A stretch of 64,000 nucleotides of DNA, taken from Gammaproteobacteria bacterium. GTDB lineage: Bacteria; Pseudomonadota; Gammaproteobacteria; Ga0077536. The position numbers and the translations under genes were made by a program. Shown here in pieces: positions 1-64,000 of this stretch (position 1 is its first letter; the number at the start of each line of letters is the position of its first letter). Location: positions 1,888,001 through 1,952,000 of the forward strand of contig CAXXLL010000003.1 in assembly GCA_963662545.2 (NCBI GenBank). The letters run 5' to 3'. Under the pieces are notes generated by a model. It searched no databases. It was not told the DNA's origin and saw only the letters and a list, made by a program, of their open reading frames with translations.

Positions 1-169
1 GCGGCGTACCGGTGCGCAACACCTTGATGATGGCGCTGTCGAGATCCTTGTTCTGGTGGACGCCGACAAGGAGCTCGTCGATGACATAAACGGTATCGGG
101 CGCGGCCGATGCCACGGGCAGCCAGCAACCCAGAATTAGAAGCGTACAGAATCTAGTTGGCGAAAACAT
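1..169 (-). CDS. SH3-domain protein (TIGR04211/YgiM-like), 5' part only
   Basis: Manual translation from ATG 169: MFSPTRFCTLLILGCWLPVASAAPDTVYVIDELLVGVHQNKDLDSAIIKVLRTGTP; signal peptide then SH3b-like start; runs off the window edge. Confidence 0.55.
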   Translation of the reverse strand, partial: MFSPTRFCTLLILGCWLPVASAAPDTVYVIDELLVGVHQNKDLDSAIIKVLRTGTP

Positions 170-192
170 GCCGCGCAGATTATCCAGCGTCT

Positions 193-2235
193 TCAGGCAT
201 TCAGTCCAGCTTGTCGCAGCAACGGCGCGACGCGAGGTTTGCGGCCGCGAAAGCGCTCAAACAGGGTCATCGCGTCTTCCGCACCGCCGTTTTCTAAGAT
301 GATCGAGCGGAATCTCTTGCCCATTTCCCGATTGAAAATACCTTCTTCCTCAAATAGCGAGAACGCGTCCGCAGACAATACCTCCGCCCATTTGTAACTG
401 TAATAGCCGGCCGCATATCCCCCCGCGAAAATGTGAGAGAAGCTGTGTTGAAAGCGGTTGTAGGAGGGTGGCTCCACGACGGCGACCCGTTGTCTCACGC
501 GCTCGATCAGAGACTGGATGTCCGTTCCTGGCTCGAATTCGATATGCAGCTGGAAATCGAACAGCGCGAACTCCAACTGCCGGACCAATTGCATCGCCGC
601 GTGAAATCGTTTCGATGCGATGAGGCGTTCGTACAGTTCGTCGGGTAAGGACGCACCCGTCTCGTGATGGCGGCTGATGATGTCAAGGGCTTCGCGTTCC
701 CAGCACCAGTTCTCCAGAAATTGGCTTGGCAGCTCGACTGCGTCCCAGGGAACCCCGTTAATTCCGGCCACCGCAAGCCGGTCGATGCGGGTCAGCATGT
801 GGTGAAGGCCGTGTCCGAATTCGTGGAAGAGGGTGATGACATCGTCGTGCGTCAGCAAGCTTGGGCGGTTGGCCACCGGCGGCGTGAAATTGCAATTGAG
901 AAAGGCGACCGGCAATTGTGCGTTCGATCCGTCGTGCCAGCGCACCAGACATTCGTCCATCCACGCGCCGGGCCGCTTCTTCTCCCGCGCGTACAGATCG
1001 AGATAAAAATAGCCGAGCGGCAGGCCATCGGTATCACGAATGGCGAAAAATCGAACGTCGGGATGCCAGGTTTCGACATCGTCGATCGCGTCGAATCCGA
1101 TATCGAACAGTTGCGCGACGACCGCAAACATGCCGTCGATGACATGCGAGAGTGGGAAGTAGGGTTTGAGATCCTCCTGCGAAAGATCGAACCGGTCTTG
1201 CTTGAGCTTCTCCGCGCAATAGCCCATATCCCAGGCCTGTAACTTTTCAATACCGAAACGTCGCCGCGCAAACTCGCCTAATTCATCGAATTCGCGCTCA
1301 GCGTTAGGCGACGCCTTTTCGGCGAGTTCACTGAGAAACTCAAGCACTGCGTTTGTCGAGGACGCCATCTTCGTGGCAAGCGAGTATGCCGCGTAGTTGT
1401 CGAATCCCAGGATGTGTGCAAGCTCCTGCCGCTTGCTCAGAATCGAGGCCATGATGGTGGAGTTGTCGAACCGACCGGCGTCCGGCCCCTCGGCGGACGC
1501 CCGCGTCGAGTAGGCTTCATAGAGCGTGTGCCTGAGTTCACGATCGTCCAGGCGCGTCATCGCCGGCACGTAACACGGCAGATCGAGAGTCAAGGTCCAG
1601 CCGGGGTCATCGTCGCGTTCGGCATTTTGGCGCGCCAGGGCGACGACCGATTCGGGAAGGCCGCCCAGCCTGTCTTCGTCGTCGATATTGAGCTTGAAAG
1701 ATTGCGTCGCATCGAGCACGTTCTCCTCGAAGCGCGTTCCGAGCTGCGCGAGGTCGACTTTGAGCGCGGTCACCCGATCCTGTTGCTCAGCCGGTAGCGC
1801 GACGCCCCCTAGGTGGAAGTCCCGCAATGCGTTGGTAATAACCTTTTTCTGTGCCAGGTCGAATGCCTCGAAGTCCGGATTCGACTGAATGCGTTCATAG
1901 CATCGGAAAAGCAACGCATGCTGGGCGAGTTCACTGGTGTATTCGCTGATGAGGGAAACGCAGGCTTTGTGTGGTTCGCGCATCACCTCGTCGTCGACGA
2001 CATTGTGCAAATGGGCAATGGGCGAAAAAAAGCGTTGCAGTTCGTCCGCCAAGGCTTCCATCGGCGCGGCAACGCGATGCCAGGTGGCCGCATCGGGATC
2101 CGTGGTTAACGAATCGATACGCGCCCGGTGGCTATCGAGCAATGACCTGAGCCGTTGCGGGAAAGAGGCGTAATCCATCCCTGCGAATCGTGGTAGACGA
2201 GCTAAGGTAAACGGGCCGGCCTTCTCATCGTTCAT
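193..2235 (-). CDS. prlC: Oligopeptidase A (M3 metallopeptidase)
   Basis: 680 aa; FHEFGHGLHH zinc motif, WDAVELPSQ, HIFAGGYAAGYYSYKWAE. Confidence 0.95.
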   Translation of the reverse strand: MNDEKAGPFTLARLPRFAGMDYASFPQRLRSLLDSHRARIDSLTTDPDAATWHRVAAPMEALADELQRFFSPIAHLHNVVDDEVMREPHKACVSLISEYTSELAQHALLFRCYERIQSNPDFEAFDLAQKKVITNALRDFHLGGVALPAEQQDRVTALKVDLAQLGTRFEENVLDATQSFKLNIDDEDRLGGLPESVVALARQNAERDDDPGWTLTLDLPCYVPAMTRLDDRELRHTLYEAYSTRASAEGPDAGRFDNSTIMASILSKRQELAHILGFDNYAAYSLATKMASSTNAVLEFLSELAEKASPNAEREFDELGEFARRRFGIEKLQAWDMGYCAEKLKQDRFDLSQEDLKPYFPLSHVIDGMFAVVAQLFDIGFDAIDDVETWHPDVRFFAIRDTDGLPLGYFYLDLYAREKKRPGAWMDECLVRWHDGSNAQLPVAFLNCNFTPPVANRPSLLTHDDVITLFHEFGHGLHHMLTRIDRLAVAGINGVPWDAVELPSQFLENWCWEREALDIISRHHETGASLPDELYERLIASKRFHAAMQLVRQLEFALFDFQLHIEFEPGTDIQSLIERVRQRVAVVEPPSYNRFQHSFSHIFAGGYAAGYYSYKWAEVLSADAFSLFEEEGIFNREMGKRFRSIILENGGAEDAMTLFERFRGRKPRVAPLLRQAGLNA

Positions 2236-2331
2236 AGCCCCATTATGCAGAACGGTGCCATAGCCCGCATATTCAACTACGCAATTGGAACCGATCTTTT
2301 CAGGAAGATTAAGAAACCCTTCCCAAGCGGG

Positions 2332-3300
2332 TCAACCAGCCATCAAACGTACGCCGATGGCCCAGATCGCCGTGCACAACAACGGCACGGCGACCGTCAG
2401 CAGTCCAGCGGCGGTCCGCATGCATGTCTTGATGATGTCATCCTCGGTGCCCGCGGCGATGACGAATGGGCGGCGGCGGTCGCGGGTCCGACCGAGCACG
2501 TCCACGGGCGGCGGACCGCTCCCCTCTTTCTGCCCGGCCGCGACCTCGCGTTCTGCCTCGACGCGCGCCTTTTCCCATTCCTCTGCGTCGATTTGACCGT
2601 CCCCGTTTTCGTCGAAACGCCCTAATATCGAAGCCTGATCGCGTTTCCATTCACGCAGGAGCTCGCCGACGGCTGCATCGGAGTCGAAGCGTGGCCCCAC
2701 CCCGCCGTGGGTCGTGAAATGGCCTATCGCGTATATCGGATCGCCGGGTTCGATACGCTGTTCGTTATAGCGATAGGGTTTTCCCAGCTGACCCAAGACG
2801 CGGGCCCACCAGACGCCGTCGCTATCGTGATAGCGCCCCGGTATGCGGCTGGTCCCGTACCACGTATTGCTATGGGTGGGTGTGACCACGGCGCCCTCTG
2901 GATCAATCGCACAATGACCGCTCGTATCGACGAGATAAAACAACTCCTCGCTGGTCGCCTGATCTACGGTGGTCCATCGCGTCGTTCGCTTGCCGTTGGC
3001 GTAGTGTGTCTCGCGATGCTCGACCTTGTACTTGTACCAGCCGCATAACTTCATCGACAGGGGCGCATGGATGGGCTCGCCGTCCATCAAGTCCGCCATG
3101 CCCTGAAGCTCTATATATCCTTGGGGCGCAGACCGTATGAGAGAAGTTGGCATGTCCTCGATTACCCGTTTGCGTTTCAGGTAGACGAATGCACCGATTA
3201 AGGCGCCGATGGCCATTAGCGTGCACACAATCGCGAGGAACCAGAACTCGCCGGGCTGCGCCTGCTGAATGGTATTGGCGAACGTATCGAGGGTGGCCAT
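2332..3300 (-). CDS. GIDE-domain membrane protein with EF-hand-like loop
   Basis: N- and C-terminal TM helices, IEDMPTSLIRSAPQGYIEL motif, DENGDGQIDAEEW loop; directly downstream of lemA; start uncertain (3300 or 3327). Confidence 0.65.
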   Translation of the reverse strand: MATLDTFANTIQQAQPGEFWFLAIVCTLMAIGALIGAFVYLKRKRVIEDMPTSLIRSAPQGYIELQGMADLMDGEPIHAPLSMKLCGWYKYKVEHRETHYANGKRTTRWTTVDQATSEELFYLVDTSGHCAIDPEGAVVTPTHSNTWYGTSRIPGRYHDSDGVWWARVLGQLGKPYRYNEQRIEPGDPIYAIGHFTTHGGVGPRFDSDAAVGELLREWKRDQASILGRFDENGDGQIDAEEWEKARVEAEREVAAGQKEGSGPPPVDVLGRTRDRRRPFVIAAGTEDDIIKTCMRTAAGLLTVAVPLLCTAIWAIGVRLMAG

Positions 3301-3331
3301 GACGGCGGCGGGCCAGAGAGGATCCAAAAAT

Positions 3332-3904
3332 TTAGTTGAACAAGGCTTTGACGTCCACGTCCTTTCGATCTTCTTCTGAAAACTCCAGGAGCGCCGGTTG
3401 ACCGAAACCGAACCAGCGAGAGATAACGACGTCGGGAAACTGTTGGACGCGTACGTTGTTGAGATTGACCGAGTCGTTGTAGAACTCGCGGCGGTCGGCG
3501 ATGGTGTTCTCGAGTGTCGTGATGCGTTCGCGCAGGTGCTTGAAGTTCTTGTCTGCTTTCAGTTCCGGATAATTTTCGGCCACCGCGAATAGCTTGCCGA
3601 GGCCTTGACGGAGCGATGTTTCAGCGCCGCCCAGGCCGCCTATGTCACCGGTTTCGCGCGCCGCAAAAACCGCGGAGCGGGCGGTCACGACGCGCTCTAG
3701 CGTATCTTTCTCGTGTGCCATGTAGGCTTTGCAGATCTCGACGAGCTTTGGCAATTCGTCGTGGCGTTGCTTGAGTAATACGTCGATGTTCGACCAGGCT
3801 TTGGAAACGTTATGCTTCAGCGTGACGAGGCCATTATAGATCGTAATGCAATAGGCGAGAACGACCGTAGCGAGAACGAGAACGATTATCGTTCCGATGT
3901 CCAT
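3332..3904 (-). CDS. lemA: LemA family protein
   Basis: YNGLV..AWSNIDVLLKQRHD, AENYPELKAD, RREFYND motifs; N-terminal TM helix. Confidence 0.93.
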   Translation of the reverse strand: MDIGTIIVLVLATVVLAYCITIYNGLVTLKHNVSKAWSNIDVLLKQRHDELPKLVEICKAYMAHEKDTLERVVTARSAVFAARETGDIGGLGGAETSLRQGLGKLFAVAENYPELKADKNFKHLRERITTLENTIADRREFYNDSVNLNNVRVQQFPDVVISRWFGFGQPALLEFSEEDRKDVDVKALFN

Positions 3905-4013
3905 GTGCCCTCTCCAATGCGCCGGCATCCGCGTGTATTATCTCACTTAATCGGCGCGCTACGCTGATTCCTTAACTGCCCGGCGCTGACATGTGAACAG
4001 AGGACGAATCGAT

Positions 4014-4478
4014 ATGAAAGGCGATAAGAAAGTCATCGAGTATTTAAACAAGGTTCTAAAAAACGAACTGACAGCCGTCAATCAATATTTCCTCCACGCG
4101 CGCATGTTCAAGAACTGGGGGCTGACAGAGCTCGACAATTATGAGTACAAGGAGTCGACCGACGAGATGAAGCACGCGGATCGGCTCATCGAACGGACTC
4201 TATTCCTCGAAGGGCTGCCGAATTTGCAGGACCTCGGGTTTCTGCGTGTCGGAGAAAATACGGTTGAAATACTGAAAGCGGATCTCGCACTCGAGCACGA
4301 CGCAATTCCCGTCGTGCGCGAGGCCATCGCGTATTGTGAATCCGTCAGCGATTTCGTGACCCGGGAGTTGTTCGAAGCCATCCTCGAAGAAGAAGAGGAT
4401 CACGTCGATTGGCTCGAGACCCAGCTCGATCTGGTCGAGCGCGTAGGCCTCGAGAACTACCAGCAATCGAAGATGTAA
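4014..4478 (+). CDS. bfr: Bacterioferritin
   Basis: [48 protein letters not shown] ferroxidase motifs. Confidence 0.97.
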
Positions 4479-4518
4479 TTACTGCGTCGAACGGGTTCGC
4501 CGGATACAATCGATAGTT

Positions 4519-4537
4519 GCAAATGGTTCTCATTTGT
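4519..4537. promoter_or_regulatory. Putative Fur box upstream of bfd
   Basis: GCAAATGGTTCTCATTTGT, 19-bp inverted repeat of AATG-N5-CATT type, in an iron-gene context. Confidence 0.65.
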
Positions 4538-4574
4538 ACTACCGTTACGATTGTCGACTTGATAACCGTTAGCT

Positions 4575-4790
4575 ATGTACGTATGTCTCTGCAATAACGT
4601 CACCGAAGGTGACATCGTGGACGCCGTCCAGAACGGTGCACGTACGCTCGATTGCCTGGCCAGCCGGCTGGCCGTTTCGACCTGTTGCGGGCAGTGCCAG
4701 TACTTCGCCGACGCATGCCTCCAGAGCGCACTCGAAGCGACTTCCCCCCTTGCTGCCGCGGCCGGACCGGCGCTGCAGCTAGCGACTTAA
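4575..4790 (+). CDS. bfd: Bacterioferritin-associated ferredoxin
   Basis: MYVCLC...CCGQC [2Fe-2S] motif, adjacent to bfr. Confidence 0.92.
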   Translation: MYVCLCNNVTEGDIVDAVQNGARTLDCLASRLAVSTCCGQCQYFADACLQSALEATSPLAAAAGPALQLAT

Positions 4791-4848
4791 TCTCTTAATC
4801 GAACCGGAAACGGCGCACACGGCATGGATCCGTCCTGATCTAGTGAAT

Positions 4849-4867
4849 GTCAATGCGTCTCATTAAC
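4849..4867. promoter_or_regulatory. Putative Fur box upstream of porin operon
   Basis: GTCAATGCGTCTCATTAAC, 19-bp near-palindrome. Confidence 0.55.
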
Positions 4868-4921
4868 CCCCTCATTTAAAACAAAAGGCGAACCCCTCGA
4901 CTTACCACCAGAGATACGTCA

Positions 4922-6253
4922 ATGAACCGCAGGCAAACGATAACGCTCGCCCTAGCGCTGCTCCTGGCACCGACTTTCACGGCGGCAGAAAGCACCCCGG
5001 ACCTGGAAGAGCTCTGGCGCATCGTGCAGCAGCAACAGCGAACAATACAAACCCTGACGGAAAAGCTCGATGGGGCCCTGCGCGCACTCGATCGGACCGA
5101 GACCCAGCTGGCGGGCGCGCAAGAACAGCTCACGGAGCATTCAGAACGCATCGAGGCGACTGCCGAGGTCGTTGACGAATCCCGTGGTGTATCCAAAGCG
5201 GCGTCCTGGACCGAGCGCACCAGCATCGGCGGCTACGGTGAATTGCATTACAACAACCTCGAGGACAATTCGGTCTCGGCCGACGGCGGTGCGGACGATC
5301 TCAACCGCGTCGATTTTCACCGGTTTGTTCTGTTGGTGACTCATGAATTCAACGACTGGCTGCGCTTTGCTGCAGAAGTCGAACTCGAACACGCCCTCGC
5401 GGGTGACGGAGAGCCCGGCGAAGTAGAAATTGAGCAGGCCTGGATCGAGGCCGATCTGAGTGACAGGCATCACCTGCGTGCGGGACTCGACATCCTGCCG
5501 ATCGGTTTGCTCAACCCAACGCACGAACCGAATACCTTCTACGGCGTCGAGCGCAACCGCGTGGAATCCGAAATCATCCCCAGCACCTGGTGGGAAGCCG
5601 GCATCGGCTTGTTCGGGGACCTCATGCCCGGATTGAGCTACGACCTCGTGATTCACTCCGGGCTCGTGATGCCGACGGCGGGCGCCAGTGCATTTCGACC
5701 TCGCAGCGGTCGTTTGAAGGTAGCCGAAGCCGACGATCAGGATTTTGCGTTCACCGGACGTCTGCGCTACACGGCGCTACCCGGACTCGAGTTAGCGCTC
5801 TCCGGCCAGTACCAGGCCGATTATTCGGGTACCGCCGACGACTTCGACGCCGCTGCCTTCCTCGTCGAGTCCCACCTCGACTATCGTCACGCCAGCGGTC
5901 TTGGATTGCGCGCGCTGTATGCGCGCTGGGAATTGGGGGACGATTCTTCCAGCGCCGTCGACCCACGAACGCGCGACGCGGAAACACTTTCAGGATGGTA
6001 TGTCGAACCCGCCTACCGTTTCGCGATAGGGATCGCCCCGGGCGAATTGGGCATTTTCGGACGTTACAGTCGCTGGGATGAGCGTGATCAACTCGGGCTC
6101 CTGTTCCAGGAATTCGAACGGTTCGATATCGGTATGAATTACTGGCCGCATCCCGACTTGGTGTTGAAATTCGACGTCCAGTGGGAGGACGTGGACGACC
6201 CGGTTGACCGCGTACTCGATGGCTTTAACCTTGGATTAGGTTACCGATTCTGA
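4922..6253 (+). CDS. Outer-membrane porin with N-terminal coiled coil
   Basis: Signal peptide, coiled coil, GGYGELHYN and DFHRFVL..ELEH motifs, C-terminal aromatic signal GLGYRF. Confidence 0.8.
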   Translation: MNRRQTITLALALLLAPTFTAAESTPDLEELWRIVQQQQRTIQTLTEKLDGALRALDRTETQLAGAQEQLTEHSERIEATAEVVDESRGVSKAASWTERTSIGGYGELHYNNLEDNSVSADGGADDLNRVDFHRFVLLVTHEFNDWLRFAAEVELEHALAGDGEPGEVEIEQAWIEADLSDRHHLRAGLDILPIGLLNPTHEPNTFYGVERNRVESEIIPSTWWEAGIGLFGDLMPGLSYDLVIHSGLVMPTAGASAFRPRSGRLKVAEADDQDFAFTGRLRYTALPGLELALSGQYQADYSGTADDFDAAAFLVESHLDYRHASGLGLRALYARWELGDDSSSAVDPRTRDAETLSGWYVEPAYRFAIGIAPGELGIFGRYSRWDERDQLGLLFQEFERFDIGMNYWPHPDLVLKFDVQWEDVDDPVDRVLDGFNLGLGYRF

Positions 6254-6266
6254 TCTTGCCCGCCTA

Positions 6267-6905
6267 TTGTGTGAAGGACGGCGGCTGCCAGAACGCCCGG
6301 CGCCGCGCGGGTCCTACGTACCCGTGGACCACCTTGCAATGATCACTGATGAAACGCGAGCGGGACTCGCCCGGCAAGCCTGTCGTTGCGCGCGTTGGCC
6401 GATTTTCTGCATCGCGCTCCTCGCTGCAGTGCCCACTGCGGCGGTCGATTTCTTCCTCGAACCCGGCGCGTTTCTGGCGGAAACCTTTGCAGGCACTGTG
6501 CCTGAACCGGACAAGTTGTGGCTCAAAGGCCCTATCAAAGAGCAGATCCATGCGATCCTGGGAGCGGGACTCGGTTCGCTCCGGATCAAATACTGGGCCC
6601 GCGATGGACGGACCGCCTGGATCCTTGATGCCATCGGCCGCGACCGCCCGATCACCGCCGGCTTCGTCATCGAGGCAGGCTGCGTCGTACGGGTGGCCAT
6701 ACTGATTTATCGAGAAAGCCGCGGGTGGGAGGTGCGCTACCCATTCTTTACCGATCAATTCTTTGGTGCTCGGTTGATCGACGACGACGCCCTCGACCGG
6801 AACATAGACGGCATAACGGGAGCGACCCTTTCCGTACGTGCCATTACGGGATTGTCAAAAGTGGCGTTGCTCCTGCACCGTGAGGCGCGGAAAATAGCTG
6901 AGTGA
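6267..6905 (+). CDS. FMN-binding (flavinylated) domain protein
   Basis: IDGITGATLS flavinylation motif, YRESRGWEV; true start probably further downstream. Confidence 0.8.
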   Translation: MCEGRRLPERPAPRGSYVPVDHLAMITDETRAGLARQACRCARWPIFCIALLAAVPTAAVDFFLEPGAFLAETFAGTVPEPDKLWLKGPIKEQIHAILGAGLGSLRIKYWARDGRTAWILDAIGRDRPITAGFVIEAGCVVRVAILIYRESRGWEVRYPFFTDQFFGARLIDDDALDRNIDGITGATLSVRAITGLSKVALLLHREARKIAE

Positions 6906-7708
6906 ATACACCAGAAGACCTCCGAATTCGCCCGCAGCCGCCGCGCTTACATCCGGTCACCCGCTGGCACCGGCTCGTCGGCATCGCCAGTACGGCCGTC
7001 GTGCTGCTTACGATCACCACCGGGCTCATTCTCAACCACAGCGACGCATGGGATCTCTCGAAGCGGCGGGCGCGCAGTGCGGCCGTTTACTACCTCTACG
7101 GACATTCAAATCCGCCGCTGTCTTCCTCCTACCGCATCGGCCGTGGATGGATCACGCAAATCGGCTCACGCGTGTTTCTCGATGGTGCCGAGATCCTGCA
7201 ACACCAGGCTTTGTTCGTTGGTGCCGTCGAAATAGAAAACGCGATCCTGATTGCATTTGAAGATGGCGTGGTTGAGCTCGATGAGGATTTGAACGTGGTC
7301 GAACGATATGGTGTGCTGGACGGCTTGAAACCGCCGGTAAAGCAAATCGGCTCGAACGGGGACGACGCCTTTGTCGAGGCGGCGGCGCGCGTTATGCGAT
7401 TCGACACCGCCGCCGCGGCATTCGTTGCGAACGACGGGTTCGCGCCCCGCTGGCAGGCAGCGAGCCCGCTTCCCGATAGTATTTCAAGGGAACTCGTTTC
7501 GAACTACCGCGGGCCAGGCGTGAGCTATGAGCAACTACTACTCGATCTGCATTCGGGACGCCTGTTCGGCGCGGCCGGTGTCGTCATCGTCGATGCGGCC
7601 GCCGTCTGCATGTTGGTCCTGGCGGTGAGCGGCATTTACCTGTGGTTCAAGTTCAAGCGCAACAACCTTCCCCCGCCCCCGAAAGAACTCCCCTCGAATC
7701 GACCGTAA
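6902..7708 (+). CDS. PepSY-associated TM helix protein
   Basis: RWHRLVG..TGLILNH and LLDLHSGRLFG motifs; overlaps the upstream stop codon. Confidence 0.8.
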   Translation: MNTPEDLRIRPQPPRLHPVTRWHRLVGIASTAVVLLTITTGLILNHSDAWDLSKRRARSAAVYYLYGHSNPPLSSSYRIGRGWITQIGSRVFLDGAEILQHQALFVGAVEIENAILIAFEDGVVELDEDLNVVERYGVLDGLKPPVKQIGSNGDDAFVEAAARVMRFDTAAAAFVANDGFAPRWQAASPLPDSISRELVSNYRGPGVSYEQLLLDLHSGRLFGAAGVVIVDAAAVCMLVLAVSGIYLWFKFKRNNLPPPPKELPSNRP

Positions 7709-7744
7709 CCCGGATTAACAGCTTCGCGAAGAAAAATCGTCAGC

Positions 7745-8512
7745 TTATACGACCACAGCCGCGTTCGCGGAACCACACTCCGGACAGCGTGGGTCCTTGC
7801 CGAAACGCATCGACTGCCATTCCATAGCGAGTGCATCCAAGAGCAGTAACCGCCCCGTTAGATCTGCGCCGATCCCCATCAACACCTTCAGTGTCTCCAT
7901 CGCCTGGACACTGCCGATGATCCCTAATAGCGGAGCGACGACGCCGTTCTGCGCACAGGTTTCCGCAACGCTTGATTCGTTCGAATAAAGGCAGCGGTAA
8001 CAAGGACTGTCCTCGTTTCCCGGATGAAACACCGAGACCTGTCCTTCAAAGCGAATCGCCGCACCCGAGATCAAAGGTTTCCGGTGACGCACGCAGTGTC
8101 GGTTAATTTCGAAACGTGTTTCAAAATTATCCGTCGCGTCGACCACGGCATCGACCGTTGGTAGCAATTCGTCGAATGCTTTGCGGTCGAGCTTGTGATC
8201 GTGTGTTTCGATCGCCGTCAATGGGTTGAGCGCAAGTAAGCGGTCACGCGCAGATTCGACCTTCTTCCGTCGTAAATCCCCGCTCGAATGCACGATCTGG
8301 CGCTGGAGATTGGAGAGTTCGACTTCGTCGTGATCGACCAGCACCAGGCGTCCGACGCCGGAAGCCGCGAGGTACATCGATGCCGGCGAACCGAGACCTC
8401 CCAGGCCGATCAGCAAAACAGAAGAATTGATGAGACGGTTCTGTCCTTCGATGTCGATTTGTGGCAGCAGAATGTGACGGCTGTAGCGGAGCAATAGCTG
8501 GTCATCCATCAT
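7745..8512 (-). CDS. moeB: Molybdopterin-synthase adenylyltransferase (MoeB/ThiF family)
   Basis: RYSRHILL, GLGGLG, SNLQRQ, two CxxC pairs. Confidence 0.9.
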   Translation of the reverse strand: MMDDQLLLRYSRHILLPQIDIEGQNRLINSSVLLIGLGGLGSPASMYLAASGVGRLVLVDHDEVELSNLQRQIVHSSGDLRRKKVESARDRLLALNPLTAIETHDHKLDRKAFDELLPTVDAVVDATDNFETRFEINRHCVRHRKPLISGAAIRFEGQVSVFHPGNEDSPCYRCLYSNESSVAETCAQNGVVAPLLGIIGSVQAMETLKVLMGIGADLTGRLLLLDALAMEWQSMRFGKDPRCPECGSANAAVVV

Positions 8513-8954
8513 TGTTCTCCTTAGGCGGCGCGGGATCTCCCGCCTGTACGGTGCGCCGTATCTCTGAGCGTGCCCGCTGTCGGCGACGGATCTCCAGGCG
8601 ACCCGCTTCCCGTCGAGCGTTATGAGCGACGTAAATTCGCTGCACGAGTTTGTCCCAGCCGCCGAGGTACTTCAAATCTTCCCGCTGGACGGATTCCCGG
8701 TAGCAGGCGATGGACCACCGCAAGCGTTCGAGCATGGACAAGCCGTCCAAGTCGAAGTCGACGGCGGCTAGAATCGTCTCGAGGGTAATTGTGCTCGGAT
8801 CGTAGGTGATTATGACGGTAGCCTCGCCAACTTCCAGATTTTCGACACCGGCTATCCCGGCCAGTTCGTCGAGGTCTCGGTCGTTTCCGATCGCGCTCGC
8901 CGGCAGCGCGCGTTGGACGTGCCATCTTCGGTCGGCATCTCGCAGATGCTTCAT
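8502..8954 (-). CDS. Hypothetical protein (weak HMA-like N-terminus)
   Basis: Overlaps both prmC stop and moeB start, consistent with an operon. Confidence 0.55.
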   Translation of the reverse strand: MKHLRDADRRWHVQRALPASAIGNDRDLDELAGIAGVENLEVGEATVIITYDPSTITLETILAAVDFDLDGLSMLERLRWSIACYRESVQREDLKYLGGWDKLVQRIYVAHNARREAGRLEIRRRQRARSEIRRTVQAGDPAPPKENNDG

Positions 8955-9814
8955 GGCCAGACGCCGGAACTCACGCGTTCGCGGCCGGCGAGATCCCGAC
9001 GCGTCGAGATGGTGTTGAATCCACGGAGGCGGAGTAATTCACGCACGCTGTCACCCTGCCGCTCACCATGCTCCAGGAGCAGCCGGCCGCCCGCGGTCAA
9101 ACAGCGTGGCGCATGTTCGATAATCACTACGAGTGCCGACAGCCCGTCCGCTCCGGCATAGAGCGCTTCGGCCGGCTCAAAGCCGAGTGCCGGATCGGTT
9201 TTGCCGCGCTCACTATCGGCCACATAGGGCGGATTGGTCAGGATCGCGTCAAACGCGCGATTAGCGAACGGTCGGAGCCAGTCCGCGGCCACCACGCGGG
9301 TGTTGCGGGCCTTGAGCCGAGTGAGGTTGGCGCGCGCAAGTTCGAGTGCCGGTAAGAACCGATCGGTCGCCGTCACGAAAAATGCGGGTCTCGCCCGGGC
9401 GATCGCCACAGCGATCGCGCCGCTTCCCGTACCGAGATCGGCAACGTGCAGGGCCGGCCCCGGGCGACACAGCTCGAGCGCCACTTCGACGAGCAATTCG
9501 GTCTCCGGGCGCGGCACGAGCACCGCATCGTTGATCGTGAGATCGAGTGAAAAAAACTCGGTGCGACCGGTCAGATAAGGGACTGGTTTTCCGCAGCTGC
9601 GTTCTCGGAGAAGCGTTCGAAATTTTTCGCAGGTGTCGGCGTCGAGTACGCGTTCGGGGTCGGTGTACAGATGAGTGCGCGGGACGGCGAGGCTCATGGC
9701 CAGTAACAGTTCGGCGTCCAGCCGCGGGCTCGAGCTTACACCGAGTTGGCCGACCGCTCGGCGTAAAGCCTCGGCAACAGTGATCGGCGGCGACATAGGT
9801 TCACGTCTCCGCAA
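8951..9814 (-). CDS. prmC: Release factor glutamine methyltransferase
   Basis: [20 protein letters not shown]; downstream of prfA. Confidence 0.95.
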
Positions 9815-10886
9815 GTTGTGCCATCAGATCGGCCTGGTACTCTACGACCAGGGGGTCAATGACGTGGTCGAGTTGTCCTTGCAGGATCTCATCAAGTTTG
9901 TACACGGTCAGGTTGATGCGGTGATCCGTCACCCGCCCCTGGGGGAAATTGTAGGTGCGAATCCGCTCAGAACGGTCGCCGCTCCCGATGAGATCGCGCC
10001 GAGTTTTCGCCTGTTCCTGGATCTGTTGGTCGCGTTCTGCCTTCAGCAGTTTCGCTTTGAGGAGGCTCATCGCCCGGGCACGATTCTTGTGCTGCGATCG
10101 TTCGTCCTGGCATTCGACGACGACCCCGGTTAGCAGGTGAGTGATCCGGATCGCGGAGTCGGTTTTGTTGACGTGCTGGCCACCGGCCCCCGAGGCGCGA
10201 AACGTGTCGATGCGCAGATCGCTTGGGTTGATTTCGATCTCGCTGACTTCGTCGACTTCCGGCATGACCGCGACGGTGCAAGCCGAAGTATGGATGCGAC
10301 CCTGTGATTCGGTTTCGGGAACACGCTGTACGCGGTGGGCGCCCGATTCGAATTTAAGCCTTGCATAGGCGCCCTTTCCCGACACCTTGGCGATGATCTC
10401 CTTGTGGCCGCCGATCTCAGCATCACGGGAACTCATGATTTCGATCGACCAGCCACGTGCTTCGGCATAGCGGAGGTACATGCGCATCAGTGTTCCGGCG
10501 AACAAGGCGGCTTCGTCGCCGCCCGTCCCGGCCCGTATTTCGAGAAAGATATTCGCCTCGTCATCGGGATCTTTAGGTATCAGGAGTTTCTGCAGCTCGA
10601 AATCGAGAGCATTGAGCTCGTTTCGCAGCGCCGTTACTTCCTCGCTGGCAAGGGCTCGAAGCTCCGGATCGTCTTCGGCCATCAATTCCTCGGCGCTTTC
10701 GATGGCTTTCTCGGTTTCCTGATAGCGCCAGAAGCAGTCCACTAGCGGGCGGATCTCCGCGTATTCTTTCGTCAGCGTGCGAAATCGGTTCTGGTCCGCT
10801 ATGACGTCCGGCGCGGCGAGCATGGCGTCCAGTTCGCGGCGCCGTTCAACGAGGTTTTCCAGCTTGCCGAGCAGCGAGGCTTTCAC
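9801..10886 (-). CDS. prfA: Peptide chain release factor 1
   Basis: GGQ motif, PET anticodon-mimic motif, hemA-prfA-prmC synteny. Confidence 0.97.
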
Positions 10887-12133
10887 GACTTGCCCAGGTC
10901 GAGCAGTTCCCGTGCAACGCGAAGAAAATCCTCGCGATTGCCGGCGCGGCGCAGACTCATCGTCGACCGGTGCAGTAGCTTGTTGGTCAAGCTGTGCGCC
11001 AGCATCTGCGCGACTTCTCCGGGATCATCCCCAAGCGCAATTCGCTTAAGGGCTTTATCAAGGACTTCATTCCTGATCGATTCGGCGCGTGCGCGAAACG
11101 CGGCGATCGTGGCACTGCCGCTTTGGGCTTCCAACCAGTCCATGTAATCCTCAACCTGGATGTGCACCATCTCCTCGGCCTGTGCTGCTGCTTCCTTGCG
11201 GAGGTTCAGATTTGCGCCGACGACACCTTCCATATCATCGACCGTGTAAAGGTAAACGCCATCGAGATCACCTACGGAAGATTCGACATCACGCGGAACG
11301 GCGAGGTCGACGATGAACATGGGATCGAAACCGCGCTTTGCCATGGCCACGTCCACGATGCCTCGCGTTATGATCGGAAGACGGCTGGCGGTCGAGGAGA
11401 CCACGATATCGACGTCGGTGATGCGCATTGGAAGTTGATTCAAATCGATGACTTCGCCACCGTAACGCGCCGCGAGCGCTGCTGAATTTTCCCGCGTCCG
11501 GTTAGCAATGACGAGGTGCCCGATATTGGCGCTCGCCAAATGGTTGGCGACCAGGGTGATGGTGTCGCCGGCTCCGATCAGCAGGGCCGAGCGCTGTGCC
11601 AGAGCGCCGTGGATCTGCTGCGCCAGTTTGACCGCGGCATACGCGACCGACACCGGTGTGTTGCCGATATCGGTTTCCGCGCGAACCATCTTGGCGGTGG
11701 AGAAGGAGAACTGCAGAAGACGGTTGAGTAGCCTGCCGACGGTTCCGGCGTCGACGGCGAGACGGTAAGCTTCCTTTAGTTGCCCGAGGATCTGCGGCTC
11801 TCCCAGCACCAGAGAATCGAGTCCGCAGGCCACTCGCAACACGTGACGCACGGCATGTTCGTCATTCAGCCGATAAAGGTGCGGTTCGATCTCGCTCGGC
11901 CCGAGATTCCGGTAATCCGAGAGCCAGGTCACGGGCTCGGTCGCCCCCTTCATATCCAGGTCGCAATAAATTTCGGTACGATTACAGGTTGACAAAATCA
12001 TCGATTCGGCGATCCCATTCTGGGCATTGAGGGCGCCCAGCGCCGAGCGCAGTTGTTCGCTGTCGAAAGCGACTTTTTCACGCACTGCGACCGGCGCGGT
12101 CTTGTGACTGAGTCCTAGAATGAATAAGGCCAT
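10883..12133 (-). CDS. hemA: Glutamyl-tRNA reductase
   Basis: [29 protein letters not shown]. Confidence 0.97.
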
Positions 12134-12332
12134 TGCGATACTGGATTCAAGGATCCGGCACTATGGCCCGACACGGGGTGTGGACGCGGAGGGACGGATG
12201 TCGACGGAATTGAACAAAATGTAAGGTCATGCCAACTGGGTTATAGTTTAAACCACACGGACGGCGACACTCGATGACATCGTCGATTCCGGGCCTGCGG
12301 ATGTTCGTGACGAGAGAATACGGCTCTTAGCC

Positions 12333-14084
12333 TTGAACCTGCGACGAATGATCGAGAAAGTACATGCTGGCAGCGCGACGCTGGCCGTTATCGCGTTGAT
12401 CCTCGCGGGCTGCGCAACGCCGCCGCGTCCGATCGTAGGTGCCATACCCGTACCGCCACCGCCGCCCGCCGTATCCCAAACGGCCCCCGAACCGGATTTC
12501 GAATTCGCCGACGATCCCTTTTATCGTCTGCTGATCGCGGAATTCGCGGGGCAGCGCGGACACATGGATGTCGCAATCGAGCATTACCTGGCGCTGGCCG
12601 AATCCTTGCGCGACGCGGCGCTTGCTGAAAGGGCTACCCGGATCGCGGTATTCGCCCGCGACAATGATGCGGCTTTAAGCGCGGCCAAGCTCTGGGTCGA
12701 ACTCGATCCCGAGGACATGGAAGCACGCCAGATAGTCGCCGCGATGTTCATCCGGCACGGCGATGCCGCTGCGGCCCTACATCACCTGGAATACGTGCTG
12801 TCCAAGGAGAGCGACCATCCCGGTAATCGCCTGCGCATGATCGCGAATCTGATCGGGCCGGAGGAAGACCGAGCGACTGCACTCGATGTCATGGAGCAGT
12901 TGATGGAAAAGGTCGGCGACGACACCGACGCGCTCCTCACCTACGCGCTGCTCGCCATCAGGGCCGAGCAGCTGGACCGTGCACGTGACGCGATGAACCG
13001 GATCGTCGAGCGCACCGAATTGAGCTCAAACGTCGCGATGGCCTACCTGGCCGTGCTGCAAAAACAAGACAAGTTAGCGGAGGCGGTTGGCTGGCTGGAA
13101 CACGTCTTGAGCATTAATCCAAAGCAGTTCGGCCTGCGACTCATCTTCGCGCGCCTGCTCGCGGATGCAAACCGCTACGAGGAGGCGCGCGTTCAGTTCA
13201 TTCTGTTGTCGGAGGAATCACCGGACAATACCGACATCATTTTGGCCCTCGGGCTTTTGAACCTGCAAGCGTCGCGCGCCGACGATGCGACGGCGAATTT
13301 CGCGCAATTGTTGGAATTGGAAACTCGCGAGGACGAGGCACATTTCTACCTCGCGCAGATTGCCGAATCCCGTGATCGGCACGAAGAGGCCATCGAACAC
13401 TACCGGGCGGTTGAAAATGGTGCCAATTTCTTCACTGCGCAGCTGCGCTTGGCGTTGGTCATGTCGTCGACCGGGGCGATCGACGAGGCGCTCGAATATC
13501 TGAGCAACGTCATCGTCGAAAATGATGAGCAGGGATTTCATCTGGTGCGGGCACATGGCGAAATGCTGACGGAATACGACCGCTTGGACGAGGCCATGGA
13601 GGTCTACGACGCGGCGCTGGACGACGGCGCTTACAACACGGAACTGGTGTATACGCGCGCGATGCTGGCCGAGAAAATGGGGCGGATCGATGTGCTCGAA
13701 AGCAATCTTAGAAGGATCATCGCAGAAGAACCGGATAACGCCCAGGCGCTCAATGCCCTGGGTTATACGCTCGCCGATCGCACCGAGCGTTACGATGAAG
13801 CGCTCGAACTGATCACCCAGGCACTCGAACTCGACCCCGAGGATTTCTACATCCTCGACAGCATGGGATGGGTTCTTTACCGTCTCGGTCACCTCGAGGA
13901 AGCGGTTGAGTTTCTCGAGAAAGCGCGGGACCTACGCAGTGATCCAGAGGTAGCAGCCCATCTCGGCGAGGTGCTCTGGGTGATGGGCGATCGCGATGGG
14001 GCGCGCGACGTCTGGGATAGCGCGCTCAGGGATACCCCGAACGACAAAAAACTGTTGGACGTGATCGAACGCCTGACGCCGTGA
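12333..14084 (+). CDS. TPR-repeat lipoprotein
   Basis: Lipobox LAGC, TPR repeats, ALNALGYTLAD; conserved position between hemA and lolB. Confidence 0.88.
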   Translation: MNLRRMIEKVHAGSATLAVIALILAGCATPPRPIVGAIPVPPPPPAVSQTAPEPDFEFADDPFYRLLIAEFAGQRGHMDVAIEHYLALAESLRDAALAERATRIAVFARDNDAALSAAKLWVELDPEDMEARQIVAAMFIRHGDAAAALHHLEYVLSKESDHPGNRLRMIANLIGPEEDRATALDVMEQLMEKVGDDTDALLTYALLAIRAEQLDRARDAMNRIVERTELSSNVAMAYLAVLQKQDKLAEAVGWLEHVLSINPKQFGLRLIFARLLADANRYEEARVQFILLSEESPDNTDIILALGLLNLQASRADDATANFAQLLELETREDEAHFYLAQIAESRDRHEEAIEHYRAVENGANFFTAQLRLALVMSSTGAIDEALEYLSNVIVENDEQGFHLVRAHGEMLTEYDRLDEAMEVYDAALDDGAYNTELVYTRAMLAEKMGRIDVLESNLRRIIAEEPDNAQALNALGYTLADRTERYDEALELITQALELDPEDFYILDSMGWVLYRLGHLEEAVEFLEKARDLRSDPEVAAHLGEVLWVMGDRDGARDVWDSALRDTPNDKKLLDVIERLTP

Positions 14085-14686
14085 GACGGATTCTCGCTGT
14101 CGGCTTGATGGCGTCACTGGGGGCTTGCGCGAATCTTGTCCCACGGCCGATCGATCCCGTTCGAATGCCGGCTCCTATCTCCCCGCAGCAGCACGCCGAG
14201 GAGGTGGGCGCTTTTGATAAATGGCGCGTCGCAGGACGCATTGCGGTGCAACGCGCAGACCTTGGTTTTTCGGCCGACATCGATTGGCGGCAATCCGGTC
14301 GCGATTTCGATTTGCGAGTCATGACGCCACTGAATGGCGGAACCTTTCGGCTGAACGGCGGAGCGCGTAAGGTCGAATTAATCACGCCTAAAGGCGAGTC
14401 TTTCAGTGGCGTTCGGCCCGAGGATCTGATGCAGGATCACCTCGGTTGGTCTATTCCGCTGGACGGCACGCGCTACTGGATCCGCGGCATTCCCGACCCG
14501 ACGGCGGCAAGCTCCCAAGAGATCATCGACGAGCAGGGCCGATGGACTGATTTCGAGCAGGATCGCTGGCGTGTCAGCATTCTCGATTATGTGGCAGTCG
14601 ACGGCATCGATCTGCCGCGACGCTTGTACTTGACTCGCGACGACTTCAAGATCCGGATCGTCGTCAAACAATGGGAGCGCCGTTGA
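14081..14686 (+). CDS. lolB: Outer-membrane lipoprotein insertase LolB
   Basis: Lipobox LGAC, GWSIP..YWIRG, LPRRL; upstream of ispE. Confidence 0.9.
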   Translation: MRRILAVGLMASLGACANLVPRPIDPVRMPAPISPQQHAEEVGAFDKWRVAGRIAVQRADLGFSADIDWRQSGRDFDLRVMTPLNGGTFRLNGGARKVELITPKGESFSGVRPEDLMQDHLGWSIPLDGTRYWIRGIPDPTAASSQEIIDEQGRWTDFEQDRWRVSILDYVAVDGIDLPRRLYLTRDDFKIRIVVKQWERR

Positions 14687-14689
14687 GCC

Positions 14690-15541
14690 ATGACTGGCGT
14701 GATCTGGCCAGCGCCCGCCAAGGTCAACCTGTTTTTGCACGTCACTGGTCGGCGCGCCGACGGTTACCATCTGCTGCAAACTCTATTTCAATTCCTGGAG
14801 ATCGGCGACGAGATCGAAATCGAGGTACGCACCGACGGCGCAGTCAAGCTCGGTACTGATGTAGACGGCGTAGCGGCCCATGACAACCTCGTCGTGAAAG
14901 CGGCGAAGCGGCTGAAACAGGAGTGCGGCACGAGCCTCGGCGCTGATATTTCGGTCCGCAAGCATCTGCCGATGGGCGGCGGGCTCGGCGGCGGCAGCTC
15001 CGATGCGGCGACGGTGCTGGTCGCGCTGAACGAACTCTGGTCGCTTGGAATCACGACCGCGAGGCTTGCTAAAATCGGCCTTACGCTCGGCGCGGACGTG
15101 CCGGTCTTCATCCATGGCCGGGCCGCCTGGGCGGAGGGCATCGGCGAAGTCCTGGAACCCGTGGAGATCGAACAGACGCCGATCGTCGTGATCACCCCGG
15201 CATGCCAAGTCGAGACGGCGCGGGTCTTCAGCGATCCTGATTTGACACGGAATACGGCGCCAATCAAAATGCACGCCCTTTCGCTATCGGGTGCGGGGAA
15301 TGACTGCGAGCCGGTGACACGCCGCCTCTACCCCGAGGTCGGCGAAGCACTCGACTGGCTGTCGCGGTTTGCGCCCGCAAGAATGAGCGGCACGGGCGCG
15401 AGCGTATTTGCGTTATTCGACGACGTTGACGAGGCTACGCGGGTTGCACGACGGGTGCCCGAATCCTGGACCTGCTTCGCCACGAAGCGCATCAACCGTT
15501 CGCCCCTGCTGGATCTCGTCACCGCGAGGCCCACCGCTTGA
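14690..15541 (+). CDS. ispE: 4-diphosphocytidyl-2C-methyl-D-erythritol kinase
   Basis: PAPAKVNLFL, GGGLGGGSSDAA, GADVP. Confidence 0.96.
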   Translation: MTGVIWPAPAKVNLFLHVTGRRADGYHLLQTLFQFLEIGDEIEIEVRTDGAVKLGTDVDGVAAHDNLVVKAAKRLKQECGTSLGADISVRKHLPMGGGLGGGSSDAATVLVALNELWSLGITTARLAKIGLTLGADVPVFIHGRAAWAEGIGEVLEPVEIEQTPIVVITPACQVETARVFSDPDLTRNTAPIKMHALSLSGAGNDCEPVTRRLYPEVGEALDWLSRFAPARMSGTGASVFALFDDVDEATRVARRVPESWTCFATKRINRSPLLDLVTARPTA

Positions 15542-15633
15542 GGTGCGTGCGTGGGTGAATGAATCAGGCCGGTCTCGGCGCTGGATGCAGGGGTCGCGAG
15601 GATCCACCGCGCAGGTCGGAATTACGGGGATAT

Positions 15634-15708
15634 TGGGGTGTAGCCAAGTGGTAAGGCACGGGGTTTTGATCCCCGCATTCCCAGGTTCGAATCCTGGCAC
15701 CCCAGCCA
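15634..15708 (+). tRNA. tRNA-Gln(TTG)
   Basis: TGGGGTGTAGCCAAGTGGTAAGGCA; anticodon arm CGGGG-TTTTGAT-CCCCG; T-loop GGTTCGAATCC; encoded CCA; ispE-tRNA-prs synteny. Confidence 0.97.
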
Positions 15709-15797
15709 TTGACGCGTAGCGGCGACGCGCGGTCCAATCCGGTCGACGCGACGCCCTCGCAAAAAACGCGGCCCTCAGAGCAGGAGCTTTTCGAGCA

Positions 15798-16751
15798 ATG
15801 ATTGAAGAATCGATGATGCTGTTTAGCGGTAATGCCAACCGCCCGTTGGCGCGGGCCGTGGCGCATCATCTTCAAGTGCCGCTCAGTAAAGCGATCGTCG
15901 GCCATTTTAGTGACGGGGAAATAAACGTCGAAATCGCAGAGAACGTGCGCGGACAGGATACCGTCGTGATCCAACCGACCTGCGCGCCGGCCAACGACCA
16001 CTTCATGGAGCTGCTCGTTCTCATCGACGCGCTTCGGCGAGCCTCAGCGCAAAGCATCACGGCCGTCGTGCCGTATCTCGGTTACGCACGCCAGGACCGT
16101 CGCCCGCGATCGGCTCGCGTACCGATCACCGCCAAGGTGATTGCAAACACCTTGACGAGCGTCGGGACGACCCGGGTATTAACCGTCGATTTACACTCGG
16201 AGCAAATCCAGGGATTCTTCGATATTCCGATGGACAACGTCTATGCCTCGCCGGTACTGCTCGGCGATATCTGGAAGCACGAATATGAGAATCTCGTGGT
16301 CGTGTCACCGGATGTCGGCGGCGTCGTACGGGCGCGTGCCATCGCGCGCCGGCTCGATGACGCGGATCTGGTCATCATCGATAAACGGCGTGCCCGGGCA
16401 AATGAATCCGAGGTCATGAACATTATCGGCGACGTGGCTGACCGCACCTGCGTCCTGATCGACGACATGGTTGATACGGCCGGAACACTTTGCCAGGCGG
16501 CACAGGCGCTGAAAGATGGCGGCGCCACGGCGGTGGTCGCCTACTGTACACACCCGATTCTGTCAGGCAAGGCGTTGGACAATCTGAACGCCTCGACGCT
16601 CGATGAACTGGTGGTCACTGATACGGTGCCGCTTTCCGAAGAAGCGGCGCGATGTGAGAAGATAAGGCAGCTGTCGGTCGCAGAACTGCTCGGCGAAAGC
16701 ATCAATCGCATCATTTCAGGACAATCCCTGAGTTCGATGTTCGTAGATTGA
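15798..16751 (+). CDS. prs: Ribose-phosphate pyrophosphokinase
   Basis: [29 protein letters not shown]. Confidence 0.97.
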
Positions 16752-16831
16752 CGAAATTTGAAGAGATTAAGGCCGGGCGCAAAAATATCCGTACGTGCCC
16801 CGCGAAGTCTGGTCGCGGACTCGCCGGGGCC

Positions 16832-16996
16832 TAGCAGCCTGTCGGACTTAGGGAATTGACTTGGGCGTTGGGATAGCGGTCTGAGAGGTGTCATGGTTTT
16901 CGTTGAATAGCCCCACTATTCGCCTCAAACCATGACACCTCTCAGACCGCTATCCCAGCCGCCTCGCTACGATTCCCTAAGTCCGACAGGCTGCTA
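16832..16996. repeat. 165-bp long palindrome (MITE-like) in the prs-rplY intergenic region
   Basis: TAGCAGCCTGTCGGACTTAGGGAAT...ATTCCCTAAGTCCGACAGGCTGCTA outer arms; inner arms TGGGATAGCGGTCTGAGAGGTGTCATGGTTT and its exact reverse complement. Confidence 0.85.
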
Positions 16997-17021
16997 AATC
17001 GAAACACAGGAGATCCGCACG

Positions 17022-17732
17022 ATGAACAATTTCGAAATCGTAGCCGAGACTCGTGACGTAAAAGGCAAGGGTGCGAGCCGCCGCCTTCGTCGCGACGGCA
17101 AAGTTCCCGCCATTCTTTACGGCGCCGGCAGTGAGCCGGTGGCCATTCAGATCGCGCACCAAGAGATGCTGCAGCAAACAAAAAACGAAGCATTCTACTC
17201 GACTATTCTCACCTTGAAGCTGAACGGTACGGCGGAGAAAGTGGTGATCAAAGATCTGCAGCGCCACGCCTATAAAGCAACGATCATGCACATGGATTTC
17301 CAGCGTGTGGACGAGGCCGCGGTTATCACGATGCGCGTGCCAATCCATTTCACCAATGAAGAGCACTGTGTCGGGGTGAGAACAGGTGGCGGCATTATTT
17401 CGCATGTGCTGACCGAATTGGAAATCACCTGTTTGCCGAAGGATCTGCCTGAATACATCGAGGTTGACGTCCAGGCCCTTGAATTGGGCGATGCGATACA
17501 CGTGAGCGACCTCGTGATGCCGGAAGGGGCCGCGATTACGGCCCTGCAGCACGGCGGCGACGGCAGCGGTCCGGTGGTGTCGGTGCAGATGCCGAAGCTG
17601 GTGATTGAGGATCTGGAAGAGGAAGCCGCAGAAGCAGAGGATCTGGAGGGCGTCGAGTTGGCCGAGGGCGAAGAAGCCCCGGCAGAAGACAGTGACGAGG
17701 CCGCACCGGACAAGACGAAGGAAGACCGATAA
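17022..17732 (+). CDS. rplY: 50S ribosomal protein L25/Ctc
   Basis: GKGASRRLRRDGKVPAILYG, HMDFQR, acidic tail. Confidence 0.96.
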   Translation: MNNFEIVAETRDVKGKGASRRLRRDGKVPAILYGAGSEPVAIQIAHQEMLQQTKNEAFYSTILTLKLNGTAEKVVIKDLQRHAYKATIMHMDFQRVDEAAVITMRVPIHFTNEEHCVGVRTGGGIISHVLTELEITCLPKDLPEYIEVDVQALELGDAIHVSDLVMPEGAAITALQHGGDGSGPVVSVQMPKLVIEDLEEEAAEAEDLEGVELAEGEEAPAEDSDEAAPDKTKEDR

Positions 17733-17753
17733 GACGCCGCTCTGCGCTTCGTT

Positions 17754-17805
17754 GGGGTCAGGTCTTTCATTGCCGCATACTTGCGGCAATGAAAGACCTG
17801 ACCCC
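17754..17805. repeat. REP-like perfect hairpin between rplY and pth
   Basis: GGGGTCAGGTCTTTCATTGCCGCA-TACT-TGCGGCAATGAAAGACCTGACCCC. Confidence 0.8.
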
Positions 17806-17813
17806 TTAAAACA

Positions 17814-18404
17814 ATGACCGGAACACAAGCGGTTCAGCTCGTCGCGGGCCTTGGCAATCCCGGCGGTGAGCATGCCGGCGACCGTCACAATGCCGGATTC
17901 TGGTTGTTGGATTTGCTGGCGGAACGGTGGCGCGTCGAGTTGCGCCAGGAATCGCGGTTCACCGCGGAGCTCGGGCGGGCGATGGCGGGCCCGCGACTGC
18001 TCAAACCCCAGACTTACATGAACCTGAGCGGTGAAAGCGTGGCCGCCTGCGCCAGCTATTTCCGCATTCCGGCCGCGTCTATTCTGGTGGTACACGACGA
18101 GCTCGATCTGGATCCCGGCGCCGTACGCCTCAAACGCGGCGGCCACCACGGTGGTCACAACGGATTGCGCCATGTCGAAGCACTTCTAGGCACGAGTGAT
18201 TTTCTGAGGGTTCGCCTCGGCATCGGTCACCCGGGCACGAACGCAGACGTGAGTAATTATGTATTGCATGCGCCGACAGCCGCGGAGCGAACCGCAATAC
18301 GCGATGGGATCGAACTCGTTGTCGAGCGGTTCGAGGACATCATCAGCGGGAAGTTCGATCACGTCATGACGACTCTTAACCGGCGGCGTGACACGCCTCT
18401 TTAG
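17814..18404 (+). CDS. pth: Peptidyl-tRNA hydrolase
   Basis: GLGNPG, RHNAGF, KPQTYMNLSG, HDELD, GGHNGL. Confidence 0.96.
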   Translation: MTGTQAVQLVAGLGNPGGEHAGDRHNAGFWLLDLLAERWRVELRQESRFTAELGRAMAGPRLLKPQTYMNLSGESVAACASYFRIPAASILVVHDELDLDPGAVRLKRGGHHGGHNGLRHVEALLGTSDFLRVRLGIGHPGTNADVSNYVLHAPTAAERTAIRDGIELVVERFEDIISGKFDHVMTTLNRRRDTPL

Positions 18405-18420
18405 CTATGGACGAAAAGTG

Positions 18421-19512
18421 ATGGGATTCAAGTGCGGCATCGTCGGGCTGCCCAATGTCGGCAAATCATCCCTGTTCAATGCGCTGACCAGCTCCGCTAT
18501 CGCGGCGGAAAATTATGCTTTCTGCACGATCGAACCCAACGTCGGCGTCGTCGCCGTGCCCGATCCTCGACTCCAGTGCATCGCCGACATCGCCTTGCCC
18601 CAACGGGTGGTCCCCTCGACGATGGAATTTGTTGATATTGCGGGCCTCGTCGAAGGCGCATCCTTGGGCGAAGGGCTCGGTAACAGGTTTCTGGCGCACA
18701 TCCGGGAGACCCAGGCTCTTGCGCACGTGGTCCGTTGTTTCGACGACGATAAGGTCGCCCACGTATCCGGCCGCATCGATCCGATTGGCGATATAGAGGT
18801 GGTCGAAATGGAGCTGGCGCTCGCCGATCTCGAAACGGTCACACGTGGCCTGGAAAATGCGGAGAAACAGGCGAAATCCGGGGATAAGAACGCGTGTGAA
18901 CGGGTCGAGTGCTTGACCGAGTTGCTGAGCGGGCTCGATGCAGGCGTCGCGGTAAGAGCGATGCCGCTAAAGGACGCCACGCGCTCGCTGCTGCGCCAGT
19001 TCAGCTTGTTGACGGCCAGGCCCGTCCTGTTCGTGGCGAACGTCGACGAATCGAACATCGGCGGCAATGCGCTGTCCGCAACGGTCGAAGAATACGCCGC
19101 TGAACACGGGGCCGAAACAGTCATTCTGAACGCCGCGGTCGAAGCCGAAATCGCGGCGCTTGACCCGGATGAGCGCGCGGAATTTCTGATCGAACTCGGG
19201 CTCGAGGAACCGGGACTCAATCGTATTATCCGTGCCGGCTACCGCCTACTCGGTTTGCAAAGTTTTTTCACTGCTACCGACAAGGAATGCCGTGCGTGGA
19301 CCGTCCGCACCGGCGCGCGAGCGCCCGCCGCGGCCGCGGTCATCCATACGGATTTCGAACGCGGCTTCATCCGCGCGGAAGTGATCGGCTACGAGGACTT
19401 TGTCACCCTCGGCGGCGAGGCCGGCGCACGCGATGCCGGCCGACTGCGTGTCGAAGGTAGGGATTACGTCGTCGAAGATGGCGACGTCATTTATTTTCGG
19501 TTTAACGTATAA
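18421..19512 (+). CDS. ychF: Redox-regulated ATPase YchF
   Basis: GIVGLPNVGKS, DIAGLV, IHTDFERGFIRAE, FRFNV. Confidence 0.96.
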   Translation: MGFKCGIVGLPNVGKSSLFNALTSSAIAAENYAFCTIEPNVGVVAVPDPRLQCIADIALPQRVVPSTMEFVDIAGLVEGASLGEGLGNRFLAHIRETQALAHVVRCFDDDKVAHVSGRIDPIGDIEVVEMELALADLETVTRGLENAEKQAKSGDKNACERVECLTELLSGLDAGVAVRAMPLKDATRSLLRQFSLLTARPVLFVANVDESNIGGNALSATVEEYAAEHGAETVILNAAVEAEIAALDPDERAEFLIELGLEEPGLNRIIRAGYRLLGLQSFFTATDKECRAWTVRTGARAPAAAAVIHTDFERGFIRAEVIGYEDFVTLGGEAGARDAGRLRVEGRDYVVEDGDVIYFRFNV

Positions 19513-19596
19513 AAGGGGCCGGAATCAATTATTTTAGTGCGCTGCTTGACAGACCACCAAAATAATTGACTCCGACCCCTTTTTTCAAGAATTAGG

Positions 19597-19785
19597 GGTG
19601 TTCTCCACCATGCCGCGGGTAACCGTAATCTTGAACCAAGGGTTCAAGAGTGGAACGTCTCGAGGCGAATCAGGCTTTCCACTGTAGTGCGGACCTGCGC
19701 AACATCGCCGGCTGATCGGTTCCATTGGTTTTCTAAATAGGCTCAAAGATTTTAGGGTCAACCCACGCACAAGCCAGAGAACACC
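19597..19785 (-). ncRNA. ssrS: 6S RNA
   Basis: Closing stem GGTGTTCTC/GAGAACACC, TTGAACCCTTGGTTCAAG motif, about 190 nt, directly downstream of zapA. Confidence 0.88.
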
Positions 19786-19875
19786 AAGTCTATATCGCTT
19801 AAATAGTAAATTTCTTTAGGGAACCTCGCTTTTAGCCCGGGTTTCAGGGTCCAGCCCGAGGAATCCTGACCCCGG

Positions 19876-20202
19876 TCAGACGTTTCTCAGCTCGAACGAC
19901 GTACTTCCACGGGTCAAGGCCTCGGCGATCTTGCCCTGTATACGCGCGATCCCTTCACCGATATCCGTCGCCATGGACTCGTTGTTCCGGCGGAACTCGA
20001 GGTACTCGTTCGCGATGTTCAACGCCGCCATCACGGCGATCCGTTCGCTGCCAATCACATTTCCGTTATCGCGCTGTTCGGCCATTTTGTCGTTCAGATA
20101 CTGCACCGATGCAAATAGCGCTTCACGCTCATCTTCCTTGCAGCCGACCACGTACTCCTTGTCAAAAATCGTTACCGTGATCGGTTTTACCTCGCCGCTC
20201 AT
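19876..20202 (-). CDS. zapA: Cell division protein ZapA
   Basis: VTIFDKEY..C, ERIAVMAALNIA. Confidence 0.92.
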   Translation of the reverse strand: MSGEVKPITVTIFDKEYVVGCKEDEREALFASVQYLNDKMAEQRDNGNVIGSERIAVMAALNIANEYLEFRRNNESMATDIGEGIARIQGKIAEALTRGSTSFELRNV

Positions 20203-20423
20203 TATCGAGTCTCCATCGCTTTCAAGCGCGCGATCATGGCTTCAATCCGGCTGCGGGCCTGTTCGGTCTTCTCGATCAAAGAGGCGCGCTCCGAAGTCAG
20301 GGTGGCCTGCTGATTGCGCAAAGCCTCGTTTTCAGTCGCCAGGCCTTCCACCGTCTTGATCAAATCGTCGACGCGGGTTTCCAGCGCGGCCAGTTCGAGG
20401 CGATCCTGAGGGTCTGATGTCAT
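20202..20423 (-). CDS. TIGR02449-family coiled-coil protein (ZapB-like)
   Basis: ERASLIEKTEQARSRIEAMIARLKAME; upstream of zapA. Confidence 0.85.
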   Translation of the reverse strand: MTSDPQDRLELAALETRVDDLIKTVEGLATENEALRNQQATLTSERASLIEKTEQARSRIEAMIARLKAMETR

Positions 20424-20605
20424 GACGCGATAACGCACTCATCGGCGGAAGAATGTCTGCTTCGGCCAATATAGAGCGGCAAGCATCGGACGGTCAACAG
20501 GAATGAATTCTAATTCCGGCGTAATCGACGCAGATTGCTTTAGCGAAGTACGCCAGCGTGGGATAATTCACACTATGTGCGACCGTTGTCGTTTAGCATA
20601 GTTCT

Positions 20606-21166
20606 GTGAGCGGTAAGCTCCATCGGCGCGTTCAGCGCGTCTTTGATGCGCTCGATTATGATATCGGCGCATCGGAGTGTCATGGGATGTTGTGCGGTGC
20701 CTTGAGCGGGGTGCGGGTGTTCGATCGGCAGATCTGGCTCAGTCACGTCGCAGGCCATGACGACCTGAGTCCGTTCGAGGCCGGTGAGCCCATGGCCGCG
20801 GTGCAAGAACTCGTCAAGCATACGCACGCTTCACTGGAACAAGACGATTTGTCTTTCGGACTATTGTTACCCGGCGACGATCAACCGCTGGCCGAGCGTG
20901 CGATAGCGTTCTCGCGATGGTGCCGCGGATACCTTTCCGGTTTCGGGCTCGCGGGGATTGCCGATTTGACGGTGCTGGGCGAAGATGCACGCGAGTTTCT
21001 GAGAGATGTCGAGCGTTTCGCGTCGCTCGGCGTCGGCAATGAGGGTGAAGAAGAAGAACGGGCACTGTTAGAACTGACGGAATTCACGCGCATGGGCGTG
21101 CTGATCATGCGCACTGACGCGGCGAGACTTCCGAGTGCGGCCCAAGCACCGTCCGGGACTCCTTGA
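20606..21166 (+). CDS. UPF0149 (YgfB/YecA) family protein
   Basis: SECHGMLCG, WCRGYLSGFG; ygfB-pepP-ubiH synteny. Confidence 0.88.
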   Translation: MSGKLHRRVQRVFDALDYDIGASECHGMLCGALSGVRVFDRQIWLSHVAGHDDLSPFEAGEPMAAVQELVKHTHASLEQDDLSFGLLLPGDDQPLAERAIAFSRWCRGYLSGFGLAGIADLTVLGEDAREFLRDVERFASLGVGNEGEEEERALLELTEFTRMGVLIMRTDAARLPSAAQAPSGTP

Positions 21167-21201
21167 AGCTTATTACGGGGCATTACAGTAGCTGAGATTT
21201 C

Positions 21202-22521
21202 ATGGAAAAGAGAGAATTTACGCGCCGTCGGAAACGGCTCATGGATAGGGTCGAAACCGGCGGTATCGTCATCCAACCCAACGCGCCGGAGCGGATCCGT
21301 AGCCGGGACGTTTACTACCCTTATCGCGCGGACAGCGATTTCTACTACCTCTGCGGGTATCCGGAGCCCGAGTCGGTAGCGGTGCTCGTCCCCGATCGCA
21401 AACAGGGCGAGTTTTTGCTGTTTTGTCGCGAGCGTGACGAAGAAGCGGAAAACTGGCACGGACGGCGTTCTGGCCTGGAGGGTGCGTGCAAGGATTACGG
21501 GGCTGACGACGCGTTTCCGATCACCGATCTCGACGATATTCTGCCAGGTCTGCTCGAGAACAAGGAACGTATCTATTACACGATGGGGCGCTATGCCGAT
21601 TTTGACCAGCGCCTCATCGGCTGGCTGAACCGGGTGACGGACAAGGGGCGGGCCGGCGTGCATGCGCCCGATCAGTTCGTATCGCTCGGGCACGTCATTC
21701 ACGAAATGCGCCTATACAAGAGCAGCCAGGAACTCAAGGCGATGCGCAAGGCCGCTTCCATCTCGGCACAGGCGCATTTGAGGGCCATGGCCATGTGCCG
21801 GCCAGGCATGCGTGAATACCAGATCGAAGCAGAACTACTTCATTGTTTCATGCAGAACGGCGCCCGTGCACCAGCCTATCCCTCGATCGTCGGCGGTGGC
21901 GCCAACAGCTGCATTCTTCACTACACCGACAACTGTTCGATCCTGAAGGACGGTGACCTGTTGCTGATCGATGCCGGCGCCGAGTACGACAGTTATGCGA
22001 GTGACGTCACACGTACGTTTCCAGTTAGCGGCGAATTCACCCCGGCTCAACGTGCCGTCTATGAAGTCGTACTGGCGGCGCAGTTGGCTGCGATCGACGA
22101 AGTACGGCCCGGTAATGACTGGAAAGATCCGCACGAGGTAGCGATCGAAATCATCACTCGCGGCCTGGTCGATCTCGGTATTCTCAAGGGGCGCCTGCGC
22201 AAGTTGATCGATGAAGAAGCCTACAAACCGTACTACATGCATAAGACAGGCCATTGGCTAGGGATGGATGTACACGACGTCGGCGACTACAAAGTGGCGG
22301 ACGAGTGGCGCGTGTTCGAGCCGGGCATGGTGACCACGGTGGAACCTGGGCTTTACCTGTCGAGTTTGATCAAAGAGCTCCCCAAGGAATGGTGGAATAT
22401 CGGCATCCGCATCGAAGACGACGTGTTGGTGACGGAATCCGGCAACGAGGTGTTGAGCATCGAGGCGCCCAAATCCGTCGATCAAATCGAGGCGGCGATG
22501 CAGCATCGCAGTGCGGCCTGA
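21202..22521 (+). CDS. pepP: Xaa-Pro aminopeptidase
   Basis: [31 protein letters not shown]. Confidence 0.95.
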
Positions 22522-23722
22522 ATTCGACTGCGTAATCGTCGGCGCGGGACTGGTCGGTACGGCGACGGCGACGGCCTTGTCGCGGCAGGGCTTGAGAATT
22601 GCAGTAATCGAGAAACGTTCGCGCCCGGCTGACCGACCTGCCGTGAACTCCGATCTCAGGGCGCTCGTGCTCTCGGTCGCCTCGCAGAGGATCCTCGCGC
22701 ACATCGGCGTATGGGACCGCCTGTCGGCCCACGCCAACCGCATCCGTCATATCCACGTCACGGATCGTGGCGGATTTGGCGCGGTCCGTCTGGACGCGGG
22801 CGAGGCCGGCCTCGATGTCCTTGGCTGGGCCTGCCCCGCCGAGGTGTTGCTGCACGAACTCCTCGGGGCTGCGCGCGACCATCTGGGCGAGGATCTTTCC
22901 TGGTCAACTGAGTTCGACGGTTTCGATATTCATTCCGATCACGTCACGGTGAATGCCACAGGCCGCAATGGCGCATCGATTCTCTCTACGCGATTGTTGA
23001 TCGGCGCCGATGGCAGTGATTCGGACGTGCGCGGTGCGCTTGGTATCGACATCGATGCCTTTGACTACGCCCAGGCGGCGATCGTCGCCAACGTCGAAGT
23101 CGAGTGTCCGCGTGAGGACACGGCGTATGAACGCTTTACGCGCCAGGGCCCTCTGGCGATGATTCCGCTCGGCGGCCGTCGTTACGTCAGCGTACAGTGC
23201 CTCGACCTTGCATCCGGCGCGGCCGCGCTCGAACTGGCCGACGACGCTTACCTGGCTCAGTTGCAGCGGCGTTTCGGTTGGCGCTTGGGCGAGATTGCCG
23301 ACCTCGGTGCGCGGCGATCACACGCGCTGTGGCGCCGGCGCGCGCGAAGTCTCGATGCGCCACGTGCCGTCATCATCGGCAACGCGGCGAACACCGTCCA
23401 TCCGAATGCAGCACAAGGGCTTAATCTCGGTTTACGGGACGTTTCCGCGCTCGCGCTCGCGCTGTCCGCGCGACCTGATCCCGGCGATTCGCTGATGCTG
23501 CAAACCTACGCCCGATCCCGCAAAGCCGATCACGCGCGCACATCGTTCCTGACGGATCTACTCGCAAAGACTTTTCGGTCGAGCAGTTTGGCGGTGACTA
23601 CGGGCAGGCGGGTGGCAATGGCTGCGGCCGAATTCGTACCTGTTCTCAAGCACCGCCTGATCACTGAGGCGACCGGACTTACGGTGCTCGCACGCGAAGC
23701 AGGGACTGCAAGGCGCCCATGA
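22511..23722 (+). CDS. ubiH: Ubiquinone biosynthesis hydroxylase UbiH
   Basis: [41 protein letters not shown]. Confidence 0.85.
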
Positions 23723-23885
23723 GAAACCTCTGAATAAGCCATGGCCCATCTGCCTTGCCCATGAAATCGCGGAGCCTTAACCGACGAACCTTAGTCCTAA
23801 TCCCCGCTATGGCCGGCGATTGGTGCCTTGATCTGCACCATTGTAGGAACCATTCAGACCCACCATGACTTATTCACAGGTTCCT
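23722..23885. mobile_element. MITE-like insertion (about 165 bp) between ubiH and ubiI
   Basis: Imperfect terminal IRs GAAACCTCTGAATAAGCCATGG ... CCATGACTTATTCACAGGTTCC; no ORF. Confidence 0.7.
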
Positions 23886-23889
23886 TAAC

Positions 23890-25119
23890 GTGAACGATCT
23901 CGAATTTGACGTAGCCGTGGTCGGCGGCGGCGTAGTCGGACTGCTCAGCGCCATGTTGCTGGCCGAATTAAGCCTCGAAGTCGCCGTGATCGCGGAAGAG
24001 TTCGACCCTTCTCCGCCCGTCGATGACATCGAATTGCGCTGTTACGCGATCACGCCGGGTTCGCGCGCGATCTTCGAGGCCGCCGGTGTCTGGCGCGGCG
24101 TCGACCGGTCACGCGTGGGCGAGTTCTATGCCATGGACGTCTGGGACGCGGCATCGAGCGGGCGCATACGTTTCGACCCGCCGGTCATCCACGAAGGTCC
24201 GATGGGTTGGATCGTCGAACATCAGAACCTGATTGCGGCCTTGGCGGCGAAACTAGAAGGACGCGGATCGGTGTCGGTCCATCGGCAAGCGATGACCAGA
24301 CTTCTCCCCTCGGATCGCCCCGTCGCCGTGCTCAAAGATGGTTCCACGGTGCGCGCGCGCCTCTTCGTCGGTGCCGACGGCGCGACCTCACGGGTACGCG
24401 ACGCCGCCGGCATCGCGGTCGAACGCGTCGGCTACGAGCACACGGCGGTGGTCTGTAACGTCGTCAGCGAAAAGGCCCATGCCGGTATCGCCCGCCAGCG
24501 TTTTCTGGCCTCCGGTCCGCTCGCGTTCCTGCCGCTCGCGGACGCCTGCAGTTGTTCCATCGTGTGGACCTGCACGGAAGATCTTGCACGTGCAATCGAA
24601 GGCGATAGCGACGCGTCGTTCTGCGCACGCCTCGAGACCGCGCTCGAGGGTCGGCTCGGTGCGATCACGGGGGCCAGCCCGCGCGCGGCGTTCCCGGTCG
24701 AGCGATTACGTGCCAAACGCACGGTTCACGGGTCGTGTGTGCTGGTTGGTGACGCGGCGCACGTCATCCATCCGCTCGCTGGGCAGGGGGTCAATCTGGG
24801 TATCATAGACGCCGCCGCGCTGGCCGAGTGTATCGGCCGACGCACTTCTGCGAGCCGTTGGCCGCGGCCTGCGGCATTGCGGCGCTACCAGCGATGGCGT
24901 GCGAGCGAAACGCTGGCGATGACGTTTGTCACGGACGGACTCAAGCGCCTGTTTCAAAGCGACGCATTGCCCGTGCGCTTGCTCCGCGGTGCCGGCATGC
25001 GAATGACGAATCGTCTGCCGCTTCTGAAAGAATGGATGATCGAGCGCGCGATGGGCACGCGCGGCGATCTACCGCGGATCGCGAGGCCGTTCGTCGACGC
25101 CGCAGGGCCGACGTCGTGA
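23890..25119 (+). CDS. ubiI: UbiI/VisC-family FAD-dependent hydroxylase
   Basis: [37 protein letters not shown]. Confidence 0.8.
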
Positions 25120-25180
25120 ACCGGCACAGTTCGGTGGATCGGTGTTGCGCATCGGCGCTTTTTCGGGGGAGCTCAAGCCA

Positions 25181-26074
25181 ATGGCCGGGTCGGTAACTGC
25201 ACTCTACGAATCGAATCTAGCGAGCCTGCCGCTCGTTAGCAAAGGTAAGGTGCGCGATATCTATGCAGTCGGCGATCGGCAGCTCCTGATCGTCACCAGC
25301 GACCGTATCTCGGCTTTCGACGTGATATTGCCCGATCCGATTCCGGGCAAAGGGGCGGTGCTGACCACGCTGTCGAATTTCTGGTTCGAGCGGACCACCG
25401 AGCGATTGAAAAATCATCTCGCTCAAGTCGAACTCGCCGATGTCCTCCCCGACGAGGAAGAAAGACGGCAAGTAGAGGGCCGGGCGATCGTGGTCGACAA
25501 GCTGCAACCGTTACCGATCGAATCGATCGTCCGGGGCTACATTATCGGGTCCGGCTGGAAAGACTATCAGCGGACCCGCGAAATATGTGGTATCGAATTA
25601 CCCGCGGGCCTGGAACAGGCGGCGCAGTTGCCGGAGCCCTTATTCACGCCTTCGACCAAGGCCGAGATCGGCGATCACGATGAAAACATCGACTTTGAAA
25701 AAACTTGCGACCTGCTTGGGCGCGAGCGCGCCGAAGAGGTGCGCGAGATCAGCATCGAGATCTATCGCTCCGCCGCTGATTTGGCAATACAGAAAGGCAT
25801 CATCATCGCCGATACCAAGTTCGAATTTGGTCTGGACGACGGTGGGAACCTGGTCCTGATCGATGAGGTTTTGACCCCCGATTCCTCACGGTTCTGGCCG
25901 GTCGACGAATACCGTACCGGAGGAAGCCCGCCGAGCTTCGACAAGCAGTTCGTCCGCGACTATCTGGAAACCCTGGACTGGGACAAACGGCCGCCTGCGC
26001 CGAGTCTTCCGCAGGAAATCGTCGATAAAACCGCGAGCAAGTACCGCGAAGCACTGGAGCGCTTGACGGCCTAA
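25181..26074 (+). CDS. purC: SAICAR synthetase
   Basis: [35 protein letters not shown]. Confidence 0.96.
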
Positions 26075-26159
26075 CCGCTTCTCGTAAGCAAGATGTCAGG
26101 AGTTGAACGGATACGCAGACGTACTACGGAGCGGTACAAATATAACCAACGGGCCGGTT

Positions 26160-27188
26160 TCAGGCGGCGAGTTCGGCCTCGATCGCATCCGAGTATTCGC
26201 CCATAGCCGCGAGCCCGTTGCAGCGTTCACGGTGCAGGAGGATCTCGCGGGCGCGCGCGAGGTTTTCGGCTTTTCCGCCCCAGGCTTTCAAGGCATCCGC
26301 TTGCAGGGCGCGGCCGTAAGAGAAGCTCAGCGGCCAAGGCAGATCGAATCCACCGGCATTCATCGCATTCAGATGACGCGTCGCGTCCTCGCCGCTCTGG
26401 CCGCCCGATAGGAACACGATACCTGGAATGGCGCCGGGTACCGCGCGTTTGAGGCAGCGCACCGTTTTCTCGGCGATTTCATCGACGCCTGCCTGGACCG
26501 GGCACTGCTTGCCGGACACGACCATATTGGTCTTGAGAATGGTGTGCTCGAGTGCCGCGTTTTGACTTTTCAGCGCGTTGAACACCGTGCGCAAGGTCAT
26601 CTCAGTGACCTCGAAGCAGCGATCGATGGTGTTGTCCGCGTCCATCATGACTTCCGGTTCAACCATCGGAACAATACCCGCTTCCTGACACAGCCCCGCG
26701 TAACGGGCGAGCGCGTGGGCGTTGGCCTCGATGCAGGCCATCGACGGCATGCCATCGCCGATAGTGATGACAGCGCGCCACTTGGCGAACCGGGCGCCGA
26801 GCGATCGGTATTCCGCGAGCCGTTCGCGCAGGCCGTCGAGTCCCTCGGTGACTTTCTCGCCCGGATTGCACGCCAGGTCCTTCGCGCCCGTGTCGACCTT
26901 AATACCCGGCATGATGCCTTGGTCGGCGAGCACCTTGGGAAATGGAACGCCGTCCGCCGTCGCCTGGCGGATGGTTTCATCGAAGAGGATCAGGCCGCTG
27001 ATGTATGGGGCCGCGCCCGGGTTGTCGATGAGCAGCTCACGGTAAGCCCTGCGGTGGTCTTCAGTGCATTCGAAATTGATCGTCTCGAAACGCTTCTTGA
27101 TGGTCGGTAGGCTCTCGTCGATCGCGAGAATGCCTCGGCCCCTTGCGACCATGGCCTTGGCAGTTGCTTCGAGTTCTTGTGCTGACAT
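26160..27188 (-). CDS. Fructose-bisphosphate aldolase class I
   Basis: GILAIDES, GIKVD, FAKWR, VEPEV, FLSGGQS, FSYGRALQ. Confidence 0.93.
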   Translation of the reverse strand: MSAQELEATAKAMVARGRGILAIDESLPTIKKRFETINFECTEDHRRAYRELLIDNPGAAPYISGLILFDETIRQATADGVPFPKVLADQGIMPGIKVDTGAKDLACNPGEKVTEGLDGLRERLAEYRSLGARFAKWRAVITIGDGMPSMACIEANAHALARYAGLCQEAGIVPMVEPEVMMDADNTIDRCFEVTEMTLRTVFNALKSQNAALEHTILKTNMVVSGKQCPVQAGVDEIAEKTVRCLKRAVPGAIPGIVFLSGGQSGEDATRHLNAMNAGGFDLPWPLSFSYGRALQADALKAWGGKAENLARAREILLHRERCNGLAAMGEYSDAIEAELAA

Positions 27189-27231
27189 TTTCGTCCCCTG
27201 CAATTGGATGGCCGGATGGGTTATTAAAATT

Positions 27232-28616
27232 GGGTCTACGCGGATTCATGTGGGTAAATTCTGAATTAGACCAAGTGTAAACCATTGAAATCATGTAGAC
27301 ATTCAGAGATTTCGTATGGGGTGAAAGTGGTTTCATTTTGTGGGTAGGCTAAGGCCATGAAGAATCCCAAGTCGATCCGAGCGCTGTTTGCGTTCCCTGG
27401 TTTTACCGCCGCATCGAAATTGGTGGGCATGTTTGGTGATCGGTATGCCCGTGTGATCCAACTCAAGAGGCGAAAAAAACAGCGATCTGTTCTCACTGTG
27501 CTCACCGGTGCCGCGGGCGTTACGACAAGAAGGTGCTGCGAGTACGAGACCTGTCAGTTGCCGGATGGCGAATCTACCTGGAGTTCGAACGCTGGCGTGT
27601 CAGTTGCCGGAGGTGCGGCGGCGTGCAGGTAGAACATCTTGACTGGCTGGCAAAGAACCCTCGCTATACGCAGCGCTTTGCCATGCAGGTGGGCAAGCTG
27701 TGCCGGGACATGCCGAACCAGGCTGTCGCCGAGAGGGAACGCCTGCACCACAGCACGGTGAAAGACCTCGATAAGCTGTACATGCAAAAGCAGGTTGAGC
27801 TGGCGGGCATGCCAGCACCCCGGGCCATCGGTATTGATGAGATCTCCATCCGCAAAGGACATAACTACCGGGTCATCGTCAGTGACCTGGATCGGGGGCG
27901 TCCTATCTGGGTCGGTGGTGAAGGTCGCAAAGAGGCTGACATCGACCTGTTTTTCCAGGCATTGGGCGAGAACAAGAGCGCTCGCATCGAACTGGCGGCG
28001 ATGGACATGTGGAAGCCGTTCCGTAACTCGGTCATGAACAACGCACCGCAGGCGCGGATCATCTATGACAAGTTCCATATCATGCGCCACCTCTCAAAGG
28101 CTCTCGATGAAGTCCGGCGCCGTGAATACAAACGTCTCCGCGGCAAGGACAGGAGTTACATCAAAGGCCAGCGATATACCTTGCTCTCGCGACGCGAGAA
28201 CCTGAATCTGGATGGCAGACGAGCCCTGAAAAAACTGCTCCAGGCCAACCGGCGTCTGAACACCGCCTACGTCCTCAAGGAAACCTTCGGCCAACTCTGG
28301 GACTACCGTACCGAGCGCGGCGCGCGTGCCTTTTTCGAGCGCTGGAAGGACAGTCTGAAATGGCAGCGATTGGCGCCGTATCGCAAGTTTGCTGAGCTGA
28401 TTGAATCCCATTGGGATGGCATTGCTTCCTATTGTGATGCTAAGAATAAAGTCAGTCTTGGATTGGTCGAAGGGGTCAACAACAAAATCCGGGTCCTGCA
28501 ACGACGCGCCTATGGCTATCGTGATGAGGAATTCCTCAAACTGAAAATCATTGCGGCATTTCTTCCGCCACTACCCAGAAATGCCAATATCAACCCACAC
28601 GTTTCCGCGTAGACCC
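27232..28616 (+). mobile_element. ISL3-family IS, copy 1 (transposase 27357-28612 via -1 frameshift)
   Basis: IRs GGGTCTACGCGGA/TCCGCGTAGACCC; GIDE, MDMW, DKFH, EGVNNKI motifs; A7C slippery site 27473-27480; no target duplication. Confidence 0.93.
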
Positions 28617-29889
28617 ACTTTTGTTATCGATAATGTCGTTTTAGTCGGCCGTAAGCATCTTCGATCCGATTGTATTTTTCAATCATTCGGCCGAGCTTAA
28701 GCGTTCCGAAATAGACGTTCCAAACACCACAGTCGATTTCCTCTAATCCTATGTACTCACCGGCACACGCGATTGAGACAGGCACATGGGTGGAATGCCA
28801 TCGGATGCCACCGTTGGCACTGACGAAGCGCTTGATGAAACGGTCAGGATATTCGAGCGGCGGGATTTTGCTAGGCATTTCTTTGGCAGAAAATTCGTAG
28901 AAGTCGGCAGGTGTGAACATGTCGAGCGCTTCATGAGGGCGTTCTTCATTGAATTCAATCTGGAACCGATTAAATCGTTTCTGTTGCGCGCGATAGTCCC
29001 CGGCCGGAGGTCGAGTCGTCTCCGCCTTTAAGGTTCGGTGCATCCGTTCGTGTCGGCCATTTTGTTGAGGCTTTCCGGGTTCGATGAGCTCGGGATAAAT
29101 ACCAAGCCTGATCCACCAGGCAGACAGCGTTGATAATCGACCGAGCGTGTTCGTCGCGAAGGGGACGCCGTTGTCGGTACGGATGCGTTCTGGCAGTCCG
29201 TATTCTTTGAATAAGCGGGTGAACACCGCCTTCGATGGTTCAACGGCGGTCGTGAGTAATGACTGGCATCCGATGAGGTATCGACTAAAGCCATCGGTGA
29301 CGGTCAACGGGTAACAATACCGCCCGTCTTCGGTCTTGAAATGCCCTTTGAAGTCGGCGCCCCAGGTTTGGTTGGGTGCATTCATTCGGGTTTCAGGTTT
29401 TCCCGGATGCCCGAGTTTGCGTGAGCGCCGCGGTGTCCGGATGAATCCTTCACGGATTAGGATGTCATGAATGGTTGTCCGTGTTGGCCACGGCTCTCGC
29501 GGGTGCTTCCGCGATAGAAACGTCCGCAATTTACGAGCGCCCCAAGTCGGATGACGTTGTCGCGCATCGATGATCAGGCGCTCGAGCCGCGCCGGCGTTT
29601 TATGCGGGCAAGTTCTAGGCCGCCGTGTGCGTTCCTCTAAACCCGCCGGACCTTCGCTTAGATACCGATCAATCCATTTGTAGCCAGTCTTGCGACTGAT
29701 GCCGTAATGTTCGCACAGCTCGGTAACTGTCAACAGGTCGCGCAGATAGTCTGCGATGAATTGCGTTTTTTCGTTCATTGGTGACGTTTCTCTCCAGGGC
29801 ATCGGACTCCTCCTTTGAGGAACCTAATACCATTGATCTGTCACCCATGTACCTTGACTATAATGTTACCTATGTACCCGGTCCGTACC
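28617..29889 (-). mobile_element. IS481-family IS, copy 1 (transposase 28624-29802), 3' end cut off by ISL3
   Basis: MPWRET..., WGADFKG, IRTDNG, PQQNGRHERMHRTLK; lacks the terminal ~50 bp present in copy 2. Confidence 0.9.
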
Positions 29890-29897
29890 CATCATTC

Positions 29898-30007
29898 ACC
29901 TAACAAACGGATCAACCTGACGTGTTACAGCGCGCTTCTTTAGGTCGGCTGCGCATTTTCGCCCGAAAGAACCGCGCTGTAACACGCAGGTTATCCTAGC
30001 GTTAGGC
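29898..30007 (+). repeat. attC site, representative of the 110-bp host type
   Basis: R'' ACCTAAC, L'' GGATCAAC, stem CCTGACGTGTTACAGCGCG / CGCGCTGTAACACGCAGG, L' GTTATCC, R' GTTAGGC. Confidence 0.93.
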
Positions 30008-30073
30008 GTAAAGTGCCGTACAAAGCTGATGTCTCGGAAGATTAAAGATCAGCGCATTGGAAGGTGTTGTTAA

Positions 30074-30541
30074 GTGAATCTTTGCGGCAAGTGTTCGTGT
30101 GGTAATGTTCGATACGAGATTCTGAAGACGCCGCTGTTTACGCAGGCTTGTCATTGCGCCGATTGCCAACGGACTACGGGAAGCGCCTTCGTCATTCATA
30201 TTGTCGTATGCGAAACGGACCTGGCAATCGCAGGAAAAACTCGCATGGGTTTGGGTCCTACTGGCAGCGGAGCAAAATGCGAGCTGCACGCCTGCGCGTC
30301 TTGTGGCGTGATCGTTTGGGTTCGTTACCGCTATCACCAAGTGCCGGTCATCGCCGTGCGTGCTGGAACGCTCGACGATACACACGCGGTGTCACCACAA
30401 GCACACATATTTGTAAGTCGGAAACAGCCTTGGTTGCAGCTACCTGAGGATGTGCCACTATTCGAAGATGGTGCAGACAAAAGTCAAATATGGCCCAGAG
30501 AGAGCATAGAAAGGTATGAAGCGCTCCCTAAACTTGAATGA
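30074..30541 (+). CDS. Cassette: GFA/CENP-V family protein
   Basis: GKCSCG, CHCADCQR, CASCG zinc motifs. Confidence 0.88.
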   Translation: MNLCGKCSCGNVRYEILKTPLFTQACHCADCQRTTGSAFVIHIVVCETDLAIAGKTRMGLGPTGSGAKCELHACASCGVIVWVRYRYHQVPVIAVRAGTLDDTHAVSPQAHIFVSRKQPWLQLPEDVPLFEDGADKSQIWPRESIERYEALPKLE

Positions 30542-30588
30542 AATAGCGGTTGGCGCACAACGTAGCTGTTCGCGCGTTCCGCCTAACA

Positions 30589-31773
<1,185 letters not shown>

Positions 31774-31883
31774 TGGATCAACCGGACGTGTTACAGCGCG
31801 TTTCTTTAAAGCAGCTTCGCATTTTCGCTCTAAAGAAGCGCGCTGTAACACGCCGGTTATCCTAGCGTTAGGCGGCAGGGAAA

Positions 31884-32129
31884 ATGAGTCCGACCGTATT
31901 TCGTGAAAAGGGTTACAGGTTTTTCTTTTTCTCCCTGGAAGAGTCACGAACTCATGTTCACGTGAGGTCCCAAGCCGGCGAGGCGAAGTTTTGGCTAGAG
32001 CCAGATATCGAATTGGCGAGAAATCACCGGTTATCCCAAATACAATTGAATGAAGTCCAAGCCATCGTCGAGGCACGGAAAGATGAACTCATCGCAGCCT
32101 GGCGCGAACACTTCGACAGTAGTAACTGA
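31884..32129 (+). CDS. Cassette: DUF4160 protein (putative toxin)
   Basis: MSPTVFREKGYRFFFFS.E...HVHV...EAKFWL. Confidence 0.85.
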   Translation: MSPTVFREKGYRFFFFSLEESRTHVHVRSQAGEAKFWLEPDIELARNHRLSQIQLNEVQAIVEARKDELIAAWREHFDSSN

Positions 32130-32349
32130 CATATCGCCAGACGGTATTTGGCTTCTCTATGCAGACGAGGAGCTATTTATGCCGTTTGATGAGTTTCCGT
32201 GGTTTAAGAAGGCTTCGGTCGAACAGATCTTGAATGTTGTCGAAGAACAACCGGGGACATTTCACTGGCCAGATCTTGACATTGATCTGGGGCTCGATTC
32301 GATCCGTAATCCTGGCCATTACCCATTAAAAGCAAAAACCGACGCTTAG
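32083..32349 (+). CDS. Cassette: DUF2442 protein (putative antitoxin)
   Basis: FPWF..AS..., HWPDLDIDL; overlaps the DUF4160 gene. Confidence 0.82.
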   Translation: MNSSQPGANTSTVVTDISPDGIWLLYADEELFMPFDEFPWFKKASVEQILNVVEEQPGTFHWPDLDIDLGLDSIRNPGHYPLKAKTDA

Positions 32350-32397
32350 ATTCCCGAGCGTAGCGCAACCGCACCTAACAAATGGATCAACCGGACG

Positions 32398-33654
32398 TGA
32401 TAGTTCCTACGGTTTAGTGGACACCCTGAACTAACTATTCAGGAGTGTTCCAAGATGCCAAAACCAGGCCCGAGAACGACGTATAAATACAGCGACGAAT
32501 TCAAAGCGACAGCGGTCCGCTTAAGTGAACTGCCGGATGTAGCCATCCAGGATGTCGCTGCGTCTCTTTACATTCACCCCTTCATGTTGTCTCGTTGGCG
32601 CAAACAAGTGCGCGAGGGAATGATCATGGCTAGAGGTGTGGAAATCGATAAAGAAACAGCGGCGGAGCTGAAAGCGCTGCGTCAGATGAAGAAGGACTAC
32701 GAGCGTCTAAAAGTGGAGCATGACCTTTTAAAAAAAGCGATCGAGTTCACTTCCAAACGAAAAGCGATGTCTTCGCGTTCATCGACTACCACGTCAAAGA
32801 AGGGATCTCGGTGACGACGATGTGTGCGTTATACGACGTGAGTTCCAGTGGTTATTACGCCTGGCGGAAACGCCCGCGCAGTCAGCGCTCGATTGAGGAC
32901 GAGGCGCTGTTGGTTGAGATCCGCGAGGCGCATGCGCTGGGCCGGAAGACCTATGGGAGTCCGCGTGTACACGAGGTCTTGTTGCAGCGCGGGAGGAAGG
33001 TCGGGCGACGCCGGATCGAACGATTGATGCGGGAAAATGGCATTCGCGGGTGCTCAGCCGACCAGTACCGTCGCACGCCTGGCCTGGACCGCTTCTTTGG
33101 TGTGATCGGCAATCGTATACACAAGATGCCGGTGACGGCACCCGACCAGGTGTGGGTCTCGGATGTGACCTATGTGAAGGTCAACGCTGAGTGGCGCTAT
33201 CTGTCGGTGGTAATGGATCGGTACTCACGTCGCGTATTGGGTTGGTCATTGGGGCCTGAGAAGACGGCAGCATTGACCGGTCGGGCGTTGCACCAAGCTT
33301 TGAAGCTGAGGCGGCCACCGGCGGGGACCGTATTTCACAGTGACCGCGGTTCAGAATATGTGGCTAGCCACCTGCAGGCTGCGCTGGGTAAGGCGAAGTT
33401 GGTCCCGAGTATGAATCGCCGGCGTCGGATGACGGACAATGCCCATATGGAGTCATGGAATAAGACGATGAAGTCCGACATGTACCACCGACGCCTGTTC
33501 AGCAGTGACAAACAGCTGCGCGATTCACTGCGTTCCTACATCGACTTCTATAATCGGGTGAGACTACACTCGTCTTTAGGATATCAATCACCGATAGCGT
33601 TTGAGCAAGCATGCAGCTAACTTATGGGTGTCCACTTTTTCGTAGGAACTCCCC
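32398..33654 (+). mobile_element. IS3-family IS inserted in attC (orfA 32455-32814, orfB 32811-33620)
   Basis: IRs TGATAGTTCCTACGGTTTAGTGGACACCC / GGGTGTCCACTTTTTCGTAGGAACTCCCC; TTTAAAAAAAG frameshift site; WVSDVTY, HSDRG, DNAHMES. Confidence 0.92.
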
Positions 33655-33810
33655 GCGGTACAGCAGGCTCCTTTGGGCCGGCTTCGCATTTTCGCCCCAA
33701 AGGAGCTGCTGTAACACACAGGTTATCCTAGCGTTAGGTGCTCCGGCGCGGACGTTACGGTGGATAAATTTCGAATGGCGCGATATCGAGCTGTATGCTA
33801 AGTTCAGTGC

Positions 33811-34026
33811 ATGAAAATCTCAGCCGCAGATACACTAGATATACCGATTCGGGAACGAATTCAGCTCGTTGCTGACATTTGGGAGAGCATCGCCGAATTT
33901 CCAGACGAGATCGAGCTTTCGGGAGCCACGCGGGAACTACTCCGAAAGCGATTGGAAGCGTATCGAGCAAATCCAAACGCCGGGTCCCCTTGGGAAGAGG
34001 TTAAGAATCGAATTTTGTCTAGATGA
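33811..34026 (+). CDS. Cassette: addiction module antitoxin (TIGR02574-like)
   Basis: ERIQLVADIWESI...WEEVKNRI; coupled to a ParE gene. Confidence 0.82.
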   Translation: MKISAADTLDIPIRERIQLVADIWESIAEFPDEIELSGATRELLRKRLEAYRANPNAGSPWEEVKNRILSR

Positions 34027-34331
34027 GCCGCTCGCTCATCGTCGAACCAGAAGCCGAAACAGATATCTTGGACGGCTATATCTGGTACGAAAACCGAGAA
34101 GAAGGACTTGGATCGAGGTTTATCGAAGAACTTGAGTCCGCATTCAATCGGGTCGCCGCGAACCCTATGTCCTACCAGGAGGCAGAACCAGATATCAGAC
34201 GGTCCGTGACCCACGTTTTCCCGTATCTAGTATTCTTCTCCTTCGATGACGATGCAGTTTATGTGCTGGCTGTCATTCCAGCGTCCCAAAATCCTGATTA
34301 CATCAACGCGCGCCTTGAAGCTCTTGGCTAA
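34023..34331 (+). CDS. Cassette: RelE/ParE toxin
   Basis: EAETDI...WYE...GLGSRF, FPYLVFF. Confidence 0.85.
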   Translation: MSRSLIVEPEAETDILDGYIWYENREEGLGSRFIEELESAFNRVAANPMSYQEAEPDIRRSVTHVFPYLVFFSFDDDAVYVLAVIPASQNPDYINARLEALG

Positions 34332-34551
34332 GGTTAATTCGCAAATCCACCCAATGTGTTCCAGGGACGATCCCGCACCTAACAAGTGGATCAACCGGAC
34401 GTGTTACAGCGCGCTTGTTTGGGCCGGCGTCGCATTTTCGTCCCAAACAAGCGCGCTGTAACGCGCCGGTTATCCTGGCGTTAGGTATTTTGGCAGGAAA
34501 CACTAGCGGCCGGGTGCTAACATTTACGATCAAGTGACGAAGGAGACGTCA

Positions 34552-35195
34552 ATGAAGATTCGTTCCACCGCAATCCTTGCGTCGATATTACTTGCTGGCA
34601 CACATCTCCCCGTCAGCGCCATTTATCTAAATGACCAGAATATTTTGGTTGCTCTCGGTTCTAGCATGTCTGCCGAGCCGTTTCAGAATCAAACTACCGC
34701 GGTTTCGCTGGCGAAGATCGATGCTCCAAACGCCGCAGCGTCTGAAAACCATGTCAGCCCAACAACCCACGTATGGGTGAGTGGCGGATCGCTGGAACTA
34801 GATTTTGATTTCGGCGTTGATGATCGCTCGAACTAGATTTTGACCATGACCTCACCATCCATTTCTGGAATTATCATTCAGAGGCGTTCGATGTTGACGA
34901 TATTGACTTCGTATTCCGCGATTCGTCTAGCAACATCGTCGGGAGCGTTCTAAATCTCAACCCCCAAGTTGGTGGCGGGGGGAGCAATCCTATATTCGCA
35001 GAAGATTTCGCATTGCAATTTCCATTGAATGTTCGGTTCGTGAATGTAGTGCTTTCCGGGTCGAACGGAGAGGTGGACTTTAACAACATAGGTTTTACAG
35101 GGGACATATCTGTCATTCCAATTCCGGCCTCGATATTCCTGCTGGCCTCTGGGATCTTAGGGATAAATGTAACCACCAAACGAAGAAGAACTTGA
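34552..35195 (+). pseudogene. Cassette: secreted protein with PEP-CTERM/VPLPA-CTERM-like anchor, frameshifted
   Basis: Signal peptide in ORF 34534-34836; C-terminus IPIPASIFLLASGILG..KRRRT; split by an imperfect duplication at 34787-34843. Confidence 0.7.
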
Positions 35196-36281
35196 ATTCA
35201 AGCGTGAAGTGCAACACGGGTAATTAGAGTCCTGCATAGATTTGCTCCGGTGTTTTGTATCCGAGTCGCTTTCTCGGACGTGTGTTGAGCTTCCTAGCGA
35301 TCGCATCGCATTCGTTTTGGGTAAGGTTCGCCATGCTTCTGCCCTTCGGCAGATACTGGCGTATCAAGCCGTTGGCATTCTCGTTCGTTCCGCGCTCCCA
35401 GGAATGATAAGGGGTGGCGAAATAGAAGGCGGCACCGGTGCGTTTTTCAATCGCGTCGTATTGGTGAAACTCGGTGCCATTGTCGGCGGTAACGGTACGC
35501 ACCCTGCGGGCCTCACGGTTAATCAGTTTGATCATGGCTCGATTGAGCTCGGCAGTGGTTCGCGCTTTGAGCTTACCGATGGCAACGAGTCCGGACTTGC
35601 GCTCGACCAGAGTCGCGATGCAATGGAGATCGCGACCGCCCATGACCGTATCACCCTCCCAATGTCCTATTCGGGATCGATTCTCCGCACCCGGTGGGCG
35701 CTGCGAAATATGACGTTTCCCCGGTAATACGCCTCGAGAATCGACCGAGCCGTAGCGTTTGCGCCATTTCTTGGTGGCCTGCCGAAGGTGGGTATAGAGG
35801 TATCCGCCTTCGTAATGGTCGTACCAGATGAACCGGTAAATAGTCTCGTGGCTGATAGCGCACACACGCCACAAGCGCAACCAGCCCGAGATCTGCTCTG
35901 GGCTCCATTCTAGCCGCACCAAAGCGCTGATCATTTGCAGCTGCCAGTCGGCAAACTGCCATTTTCTTCGTGATTCTCGCCGCCGGCGCCGGGTTCTGCT
36001 GTCTGCCTTGAAGGCGCGATAATCCCCGTCTTTGCACAGGTTTCTCTGCACTTCGCGCATCACCGTACTACGGTGGCGGCCGATGGCACGCCCGACCTCA
36101 GAATAGTTAAGTCCTTGCCAAAGCAGCGCCGCGATCTTATACCTCTCATCAGAGGTGATCTGGTGGTACCTCATCGTGGGTATCCTCTTCTTGCCGGAAA
36201 AGAATGCTTAAGAGTATCCCAGCTCGCTTCGTTTAACGCGATAGACGGAATTTCATGTGTTGCATTTACTTTGTGAATCCG
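35193..36281 (-). mobile_element. IS30-family IS, intact (transposase 35224-36174)
   Basis: WSPEQI, GHWEGD, ADNGTEF, PYHSWERGTNEN; IRs TGAATTCAAGCGTGAAGTGCAACAC / GTGTTGCATTTACTTTGTGAATCCG. Confidence 0.93.
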
Positions 36282-36412
36282 CCTCACCTAACAAATGGAT
36301 CAACCTGACGTGTTACAGCAGGCTCCTTTCCAGCGGCTTCGCATTTTCGCCTCCAAGAAGCCTGCTGTAACACGCAGGTTATCCTGGCGTTAGGTGTCGC
36401 CAGGAAACTCAA

Positions 36413-38324
36413 ATGAAATGGGAACTAATTGGCGCGTACGCAGAAGTCATCGGGGCTATAGCGGTCATCGTTTCAATCCTTTACCTCGCGTTACAGGTGC
36501 GCGACAACACTCGCTCAGTTAGGGCCAACGCAGGTTTCGAAGCCGCGCATTCTTGGGCAATCTCTAACGAGATCTTGTATCAAGCGCCAGAGAAGGACCG
36601 GATGGTTTTTGCGCGGGCGTTCGATCTCGGAGAATCGGTAGACAAGTTTTCTGAGAGCGAGCGAATCCACATCAGTATCTTGATGCGGTCATTATTTGAA
36701 AAACTCGAAGGGCAATACTATTTGTTGGGTCTACGCGGATTCATGTGGGTAAATTCTGAATTAGACCAAGTGTAAACCATTGAAATCATGTAGACATTCA
36801 GAGATTTCGTATGGGGTGAAAGTGGTTTCATTTTGTGGGTAGGCTAAGGCCATGAAGAATCCCAAGTCGATCCGAGCGCTGTTTGCGTTCCCTGGTTTTA
36901 CCGCCGCATCGAAATTGGTGGGCATGTTTGGTGATCGGTATGCCCGTGTGATCCAACTCAAGAGGCGAAAAAAACAGCGATCTGTTCTCACTGTGCTCAC
37001 CGGTGCCGCGGGCGTTACGACAAGAAGGTGCTGCGAGTACGAGACCTGTCAGTTGCCGGATGGCGAATCTACCTGGAGTTCGAACGCTGGCGTGTCAGTT
37101 GCCGGAGGTGCGGCGGCGTGCAGGTAGAACATCTTGACTGGCTGGCAAAGAACCCTCGCTATACGCAGCGCTTTGCCATGCAGGTGGGCAAGCTGTGCCG
37201 GGACATGCCGAACCAGGCTGTCGCCGAGAGGGAACGCCTGCACCACAGCACGGTGAAAGACCTCGATAAGCTGTACATGCAAAAGCAGGTTGAGCTGGCG
37301 GGCATGCCAGCACCCCGGGCCATCGGTATTGATGAGATCTCCATCCGCAAAGGACATAACTACCGGGTCATCGTCAGTGACCTGGATCGGGGGCGTCCTA
37401 TCTGGGTCGGTGGTGAAGGTCGCAAAGAGGCTGACATCGACCTGTTTTTCCAGGCATTGGGCGAGAACAAGAGCGCTCGCATCGAACTGGCGGCGATGGA
37501 CATGTGGAAGCCGTTCCGTAACTCGGTCATGAACAACGCACCGCAGGCGCGGATCATCTATGACAAGTTCCATATCATGCGCCACCTCTCAAAGGCTCTC
37601 GATGAAGTCCGGCGCCGTGAATACAAACGTCTCCGCGGCAAGGACAGGAGTTACATCAAAGGCCAGCGATATACCTTGCTCTCGCGACGCGAGAACCTGA
37701 ATCTGGATGGCAGACGAGCCCTGAAAAAACTGCTCCAGGCCAACCGGCGTCTGAACACCGCCTACGTCCTCAAGGAAACCTTCGGCCAACTCTGGGACTA
37801 CCGTACCGAGCGCGGCGCGCGTGCCTTTTTCGAGCGCTGGAAGGACAGTCTGAAATGGCAGCGATTGGCGCCGTATCGCAAGTTTGCTGAGCTGATTGAA
37901 TCCCATTGGGATGGCATTGCTTCCTATTGTGATGCTAAGAATAAAGTCAGTCTTGGATTGGTCGAAGGGGTCAACAACAAAATCCGGGTCCTGCAACGAC
38001 GCGCCTATGGCTATCGTGATGAGGAATTCCTCAAACTGAAAATCATTGCGGCATTTCTTCCGCCACTACCCAGAAATGCCAATATCAACCCACACGTTTC
38101 CGCGTAGACCCTATTTGTTTAAATACGGTAGCCTCGATCAAGCGATTTGGGATATCCGAAAGGCATGGGCGGCAGGCGCGTTGCAAACTCCGTTCTTTCA
38201 AAAATGGTGGGAGGTGGAAAAGAGTCAAGGGATTTACTCGCCAGAATTCATCGAACTCATCGAAAAAGCGCGGCCGATTTCGATAGACGGGTTTGCGAAT
38301 GAAACGAGGCCACTCGATGCTTAG
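36413..38324 (+). pseudogene. Cassette: N-terminal-TM hypothetical protein (family A), interrupted by ISL3
   Basis: MKWELIGAYAEVIGAIAVIVSILYLALQVRDNT...EGQYYL | FKYGSLDQ...WW...YSPEF continues after the IS. Confidence 0.8.
36727..38111 (+). mobile_element. ISL3-family IS, copy 2
   Basis: Same ORFs and length as copy 1; 8-bp target duplication TATTTGTT. Confidence 0.95.
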
Positions 38325-38343
38325 ACTTCCAAGTGAAATGCAC

Positions 38344-39665
38344 TGAGCGGACCGGGAGAAAGGTAACAAAAGTGCCAAGGTAGATGGGTAACACTTTTGT
38401 TATCGATAATGTCGTTTTAGTCGGCCGTAAGCATCTTCGATCCGATTGTATTTTTCAATCATTCGGCCGAGCTTAAGCGTTCCGAAATAGACGTTCCAAA
38501 CACCACAGTCGATTTCCTCTAATCCTATGTACTCACCGGCACACGCGATTGAGACAGGCACATGGGTGGAATGCCATCGGATGCCACCGTTGGCACTGAC
38601 GAAGCGCTTGATGAAACGGTCAGGATATTCGAGCGGCGGGATTTTGCTAGGCATTTCTTTGGCAGAAAATTCGTAGAAGTCGGCAGGTGTGAACATGTCG
38701 AGCGCTTCATGAGGGCGTTCTTCATTGAATTCAATCTGGAACCGATTAAATCGTTTCTGTTGCGCGCGATAGTCCCCGGCCGGAGGTCGAGTCGTCTCCG
38801 CCTTTAAGGTTCGGTGCATCCGTTCGTGTCGGCCATTTTGTTGAGGCTTTCCGGGTTCGATGAGCTCGGGATAAATACCAAGCCTGATCCACCAGGCAGA
38901 CAGCGTTGATAATCGACCGAGCGTGTTCGTCGCGAAGGGGACGCCGTTGTCGGTACGGATGCGTTCTGGCAGTCCGTATTCTTTGAATAAGCGGGTGAAC
39001 ACCGCCTTCGATGGTTCAACGGCGGTCGTGAGTAATGACTGGCATCCGATGAGGTATCGACTAAAGCCATCGGTGACGGTCAACGGGTAACAATACCGCC
39101 CGTCTTCGGTCTTGAAATGCCCTTTGAAGTCGGCGCCCCAGGTTTGGTTGGGTGCATTCATTCGGGTTTCAGGTTTTCCCGGATGCCCGAGTTTGCGTGA
39201 GCGCCGCGGTGTCCGGATGAATCCTTCACGGATTAGGATGTCATGAATGGTTGTCCGTGTTGGCCACGGCTCTCGCGGGTGCTTCCGCGATAGAAACGTC
39301 CGCAATTTACGAGCGCCCCAAGTCGGATGACGTTGTCGCGCATCGATGATCAGGCGCTCGAGCCGCGCCGGCGTTTTATGCGGGCAAGTTCTAGGCCGCC
39401 GTGTGCGTTCCTCTAAACCCGCCGGACCTTCGCTTAGATACCGATCAATCCATTTGTAGCCAGTCTTGCGACTGATGCCGTAATGTTCGCACAGCTCGGT
39501 AACTGTCAACAGGTCGCGCAGATAGTCTGCGATGAATTGCGTTTTTTCGTTCATTGGTGACGTTTCTCTCCAGGGCATCGGACTCCTCCTTTGAGGAACC
39601 TAATACCATTGATCTGTCACCCATGTACCTTGACTATAATGTTACCTATCTACCCGGTCCGTACC
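38344..39665 (-). mobile_element. IS481-family IS, copy 2, complete (transposase 38400-39578)
   Basis: Same protein as copy 1; ends carry repeated CGGACCGGG..GGTAACA boxes; exact tips uncertain by 1-2 bp. Confidence 0.9.
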
Positions 39666-39793
39666 CACCATTCACCTAACAAACGGATCAACCTGACGTG
39701 TTACAGCGCGCTTCTTTAGGTCGGCTGCGCATTTTCGCCCAAAAGAAGCGCGCTGTAACACGCCGGTTATCCTGGCGTTAGGTGGCAGGGAAA

Positions 39794-40259
39794 ATGAGTC
39801 CGACCGTATTTCGTGAAAAGGGTTACAGGTTTTTCTTTTTCTCCCTGTAAGAGTCACGAACTCATGTTCACGTGAGGCCCCAAGCCGGCGAGGCGAAGTT
39901 TTGGCTAGAGCCAGATATCGAATTGGCGAGAAATCACCGGTTATCCCAAGTACAATTGAATGAAGTCCAAGCCATCGTCGAGGCACGGAAAGATGAACTC
40001 ATCGCAGCCTGGCGCGAACACTTCGACAGTAGTAACTGACATATCGCCAGACGGTATTTGGCTTCTCTATGCAGAAGAGGAGCTATTTATGCCGTTTGAT
40101 GAGTTTCCGTGGTTTAAGAAGGCTTCGGTCGAACAGATCTTGAATGTTGTCGAAGAACAACCGGGGACATTTCACTGGCCAGATCTTGACATTGATCTGG
40201 GGCTCGATTCGATCCGTAATCCTGGCCATTACCAATCTGGGGCTCGATTCGATCCGTAA
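39794..40259 (+). pseudogene. Cassette: degraded duplicate of the DUF4160/DUF2442 pair
   Basis: Near-identical to 31884-32349; GAA>TAA stop at about 39847; C-terminal tandem duplications. Confidence 0.85.
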
Positions 40260-40453
40260 TCCTGGCCATTAAGCGTTAAAAGCAAAAACCGACGCTTAGA
40301 TTCCCGAGCGCAAAAACCGACGCTTAGATTCCCGAGCGCAACCGCACCTAACAAATGGATCAACCTGACGTGTTACAGCAGGCTCCTTTGAGGCGGCTCC
40401 GCATTTTCGCCCCAAAGAAGCCTGCTGTAACACGCAGGTTATCCTAGCGTTAG

Positions 40454-40705
40454 GTGGCCGGGAACATAGATTTCGAAATTGTCGGTCCGATCCGTGACAT
40501 CGAGACCATTGCTAGCGGTACCGGTGTGACAATTCGCTCATCTCTCCGGAAAGCATACGGGCGAGGACGTTGGCGTAAAATGAAGGGTACCGCCACAGTT
40601 AAACTAGCGAACGGAACTGAACGCATCTTAGAATTGCATTGGTACGAGGCGCACGGAATTGGAAAGCGAGATCTCAAAATTAAGCGCTATTTAGACGACC
40701 TATGA
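40454..40705 (+). CDS. Cassette: small basic protein, putative toxin
   Basis: 83 aa; WRKMKG...ELHWYEAHGIGKRDLKIK; overlaps the next ORF. Confidence 0.7.
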   Translation: MAGNIDFEIVGPIRDIETIASGTGVTIRSSLRKAYGRGRWRKMKGTATVKLANGTERILELHWYEAHGIGKRDLKIKRYLDDL

Positions 40706-40938
40706 AACAACCATCGAAGCCATTCGCACTATGCATTAACAATGACGACTACAAAGCGTCATTAATACTCGGAAAGGTCTACCGGCTTATCCCAGATAGA
40801 GACGCTGCGAAGGACGATTTCGTTCGAATCGTGGATGAAAGTAGCGAGGACTATCTATATCACAGGGCGCATTTCGTCTTCGTCGATTTTCCACCAGCAG
40901 TACGAAAACGAATTCTTGAAATAGAAAGCGCCACTTAA
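40702..40938 (+). CDS. Cassette: small protein, putative immunity/antitoxin
   Basis: 78 aa; SLILGKVY...RIVDESSEDYLY. Confidence 0.7.
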   Translation: MKQPSKPFALCINNDDYKASLILGKVYRLIPDRDAAKDDFVRIVDESSEDYLYHRAHFVFVDFPPAVRKRILEIESAT

Positions 40939-41174
40939 GTTCACGATTGAAGTGGCTCAACAGCCCGCGGAAAGGTAAGAAAAATGTCCCGGGCTTCGTT
41001 AAACACCATTCACCTAACAAACGGATCAACCTGACGTGTTACAGCGCGCTTCTTTAAAGCGGCTTCGCATTTTCGCTCTAAAAAAGCGCGCTGTAACACG
41101 CCGGTTATACTAGCGTTAGGTCTCATTTCGACTCCGGTCTATACTTGTATTATCGGACGTGGAAGAGAAATCCT

Positions 41175-41492
41175 GTGACTGAGAATGCAAAAAAGCTTTA
41201 TCGAGAAGCGCTTGGTCTTTCGCCGAACGAGCGCGTCGGCCTGGTTGAGGAATTGTTGAACAGCCTCGACAAACCTGCCCCGAACATTGACGCATTGGCG
41301 AAGGAGGCGGAAGATCGACTCCGCGCTTACTGTGCAGGCGAAATCCAAGCGTATTCGTCGGATGAAGTGTTTGCGAATCGACTCCGCGCTTACTGTGCAG
41401 GCGAAATCCAAGCGTATTCGTCTGGAATCTGGAAGGCGCTTGAAAGTTCGCTTTCTAGATCCGGCTCGCGCAGAACTCCGAGATGCCATTGA
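41175..41492 (+). CDS. Cassette: addiction module antitoxin, C-terminus altered by a duplication
   Basis: ALGLSPNERVGLVEELLNSLD...EAEDRLRAY. Confidence 0.7.
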   Translation: MTENAKKLYREALGLSPNERVGLVEELLNSLDKPAPNIDALAKEAEDRLRAYCAGEIQAYSSDEVFANRLRAYCAGEIQAYSSGIWKALESSLSRSGSRRTPRCH

Positions 41493-41733
41493 GTACCTAA
41501 ATGATCAGCGTGACGGTCTCGGTCAAGAGTTTCTAGAAGAAGTACGCGCTACGACAAAACGGATAGAACGACACTCGATTGCTTGGGCGCCGCTCAGCGA
41601 AAACACCCGCCGGTGCAGGACCCACCGATTCAAATACGGGTTAATCTACGAAGTAACTGACGAAGAAATTCTCATTGTTGCCGTTGCTCACCTTCACCGT
41701 GAGCCGAACTACTGGCGGAAGCCTCAAAAATGA
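41440..41733 (+). CDS. Cassette: RelE/ParE toxin
   Basis: TTG start; ARAELRDAIEY...GLGQEF, RFKYGLIY, VAHLHREPNYW. Confidence 0.85.
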   Translation: MKVRFLDPARAELRDAIEYLNDQRDGLGQEFLEEVRATTKRIERHSIAWAPLSENTRRCRTHRFKYGLIYEVTDEEILIVAVAHLHREPNYWRKPQK

Positions 41734-41858
41734 AACCTAACCAGTGGATCAACCGGACGTGTTACAGCAGGCTCCTTTGAGGCAGCTTCGCATTTTTGCC
41801 CCAAATGAGCCCGCTGTAACACGCAGGTTATCCTAGCGTTAGATGGACTAGAAATCTT

Positions 41859-42362
41859 ATGGACTGGAGTGCGATATCGGGTATAGCGGAAACCGTGTCC
41901 GCAATTGGCGTAATTGCGTCGCTACTTTATGTCGGATATCAAATCCGAGAAAACACTGTCGCAGCTGAACGTTCCAACGCTCGGCAAACTGCGTCGGATC
42001 ACGCGAGGGTAATACTCAGCTTTGTGGAAAATGAGGAAATGGCGGATCTGAGATTACGCGGCCTCGACGATTTGGAGAGTCTGTCGACTGTAGAAAGATA
42101 CCGGTTTGATCTTGGGATGAGTGTCTGGCTAGAAACGATAGAACAGGCTTTCGCCGATGCTCAAATCGGCAAATTCTCGGAAGACCTTTTGGTTGAGTAC
42201 CGCAATCGCTTGGCGCTTATAGTTGACACACCGGGGGGGCGTTTATGGTGGACGACACGTAAATCATGGCTTAGTCCCTCTTTTCGAAATGTGGTGGACC
42301 GTGTACTCGAAGAAGGTACGCCGGAAGAAATACAAAGTGCGAGGATCACAACATCCACCTAA
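41859..42362 (+). CDS. Cassette: N-terminal-TM hypothetical protein (family A)
   Basis: MDWSAISGIAETVSAIGVIASLLYVGYQIRENT...PGGRLWW; stop codon lies in attC R''. Confidence 0.8.
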   Translation: MDWSAISGIAETVSAIGVIASLLYVGYQIRENTVAAERSNARQTASDHARVILSFVENEEMADLRLRGLDDLESLSTVERYRFDLGMSVWLETIEQAFADAQIGKFSEDLLVEYRNRLALIVDTPGGRLWWTTRKSWLSPSFRNVVDRVLEEGTPEEIQSARITTST

Positions 42363-42515
42363 CCAGGGGATCAACCTGACAGCTTACAGCGCACTTTACC
42401 GGTGTGGCGATATTTTCACACCTCCAAAATGCGCTGTAAGCTGCAGGTTATCCCAACGTTAGGCGGCTCGGAAGAAGATGAACCCGAAAATTTAGCAGTA
42501 CTAGAGGAAGAAAAT

Positions 42516-42809
42516 ATGGCTGGATATCTAGTTGCCAACTACAAGATCACCGATCCTAAGGGCTACGAGGGTTATGGGCCCGCCGCTATGCCAACTTTGG
42601 AAGCTCATGGCGCGGAAATATTGGTTGCCGATTACGAAAGCGAACCACTAGAGGGTGCCCCGGCATCAATCACCGTCGTTTTGAAGTTCACATCTAAAGA
42701 AGCCGCGACAGCCTGGTATGAGTCACCCGAATACGAAAAAGTGATCAATCTAAGAACTGATAATAGCGAAGGTATGGCTGTTATCGCGGATGGGTTCGTC
42801 ATGCCGTAA
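42516..42809 (+). CDS. Cassette: DUF1330 protein
   Basis: MAGYLVANY.ITD...VVLKF.S.EAA.AWYESPEY; GAGGA RBS. Confidence 0.85.
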   Translation: MAGYLVANYKITDPKGYEGYGPAAMPTLEAHGAEILVADYESEPLEGAPASITVVLKFTSKEAATAWYESPEYEKVINLRTDNSEGMAVIADGFVMP

Positions 42810-42851
42810 CGGCAAGGCGGAAACATCGACTTTATGCACCAAAATGCCGCC

Positions 42852-43936
42852 CAGATGTCCAAGTGAAGTGCAACAGGGGTGATTAAACTGCTGCATAACA
42901 TTCCTCCGGTGTTTTGACGCCGAGAACCCTTCGCGGACGTGTGTTGAGTTTCTTCGCTATCTTATCGCAGTCACGTTGTGTAACGTCTGCCATGGTTTTC
43001 CCTTTGGGCAGGTACTGTCGAATAAGGCCGTTGGTATTTTCATTGGTACCGCGTTCCCAGGAATGATACGGCGTGCAAAAATAGAAGCGAGCGTCGGTCG
43101 CGTTTTCTATCTTCTGGAACTGATGAAACTCAGTTCCATTATCGGCGGTTACGGTTCGCACCAAGCGCATTTCACGTTTGATAAGTTGGATCACTTTGCG
43201 GTTGAGTTCGGCGGTCGTGCGAGCCCGAAGTTTTCCGATTAAGGTATATCGTGTCTTACGTTCAACGAGGGTCACGATGCAGTGACCGTCGTGGCTACCG
43301 ATGACGGTGTCTATTTCCCAATGACCGATGCGGGAACGGTTTTCAGCGCCTGGTGGTCGTTCGGTGATATGGCGCTTTCCTCGCATAACACCGCGAGAAT
43401 CACCGCTGCCGTAGCGTTTCCGTCGTCGTTTTTCCGCCTGTCGCAGATGCTTATATAAGGTGCCGCCGAAGAAGTGGTCGTACCAGATATACCGGTATAG
43501 GGTCTGGTGACTGATTGAAAATATCCGATGACGCTTGAACCAATCCGAGACTTGCTAGGGGCTCCATTCCTCGCGCAGCAAGCGAATGGCGAGACTGAGT
43601 TGTTGGTCGGTGAAATACCATCGTCGGCGAGACTTCGTTCGCCTGCCTCGGGTCATCTCCTCAGCTTCGTCAGGACGATACCGACCGATGCGGCGATTAC
43701 GCTTTAGTTCGCGTCCGATCGTAGACCGATGTCGCCCGAGTTTTCGAGCGACCTCTGCGTTTTTACAGCCTTGCATTTTCAAGGTGTGAAGCATATACCT
43801 CTCTCCAGAGGTGAGCTGGTGATAACTCATCGTAAGTTTCCTATTCTGCCAAGAAGAGAATCTTACGAGTATCCCAGCTCGCTTCGTTTAACGCGATATA
43901 GGGAAATTCTTGTGTTGCACTTACATTGTGAATCCG
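42852..43936 (-). mobile_element. IS30-family IS (second isoform), transposase broken by a TAG codon
   Basis: ORFs 43555-43830 and 42883-43386 lie in one frame, WSP*Q; 2-bp duplication CC. Confidence 0.9.
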
Positions 43937-44081
43937 CCTCACCTAACAAACGGATCAACCTGACGTGTTACAGCGGGCTTCTTTCCAGCGGCTTCGCATT
44001 TTCGCTTCCAAGAAGCCCGCTGTAACACGCAGGTTATCCTAGCGTTAGGTTGAAAGAAGCCGCGTCGTCTACAATCAAGAC

Positions 44082-44324
44082 ATGGAAACCGCTGCTGAAA
44101 TTGAACGGAAACTGCTCGACCTACCTGCTGCCGACCGTGAACGACTTGCTCTTAAAGCCTGGGATAGTCTTGTCGCTGATCCGAACGCGGCCAGTGATCC
44201 GAATATTGACCCGGAGGGAGTAAAAGTCGCCGCGCAGCGAGATACCGAAATGGATGCGGAAAACGTTGAGCCGATCGACCAGACTGAATTCCGCCGCCGG
44301 ACAAGCGGTATAGATGAGAGTTGA
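44082..44324 (+). CDS. Cassette: addiction module antitoxin
   Basis: LLDLPAADRERLALKAWDSL; overlaps the toxin gene. Confidence 0.75.
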   Translation: METAAEIERKLLDLPAADRERLALKAWDSLVADPNAASDPNIDPEGVKVAAQRDTEMDAENVEPIDQTEFRRRTSGIDES

Positions 44325-44610
44325 GTACCACCCCTCAACGGTCACGGACGTAAATAGCGCGGTAAAACACTATGAGGACCTACGTCCAGGCCTCGGGGCG
44401 GAAGTGCGAGCGGAAATCTATAGCGCAATCGATCGAGTTGTAGAATCGCCTCACCGTTATAGGAGGGTAGAGGGCGAAATACGGCGGTGTTTCGTACAGC
44501 GATTTCCGTATTCAGTCCTATATCGTTTCGTAGAAAGCGAAGACCTTGTACGCATTCTTATCGTTCGCCATCATCGGCAACGATCGAGTTTCGGACTGTC
44601 TCGCCAATGA
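44314..44610 (+). CDS. Cassette: RelE/ParE toxin
   Basis: HYE...GLG, IRRCFVQRFPYSVLY, VRHHRQ. Confidence 0.85.
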   Translation: MRVEYHPSTVTDVNSAVKHYEDLRPGLGAEVRAEIYSAIDRVVESPHRYRRVEGEIRRCFVQRFPYSVLYRFVESEDLVRILIVRHHRQRSSFGLSRQ

Positions 44611-44759
44611 AAGATTTGCATTGTGCCGTTCAACCTAACAAATGGATCAACCGGACGTGTTACAGCGGGCTCGTTTGGGCCGGCTCCGCTATTTTCGTCC
44701 CAAACAAGCCCGCTGTAACACGCCGGTTATCCTAGCGTTAGGCGGCTAGAGACAATCGA

Positions 44760-45247
44760 ATGAACTGGCAGGCTTTAAGTTCGATCGCCGAGGCAACCGG
44801 CGTCCTACTTGTATTTGTGTCCGTCGTATACCTAGCGATTCAGTATACACAAGATGTGCGACAGCGACAGAACGTGCTCTGAAAGCTTCGTCACACCACG
44901 CGATAACAGATTCGTTCAACAACACCAGTGCCTTGGTCGCCCAAGATCCTGCGACCGCAAGGCTATGGCGTCTTGGAAGCGCTGGTCTGTCGAACCTCGA
45001 TGAGGACGAGCAGGTTTCATATGCTTTCATCTGCATTATGTATATGCGCGTAATGGAGACGCTTTACTATCAGAGAAAGGTCGGGACGATGGAGGAACAG
45101 TTGTATACCACCGAAGAACACACGCTTCATGTGTTTTTCTCATTTCCCGGGTTCCGGGAATGGTGGAACAGTAATCCATACTCGTTTAGCACTGAATACA
45201 GAGATCACATTAACGCGATAATCGGAGAAATAGATGCCGCCGCCTAA
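44760..45247 (+). pseudogene. Cassette: family A hypothetical protein, frameshifted near the 5' end
   Basis: MNWQALSSIAEATGVLLVFVSVVYLAIQ, then a frame change to ...FPGFREWW..FSTEYR. Confidence 0.75.
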
Positions 45248-45391
45248 CAAATGGATCAACCGGACGTGTTGCAGCGCGCTTCTTTTAAGCGGCTTCGCAT
45301 TTTCACTCAAAAGAAGCGCGCTGCAACACGCCGGTTATCCAAGCGTTAGGTGGCACGAAATCGTGTAGCCCGACTCGAAAAGTATTAAGGC

Positions 45392-45784
45392 ATGGAAACC
45401 TATCAAGCATTAGAAGCGATGTATGTAATTAGGGGAGTTGTTGCGCAGGATGCAATGAATTTCTTCACATTACTTTCGGCTTACCTGATTGTTGCCTATT
45501 TAGTTGGATCTAAACTATCGACTTTTCAGGTATGGGCAATCTCTGTTCTCTACACCGCGTTCTGTGCTGGACCGATAGCCGGTTTCTACGTGGGGGTTGT
45601 CGACCTGGGGGCAATTAATCACGCTGATGGCGGGCTATACGCCGTTGAACACACCTGGATAGTGCCATTGATCATGGTTTTGAGCTGGGTGCTAAGCATC
45701 GTATTCATGGTCGATGCACGTAGTAGGTCGCGAGGAAAGGCCGATCGATCTGAAGCGGCGGGATCAGTTGAGAAGGCCGAATAA
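45392..45784 (+). CDS. Cassette: small membrane protein (family B)
   Basis: Three hydrophobic segments; AYLIVAYLVGSKLSTFQ. Confidence 0.75.
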   Translation: METYQALEAMYVIRGVVAQDAMNFFTLLSAYLIVAYLVGSKLSTFQVWAISVLYTAFCAGPIAGFYVGVVDLGAINHADGGLYAVEHTWIVPLIMVLSWVLSIVFMVDARSRSRGKADRSEAAGSVEKAE

Positions 45785-46030
45785 GCTTACAAACGGGAAG
45801 CAACTGGGCAGTCGCGAGAATAAAAAGAAAAAATGTCCAAAGCTCCGTTAAACGCCCGGACCGCGTAACAAAAGTGCCCACCTAACAAATGGATCAACCG
45901 GACACGTTACAGCGGGCTTGTTTGGGCCCGCTTCGCTATTTTGGTCCCAAACAAGTCGTCTCCGCCTTTAAGGTTCGGTGCCCGCTGTAACGCGCCGGTT
46001 ATCCTAGCGTTAGGCGTCACGCACAATCGA

Positions 46031-46620
46031 ATGTCGCAATTTGAGTTCTTTATGATCATCGCCTCCGTTCTAGTGGCGATTGCAATTACAGAAGTCGTAC
46101 AGAAGTCGTAAGTTGGTGGGGCAAACTACTACGGAACAAACGAATGAGAGACGTTGGTAGCGTTTACTTAGCTTGGTCCGCTCTCTTCATTTGCACCATC
46201 GTCCTCTATTGGAGTGGCTTTTGGGCATACGAAGGCGTGATCATTGTTAACTATGCGCAAATCTGGATGTTGCTGCTACCAACTCTTCTCGCGATCTTAG
46301 TGGCATTCACAATTACGCCCAGTAGCGCTGAACCCTCATTTACTTTCCGCACCTACTATGAAGAAAATCGAAAACTCATTTTCTTCTGTTGGGCTTTATT
46401 TATTCTTGGGGCTGCAGTTGCTGACGTCGTGATGCTCAAATCAATAGATTTAGAAGGCGCACTCCCCGCAGGGGTTATAATCGGAATACTTGTTGCGTGC
46501 GGATTGACTAAGAATATTTGGGTTCACTGCATCGCCTTGGTGATTTTGTTTACTCTGATGCTTCTTGTTCCGGTTGCCTTGGGGTTTAAGGAAACTTTGG
46601 ACTTTTTCAGTGGCGCGTAG
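46031..46620 (+). pseudogene. Cassette: multi-pass membrane protein, frameshifted by an 11-bp duplication
   Basis: MSQFEFFMIIASVLVAIAITEV, then TACAGAAGTCG x2; body ORF 46144-46620. Confidence 0.72.
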
Positions 46621-46643
46621 ACTTCGAAGCGAAGTGCATCACC

Positions 46644-47729
46644 CAGATGTCCAAGTGAAGTGCAACAGGGGTGATTAAACTGCTGCATAACATTCCTCCG
46701 GTGTTTTGACGCCGAGAACCCTTCGCGGACGTGTGTTGAGTTTCTTCGCTATCTTATCGCAGTCACGTTGTGTAACGTCTGCCATGGTTTTCCCTTTGGG
46801 CAGGTACTGTCGAATAAGGCCGTTGGTATTTTCATTGGTACCGCGTTCCCAGGAATGATACGGCGTGCAAAAATAGAAGCGAGCGTCGGTCGCGTTTTCT
46901 ATCTTCTGGAACTGATGAAACTCAGTTCCATTATCGGCGGTTACGGTTCGCACCAAGCGCATTTCACGTTTGATAAGTTGGATCACTTTGCGGTTGAGTT
47001 CGGCGGTCGTGCGAGCCCGAAGTTTTCCGATTAAGGTATATCGTGTCTTACGTTCAACGAGGGTCACGATGCAGTGACCGTCGTGGCTACCGATGACGGT
47101 GTCTATTTCCCAATGACCGATGCGGGAACGGTTTTCAGCGCCTGGTGGTCGTTCGGTGATATGGCGCTTTCCTCGCATAACACCGCGAGAATCACCGCTG
47201 CCGTAGCGTTTCCGTCGTCGTTTTTCCGCCTGTCGCAGATGCTTATATAAGGTGCCGCCGAAGAAGTGGTCGTACCAGATATACCGGTATAGGGTCTGGT
47301 GACTGATTGAAAATATCCGATGACGCTTGAACCAATCCGAGACTTGCTAGGGGCTCCATTCCTCGCGCAGCAAGCGAATGGCGAGACTGAGTTGTTGGTC
47401 GGTGAAATACCATCGTCGGCGAGACTTCGTTCGCCTGCCTCGGGTCATCTCCTCAGCTTCGTCAGGACGATACCGACCGATGCGGCGATTACGCTTTAGT
47501 TCGCGTCCGATCGTAGACCGATGTCGCCCGAGTTTTCGAGCGACCTCTGCGTTTTTACAGCCTTGCATTTTCAAGGTGTGAAGCATATACCTCTCTCCAG
47601 AGGTGAGCTGGTGATAACTCATCGTAAGTTTCCTATTCTGCCAAGAAGAGAGTGCTTACGAGTATCCCAGCTCGCTTCGTTTAACGCGATATAGGGAAAT
47701 TCTTGTGTTGCACTTACATTGTGAATCCG
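46644..47729 (-). mobile_element. IS30-family IS, copy of 42852-43936 with the same TAG codon
   Basis: Same split ORFs (47347-47622, 46675-47178); flanks CC/GG do not match. Confidence 0.9.
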
Positions 47730-47857
47730 GGCCACCTAACAAATGGATCAACCTGACGTGTTACAGCGGGCTTCTTTCCAGCGGCTTCGCATTTTCGCTT
47801 CCAAGAAGCCCGCTGTAACACGCAGGTTATCCTTAGCGTTAGGTTGCTAGAGTAAAA

Positions 47858-48127
47858 ATGGACTTTGAATGGGACCCGGAGAAGGCCCGACTAAACGAGG
47901 ATAACCACGGCGTATCATTTTTCGAGGCCCGCGAAGCATTTCATGACGATTTATCATCGACGGCTCGTGACCCCGATCATTCCGAAGATGAAGACAGATA
48001 TTTAATATTCGGTCAGACAGAAAACGGGCGACACATCGTAGTGTCGTATACTGAAAGGGAAGATAGAATTCGCCTCATATCTGCGAGAGAAATGACGCCC
48101 CGTGAGCGTAGAGCATATGAACAGTAA
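47858..48127 (+). CDS. Cassette: BrnT family toxin
   Basis: MDFEWDPEK...HGVSF, EDRY, IRLISAR. Confidence 0.92.
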   Translation: MDFEWDPEKARLNEDNHGVSFFEAREAFHDDLSSTARDPDHSEDEDRYLIFGQTENGRHIVVSYTEREDRIRLISAREMTPRERRAYEQ

Positions 48128-48320
48128 GAATGACGATATGCGTGCCGAGTATTCCGAAGAACTGATCAAATCAGGCGAAAGAGGAAAATACGCGAAGCGG
48201 TATCGCGAGGGTACGAATGTCGTCCTAATAGACCCGGATCTTCACAAAATCTTTCCTGATTCAGAGTCGGTCAATAAAGCTCTTCGCGAGTACGTTGCTC
48301 AAAAGCAAAGCGCAACCTAA
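48117..48320 (+). CDS. Cassette: BrnA-like antitoxin
   Basis: MRAEY..RGKY...FPDSESVNKALR. Confidence 0.8.
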   Translation: MNSKNDDMRAEYSEELIKSGERGKYAKRYREGTNVVLIDPDLHKIFPDSESVNKALREYVAQKQSAT

Positions 48321-48450
48321 CCAATGGATGAACCTGACGTGTTACAGCGCGCTTCTCTGGGGTGGCTTCGCATTTTCACCCCATAGAAGCGCGCTGTAAC
48401 ACGCAGGTTATCCTAGCGTTAGAGGGCTCGATGAACTGCGTGGCCGAAAT

Positions 48451-48834
48451 ATGAGCGAAGCTGAAGCAGTCGAGCTAATCGCGGCGTACTTAGACAATTT
48501 GGTCGTAAGCATCAGCGTGTACCTGAGCATTACGTTCGCGTTTCTTGTAGTTTCCCACACGGTCGGCTCGAGACTAAGCCAGTTCCAGGCGACGGTAGTT
48601 TCTGTGCTGTACATCGTCGCATCTTTAACTATGTATGGCGCAATGTTGATCAGCCAACTCTGGATAGAGAGTTTGCTCGCGTCAAATCCAATCGTTTTGC
48701 GGACAGAAAGTCTCAAATTAATGATGAACATGAAGTTTTGGAAAACCGCTTTGGCAGTACTAATATTTTCTGGAATTCTCGTAAGTCTCTACTACTCGCA
48801 CGATGCTCGTCGAAGCACGCGGCCAGAGCAATAA
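48451..48834 (+). CDS. Cassette: small membrane protein (family B)
   Basis: AFLVVSHTVGSRLSQFQ; paralogous to 45392-45784. Confidence 0.75.
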   Translation: MSEAEAVELIAAYLDNLVVSISVYLSITFAFLVVSHTVGSRLSQFQATVVSVLYIVASLTMYGAMLISQLWIESLLASNPIVLRTESLKLMMNMKFWKTALAVLIFSGILVSLYYSHDARRSTRPEQ

Positions 48835-49037
48835 AGAGTCCGTGAGGGAAAAGATGGATCGCCCCGAAGCAAAAAACCGCCACCTAACAAATGGATCAAC
48901 CGGACGTGTTACAGCAGACGGCTCATTTGAAGCGGCTTCGCATTTTCGCTTCAAATGAGCCTGCTATAACACGCCGGTTATCCTAGCGTTAGGTCGCAAG
49001 AAGGATAGAGGAGTAAACTTTCACTTCTGTGCCAGGT

Positions 49038-49280
49038 ATGAAGGCTGAGACGATGGTGAAACAATCGGTAATTTATAGGTCACCGGAGATCCTCGGCGGC
49101 ACGCCCGTATTTCAAGGCACCCGAGTTCCCATCCGCACACTCATCGATTACCTTGAAAATGGGGAACGGATCGAGGATTTTCTCCGTGAGTTCCCAACCG
49201 TAACGAAAGAGCAAGCTATCGAAGTTATGGAACTTGCTAGCCGAGCAATACTCACGGAAGGCGATGAGGCTGCTGCTTGA
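49038..49280 (+). CDS. Cassette: DUF433 antitoxin
   Basis: PEILGGTPVFQGTRVP. Confidence 0.9.
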   Translation: MKAETMVKQSVIYRSPEILGGTPVFQGTRVPIRTLIDYLENGERIEDFLREFPTVTKEQAIEVMELASRAILTEGDEAAA

Positions 49281-49584
49281 TGAATCGCTCCCACGCCGTC
49301 TGAGCGACCTGCTGGAAGGCCACTCCGTAACTACGGTACAGGAACAAGGATGGGCTGGCGCCACTAACGGCGATTTGCTCCGCATGGCAGAGGCTGAGTT
49401 CGACGCTTTCCTAACGGCGGATCAGAATCTTCAATATCAACAGAATCTCGAAGGTTTCGACATCGCCGTACTTGTTATAGCTGCACCAAGTACACGTATC
49501 GCAGATCTAGAGCCGCTCGTCCCAGATATTCTATCGGCGCTCTCTGAAACCAAGATCGGTGAGGTGCGCCGAATTGCAGCGTAG
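49264..49584 (+). CDS. Cassette: DUF5615 PIN-like toxin
   Basis: MRLLLDESLP, GWAG..NGDLL, LTADQNLQYQQN. Confidence 0.88.
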   Translation: MRLLLDESLPRRLSDLLEGHSVTTVQEQGWAGATNGDLLRMAEAEFDAFLTADQNLQYQQNLEGFDIAVLVIAAPSTRIADLEPLVPDILSALSETKIGEVRRIAA

Positions 49585-49764
49585 GTTAACAACCGAAATG
49601 CAACATTCACCTAACAAGCGGATCAACCTGACGTGTTACAGCGCGCTTCTTTAGGTCGGCTCCGCATTTTCGCACGAATGAAGCGCGCTGTAACACGCAG
49701 GTTATCCTAGCGTTAGGTTGCAGGTAACGTTGGAAGCCAAACGGATGGGTGCGATAATCAATTT

Positions 49765-49959
49765 ATGAAACTTGCCATAGAACTCAATGCCACGGATTCT
49801 AAGCAACTTCGGAGCATAGCCGAAGACATGGGTGTCCCGGTGGAGGAACTTGCTACCGCTGCAATTGCGGATTTGATCCGAGCAAACTCTGCTGATTTTG
49901 AAGGCGCCGCGTCTCGAATTCTCGAAAAAAACCGAGAGCTCTATAAGCGCCTAAGCTAA
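49765..49959 (+). CDS. Cassette: small antitoxin partner of Doc
   Basis: C-terminus ILEKNRELYKRLS; TAATG coupling to doc. Confidence 0.78.
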   Translation: MKLAIELNATDSKQLRSIAEDMGVPVEELATAAIADLIRANSADFEGAASRILEKNRELYKRLS

Positions 49960-50354
49960 TGCGGTTTTTGACCCTGGGAGAGGTCGTTGAACTCCACCGT
50001 AGAGTTCTGCGCCAGTCCGGCGGCAGCCCAGGTATTAGAACCCTTTCTGGAATTGAATCTGCTATTGCACTGCCGCAATCCACGGTTGGTGGTGAGGATG
50101 CTTACCCTTCGATTGTTGAAAAATCAGCAGCGCTGGGATACGGGCTGTGCCAGAATCATGGCTTCATAGACGGTAACAAACGGGTCGCACACGCTGCGAT
50201 GGAGACGTTTTTATTTCTCAACGGCCTGGAAATAGAAGCTGACGTGGACGAGCAAGAAAAATTAGTTCTGTCGCTAGCCGCAGGCAACATTACCATTCAG
50301 GAATTGTCGGCATGGCTAAAAGATCACACCGTACGCGTGAAATCTGTAACCTAA
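49959..50354 (+). CDS. Cassette: death-on-curing (Doc/Fic) toxin
   Basis: NHGFIDGNKR Fic/Doc motif. Confidence 0.92.
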   Translation: MRFLTLGEVVELHRRVLRQSGGSPGIRTLSGIESAIALPQSTVGGEDAYPSIVEKSAALGYGLCQNHGFIDGNKRVAHAAMETFLFLNGLEIEADVDEQEKLVLSLAAGNITIQELSAWLKDHTVRVKSVT

Positions 50355-50528
50355 CCAATGGATCAACCGGACGTGTCACAGCGGGCTCCTTTGGGGCGGC
50401 TCCGCATTTTCACCCCAAAGCAGCCCGCTGTAACACGCCGGTTATCCTAGCGTTAGGCGTCTAATCGAGTTAAGACAAACTACGTTGCTGTTCGGAAAAT
50501 CTGATCTTTAGTTTATCGCTACTAACTA

Positions 50529-52225
50529 GTGTCCGTCCATAAACAGGCATTTTCTTCGATGGGCACGGAGAAATCGAGGTGTTGAAAGTAGGTTGTTGGA
50601 GCGGTAGCGGCGGTTCGGTGGGGGTCGAAGGGCTCTTCGAGCGTAATTGTGAGTACGTTCGCCGGCCGCAGAGCGCTGCAACCCAAAGTCGCCCGTTCGA
50701 CGATATCGAGGAGGTCAGTTAGTGCGAGTGAACGTCGCTATTCGAGTTGATAGCGCGCGAGCAGGCTGAGGTTGTAGGCGACCACAGAAGACCACACGTA
50801 GGCTTCGAAGTGCGGCAGGCTCTTCCAGGTGCAACGTGCCAATCCGTATGCACGCTTCAGGCAGGAGATACCGGCCTCGATGCCGGCGCGGAAGTTGCGC
50901 AAGCGTCGATAGACCCACTGACTCTTGACCATGTCGGCGATCGCGAGCCCGCGCTTCTTGTGGAAGGCAACGTCTTCGATGCCTTCTGCTTTCGCCGCCC
51001 GGAGATTGTCGAGGCTCGCATAGCCGCCATCGGCGGCGACCTGTCGTGGCATCGTCCCGTAGTGTGTTCGATGCCGTTCGAGCATCGGCATGAAGCGCTG
51101 ACTATCGACCGGATTGCCTCGCTCGATGACCACGTCGAGGATGAGGCCACTGCGCCCCGAAGCCAGATTGATTTTGTGTCCGTACTGAACGTCGCGCGCA
51201 CCCTTTATGATGATGTCGGTATGCGGCTCGAACAAGCTCACGCACTTCTCGCTCGCGGGGACCTTCTCACCGCCGAACACCCGCCGCTCAGTTTGCGAAA
51301 TCACCTGCAGAACAAGTGTTTCGTAGTGCGCTACCTGCGCTAGCCAGTCCGGCAGTTCAACGCCGGTGACGCCCGGGCTCAGCAGCTGCTCACGTACCCT
51401 CGCTACCGCTTCCAAGGTTGAACGCGTCGCCCCAATCAAATCGCGATACAGACGTTGGCGTTGCTTCGCACCACGCGCATACCACAGCGCCCGCGCACGC
51501 TTCTTCGCCAATCGAGTGTGGTTCACGAAGCACAACTCCGGCGCGCCAGGCAACTCGCGCGCCTGTGCGAGCAGACGAACCACAACACGCACGCCATCCC
51601 ACAGCAGATGACTGTCGCTCGGCGCGTGGATGGCACTGTCCGTTACCGTGCTATCAATCCGTACACGCTGTGCCGGCTCAATGCGCGTCTCTTTCGCCGT
51701 CGCCAGCAGGGCGCGATGAATAGACTCCCACGTCGATACCTGGATCGCCGAGACCACCCGCTGTAAGGCAGACTTCTTCGGACGTTCATTACCCGGCAAC
51801 CGGGCGAAGGCCTGAAAGCTCGCCGAGTCCTGCAGGTGAAAGGCCAGCTCCTCGTAACTCAATTGCCGGTGCTGCTTGAGCACCGCGCAGCGCAGCACCG
51901 ACTCCGCCGACAGTCCGCGTCGACCGGTGGGCTTCAAACCCCGCCGACACAGATCGTTCATGACCGGCGTGAGGACCTTGGGGTGAGCATCGAGCCACTC
52001 GGACATGCCCTGCAGCTCTCGCCCCAGGTCATGGTCAGCAAACAGCTCGTATATACTCGCTTGGGCCGTGCGTTTCTGACGCATTCCCCCTCCTGTGGTG
52101 TCGATGATTGTGTGGAAAATCAGAGGTTTGAAGTTCCATTAGATCACGACCCACCGGAGGTTTCGATCCCTTAAGCGACAAATTTTCCTTTTTATTTCAA
52201 CCGCATCGCGTTTAGGGATGCACAC
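50529..52225 (-). mobile_element. ISNCY/IS5-like IS, copy 1 (transposase 50738-52084)
   Basis: IRs GTGTCCGTCCATAAAC / GTTTAGGGATGCACAC; 6-bp duplication TAACTA; RIDST, ADGGY, RAGIEAGIS.LKR; family assignment tentative. Confidence 0.88.
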
Positions 52226-52246
52226 TAACTAGAGAAATTCCCCTGT

Positions 52247-52708
52247 CTAGCCCGCGGTTCCATAGCCGCATACACCGGCGCTATGCAGAGGTTGCACTTT
52301 TTGCAATGCCGAAAGCAAAATCGCTTGACTCGCGGGTGCAGCGTCGTTGAAGGATCCAAGTGCCGGGGTTCCATCCGTAGAACTTCTAGCGATATCAGCG
52401 CTCTGTTCCACCAGGTCAGCAAGCGCGGCGAACTCTTCGGCAGTTAGAACCCTAGCGTATTCTGGAGCCATACAATGACAAGAGTCTTTCGCGACCTGTG
52501 TCGCAGCGACGCTAACGCAAGCTCGTATGTAGCGATCCGAAGGAGATTCCGCGCACGCACTTATGTACAGCGTTAGCGTCAAGATCAAACCGAAGATAAA
52601 AAGTGCATTGAGAGATTTTGAGAGATGATGGAACATAGGTGCCTCGCGAAGCTGGCGATTAGGAGCCTTTTCGTGACAATTTTCGTGCAGCGTATATAAG
52701 AATGCCAC
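52247..52708 (-). CDS. Cassette (inverted): hypothetical lipoprotein-like protein
   Basis: Hydrophobic stretch plus ISAC, CxC motif; start uncertain (perhaps 52636). Confidence 0.5.
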   Translation of the reverse strand: MAFLYTLHENCHEKAPNRQLREAPMFHHLSKSLNALFIFGLILTLTLYISACAESPSDRYIRACVSVAATQVAKDSCHCMAPEYARVLTAEEFAALADLVEQSADIARSSTDGTPALGSFNDAAPASQAILLSALQKVQPLHSAGVCGYGTAG

Positions 52709-52745
52709 AAACCTTAGAAAAGGCAGAAACGCCTAACAAGGCGTT

Positions 52746-54082
52746 CTCAAGGATCCCCACGAATTAGGCATACTGAGCTTCGCAGATAACGAGTTGTTGT
52801 AACGTGATGAATGCGTCCTGGAGATCATGGCGAGATAGTTTGAATCGATGACTTCGCCAGAGTTCTTGTCCCAGGAAAGGAATGGATAGCACGGTTCGTT
52901 TGCGTTCGGTATTCGCCTGAAAATGCCGTGTCCACTGATTAGCTTTCGCTGCGAGCCCACACAACCACAGCAGCAGGGTTGCGAGCAGCGCGATGAGAAG
53001 CAGTACTTCAAGGCGCTGAGTATTCCTCGACCACGCATAGCGCAAACCGAAACCCCAGCGGTGGTTTTTGAGGTCTCTGAAAGCCTCTTCAATCTGCATG
53101 CGTTGTTGGTAAGCACGCACGACGGCCTTAGCGCTGTTTCGAGTATGCGGGAGAGAGGTTGCGAGCAGCCACGGTGAACGATGTAATCGACGGTAGAGCG
53201 CATCATTGGAGCCGTAACTTTTGCGCTGGGCATGTCGTCCGGTACGCGGCAGATAAGCCCGGAGCAGATATAAGCGACAGCGGTAACGGTGGCGTTTGGA
53301 GAGCAACCGCTCACCGATATGCCGAACCTTTGGTGTCGCCTGCGGGTAGAGTGAATGCACGTAACACCACCGCCCGGTCTCGGGTTTGAAGTACTTGATA
53401 GTGTTTCGGATACGGCCGATCCAATCCCACCCCAGGGCTTCGACCTGGCGGAACCAGGGTCCCCGGAAACCCGCATCGGTGACGACGACAGGGATGACGT
53501 TCTCGGGGACGATGTGGTGAAGCGCCTTCAAGAAGGCGCGATGGGTTTTGGGGCTGTTATAGCGACTGAGGGGGTGGACTTCCTCATACACCGTAATTGC
53601 ACGACCGCCGGCGGGCACGGCGGCTCTGAGGATGAGCATTTCACGGTCGAGTTCGCAGTCTGCCCAATCAACGACTATCAGTGGGCGCCGCACGGTGGAT
53701 AAGAGTGTCCGTGCAAAGGCCGCATAGAGTCCTCGACGTTCACGATGCAGATGGCGATTACCGAGCAGACGGTCGACGGCTTTGATGTGGTGTTTGACGA
53801 AGGCCGAACCCGATCGATGACGTCCCAAATGGGTTAAGGCCAGTTTGCCACCATCAAGCAGGGCGCCAACAACCCGAAGTGTGGCATCGAGCCGAGCCCG
53901 ATGCCCAATGACGCCATTGCACTCGCACCATTTTTTTAACAAGCTAATGCCGTGCATGCTGCTGCTCCTGATTGAAGTGATTGTGTGGTAACGACCATTA
54001 GATCAGGCAGCAGCAGGCACGTCGATCATCTAAAGGATTGAATTCGCTTCATGAAAAGTCCCAATTCGTGGGGATACCTCAG
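52746..54082 (-). mobile_element. IS4-family (IS10-like) IS inserted in attC (transposase 52764-53957)
   Basis: IRs CTCAAGGATCCCCACGAATT / AATTCGTGGGGATACCTCAG; 9-bp duplication CAAGGCGTT; VDW, TDAGF, Y..RMQIEEAFRDLK. Confidence 0.93.
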
Positions 54083-54101
54083 CAAGGCGTTGCAGCGGAC
54101 A

Positions 54102-55357
54102 TGATAGTTCCTACGGTTTAGTGAACACCCTGACCTAACCAGTCAGGAGTGTTCAAAATGCCAAAACCAGGTCCCAGAACGACTTACAAATACAGCGAAC
54201 ATTTCAAAGCGACTGCGGTTCGTCTGAGCAATGTGTCAGGCGTAGAAGTGCAAGATGTCGCCGCGTCCCTTTACATCCATCCGTTCATGTTGTCTCGTTG
54301 GCGTAAGGAAGCTCGCGAGGGATTCATGATGTCTAAGGGTGTTGAGTTGGATAAGGAAGTCGTGGCTGAGTTGAAAGCACTGCGCAAGGTTAAGAAGGAT
54401 TATGAGCGGCTAAAGGTCGAGCATGACCTTTTAAAAAAAGCGATCGAGTTCACTTCGAAGCGAAAAGCGATGTCTTCGCGTTCATCGAGCACCAAGCCAA
54501 AGAAGGGGTCGCGGTAACGACGATGTGTGCACTGTATGAAGTGAGCACCAGTGGTTTCTACGCCTAGCGGCAGCGTCCAAAGAGCTGTCGTGCGGTAGAG
54601 AATGAACGGTTATTGGTCGAGATCCGCCAAGCCCACGCGGCGAGTTTGAAGACGTATGGGAGTCCTCGGATCCACGAGCGGCTAATACAAAATGGCGAAA
54701 CAGTGGGCCGCCGTCGAATTGAGCGCTTGATGCGAGAAAACGGTATACGTGGGTGTTCAGCCGACCAGTATCGACGTACGCCAGGGTTAAACCGATTCTT
54801 TGGCACGATTGATAACCGCGTTCACGCAATGACGGTGACCCGCCCCGATCAGGTGTGGGTTTCGGATGTCACGTATGTGAAGGTCAAGGGTGTGTGGCGA
54901 TACCTGGCGGCAGTGATAGATCGTTACTCTCGTCGGCTGTTGGGATGGGCGCTCGGTCATGAGAAGACGGCGGGTTTGACGCGTCGGGCATTGAGAAATG
55001 CGTTACGGCTGCGGCGGCCCCCACAGGGGACGATATTCCACAGTGATCGGGGCGCCGAATATGTAGCGAGTGGGATGCAGGATGCGCTGAGAGGAGCTGC
55101 CATGGTGCCGAGCATGAATCGCCGACGCCGGATGACGGACAATGCGCACATGGAATCATGGAACAAGACGATGAAATCAGATATGTATCATCGTCGGGTG
55201 TTCACGAGCGACAAACAGCTACGTGATGCGGTTCGTTCATACGTCGACTTCTACAACCGGGTGCGGCTACACTCGGCCTTGGGATATGTCTCGCCGATGG
55301 AATTCTAAGCCGCATGTACCTAACTAAAGGGTGTCCACTTTTTCGTAGGAACTCCCC
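54102..55357 (+). mobile_element. IS3-family IS (second isoform, degraded) inserted in attC
   Basis: Same IR type as 32398-33654; orfB has a TGG>TAG change at about 54565. Confidence 0.9.
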
Positions 55358-55451
55358 GTGTTACAGCGCGCTTCTTTGGGCCGGCTTTGTATTTTCGTTC
55401 CTAACAAGCGCGCTGTAACGCGCCGGTTATCCTAGCGTTGGGCGACTAAAA

Positions 55452-55482
55452 CGTTGCGTGATGCGCAACACGCGACTATAAT
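55452..55482 (+). promoter_or_regulatory. Cassette-internal sigma70 promoter with overlapping palindromic operator (higBA)
   Basis: TTGCGT-17bp-TATAAT; GTTGCG-TGATG-CGCAAC palindrome over the -35 box. Confidence 0.75.
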
Positions 55483-55488
55483 TATTAT

Positions 55489-55767
55489 GTGATCAGGAGC
55501 ATTCGCCACCGAGGCCTTAAGAATTTCTACGAGACAGGATCAAAAGCTGGTATCCAAACGTCTCAGATAAATCGTTTGAGAATGCTTCTAGCGGCACTTG
55601 ATACTGCACAACAGATCAATGATATGGATGTCCCAGGATTCGGGCCGCATACCCTAAAACGTAAGCTTAAAGGCCGCTGGTCAGTCGTCGTAGGTGGGAA
55701 TTGGAGGCTTACATTTGAGTTTCGAGATGGAGACGTCTATTTGTTAGGTTATGAGGACTATCACTAA
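55489..55767 (+). CDS. higB: Cassette: HigB/RelE-like toxin
   Basis: MIRSIRHRGLK, WSVVVGGNWRLTFEF, EDYH. Confidence 0.88.
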   Translation: MIRSIRHRGLKNFYETGSKAGIQTSQINRLRMLLAALDTAQQINDMDVPGFGPHTLKRKLKGRWSVVVGGNWRLTFEFRDGDVYLLGYEDYH

Positions 55768-56057
55768 TGGCTATGCATAACCCTCCTCACCCTGGAGAAT
55801 TTATTCGCGAGATCTATTTGGCACCGTATGATCTGAGCATTCGGAGTCTTGCTGAAAGTCTTGGGGTATCCGCCTCTACACTTGCCCGTGTAATTAGTGG
55901 CCAAAGTGGTATTAGTCCGGAAATGGCATTGCGTTTGTCGAAAGCCATCGGCCGGTCACCCGAGAGTTGGCTGGCTATGCAGCACAACTATGATCTTTGG
56001 CAAGCCCGAAAGGCTCTCGACCTTTCGCATGTCACCTCTATCGAATTTGCCGCGTAG
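55767..56057 (+). CDS. higA: Cassette: HigA antitoxin
   Basis: HNPPHPGE, ISPEMALRL, PESWLAMQ. Confidence 0.9.
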   Translation: MAMHNPPHPGEFIREIYLAPYDLSIRSLAESLGVSASTLARVISGQSGISPEMALRLSKAIGRSPESWLAMQHNYDLWQARKALDLSHVTSIEFAA

Positions 56058-56218
56058 ATGTCAACGTGAAATGCAATATTCGCCTAACAAATGGATCAGC
56101 CGGACGTGTTACAGCGCGCTCCTTTAGGTCGGCTCCGCATTTTCGCCCAAAAGAAGCGCGCTGTAACACGCCGGTCATCCCAGCGTTAAGTGTATTGAGA
56201 TCAAACCAAGGACATAAA

Positions 56219-56455
56219 GTGAAAACAATTAGTTGCAAACAACTAGGCGGCGCGTGCGATAAAGAGTTCCAGGCTGATTCTTTCGATGAAATCGCAGAAA
56301 TGAGCAAACAACATGGAAAAGAAATGTTTGAAAGAAATGATGAAGCTCACTTGAAAGCGATGAACGAAATGCGAGAACTCATGCAAAAGCCAGAAGCGAT
56401 GAAGGAATGGTTCGAGAATAAGAAAAAGGAGTTTGATGCGTTACCAGAAGATTAG
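56219..56455 (+). CDS. Cassette: DUF1059-like protein
   Basis: GTG start; KTISCKQLGGACD...H. Confidence 0.75.
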   Translation: MKTISCKQLGGACDKEFQADSFDEIAEMSKQHGKEMFERNDEAHLKAMNEMRELMQKPEAMKEWFENKKKEFDALPED

Positions 56456-56644
56456 ATGAGTGAGGGCATCAAACCATCCCATACAGATTCCAGAGAACTC
56501 CCAAACTATGAGAAATACACATAACAAGGCGCTCCAGCCGACAGCTTCCAGCGGGCTTTTCTTACGCAGCGTCCGCATTTTCGCTTCAGAAAAGCCCGCT
56601 GTAAGGCGCGGCTGAGCTTTGCGTTAGATGTACGAGAATTCGTT

Positions 56645-57109
56645 ATGAATTGGGACGCGACTGGAGCAATCGCCGACATAATCGGAGCAGCTGCGGTGGT
56701 AATAACGCTGGCATATTTGGCCGTGCAGATCCGTCAAAATACCAAAGCCGTGCGAGCATCCGCGCTCGACGCTAGCATCACTTCTTTTAACGGGGATCGA
56801 AGATCGATATACGAAAGCTCGGAACTTACACAAATATATATCCGAGGCATGGAAAACCACGAAAATCTTAGCGAGGATGAAATTCTCAGATTTCGACTAT
56901 TGATGCACAACAATATCTGGTGCGTTTGGAACATATATTCGCAAACTGAATTCGCTGGTCTTTCGCGTGGTACTTGGGAGGCGCAGAAGTCTCTTATCGT
57001 TCGAACTCTATCGGCCCCGGGCGGGGCTTGGTTTTGGCGAACATACAAGCACGAATTTGAAGGGTCATTTGAAAAGGAAATTGACCGAGTCCTACATGAA
57101 TCCACGTAG
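56645..57109 (+). CDS. Cassette: N-terminal-TM hypothetical protein (family A)
   Basis: MNWDATGAIADIIGAAAVVITLAYLAVQIRQNT...PGGAWFW. Confidence 0.8.
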   Translation: MNWDATGAIADIIGAAAVVITLAYLAVQIRQNTKAVRASALDASITSFNGDRRSIYESSELTQIYIRGMENHENLSEDEILRFRLLMHNNIWCVWNIYSQTEFAGLSRGTWEAQKSLIVRTLSAPGGAWFWRTYKHEFEGSFEKEIDRVLHEST

Positions 57110-57180
57110 ATTCACGACTGAAGCGGAACATCCGCCTAACAAATACATCAACCGGACGTGTTACAGGTGATCCCTACCTT

Positions 57181-57615
57181 CTAAGCGGGCGGCTTCATGT
57201 CCTCGGGCGCAACGTCACGGACGTGCTGGCCGAAGTACCAGTGATGCCCTTCTGGATCCTCGGCGCCGTAGCGTCGGTCGCCGTAAAACTGGTCCTGGGG
57301 TTCTTCGAGAATCGTCGCCCCCGCCCCCTTGGCGTGTTCGAAATGCTTGTCCACGTCGTCAACGTAGACGTAGAGTTGCTGAGTGACATGGCCGATTCGC
57401 TTGGGGTTCTGGTATTCCCGGCTGGGGCATCCGATCATGATGACCCCGTCGGCTAGCTCCATCTCCGCATGGTTGATCTTTCCGTCAGGCCCAGGAAGCC
57501 GCATGCGCTCCCGGAAGCCGGAGGCCTTGGCGAGCCAGTCCAGAGCGCTGGCAACGTCTTCATACAGGAGGTAAGGCGTGATGCGGGGCATGTTCTCCGG
57601 GGGATTCGCGGGCAT
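57181..57615 (-). CDS. Cassette (inverted): VOC/glyoxalase family protein
   Basis: ITPYLLYED, HAEM, DQFYGDR...DPEGHHW; GAGGAGG RBS. Confidence 0.9.
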   Translation of the reverse strand: MPANPPENMPRITPYLLYEDVASALDWLAKASGFRERMRLPGPDGKINHAEMELADGVIMIGCPSREYQNPKRIGHVTQQLYVYVDDVDKHFEHAKGAGATILEEPQDQFYGDRRYGAEDPEGHHWYFGQHVRDVAPEDMKPPA

Positions 57616-57680
57616 CAGATGTCCTCCTCGTGCGTCGGTCCGATACGTTTATCGTAACATCGGCCCCAGGGTCGCGCGCC

Positions 57681-57815
57681 ACCCAACAAGGGCATGCAGC
57701 TGACCGCCAACAGCGCGTTCCAATCGAGGTTTGGTAGCCTACGGGCATCAACCTTGGGTGCCTCAGCCACCGTCGGCGGCTTGTTGGCGGCAGCTGATGC
57801 CCATGTCCGTTAGGT
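57681..57815 (+). repeat. attC site, divergent 135-bp type
   Basis: ACCCAAC..GGCATGCAGCTGACCGCCAACA / TGTTGGCGGCAGCTGATGCC..GTTAGGT. Confidence 0.85.
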
Positions 57816-57831
57816 GGCAGCGGAGGTGGTG

Positions 57832-58455
57832 ATGGATCAGTCAGCTAAGCTTTGGGACAAAATAGCAGAACGCTATTCGAAACGACCTATCGCTGATGAA
57901 GCGGGTTACCAAAAAAAACTGCAGGTCACACGTGAATATTTTCGGTCGGACATGGAGGTATTGGAGTTTGGCTGCGGGACAGGGTCGACAGCCATCGCCC
58001 ATGCGCCTTATGTGAAGCATATTCAAGCGATTGATATCTCATCGAAAATGATTGAGATCGCCCGAGGCAAAGCTGACGCAAACAAAATCGAAAATGTCAC
58101 ATTTAGGCGCTCGACCATCGATGAATTGAGCATGAACGATCAAACCTTGGATGCAGTGTTGGGGCTCAGTATTTTGCACTTGCTGGACAACAAGGAAAAG
58201 GTAATCGCCAGGATTCACAAAATACTCAAACCGGGCGGCATTTTCGTCACAAGCACGGCGTGCATTGGAGATGCGATGAAGTTTTTTAAGATTGTCGCGC
58301 CGATTGGAAAATTCTTAGGTTTGATGTCGTTGGTCAAGGTCTTTACCACAAGAGAGTTGGAAGACAGTTTTACCGATGCCGGTTTTGAGATTGACTACCA
58401 ATCGCAACCGGGTAAAAACAAAGCAGTGTTTATAGTGGCGAAGAAGGTCGAGTAG
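57832..58455 (+). CDS. Cassette: class I SAM-dependent methyltransferase
   Basis: VLEFGCGTG, IDIS, LKPGG. Confidence 0.9.
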   Translation: MDQSAKLWDKIAERYSKRPIADEAGYQKKLQVTREYFRSDMEVLEFGCGTGSTAIAHAPYVKHIQAIDISSKMIEIARGKADANKIENVTFRRSTIDELSMNDQTLDAVLGLSILHLLDNKEKVIARIHKILKPGGIFVTSTACIGDAMKFFKIVAPIGKFLGLMSLVKVFTTRELEDSFTDAGFEIDYQSQPGKNKAVFIVAKKVE

Positions 58456-58503
58456 GAGCGATTAACTCCATATGCGGACATTGTGTTTACTTTAAAGAGT
58501 GCC

Positions 58504-58575
58504 ACCTAACAAATCGCTGCACGTGACGCCAAAACGCTTCGCGTTAATGTCGCAGGTGAGCTCAAGCCGTTAGGC
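58504..58575 (+). repeat. attC site, short 72-bp type
   Basis: ACCTAAC..GCTGCAC / GTGAGC..GTTAGGC. Confidence 0.8.
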
Positions 58576-58642
58576 GGCAATAAGAATTAGGCACTCACCT
58601 ACATTTAGCTAATCATACAATCCGAACCAGGGAGATCTCATT

Positions 58643-59077
58643 ATGGATATGGCGGAATTGGAACAGCGAATCACCCGACTCGAAGACATTGAGGCTATAA
58701 AGCAGCTCAAAGCTCTGTATTGCGAAATCTGCGACGACATGCACAACCCCGACAGAATCGCTTCGGTTTTTGCCGAAGATGCCATCTGGGAAAGCGCCGA
58801 TTTTGGCAAAGCCCAGGGCCATGACGCCATTCGCGAACTATTTCGTGGCTTCCAGAAGATGTTCAGTTTTTCTCAGCACAACATCATGAATCCGAGAATC
58901 GAAGTCAACGGGGACCGCGCTACAGGTATTTGGTACATCATGGGTCCATGGACGCATTCCGAAAATAACAGAGAGATCTGGATGACCGCGAGATATGACG
59001 ACGACTACGTGAAAATAGATGGCGAATGGAAATACCAACATTTAAGGGCAGCCGTTCGAATGATTGCCGATCGATGA
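58643..59077 (+). CDS. Cassette: SnoaL/NTF2-like protein
   Basis: LEDIEAIKQLKALYC..D, F.EDA.W, H...NP.I, Y.DDY. Confidence 0.85.
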   Translation: MDMAELEQRITRLEDIEAIKQLKALYCEICDDMHNPDRIASVFAEDAIWESADFGKAQGHDAIRELFRGFQKMFSFSQHNIMNPRIEVNGDRATGIWYIMGPWTHSENNREIWMTARYDDDYVKIDGEWKYQHLRAAVRMIADR

Positions 59078-59173
59078 GATGGCTACGGTAATAGAGGCCA
59101 AACACGCCGGTTATCCTAGCGTTAGGTCGCAGACCTTGATCATACTAAATACGGTATATGTACTTTATATAGT

Positions 59174-59455
59174 ATGTGGATAGTTTATGAGCATCGGCGG
59201 ATCAACAGAGCGGTAAAGTCCACCCCCGATGAAGTCCTGAAACGATATGAAAAATGGAAAGACATTTTAACGTTGTCAAGGCCGAAGGGACTTCGCCAAA
59301 TCAAGGGATTTCGAGACGAAGCTCTCAGCGGTGAATGGAAAGGCCATCGATCGTCAAGGCTCGGCCTTCAATACCGAGTCATATATAGGGTCGAAGCAGG
59401 TTCGGTGTTGGTATTTGTAATCGATCCGGTCGCCCACGATTACCGGAAGAAATGA
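59174..59455 (+). CDS. Cassette: RelE/YoeB-like toxin
   Basis: EALSGEWKGHRSSRL..QYRVIY, HDY. Confidence 0.82.
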   Translation: MWIVYEHRRINRAVKSTPDEVLKRYEKWKDILTLSRPKGLRQIKGFRDEALSGEWKGHRSSRLGLQYRVIYRVEAGSVLVFVIDPVAHDYRKK

Positions 59456-59456
59456 T

Positions 59457-59714
59457 ATGAAAGATTTCAAACGTGCAAAACGTCGGATTGAAGTGAGTGT
59501 AGGTGAGTCAGTGCGAATCCTCCGCGAGCTACAGAAAATGAGCCAAAACGAACTGTCCGCCGCGTGCGGTATTCCGCAGTCGACCATTTCGGCGATAGAG
59601 AACGATCGGATAAACCTAGGCGTTGAGCGTGCAAAACAGTTGGCACACGCCTTAAAGTGTCATCCGGCAATACTGGTATTTCCAGGATGGCAAATTGACG
59701 ATTATGCGGCTTAG
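59457..59714 (+). CDS. Cassette: XRE-HTH antitoxin
   Basis: LRELQKMSQNELS...QSTISAIEN. Confidence 0.88.
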   Translation: MKDFKRAKRRIEVSVGESVRILRELQKMSQNELSAACGIPQSTISAIENDRINLGVERAKQLAHALKCHPAILVFPGWQIDDYAA

Positions 59715-59726
59715 ATTTCCTAGCAA

Positions 59727-61423
59727 GTGTCCGTCCATAAACAGGCATTTTCTTCGATGGGCACGGAGAAATCGAGGTGTTGAAAGTAGGTTGTTGGAGC
59801 GGTAGCGGCGGTTCGGTGGGGGTCGAAGGGCTCTTCGAGCGTAATTGTGAGTACGTTCGCCGGCCGCAGAGCGCTGCAACCCAAAGTCGCCCGTTCGACG
59901 ATATCGAGGAGGTCAGTTAGTGCGAGTGAACGTCGCTATTCGAGTTGATAGCGCGCGAGCAGGCTGAGGTTGTAGGCGACCACAGAAGACCACACGTAGG
60001 CTTCGAAGTGCGGCAGGCTCTTCCAGGTGCAACGTGCCAATCCGTATGCACGCTTCAGGCAGGAGATACCGGCCTCGATGCCGGCGCGGAAGTTGCGCAA
60101 GCGTCGATAGACCCACTGACTCTTGACCATGTCGGCGATCGCGAGCCCGCGCTTCTTGTGGAAGGCAACGTCTTCGATGCCTTCTGCTTTCGCCGCCCGG
60201 AGATTGTCGAGGCTCGCATAGCCGCCATCGGCGGCGACCTGTCGTGGCATCGTCCCGTAGTGTGTTCGATGCCGTTCGAGCATCGGCATGAAGCGCTGAC
60301 TATCGACCGGATTGCCTCGCTCGATGACCACGTCGAGGATGAGGCCACTGCGCCCCGAAGCCAGATTGATTTTGTGTCCGTACTGAACGTCGCGCGCACC
60401 CTTTATGATGATGTCGGTATGCGGCTCGAACAAGCTCACGCACTTCTCGCTCGCGGGGACCTTCTCACCGCCGAACACCCGCCGCTCAGTTTGCGAAATC
60501 ACCTGCAGAACAAGTGTTTCGTAGTGCGCTACCTGCGCTAGCCAGTCCGGCAGTTCAACGCCGGTGACGCCCGGGCTCAGCAGCTGCTCACGTACCCTCG
60601 CTACCGCTTCCAAGGTTGAACGCGTCGCCCCAATCAAATCGCGATACAGACGTTGGCGTTGCTTCGCACCACGCGCATACCACAGCGCCCGCGCACGCTT
60701 CTTCGCCAATCGAGTGTGGTTCACGAAGCACAACTCCGGCGCGCCAGGCAACTCGCGCGCCTGTGCGAGCAGACGAACCACAACACGCACGCCATCCCAC
60801 AGCAGATGACTGTCGCTCGGCGCGTGGATGGCACTGTCCGTTACCGTGCTATCAATCCGTACACGCTGTGCCGGCTCAATGCGCGTCTCTTTCGCCGTCG
60901 CCAGCAGGGCGCGATGAATAGACTCCCACGTCGATACCTGGATCGCCGAGACCACCCGCTGTAAGGCAGACTTCTTCGGACGTTCATTACCCGGCAACCG
61001 GGCGAAGGCCTGAAAGCTCGCCGAGTCCTGCAGGTGAAAGGCCAGCTCCTCGTAACTCAATTGCCGGTGCTGCTTGAGCACCGCGCAGCGCAGCACCGAC
61101 TCCGCCGACAGTCCGCGTCGACCGGTGGGCTTCAAACCCCGCCGACACAGATCGTTCATGACCGGCGTGAGGACCTTGGGGTGAGCATCGAGCCACTCGG
61201 ACATGCCCTGCAGCTCTCGCCCCAGGTCATGGTCAGCAAACAGCTCGTATATACTCGCTTGGGCCGTGCGTTTCTGACGCATTCCCCCTCCTGTGGTGTC
61301 GATGATTGTGTGGAAAATCAGAGGTTTGAAGTTCCATTAGATCACGACCCACCGGAGGTTTCGATCCCTTAAGCGACAAATTTTCCTTTTTATTTCAACC
61401 GCATCGCGTTTAGGGATGCACAC
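59727..61423 (-). mobile_element. ISNCY/IS5-like IS, copy 2 (transposase 59936-61282)
   Basis: Same protein and length as copy 1; 6-bp duplication TAGCAA. Confidence 0.88.
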
Positions 61424-61648
61424 TAGCAAAGTGCAACGTCGACCTAACAAATGGATCAACCGGACGTATTACAGCGTGCTTGTTTGGGCCGGCGTCGCAT
61501 TTTCGTCCTAAAAGAGCCTGCTGTAACATGCAGGTTATCCTAGGTATATGGACCTCCCCTAAAATCAACACGCGTGTTTACATTTAATTGACTCCGGTTT
61601 GTATCTAACTCACGCCTTGAGGCCGACCGTTAAGGTTATCCTAGCGTT

Positions 61649-61795
61649 GAGGCGGTAGGATAAGTCCTTGCGAATAAATGCTCGGAAATTCGACCTTGTC
61701 AGATGCTCCGGAAGCGACGATCTCGGTTAGGGTAGAGGTTTTAGGATCCCCGAAATCAGCACATTTTCGGTCTACCGGACTTTTTCTACACCCTC
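61649..61795. mobile_element. 147-bp MITE inserted at the R' GTT of the last attC
   Basis: Imperfect IRs GAGGCGGTAGGATAAGTCC / GGACTTTTTCTACACCCTC; flanked by GTT on both sides, followed by GTTAGGT. Confidence 0.7.
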
Positions 61796-61911
61796 GTTAG
61801 GTGCCCCAGAAGAGTTTGACGGTAGATAGTTCGGGGTCAGCTTTTGCCTATCGCCAACTTTCGGGCGAATGGCAAGAACTGACTCCGCGATTCCCGACAA
61901 AGGAAGGCAAT

Positions 61912-63948
61912 ATGAATCGACTCGGCGACCAGACCAGCCCGTATCTACTGCAACATGCTGACAATCCGGTTCACTGGCAGCCATGGGATGACGAGGCACT
62001 GGCGCTGGCTAAGCGCGAGAAAAAGCCGATCCTGCTTTCCATCGGTTACTCCGCGTGCCATTGGTGCCATGTCATGGCCCATGAATCATTTGAAAGCGAG
62101 CGAATCGCTAGAGTAATGAACGAGCATTTCGTTAACATCAAGGTGGATCGTGAAGAACGGCCCGATCTCGATCGCATCTATCAGACGGCCCACCAAATCC
62201 TGACCCGCAAAGCTGGCGGTTGGCCGTTAACCATGTTTCTCGACCCCGACGACCATCTGCCGTTTTTCGGCGGGACATATTTCCCGCCACAGCCACGCGG
62301 GGGTATGCCGGGCTTCCCCGAAGTGCTAAAGGGCATTTCCAATGCCTTTGGTACCCAAAATGAAAAGATGGCCGACTTTAAAACGCAGCTTCGTGACACG
62401 CTCGCCCAAGCATTCAGCGGCAGCGCACCAGGCGAACTTGATAAAATGCTGGTCGATCGCGCCTGCGCTCAAATCGACGGCAGTTTCGATGAGCAACGTG
62501 GAGGTTTTAGCGAAGCACCAAAGTTCCCGCACCCGGCCGGACTCGAATTGCTACTTGACGCCGCGGCCGGAACCGACGAGGAAGAGCAATCGCAGCGGGC
62601 CTTGTACTTGCTCGATTTTACCCTGACGGCCATGTCGTACGGTGGTTTGTTTGACCACCTTGGCGGTGGCTTTTACCGGTATTCAGTCGATGCAGAGTGG
62701 ACCATTCCGCATTTTGAGAAAATGCTTTACGACAATGGCGCGTTGCTGTCGGTCTATGCGCGGCGTGCTGGACAAACCAACGCACCGTGGTTCCGCGAAG
62801 TTGCCAATCAGACTGCCGATTGGATAATGCGGGAAATGCAGCTCGACGACGGCGGTATCTGTTCCAGTTTGGACGCCGACTCGGAAGGCACAGAAGGCGA
62901 ATTCTATGTCTGGTCAATAGATGAAGTGCGCGAAGTTCTGGGCGATGACTATGATGTCTTCGCCGAGCGTTTTGGTTTGAAAACTAAGCCGAACTTCGAA
63001 CGCCGCTGGCACCTGCGCCTGGCTGCGCCGGAGGCCGCTTTATCGGATGGGCAAAAAAATCCGGTTGCGGACTTGGCAGCTGTACGCGCGCTTCTTTTCA
63101 ACGCGCGCGAGGCGCGCGTGCGACCGGGGCGCGACGACAAGATTCTAACCTCATGGAATGCCCTGAGTATTCGCGGACTGGCCGACATCGGGCAACAGTT
63201 GGACCGCGCCGATTGTCTTGCGGCGGCGACCCGCGCGGTCGATTATTTGCATGAAACACACTGGCGAAATGACCGTCTTCTAGCGACCAGTCGCGACGGT
63301 CAGGCCCATCTGAACGCTTATCTCGATGATTACGCTTTTCTGATTGATGCCCTGCTCGTACTGCTTTCCGCGCGTTGGCGAGACCGTGATCTGACCTTCG
63401 CAATCGCTCTTGCCGACGCCCTGCTCGAGCACTTTGAAGACCGCCAGCACGGCGGCTTCTTCTTCACTTCTGATGATCACGAAATCCTTATTCAACGCAG
63501 CAGGTCGTTTGGCGATGACTCGCTTCCTTCCGGCAACGGCATTGCCGCGCGCGCGTTGTTGGAGCTCGGATATTTGATCGGGGAATCGCGCTATCTGGAT
63601 GCTGCAGAACGCGCCTTGCGAGCCGGCATAAACGATGCAGGACGCTGGCCGTCGGCGCACGCCACACTTATGTGTGCACTGCTCGATTACACCACGCCGC
63701 CGCCGCGTGTAATTCTACGTTGCGGCGAAGACGCGGACGCCACTGCATGGTTGACTATGGCGGCCGAACGACTCTCCGTTCGATCACGCTGCTACCTTAT
63801 ACCCAGTGATGCCAATGCCTTGCCTGGCCTGTTAACGAGCCGCAGTGCGCAGGAAGGAGCGGCGGTGACCGCCTATTTTTGCAGCGGTCACCAGTGCAGC
63901 GCACCGGCGACCAGCCTCGAAGAATTTACAGAAAGCCTGGGAAACTGA
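61912..63948 (+). CDS. Thioredoxin-domain protein (YyaL/SPATA20 family)
   Basis: MNRL...[46 protein letters not shown] before ATG 61912. Confidence 0.92.
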
Positions 63949-64000
63949 TTCTAAAGATAAGTTACGTGCCAGCGAATCTCTACCAGTCATTATTTGCGAC

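Follow-up and report, generated by a model that had tools for sequence, protein, structure and literature searches.

Unrelated gene cassettes of a gammaproteobacterial genome share a spacer between the stop codon of the cassette ORF and the attC site. According to an alignment with the ends of IS30 from Escherichia coli, this spacer consists of one whole terminal inverted repeat of the IS30 family (about 27 nt, with its first base 2 nt ahead of the TAG codon) followed by 3 nt. It is probably a solo inverted repeat from a lineage of IS30-family elements that target the 5' edge of attC, and the suggestion that it records the genesis of new cassettes is not supported. Coordinates without a contig label refer to the window, which is the whole stretch of 64,000 nucleotides that was analyzed.

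The cassette array

The spacers are located in a cassette array that was recognized with an attC pattern; attC loci across the genome were detected with nhmmer.

29899-61560, plus strand: attC cassette array without integrase (CALIN), heavily interrupted by IS elements
56083-56201, plus strand: typical attC site (R'' GCCTAAC ... R' GTTAAG)

The assignment as CALIN is based on R'' (RYYYAAC) and R' (GTTRRRY) cores, an imperfect palindrome, the tandem arrangement of the sites, and an integrase elsewhere in the genome. A 26-nt pattern of the attC 5' part had 21 matches with at most three mismatches, compared to 0 expected, and the bottom strand of 56055-56205 folds into a long imperfect hairpin (z=-5.57). 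For intI, the window has no match to TIGR02249 above the cut-off; the two such matches in the genome are located at C2:996723-997664 and C3:1527239-1528180. An IS110-family element at 30616-31566 occupies another attC position than the IS30 copies.

The cassettes with the spacer belong to unrelated families, namely DUF2442, DUF5615/PIN-like, two HTH_3 proteins (one with HigB), SnoaL, and a weak CopG match, together with several that have no family. The GC content of their ORFs is 0.504 (n=7), while other cassettes have 0.498 and 0.506 and the genome 0.581.

The spacer is a complete IS30-type repeat

The original prediction named seven unrelated cassettes with a common spacer, and all seven sites are present.

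32345-32373, plus strand: solo IS30-type repeat and spacer (14.6 bits), 27 nt before CCTAAC (32374); TAG at 32347 ends the DUF2442 ORF 32050-32349
38320-38343, plus strand: solo repeat (11.8 bits), inner end cut by an IS481-like element
40934-41012, plus strand: long unit, consisting of a TAA-led (40936) IS30-type repeat of about 30 nt and a conserved ATGTCC..GGCTTCGTTAAAC block, then attC
46616-46641, plus strand: solo repeat (17.6 bits); TAG at 46618 ends a 158-aa ORF (46144-46620); IS30B copy 2 directly after
49580-49609, plus strand: solo repeat and 3 nt (17.2 bits), 28 nt before CCTAAC; TAG at 49582 ends the DUF5615/PIN-like ORF 49234-49584
56053-56082, plus strand: solo repeat and 3 nt (20.2 bits); TAG at 56055 ends the HigA-like HTH_3 ORF 55767-56057, with HigB at 55489-55767
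57105-57134, plus strand: solo repeat and 3 nt (19.4 bits); TAG at 57107 ends the ORF 56645-57109
59710-59725, plus strand: outer half of a split solo repeat, whose TAG (59712) closes the HTH_3 ORF 59457-59714
61426-61442, plus strand: inner half of the same repeat and spacer, adjoining attC at 61443

The seven TAG codons each close an open frame of 94-194 codons. The frame ending at 38322 is truncated upstream by an ISL3 element, and the IS481-like element in its repeat (transposase 38400-39578) separates it from the remaining spacer at 39666-39674. The element splitting the repeat at 59710 is of the IS5 type, has a size of 1.7 kb, and extends from about 59726 to 61425; after its removal in the script the repeat reached 15.0 bits. 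The spacer had been described as 26-27 bp that start at the stop codon. The closing of a frame by TAG was confirmed, while the repeat itself starts 2 nt earlier and the unit comprises about 27 nt plus 3 nt.

The resemblance to IS30 ends was evaluated with a scoring matrix derived from the four resident IS30 ends and nothing else. Scores of at least 14 bits occur at 77 of 11,166,092 genome positions. Among the 49 attC sites whose 5' end is intact, 8 reach this score in the register -28/-27 before CCTAAC, compared to 0.0007 expected, and the best matches in the genome outside of IS elements are the spacers in front of attC. The spacing to CCTAAC is 28 nt at seven of these eight sites and 27 nt at one, and the inner boundary is constant as well. 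Within the window, the solo repeats have 11.8-20.2 bits at six intact sites. The attC sequences themselves score poorly (mean best -6.7 and -9.2 bits).

The motif is in register across the full repeat with the annotated ends of E. coli IS30A (TG-TAGATTCA...GCAACA) as well as with IS30 ends of other genomes. The repeat has the tip C-K-T-A-G, and the site at 56055 is identical to the IS end CAGATGTCC...GCAACAG at 19 of 25 positions, as had been claimed; the middle part of most solo repeats differs from the resident IS ends. Inverted partners of the window repeats were not found among matches of at least 9 bits, IS ends excepted. The spacers are thus full-length IS-end matches without a second repeat or a nearby transposase, and their earlier reading as solo inverted repeats is correct because they match IS30 ends completely and in register. 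The observation is stronger than first reported.

Across the genome, a hand-curated set of 29 solo repeats was compiled. Nearly all of them adjoin attC or a degenerate attC, and 16 end a frame of at least 70 codons. The long unit at 40934-41012 is one of nine in the genome, which have constant ends; three of the nine follow related small membrane proteins (30-37% identity).

Full-length IS30 elements home to the 5' edge of attC

Three full-length elements are located in the window.

35191-36283, minus strand: IS30A, intact IS30-family element with the transposase at 35224-36174 (NF033563, 291.4 bits at a cut-off of 80)
42850-43938, minus strand: IS30B copy 1, in-frame stop interrupting the transposase at codon 92; 3 nt between the proximal tip and CCTAAC (43942)
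46642-47731, minus strand: IS30B copy 2, between a solo repeat and attC (CCTAAC at 47735)

Their assignment to the IS30 family is based on the transposase at 35224-36174, which matches NF033563 and the Pfam domains HTH_38 and rve, and on terminal repeats of about 26 bp that align with the ends of E. coli IS30A from the tip to GCAACA. The transposase of IS30B, interrupted by one in-frame stop, has 64.6% identity over 316 aa. At IS30A, the distal tip provides the TGA at 35193 that closes a 123-codon open frame, as originally noticed, and 3 nt separate the transposase-proximal tip from CCTAAC at 36287.

By tblastn, the genome contains five full copies, all at 112-113 nt from the attC 5' end and in a single orientation; all five sit directly 5' of CCTAAC. 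The only distant IS30 (33% identity) is 346 kb away from any attC. Comparison of the empty site C3:908473 with the filled site C3:357488 revealed an insert of 1,088 nt directly in front of CCTAAC that is flanked by CCA at either end, and this pair fixes the insertion point. The insertion point of these IS30 elements is located in the R'' inverse core, between its purine and CCTAAC. All of them have the same orientation, in which the transposase-distal end faces the cassette ORF and the transposase is encoded on the strand opposite to the cassettes.

Target duplications of 2-3 bp are represented by CCA at C3:357488 and by CAT at a 175-bp non-autonomous derivative (C2:1579644-1579818), the latter if the element starts 2 nt before TAG. 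A further 175-bp derivative is located at C2:1168666-1168840. Among the full copies, a perfect 3-nt duplication is present in one of five and a matching 2-nt duplication in three of five. IS30B is located directly behind a solo repeat in two of four copies, and a 175-bp derivative follows a long unit.

Stop codons at the repeat

In cassettes without a solo repeat, eight ORFs stop at the TAA inside R'', and their last codon is ACC or GCC in all eight. ORFs ending flush with a solo repeat have GCT, GCG, ACT, ACG, or ACC as last codon in 14 of 16 cases, and in 24 of 29 solo repeats, flush or not, C-K is preceded by a purine. These counts show that the IS tip C-K-T-A-G substitutes for the C-C-T-A-A of R'' (R-CC-TAA-C), whereby the frame, an immediate stop, and the last residue are retained (RCC becomes RCK, which still encodes Ala or Thr). 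This substitution explains why unrelated genes appear with a common spacer that begins at the stop codon. Since ORFs already stop at the TAA of R'', an in-frame stop at the repeat does not require the capture of a gene.

The frequency of flush ends in cassettes with a solo repeat (16 vs. 12) does not differ from that of R''-TAA ends in cassettes without (8 vs. 13; Fisher P=0.25). The SnoaL cassette matches its profile to the last position at residue 147 of 151 and thus has a natural C-terminus. For the frame closed by the tip of IS30A, there are weak matches that cover the final positions of several PEP-CTERM models but do not reach the cut-offs (E 0.001-0.05).

Flanking sequences and the question of cassette genesis

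In 12 of 25 solo repeats, the 2 nt on the left side are identical to those that precede CCTAAC, compared to 6.6 with shuffled pairing (P=0.005), and a perfect 3-nt duplication is present at 4 of 25. This identity resembles a target duplication and therefore indicates that ORF and attC were already neighbors before the insertion. The left flank ends in a purine that is often preceded by CC, as at a true R'', and agrees better with a former edge of attC than with the end of a random gene.

According to the original prediction, an IS beside attC links it to the 3' end of a new gene and is later lost, so that the repeat would be a birth scar of the cassette. The gene would not have been part of a cassette before, and the joining could take place through transposition-deletion or recombination of IS copies. 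Some observations agree with this. IS30A has the flanks GAA (left) and TCA (right) next to the 123-codon frame, and IS30B copy 1 also has no matching duplication; these missing duplications mean that simple insertion does not account for every join of ORF, IS, and attC. The attC sites that follow IS30A and three IS30B copies on the right have almost the same sequence up to R' and then diverge, and flank identity is absent in about half of the solo repeats. Group IIC-attC introns, which are likewise located between gene and attC, have been proposed to join both in the available part of PMC3001079. The non-matching flanks can, however, be explained without a new gene by recombination between IS copies at two cassettes. 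Birth scars are improbable in view of the R''-TAA stops, the statistically indistinguishable share of flush ends, the former attC edge and above-chance identity of the left flanks, the location of nearly every solo repeat beside attC or a degenerate attC, and a GC content of the motif cassettes that is cassette-like and not genome-like. A blastn search with the last 300 nt of 15 motif cassettes returned only duplicates and an ISL3 end, tblastn of the cassette ORFs revealed no close paralog of a motif cassette outside attC arrays, and an IS30-attC unit that had captured a non-cassette gene was not found.

Occurrence in other genomes and metagenomes

The proposed survey of other integrons identified solo repeats beside attC in other MAGs and in metagenome contigs, namely in genome G017, in 3 of 6 matches in genome contigs, and in 9 of 14 metagenome matches, with differing attC types. 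The constant spacing outside of this genome is not an independent result because the search pattern had a fixed spacing. One contig (L075) carries two repeats in tandem. Similar repeats bound IS copies elsewhere; for example, they form pairs with a distance of about 1 kb in G275 and G360, and G161 contains 46 matches. In three of four other genomes with a solo repeat, an IS30 relative of the query was not found; these are MAGs, in which IS elements are often unassembled.

Loss of the IS body

In the explanation that we favor, an IS30-type element would insert between an ORF and its own attC in an existing cassette. The IS body and the attC-proximal repeat would later be lost, leaving exactly the repeat of about 27 nt and the target duplication of 2-3 nt. 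As a guess, we prefer for this loss an aberrant strand transfer in which the proximal tip would be joined to the distal repeat at its inner edge and the product then sealed.

We know of no IS30 reaction that leaves one exact repeat. An IS30-free state is described in the accessible part of PMC9333248 as arising only by rare illegitimate recombination. A site with the full IS in one genome and the solo repeat in another was not found among the genomes compared. Contigs assembled from four runs all retain the IS junction at the IS30A site or break there; they contain no end-to-end IS joint, which is uninformative with respect to the circle with abutted ends through which copy-out-paste-in transposition would proceed. 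The lengths fall into discrete classes consisting of full copies, derivatives of 175 bp and about 280 bp, long units of about 80 nt, and solo repeats of 27 nt, and only one ragged fragment was seen (C2:2095487-2095631). Such discrete lengths are odd for random decay.

Alternative explanations

The constant inner boundary and spacing, as well as the constant ends of the nine long units and the related membrane proteins in front of three of them, could also be expected if the 27-nt unit and attC formed a module of single origin that was spread to ORFs by gene conversion or during cassette genesis of some other kind, with the repeat as a passenger. We give this little credence, because one repeat sub-type (e.g., ..TTCACGACTGAA.. 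or ..CACATTTGAA..) adjoins clearly different attC types, repeats occur beside unrelated attC families in other phyla and metagenomes, the tandem repeats of L075 look like repeated arrival at one site, and the flank identity fits an insertion.

It is similarly doubtful that solo repeats are retained for a putative function, either as transposase-binding ends that mobilize attC and cassette or as landing or regulatory sites. Repeats are well conserved at family-conserved positions or absent, with few decayed forms, and the location of IS30B and of the 175-bp derivative directly behind repeats would fit this idea, as would the ability of IS30 to excise any segment between a left and a right end (PMC9333248, accessible part). 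However, detection by matrix and pattern favors conserved copies, and none of the four window solo repeats with an IS30 downstream has on its left the same 3 nt as are found past the proximal tip of that IS30.

The alternative named originally, in which IS30 ends resemble or target a motif of the host or the integron, such as part of an extended attC or a site for protein binding, is very hard to reconcile with the data, since the in-register match to IS30 ends covers the whole repeat including the tip, extends to E. coli and to genomes with the IS away from attC, and is present at only 8 of 49 attC sites, with attC itself scoring low on the matrix, even though the inner core GTGCAAC fits RYYYAAC at six of seven positions one helical turn before R''.

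Comparison with known systems

IS30 is described in the accessible part of PMC9333248 as an element with 26-bp repeats, a short duplication, and a marked target specificity that includes orientation-specific insertion beside its own repeats. The repeat architecture of E. coli IS30 equals that of the elements described here, with the tip 2 nt before TAGATTCA and the inner block GCAACA. It is known to target its own repeats as well as palindromic hot spots, but not attC, while the elements described here encode a transposase of 316 aa and have a duplication that looks like 3 bp. In a literature search covering titles and abstract openings, nothing was found on IS30 at attC or on solo IS30 repeats in cassettes.

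Site- and orientation-specific insertion at integron attC sites is also described, in the part of the literature available, for the IS1111-attC group of the IS110 family. In contrast to these elements, which have a DEDD transposase and no classical terminal repeats, the IS30 elements have a DDE transposase (NF033563), repeats of about 27 nt, and a duplication of 2-3 bp, insert just outside R'', and leave solo repeats behind. With their DDE/rve transposase, they do not belong to the IS1111-attC group and resemble it only in their attC-targeting behavior. Group IIC-attC introns occupy the same place between cassette gene and attC in antisense orientation and have been proposed to join the two, as far as the available parts of PMC3001079 and PMC8876359 go. 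They differ in being retroelements that insert into the attC bottom strand, and they have no terminal repeats and no such footprint.

Non-autonomous derivatives of a resident IS, as known from MITEs, are likewise present (175 bp). A classical MITE is excluded for the solo units because it requires two terminal inverted repeats, and each unit has one. Excision of transposons can leave short transposon-end remnants at the old insertion site, for example in the nearly precise excision of Tn10. Remnants of the Tn10 type are palindromic and are formed between direct repeats inside inverted IS arms, whereas the solo repeats consist of one single complete repeat that is always the transposase-distal one.

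Implications for cassette evolution

As the leftover of a homing IS, the spacer would mark insertions into existing cassettes and not the way in which cassettes arise. Cassettes may carry the solo repeat along between integrons, and IS30 copies at equivalent positions may recombine and thereby re-pair ORFs with other attC sites.

Structure of the attC array

A pattern for the 26-nt 5' end of attC matches the window 21 times at up to three mismatches, where none would be expected by chance. In the 5.58-Mb genome, an nhmmer profile locates 61 non-overlapping attC loci, 49 of which have an intact 5' end. These sites are imperfect palindromes between the cores R'' (R-CCTAAC) and R' (GTTAGG), and folding of the bottom strand gives z=-5.57. 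No integrase gene adjoins the window array, to the left of which lie a fructose-bisphosphate aldolase gene and IS elements. Integron integrases scoring above the TIGR02249 cut-off are encoded elsewhere in the genome (C2:996723-997664 and C3:1527239-1528180, the prefixes denoting coordinates outside the window). Thus, the window array is a CALIN, the category named by Cury et al. 2016 (PMC4889954). It is crowded with IS30-type, IS481-like, IS110, IS3, ISL3, IS4, and IS5 elements, and the ORFs preceding the motif studied here belong to unrelated families (DUF2442, DUF5615/PIN-like, HTH_3 (twice), SnoaL, and weakly CopG) or to none. Further features of the array and its surroundings are as follows.

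15634-15705: tRNA gene, in the conserved part of the chromosome left of the array
19598-19783: 6S RNA gene, in the same conserved part
27533-29802: ISL3 transposase gene followed by an IS481-like element; left array border, where integrase and attI would be expected
37028-39578: second occurrence of the ISL3/IS481-like pair
50528-52227 and 59726-61425: two identical 1.7-kb IS5-type elements with a 448-aa transposase; their flanks suggest a CTAG/CTAA-type target

The spacer between ORF and attC is an IS30-type terminal repeat

The original prediction described, at seven sites, a spacer that begins at the stop codon of unrelated cassette genes and resembles the ends of the resident IS30 elements, and all seven sites are as described. 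To keep the test free of circularity, only the resident IS30 elements, which are of two types with four ends in all, went into the scoring matrix. It reaches 14 bits or more at 77 of 11,166,092 genome positions; among the 49 attC sites, eight score this high at a fixed register 27-28 nt before CCTAAC, against 0.0007 expected. The top matches outside IS elements are almost all spacers in front of attC.

Curation yielded 29 solo repeats, i.e., single IS30-type terminal repeats of about 27 nt plus 3 nt before attC. Left out were the ends of full IS30 copies and of their 175-bp and ~280-bp derivatives, the ends of a distant IS30 type at C2:85858-87082 with look-alikes, C3:358585 as a duplicate of C3:908501, a slipped variant before the attC at 40347, and matches of at least 14 bits that are not followed by an attC-like sequence (e.g., C3:506480, C3:965240, C2:229537). 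Two low-scoring rows were kept by alignment, namely 59712, which is split by an IS, and 45782 (1.8 bits).

The resident elements are of the IS30 type (NF033563, 291 bits) and share the end layout of E. coli K-12 IS30A, the annotated ends of which read TG-TAGATTCA...GCAACA on both sides. The same layout is found in IS30 copies of other genomes of the phylum: in two of these (G275 and G360) the repeats form pairs about 1 kb apart with one end beginning TAG and the other TGG, and a third (G161) has 46 matches. None of the IS30 ends inspected in such genomes adjoins CCTAAC. The spacer matches the IS30 repeat in register over its full length, in the order C-K-T-A-G-A-T-T, with the outer tip 2 nt before the stop-like triplet, then GCAACA-N, 3 nt, and CCTAAC. 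The position of the tip is set by a 175-bp derivative flanked by CAT on both sides. Judged by these alignments, the spacer is a single IS30-family terminal repeat in its entirety; without exception it is the end distal to the transposase gene, and its tip faces the ORF. The proposal of a solo IS30 repeat is thereby borne out. The rival proposal of a host motif that IS30 mimics or targets fails, since a full-length, in-register match to IS30-family ends, including those of E. coli and other genomes, assigns the motif to the IS family and not to the host. A cryptic IS30-like end inside attC that might pair with the solo repeat was also dropped, as mean matrix scores along 36 attC peak at -6.7 bits on the plus and -9.2 bits on the minus strand.

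IS30 elements home to the 5' edge of attC

A tblastn search with the transposase of IS30A found five full copies in the genome: a single type A element and four elements of type B (64.6% identity). Those in the window are listed here.

35191..36283, minus strand: IS30A, intact
42850..43938, minus strand: IS30B
46642..47731, minus strand: IS30B

All five full copies lie 112-113 nt from the 5' end of an attC, with the transposase-proximal repeat 3 nt before CCTAAC. The nearest attC to the distant IS30 (33% identity), the only one of its kind, is 346 kb away. A 1.4-kb segment duplicated in the genome exists without IS30B at C3:908473 and with IS30B at C3:357488. In the filled site, the insert measures 1,088 nt, stands directly before CCTAAC, and has CCA on both sides. 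The resident IS30 lineage thus homes to the 5' edge of attC. A literature search by title and start of abstract retrieved no report of attC-targeting IS30 elements; the attC-targeting elements named there are the IS1111-attC group and group IIC-attC introns (for the introns, PMC3001079, PMC8876359). The IS30 lineage is likewise attC-homing but differs from both in its point of insertion, which lies just outside R''. The solo repeat is best described as a footprint left by an IS30 lineage specific to the attC edge, one not described before.

The four IS30B copies (transposase genes at 42883-43830, 46675-47622, C2:1162186-1163130, and C3:357601-358545) carry an identical single in-frame stop at transposase codon 92 (..EEWSP*QVSD..). 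Apart from this stop they are full-length, and they have spread to four sites; IS30A may mobilise them in trans, or translation may continue through the stop. An IS481-like element (220 bits, cut-off 224), with transposase genes at 28624-29802 and 38400-39578, has its right end at a fixed place 9-10 nt before CCTAAC at six attC (29899, 39675, C2:989365, C2:1167979, C2:2113789, C3:1722079) and looks like a second attC-edge-specific IS of this genome. At several of these attC it interrupts a solo IS30 repeat or one of the long units described below. An IS110-family element at 30616-31566 (attC at 31765), also present at C2:1371997, looks like an insertion of the IS1111-attC type; the adjoining attC begin with CCATAC instead of CCTAAC, and the flank is the same at both loci.

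The repeat probably takes over the stop codon of R''

In repeat-free cassettes, eight different ORFs of 92-198 codons end exactly at the TAA of R'' (e.g., 42360-42362, 45245-45247, 50352-50354, C2:991239, 992910, 995547, 1163829, 2113175). The last codon is ACC or GCC in all eight (R-CC-TAA-C), and attC starts within the last codon of many genes in this integron. An IS30 end placed between R and CCTAAC would give R-CK-TAG, by which the frame would be kept, the last residue would still be Ala or Thr, and the stop would follow immediately. Where solo repeats end a frame of at least 70 codons, the last codon is GCT, GCG, ACT, ACG, or ACC in 14 of 16 cases. The stop triplet among the 29 solo repeats is TAG in 16, TGA in six, and TAA in three. 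In 24 of the 29 curated repeats, with or without a coding frame, the base before C-K is a purine, which would follow from the left flank having once been an R'' edge.

The repeat itself supplies the ORF stop in 16 of the 29; for a further 12 the end of a long frame lies elsewhere, 11-197 nt upstream except for one of them, where it lies 12 nt downstream. The resulting ratio of 16:12 does not differ from the 8:13 of R''-TAA to other ends in solo-free cassettes (P=0.25). Where they can be assessed, the C-termini look natural: the profile of the SnoaL cassette is matched through its last position at residue 147 of 151, and the frame closed by the IS30A tip matches the terminal positions of PEP-CTERM models, though weakly and below the cut-offs. 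The spacer at the stop codon is accounted for by mimicry of the R'' TAA by the IS tip.

The region 34534-35195 contains an ORF with a signal peptide (34534-34836) and the frame with the PEP-CTERM-like tail, which extends to 35195. The two look like one gene split by a frameshift near 34820-34860, and contigs of sequencing run X22 show small indels precisely there.

Flanks of the repeats and the question of cassette birth

Flanks were compared for 25 short solo repeats, of which 14 belong to this genome and 11 to loci elsewhere. In 12 of them, the dinucleotide immediately left of the repeat is identical to the one before CCTAAC, compared with 6.6 under shuffled pairing (P=0.005); agreement over 3 nt occurs in 4 of 25 against 1.6 (P=0.06). 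At the level of sequence, this identity is the signature of insertion between the end of an ORF and its own attC, which, in a good share of the cases at least, argues against delivery of a foreign attC to a new gene by an IS. Matching flanks are absent in the remaining solo repeats and in two of the five full copies, and the attC on the right-hand side of IS30A, like those on the same side of three IS30B copies, are near-identical as far as R' and divergent after it. These two observations may reflect recombination or gene conversion between IS copies at equivalent positions, by which existing ORFs and attC would have been re-paired and the intervening DNA deleted.

The GC content of the ORFs is 0.504 in motif cassettes (n=7), 0.498 in R''-TAA cassettes (n=8), and 0.506 in other cassettes (n=20), compared with 0.581 for the genome. 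Searches of the genome by blastn and tblastn found no close paralogues of motif cassettes outside arrays, and blastn queries made of the terminal 300 nt from 15 motif cassettes returned no paralogues lacking the motif, only duplicates and an ISL3 end. In the family of the ORF at 56645-57109, a C-terminal alignment with 14 paralogues shows variable tails. Neither the GC content nor the paralogue searches give a sign of recent capture. The evidence does not support reading the spacer as a scar left when cassettes formed, and this reading is largely dispelled by the flank identity, the R''-TAA stop logic, and the cassette-like GC content.

A compound unit of a solo repeat and a downstream IS30 gained no support, as the 3 nt after the proximal tip match those left of the solo repeat in none of the four window cases. 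The second DUF2442 cassette (39960-40259) is 99.6% identical to the first over 277 nt (blastn). Its 3' end (40230-40346 versus 32300-32373) has undergone slipped duplications of the ORF end and the solo repeat, and its stop lies 90 nt before attC.

Derivatives, long units, and the proposed loss of one repeat

IS30-derived sequences occur in discrete forms: full elements, 175-bp and ~280-bp derivatives with both repeats, nine long units of about 80 nt, and 27-nt solo repeats. The sole ragged fragment lies at C2:2095487-2095631.

C2:1579644-1579818 and C2:1168666-1168840: miniature elements, 175 bp
C2:1373202-1373480: miniature element, ~280 bp
40934-41012 and 45782-45880: long units in the window
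C2:1372507, C2:1373202, C2:1166573, C2:994932, C3:1524378, C3:1720675, and C3:2553392: long units elsewhere

One of the miniature elements has a clean 3-bp duplication at a non-attC site. A long unit consists of an IS30-type repeat, about 30 nt, and a conserved ATGTCC..GGCTTCGTTAAAC block before attC, with constant ends in nine cassettes; the block has its homologue in IS30A and IS30B, at 50-80 nt inward from their proximal end. Three long units follow related small membrane proteins and the remaining ones follow unrelated ORFs.

The DNA presumed to be lost in solo repeats starts precisely at the inner edge of the distal repeat and stops at the tip of the proximal one. The finding poses the mechanistic problem of how a single, exact terminal repeat could be left behind by a copy-out-paste-in IS. 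For E. coli IS30, the accessible part of PMC9333248 describes no such product and presents IS loss as a rare illegitimate event. At best guess, the first strand transfer might go astray, with the proximal tip attacking the inner instead of the outer edge of the distal repeat. Sealing of the nick would then leave the repeat and the duplication on one strand. PMC3299598 mentions that in related families the two ends play asymmetric roles. No site was found in both the full and the solo state. Contigs of four of 24 sequencing runs (X1, X2, X3, X22) contained neither an empty site nor a solo state at IS30A over 34300-36900, which says nothing on absence; the left IS30A junction is unchanged in X22 and X1. 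Joints in contigs of the four runs over this region link different attC copies and were rejected as repeat artefacts.

Occurrence in other genomes

The survey of other integrons recovered solo repeats next to attC in one genome of another genus of the same family (G017), at three loci of species genomes, and at nine metagenome loci. In G017, an 84-aa ORF ending in TAG is followed by the repeat and GCTAAC. For the public collections, the search pattern required the repeat, 3 nt, and R-YYTAAC, so that the spacing outside this genome is no independent evidence. In 185,579 species genomes it hit six loci, comprising three solo repeats beside attC (L057, L058, and L062, the last with a 146-codon frame ending GCG-TGA), one IS end, and two unrelated genes. 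The 14 loci in metagenome contigs comprise nine solo repeats before a CCTAAC-led sequence, five of them with a GTTRRRY core 51-70 nt further on, and five unrelated conserved genes. At three metagenome loci the repeat ends frames of at least 205 (L063), 144 (L072), and 166 codons (L074), and L075 has a tandem pair of repeats. The adjoining attC types differ, and the idea of one module copied around was therefore rejected.

IS30 relatives of the query were not found in three of four other repeat-bearing genomes, which are MAGs often without assembled IS; the fourth (G805) has matches, but its IS ends are of another type. A solo repeat can be carried along when its cassette moves, and occurrence of the motif in lineages without this IS30 group therefore tells neither for nor against the original interpretation. 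An attC of this type was absent at up to three mismatches from two genomes of the same genus (G001, G002) and from G017, assemblies that are partly incomplete and often lack repeats. A class-wide search of 401 genomes with GAARTGCAACAN{3,5}YYTAAC matched six other genomes, with two matches in controls; on inspection, five were due to chance and one was an IS end.

Implications for integron biology

A shared spacer starting at the stop codon of unrelated genes resembles a birth scar and could mislead work on the origin of cassettes. We give little credence to a wider reading in which integrons would have a second recombination system in the form of an IS30 lineage dedicated to the R'' edge, supplying stops, leaving exact single-repeat footprints in a transposase-dependent manner, re-pairing ORFs and attC by recombination or transposition-deletion between equivalently placed copies, and occasionally attaching an attC to a gene that was never a cassette; if it were true, one route of cassette birth would become testable. 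For annotation, such repeats mark old visits of IS30, and the last codon and stop of many cassette genes are IS-derived. Beside IS1111-type IS and group IIC introns, the kinds named in the literature as far as found, the IS30 lineage is a third kind of attC-homing mobile element; the transposase and ends of IS30A, together with naturally occurring empty and filled sites, offer experimental substrates.
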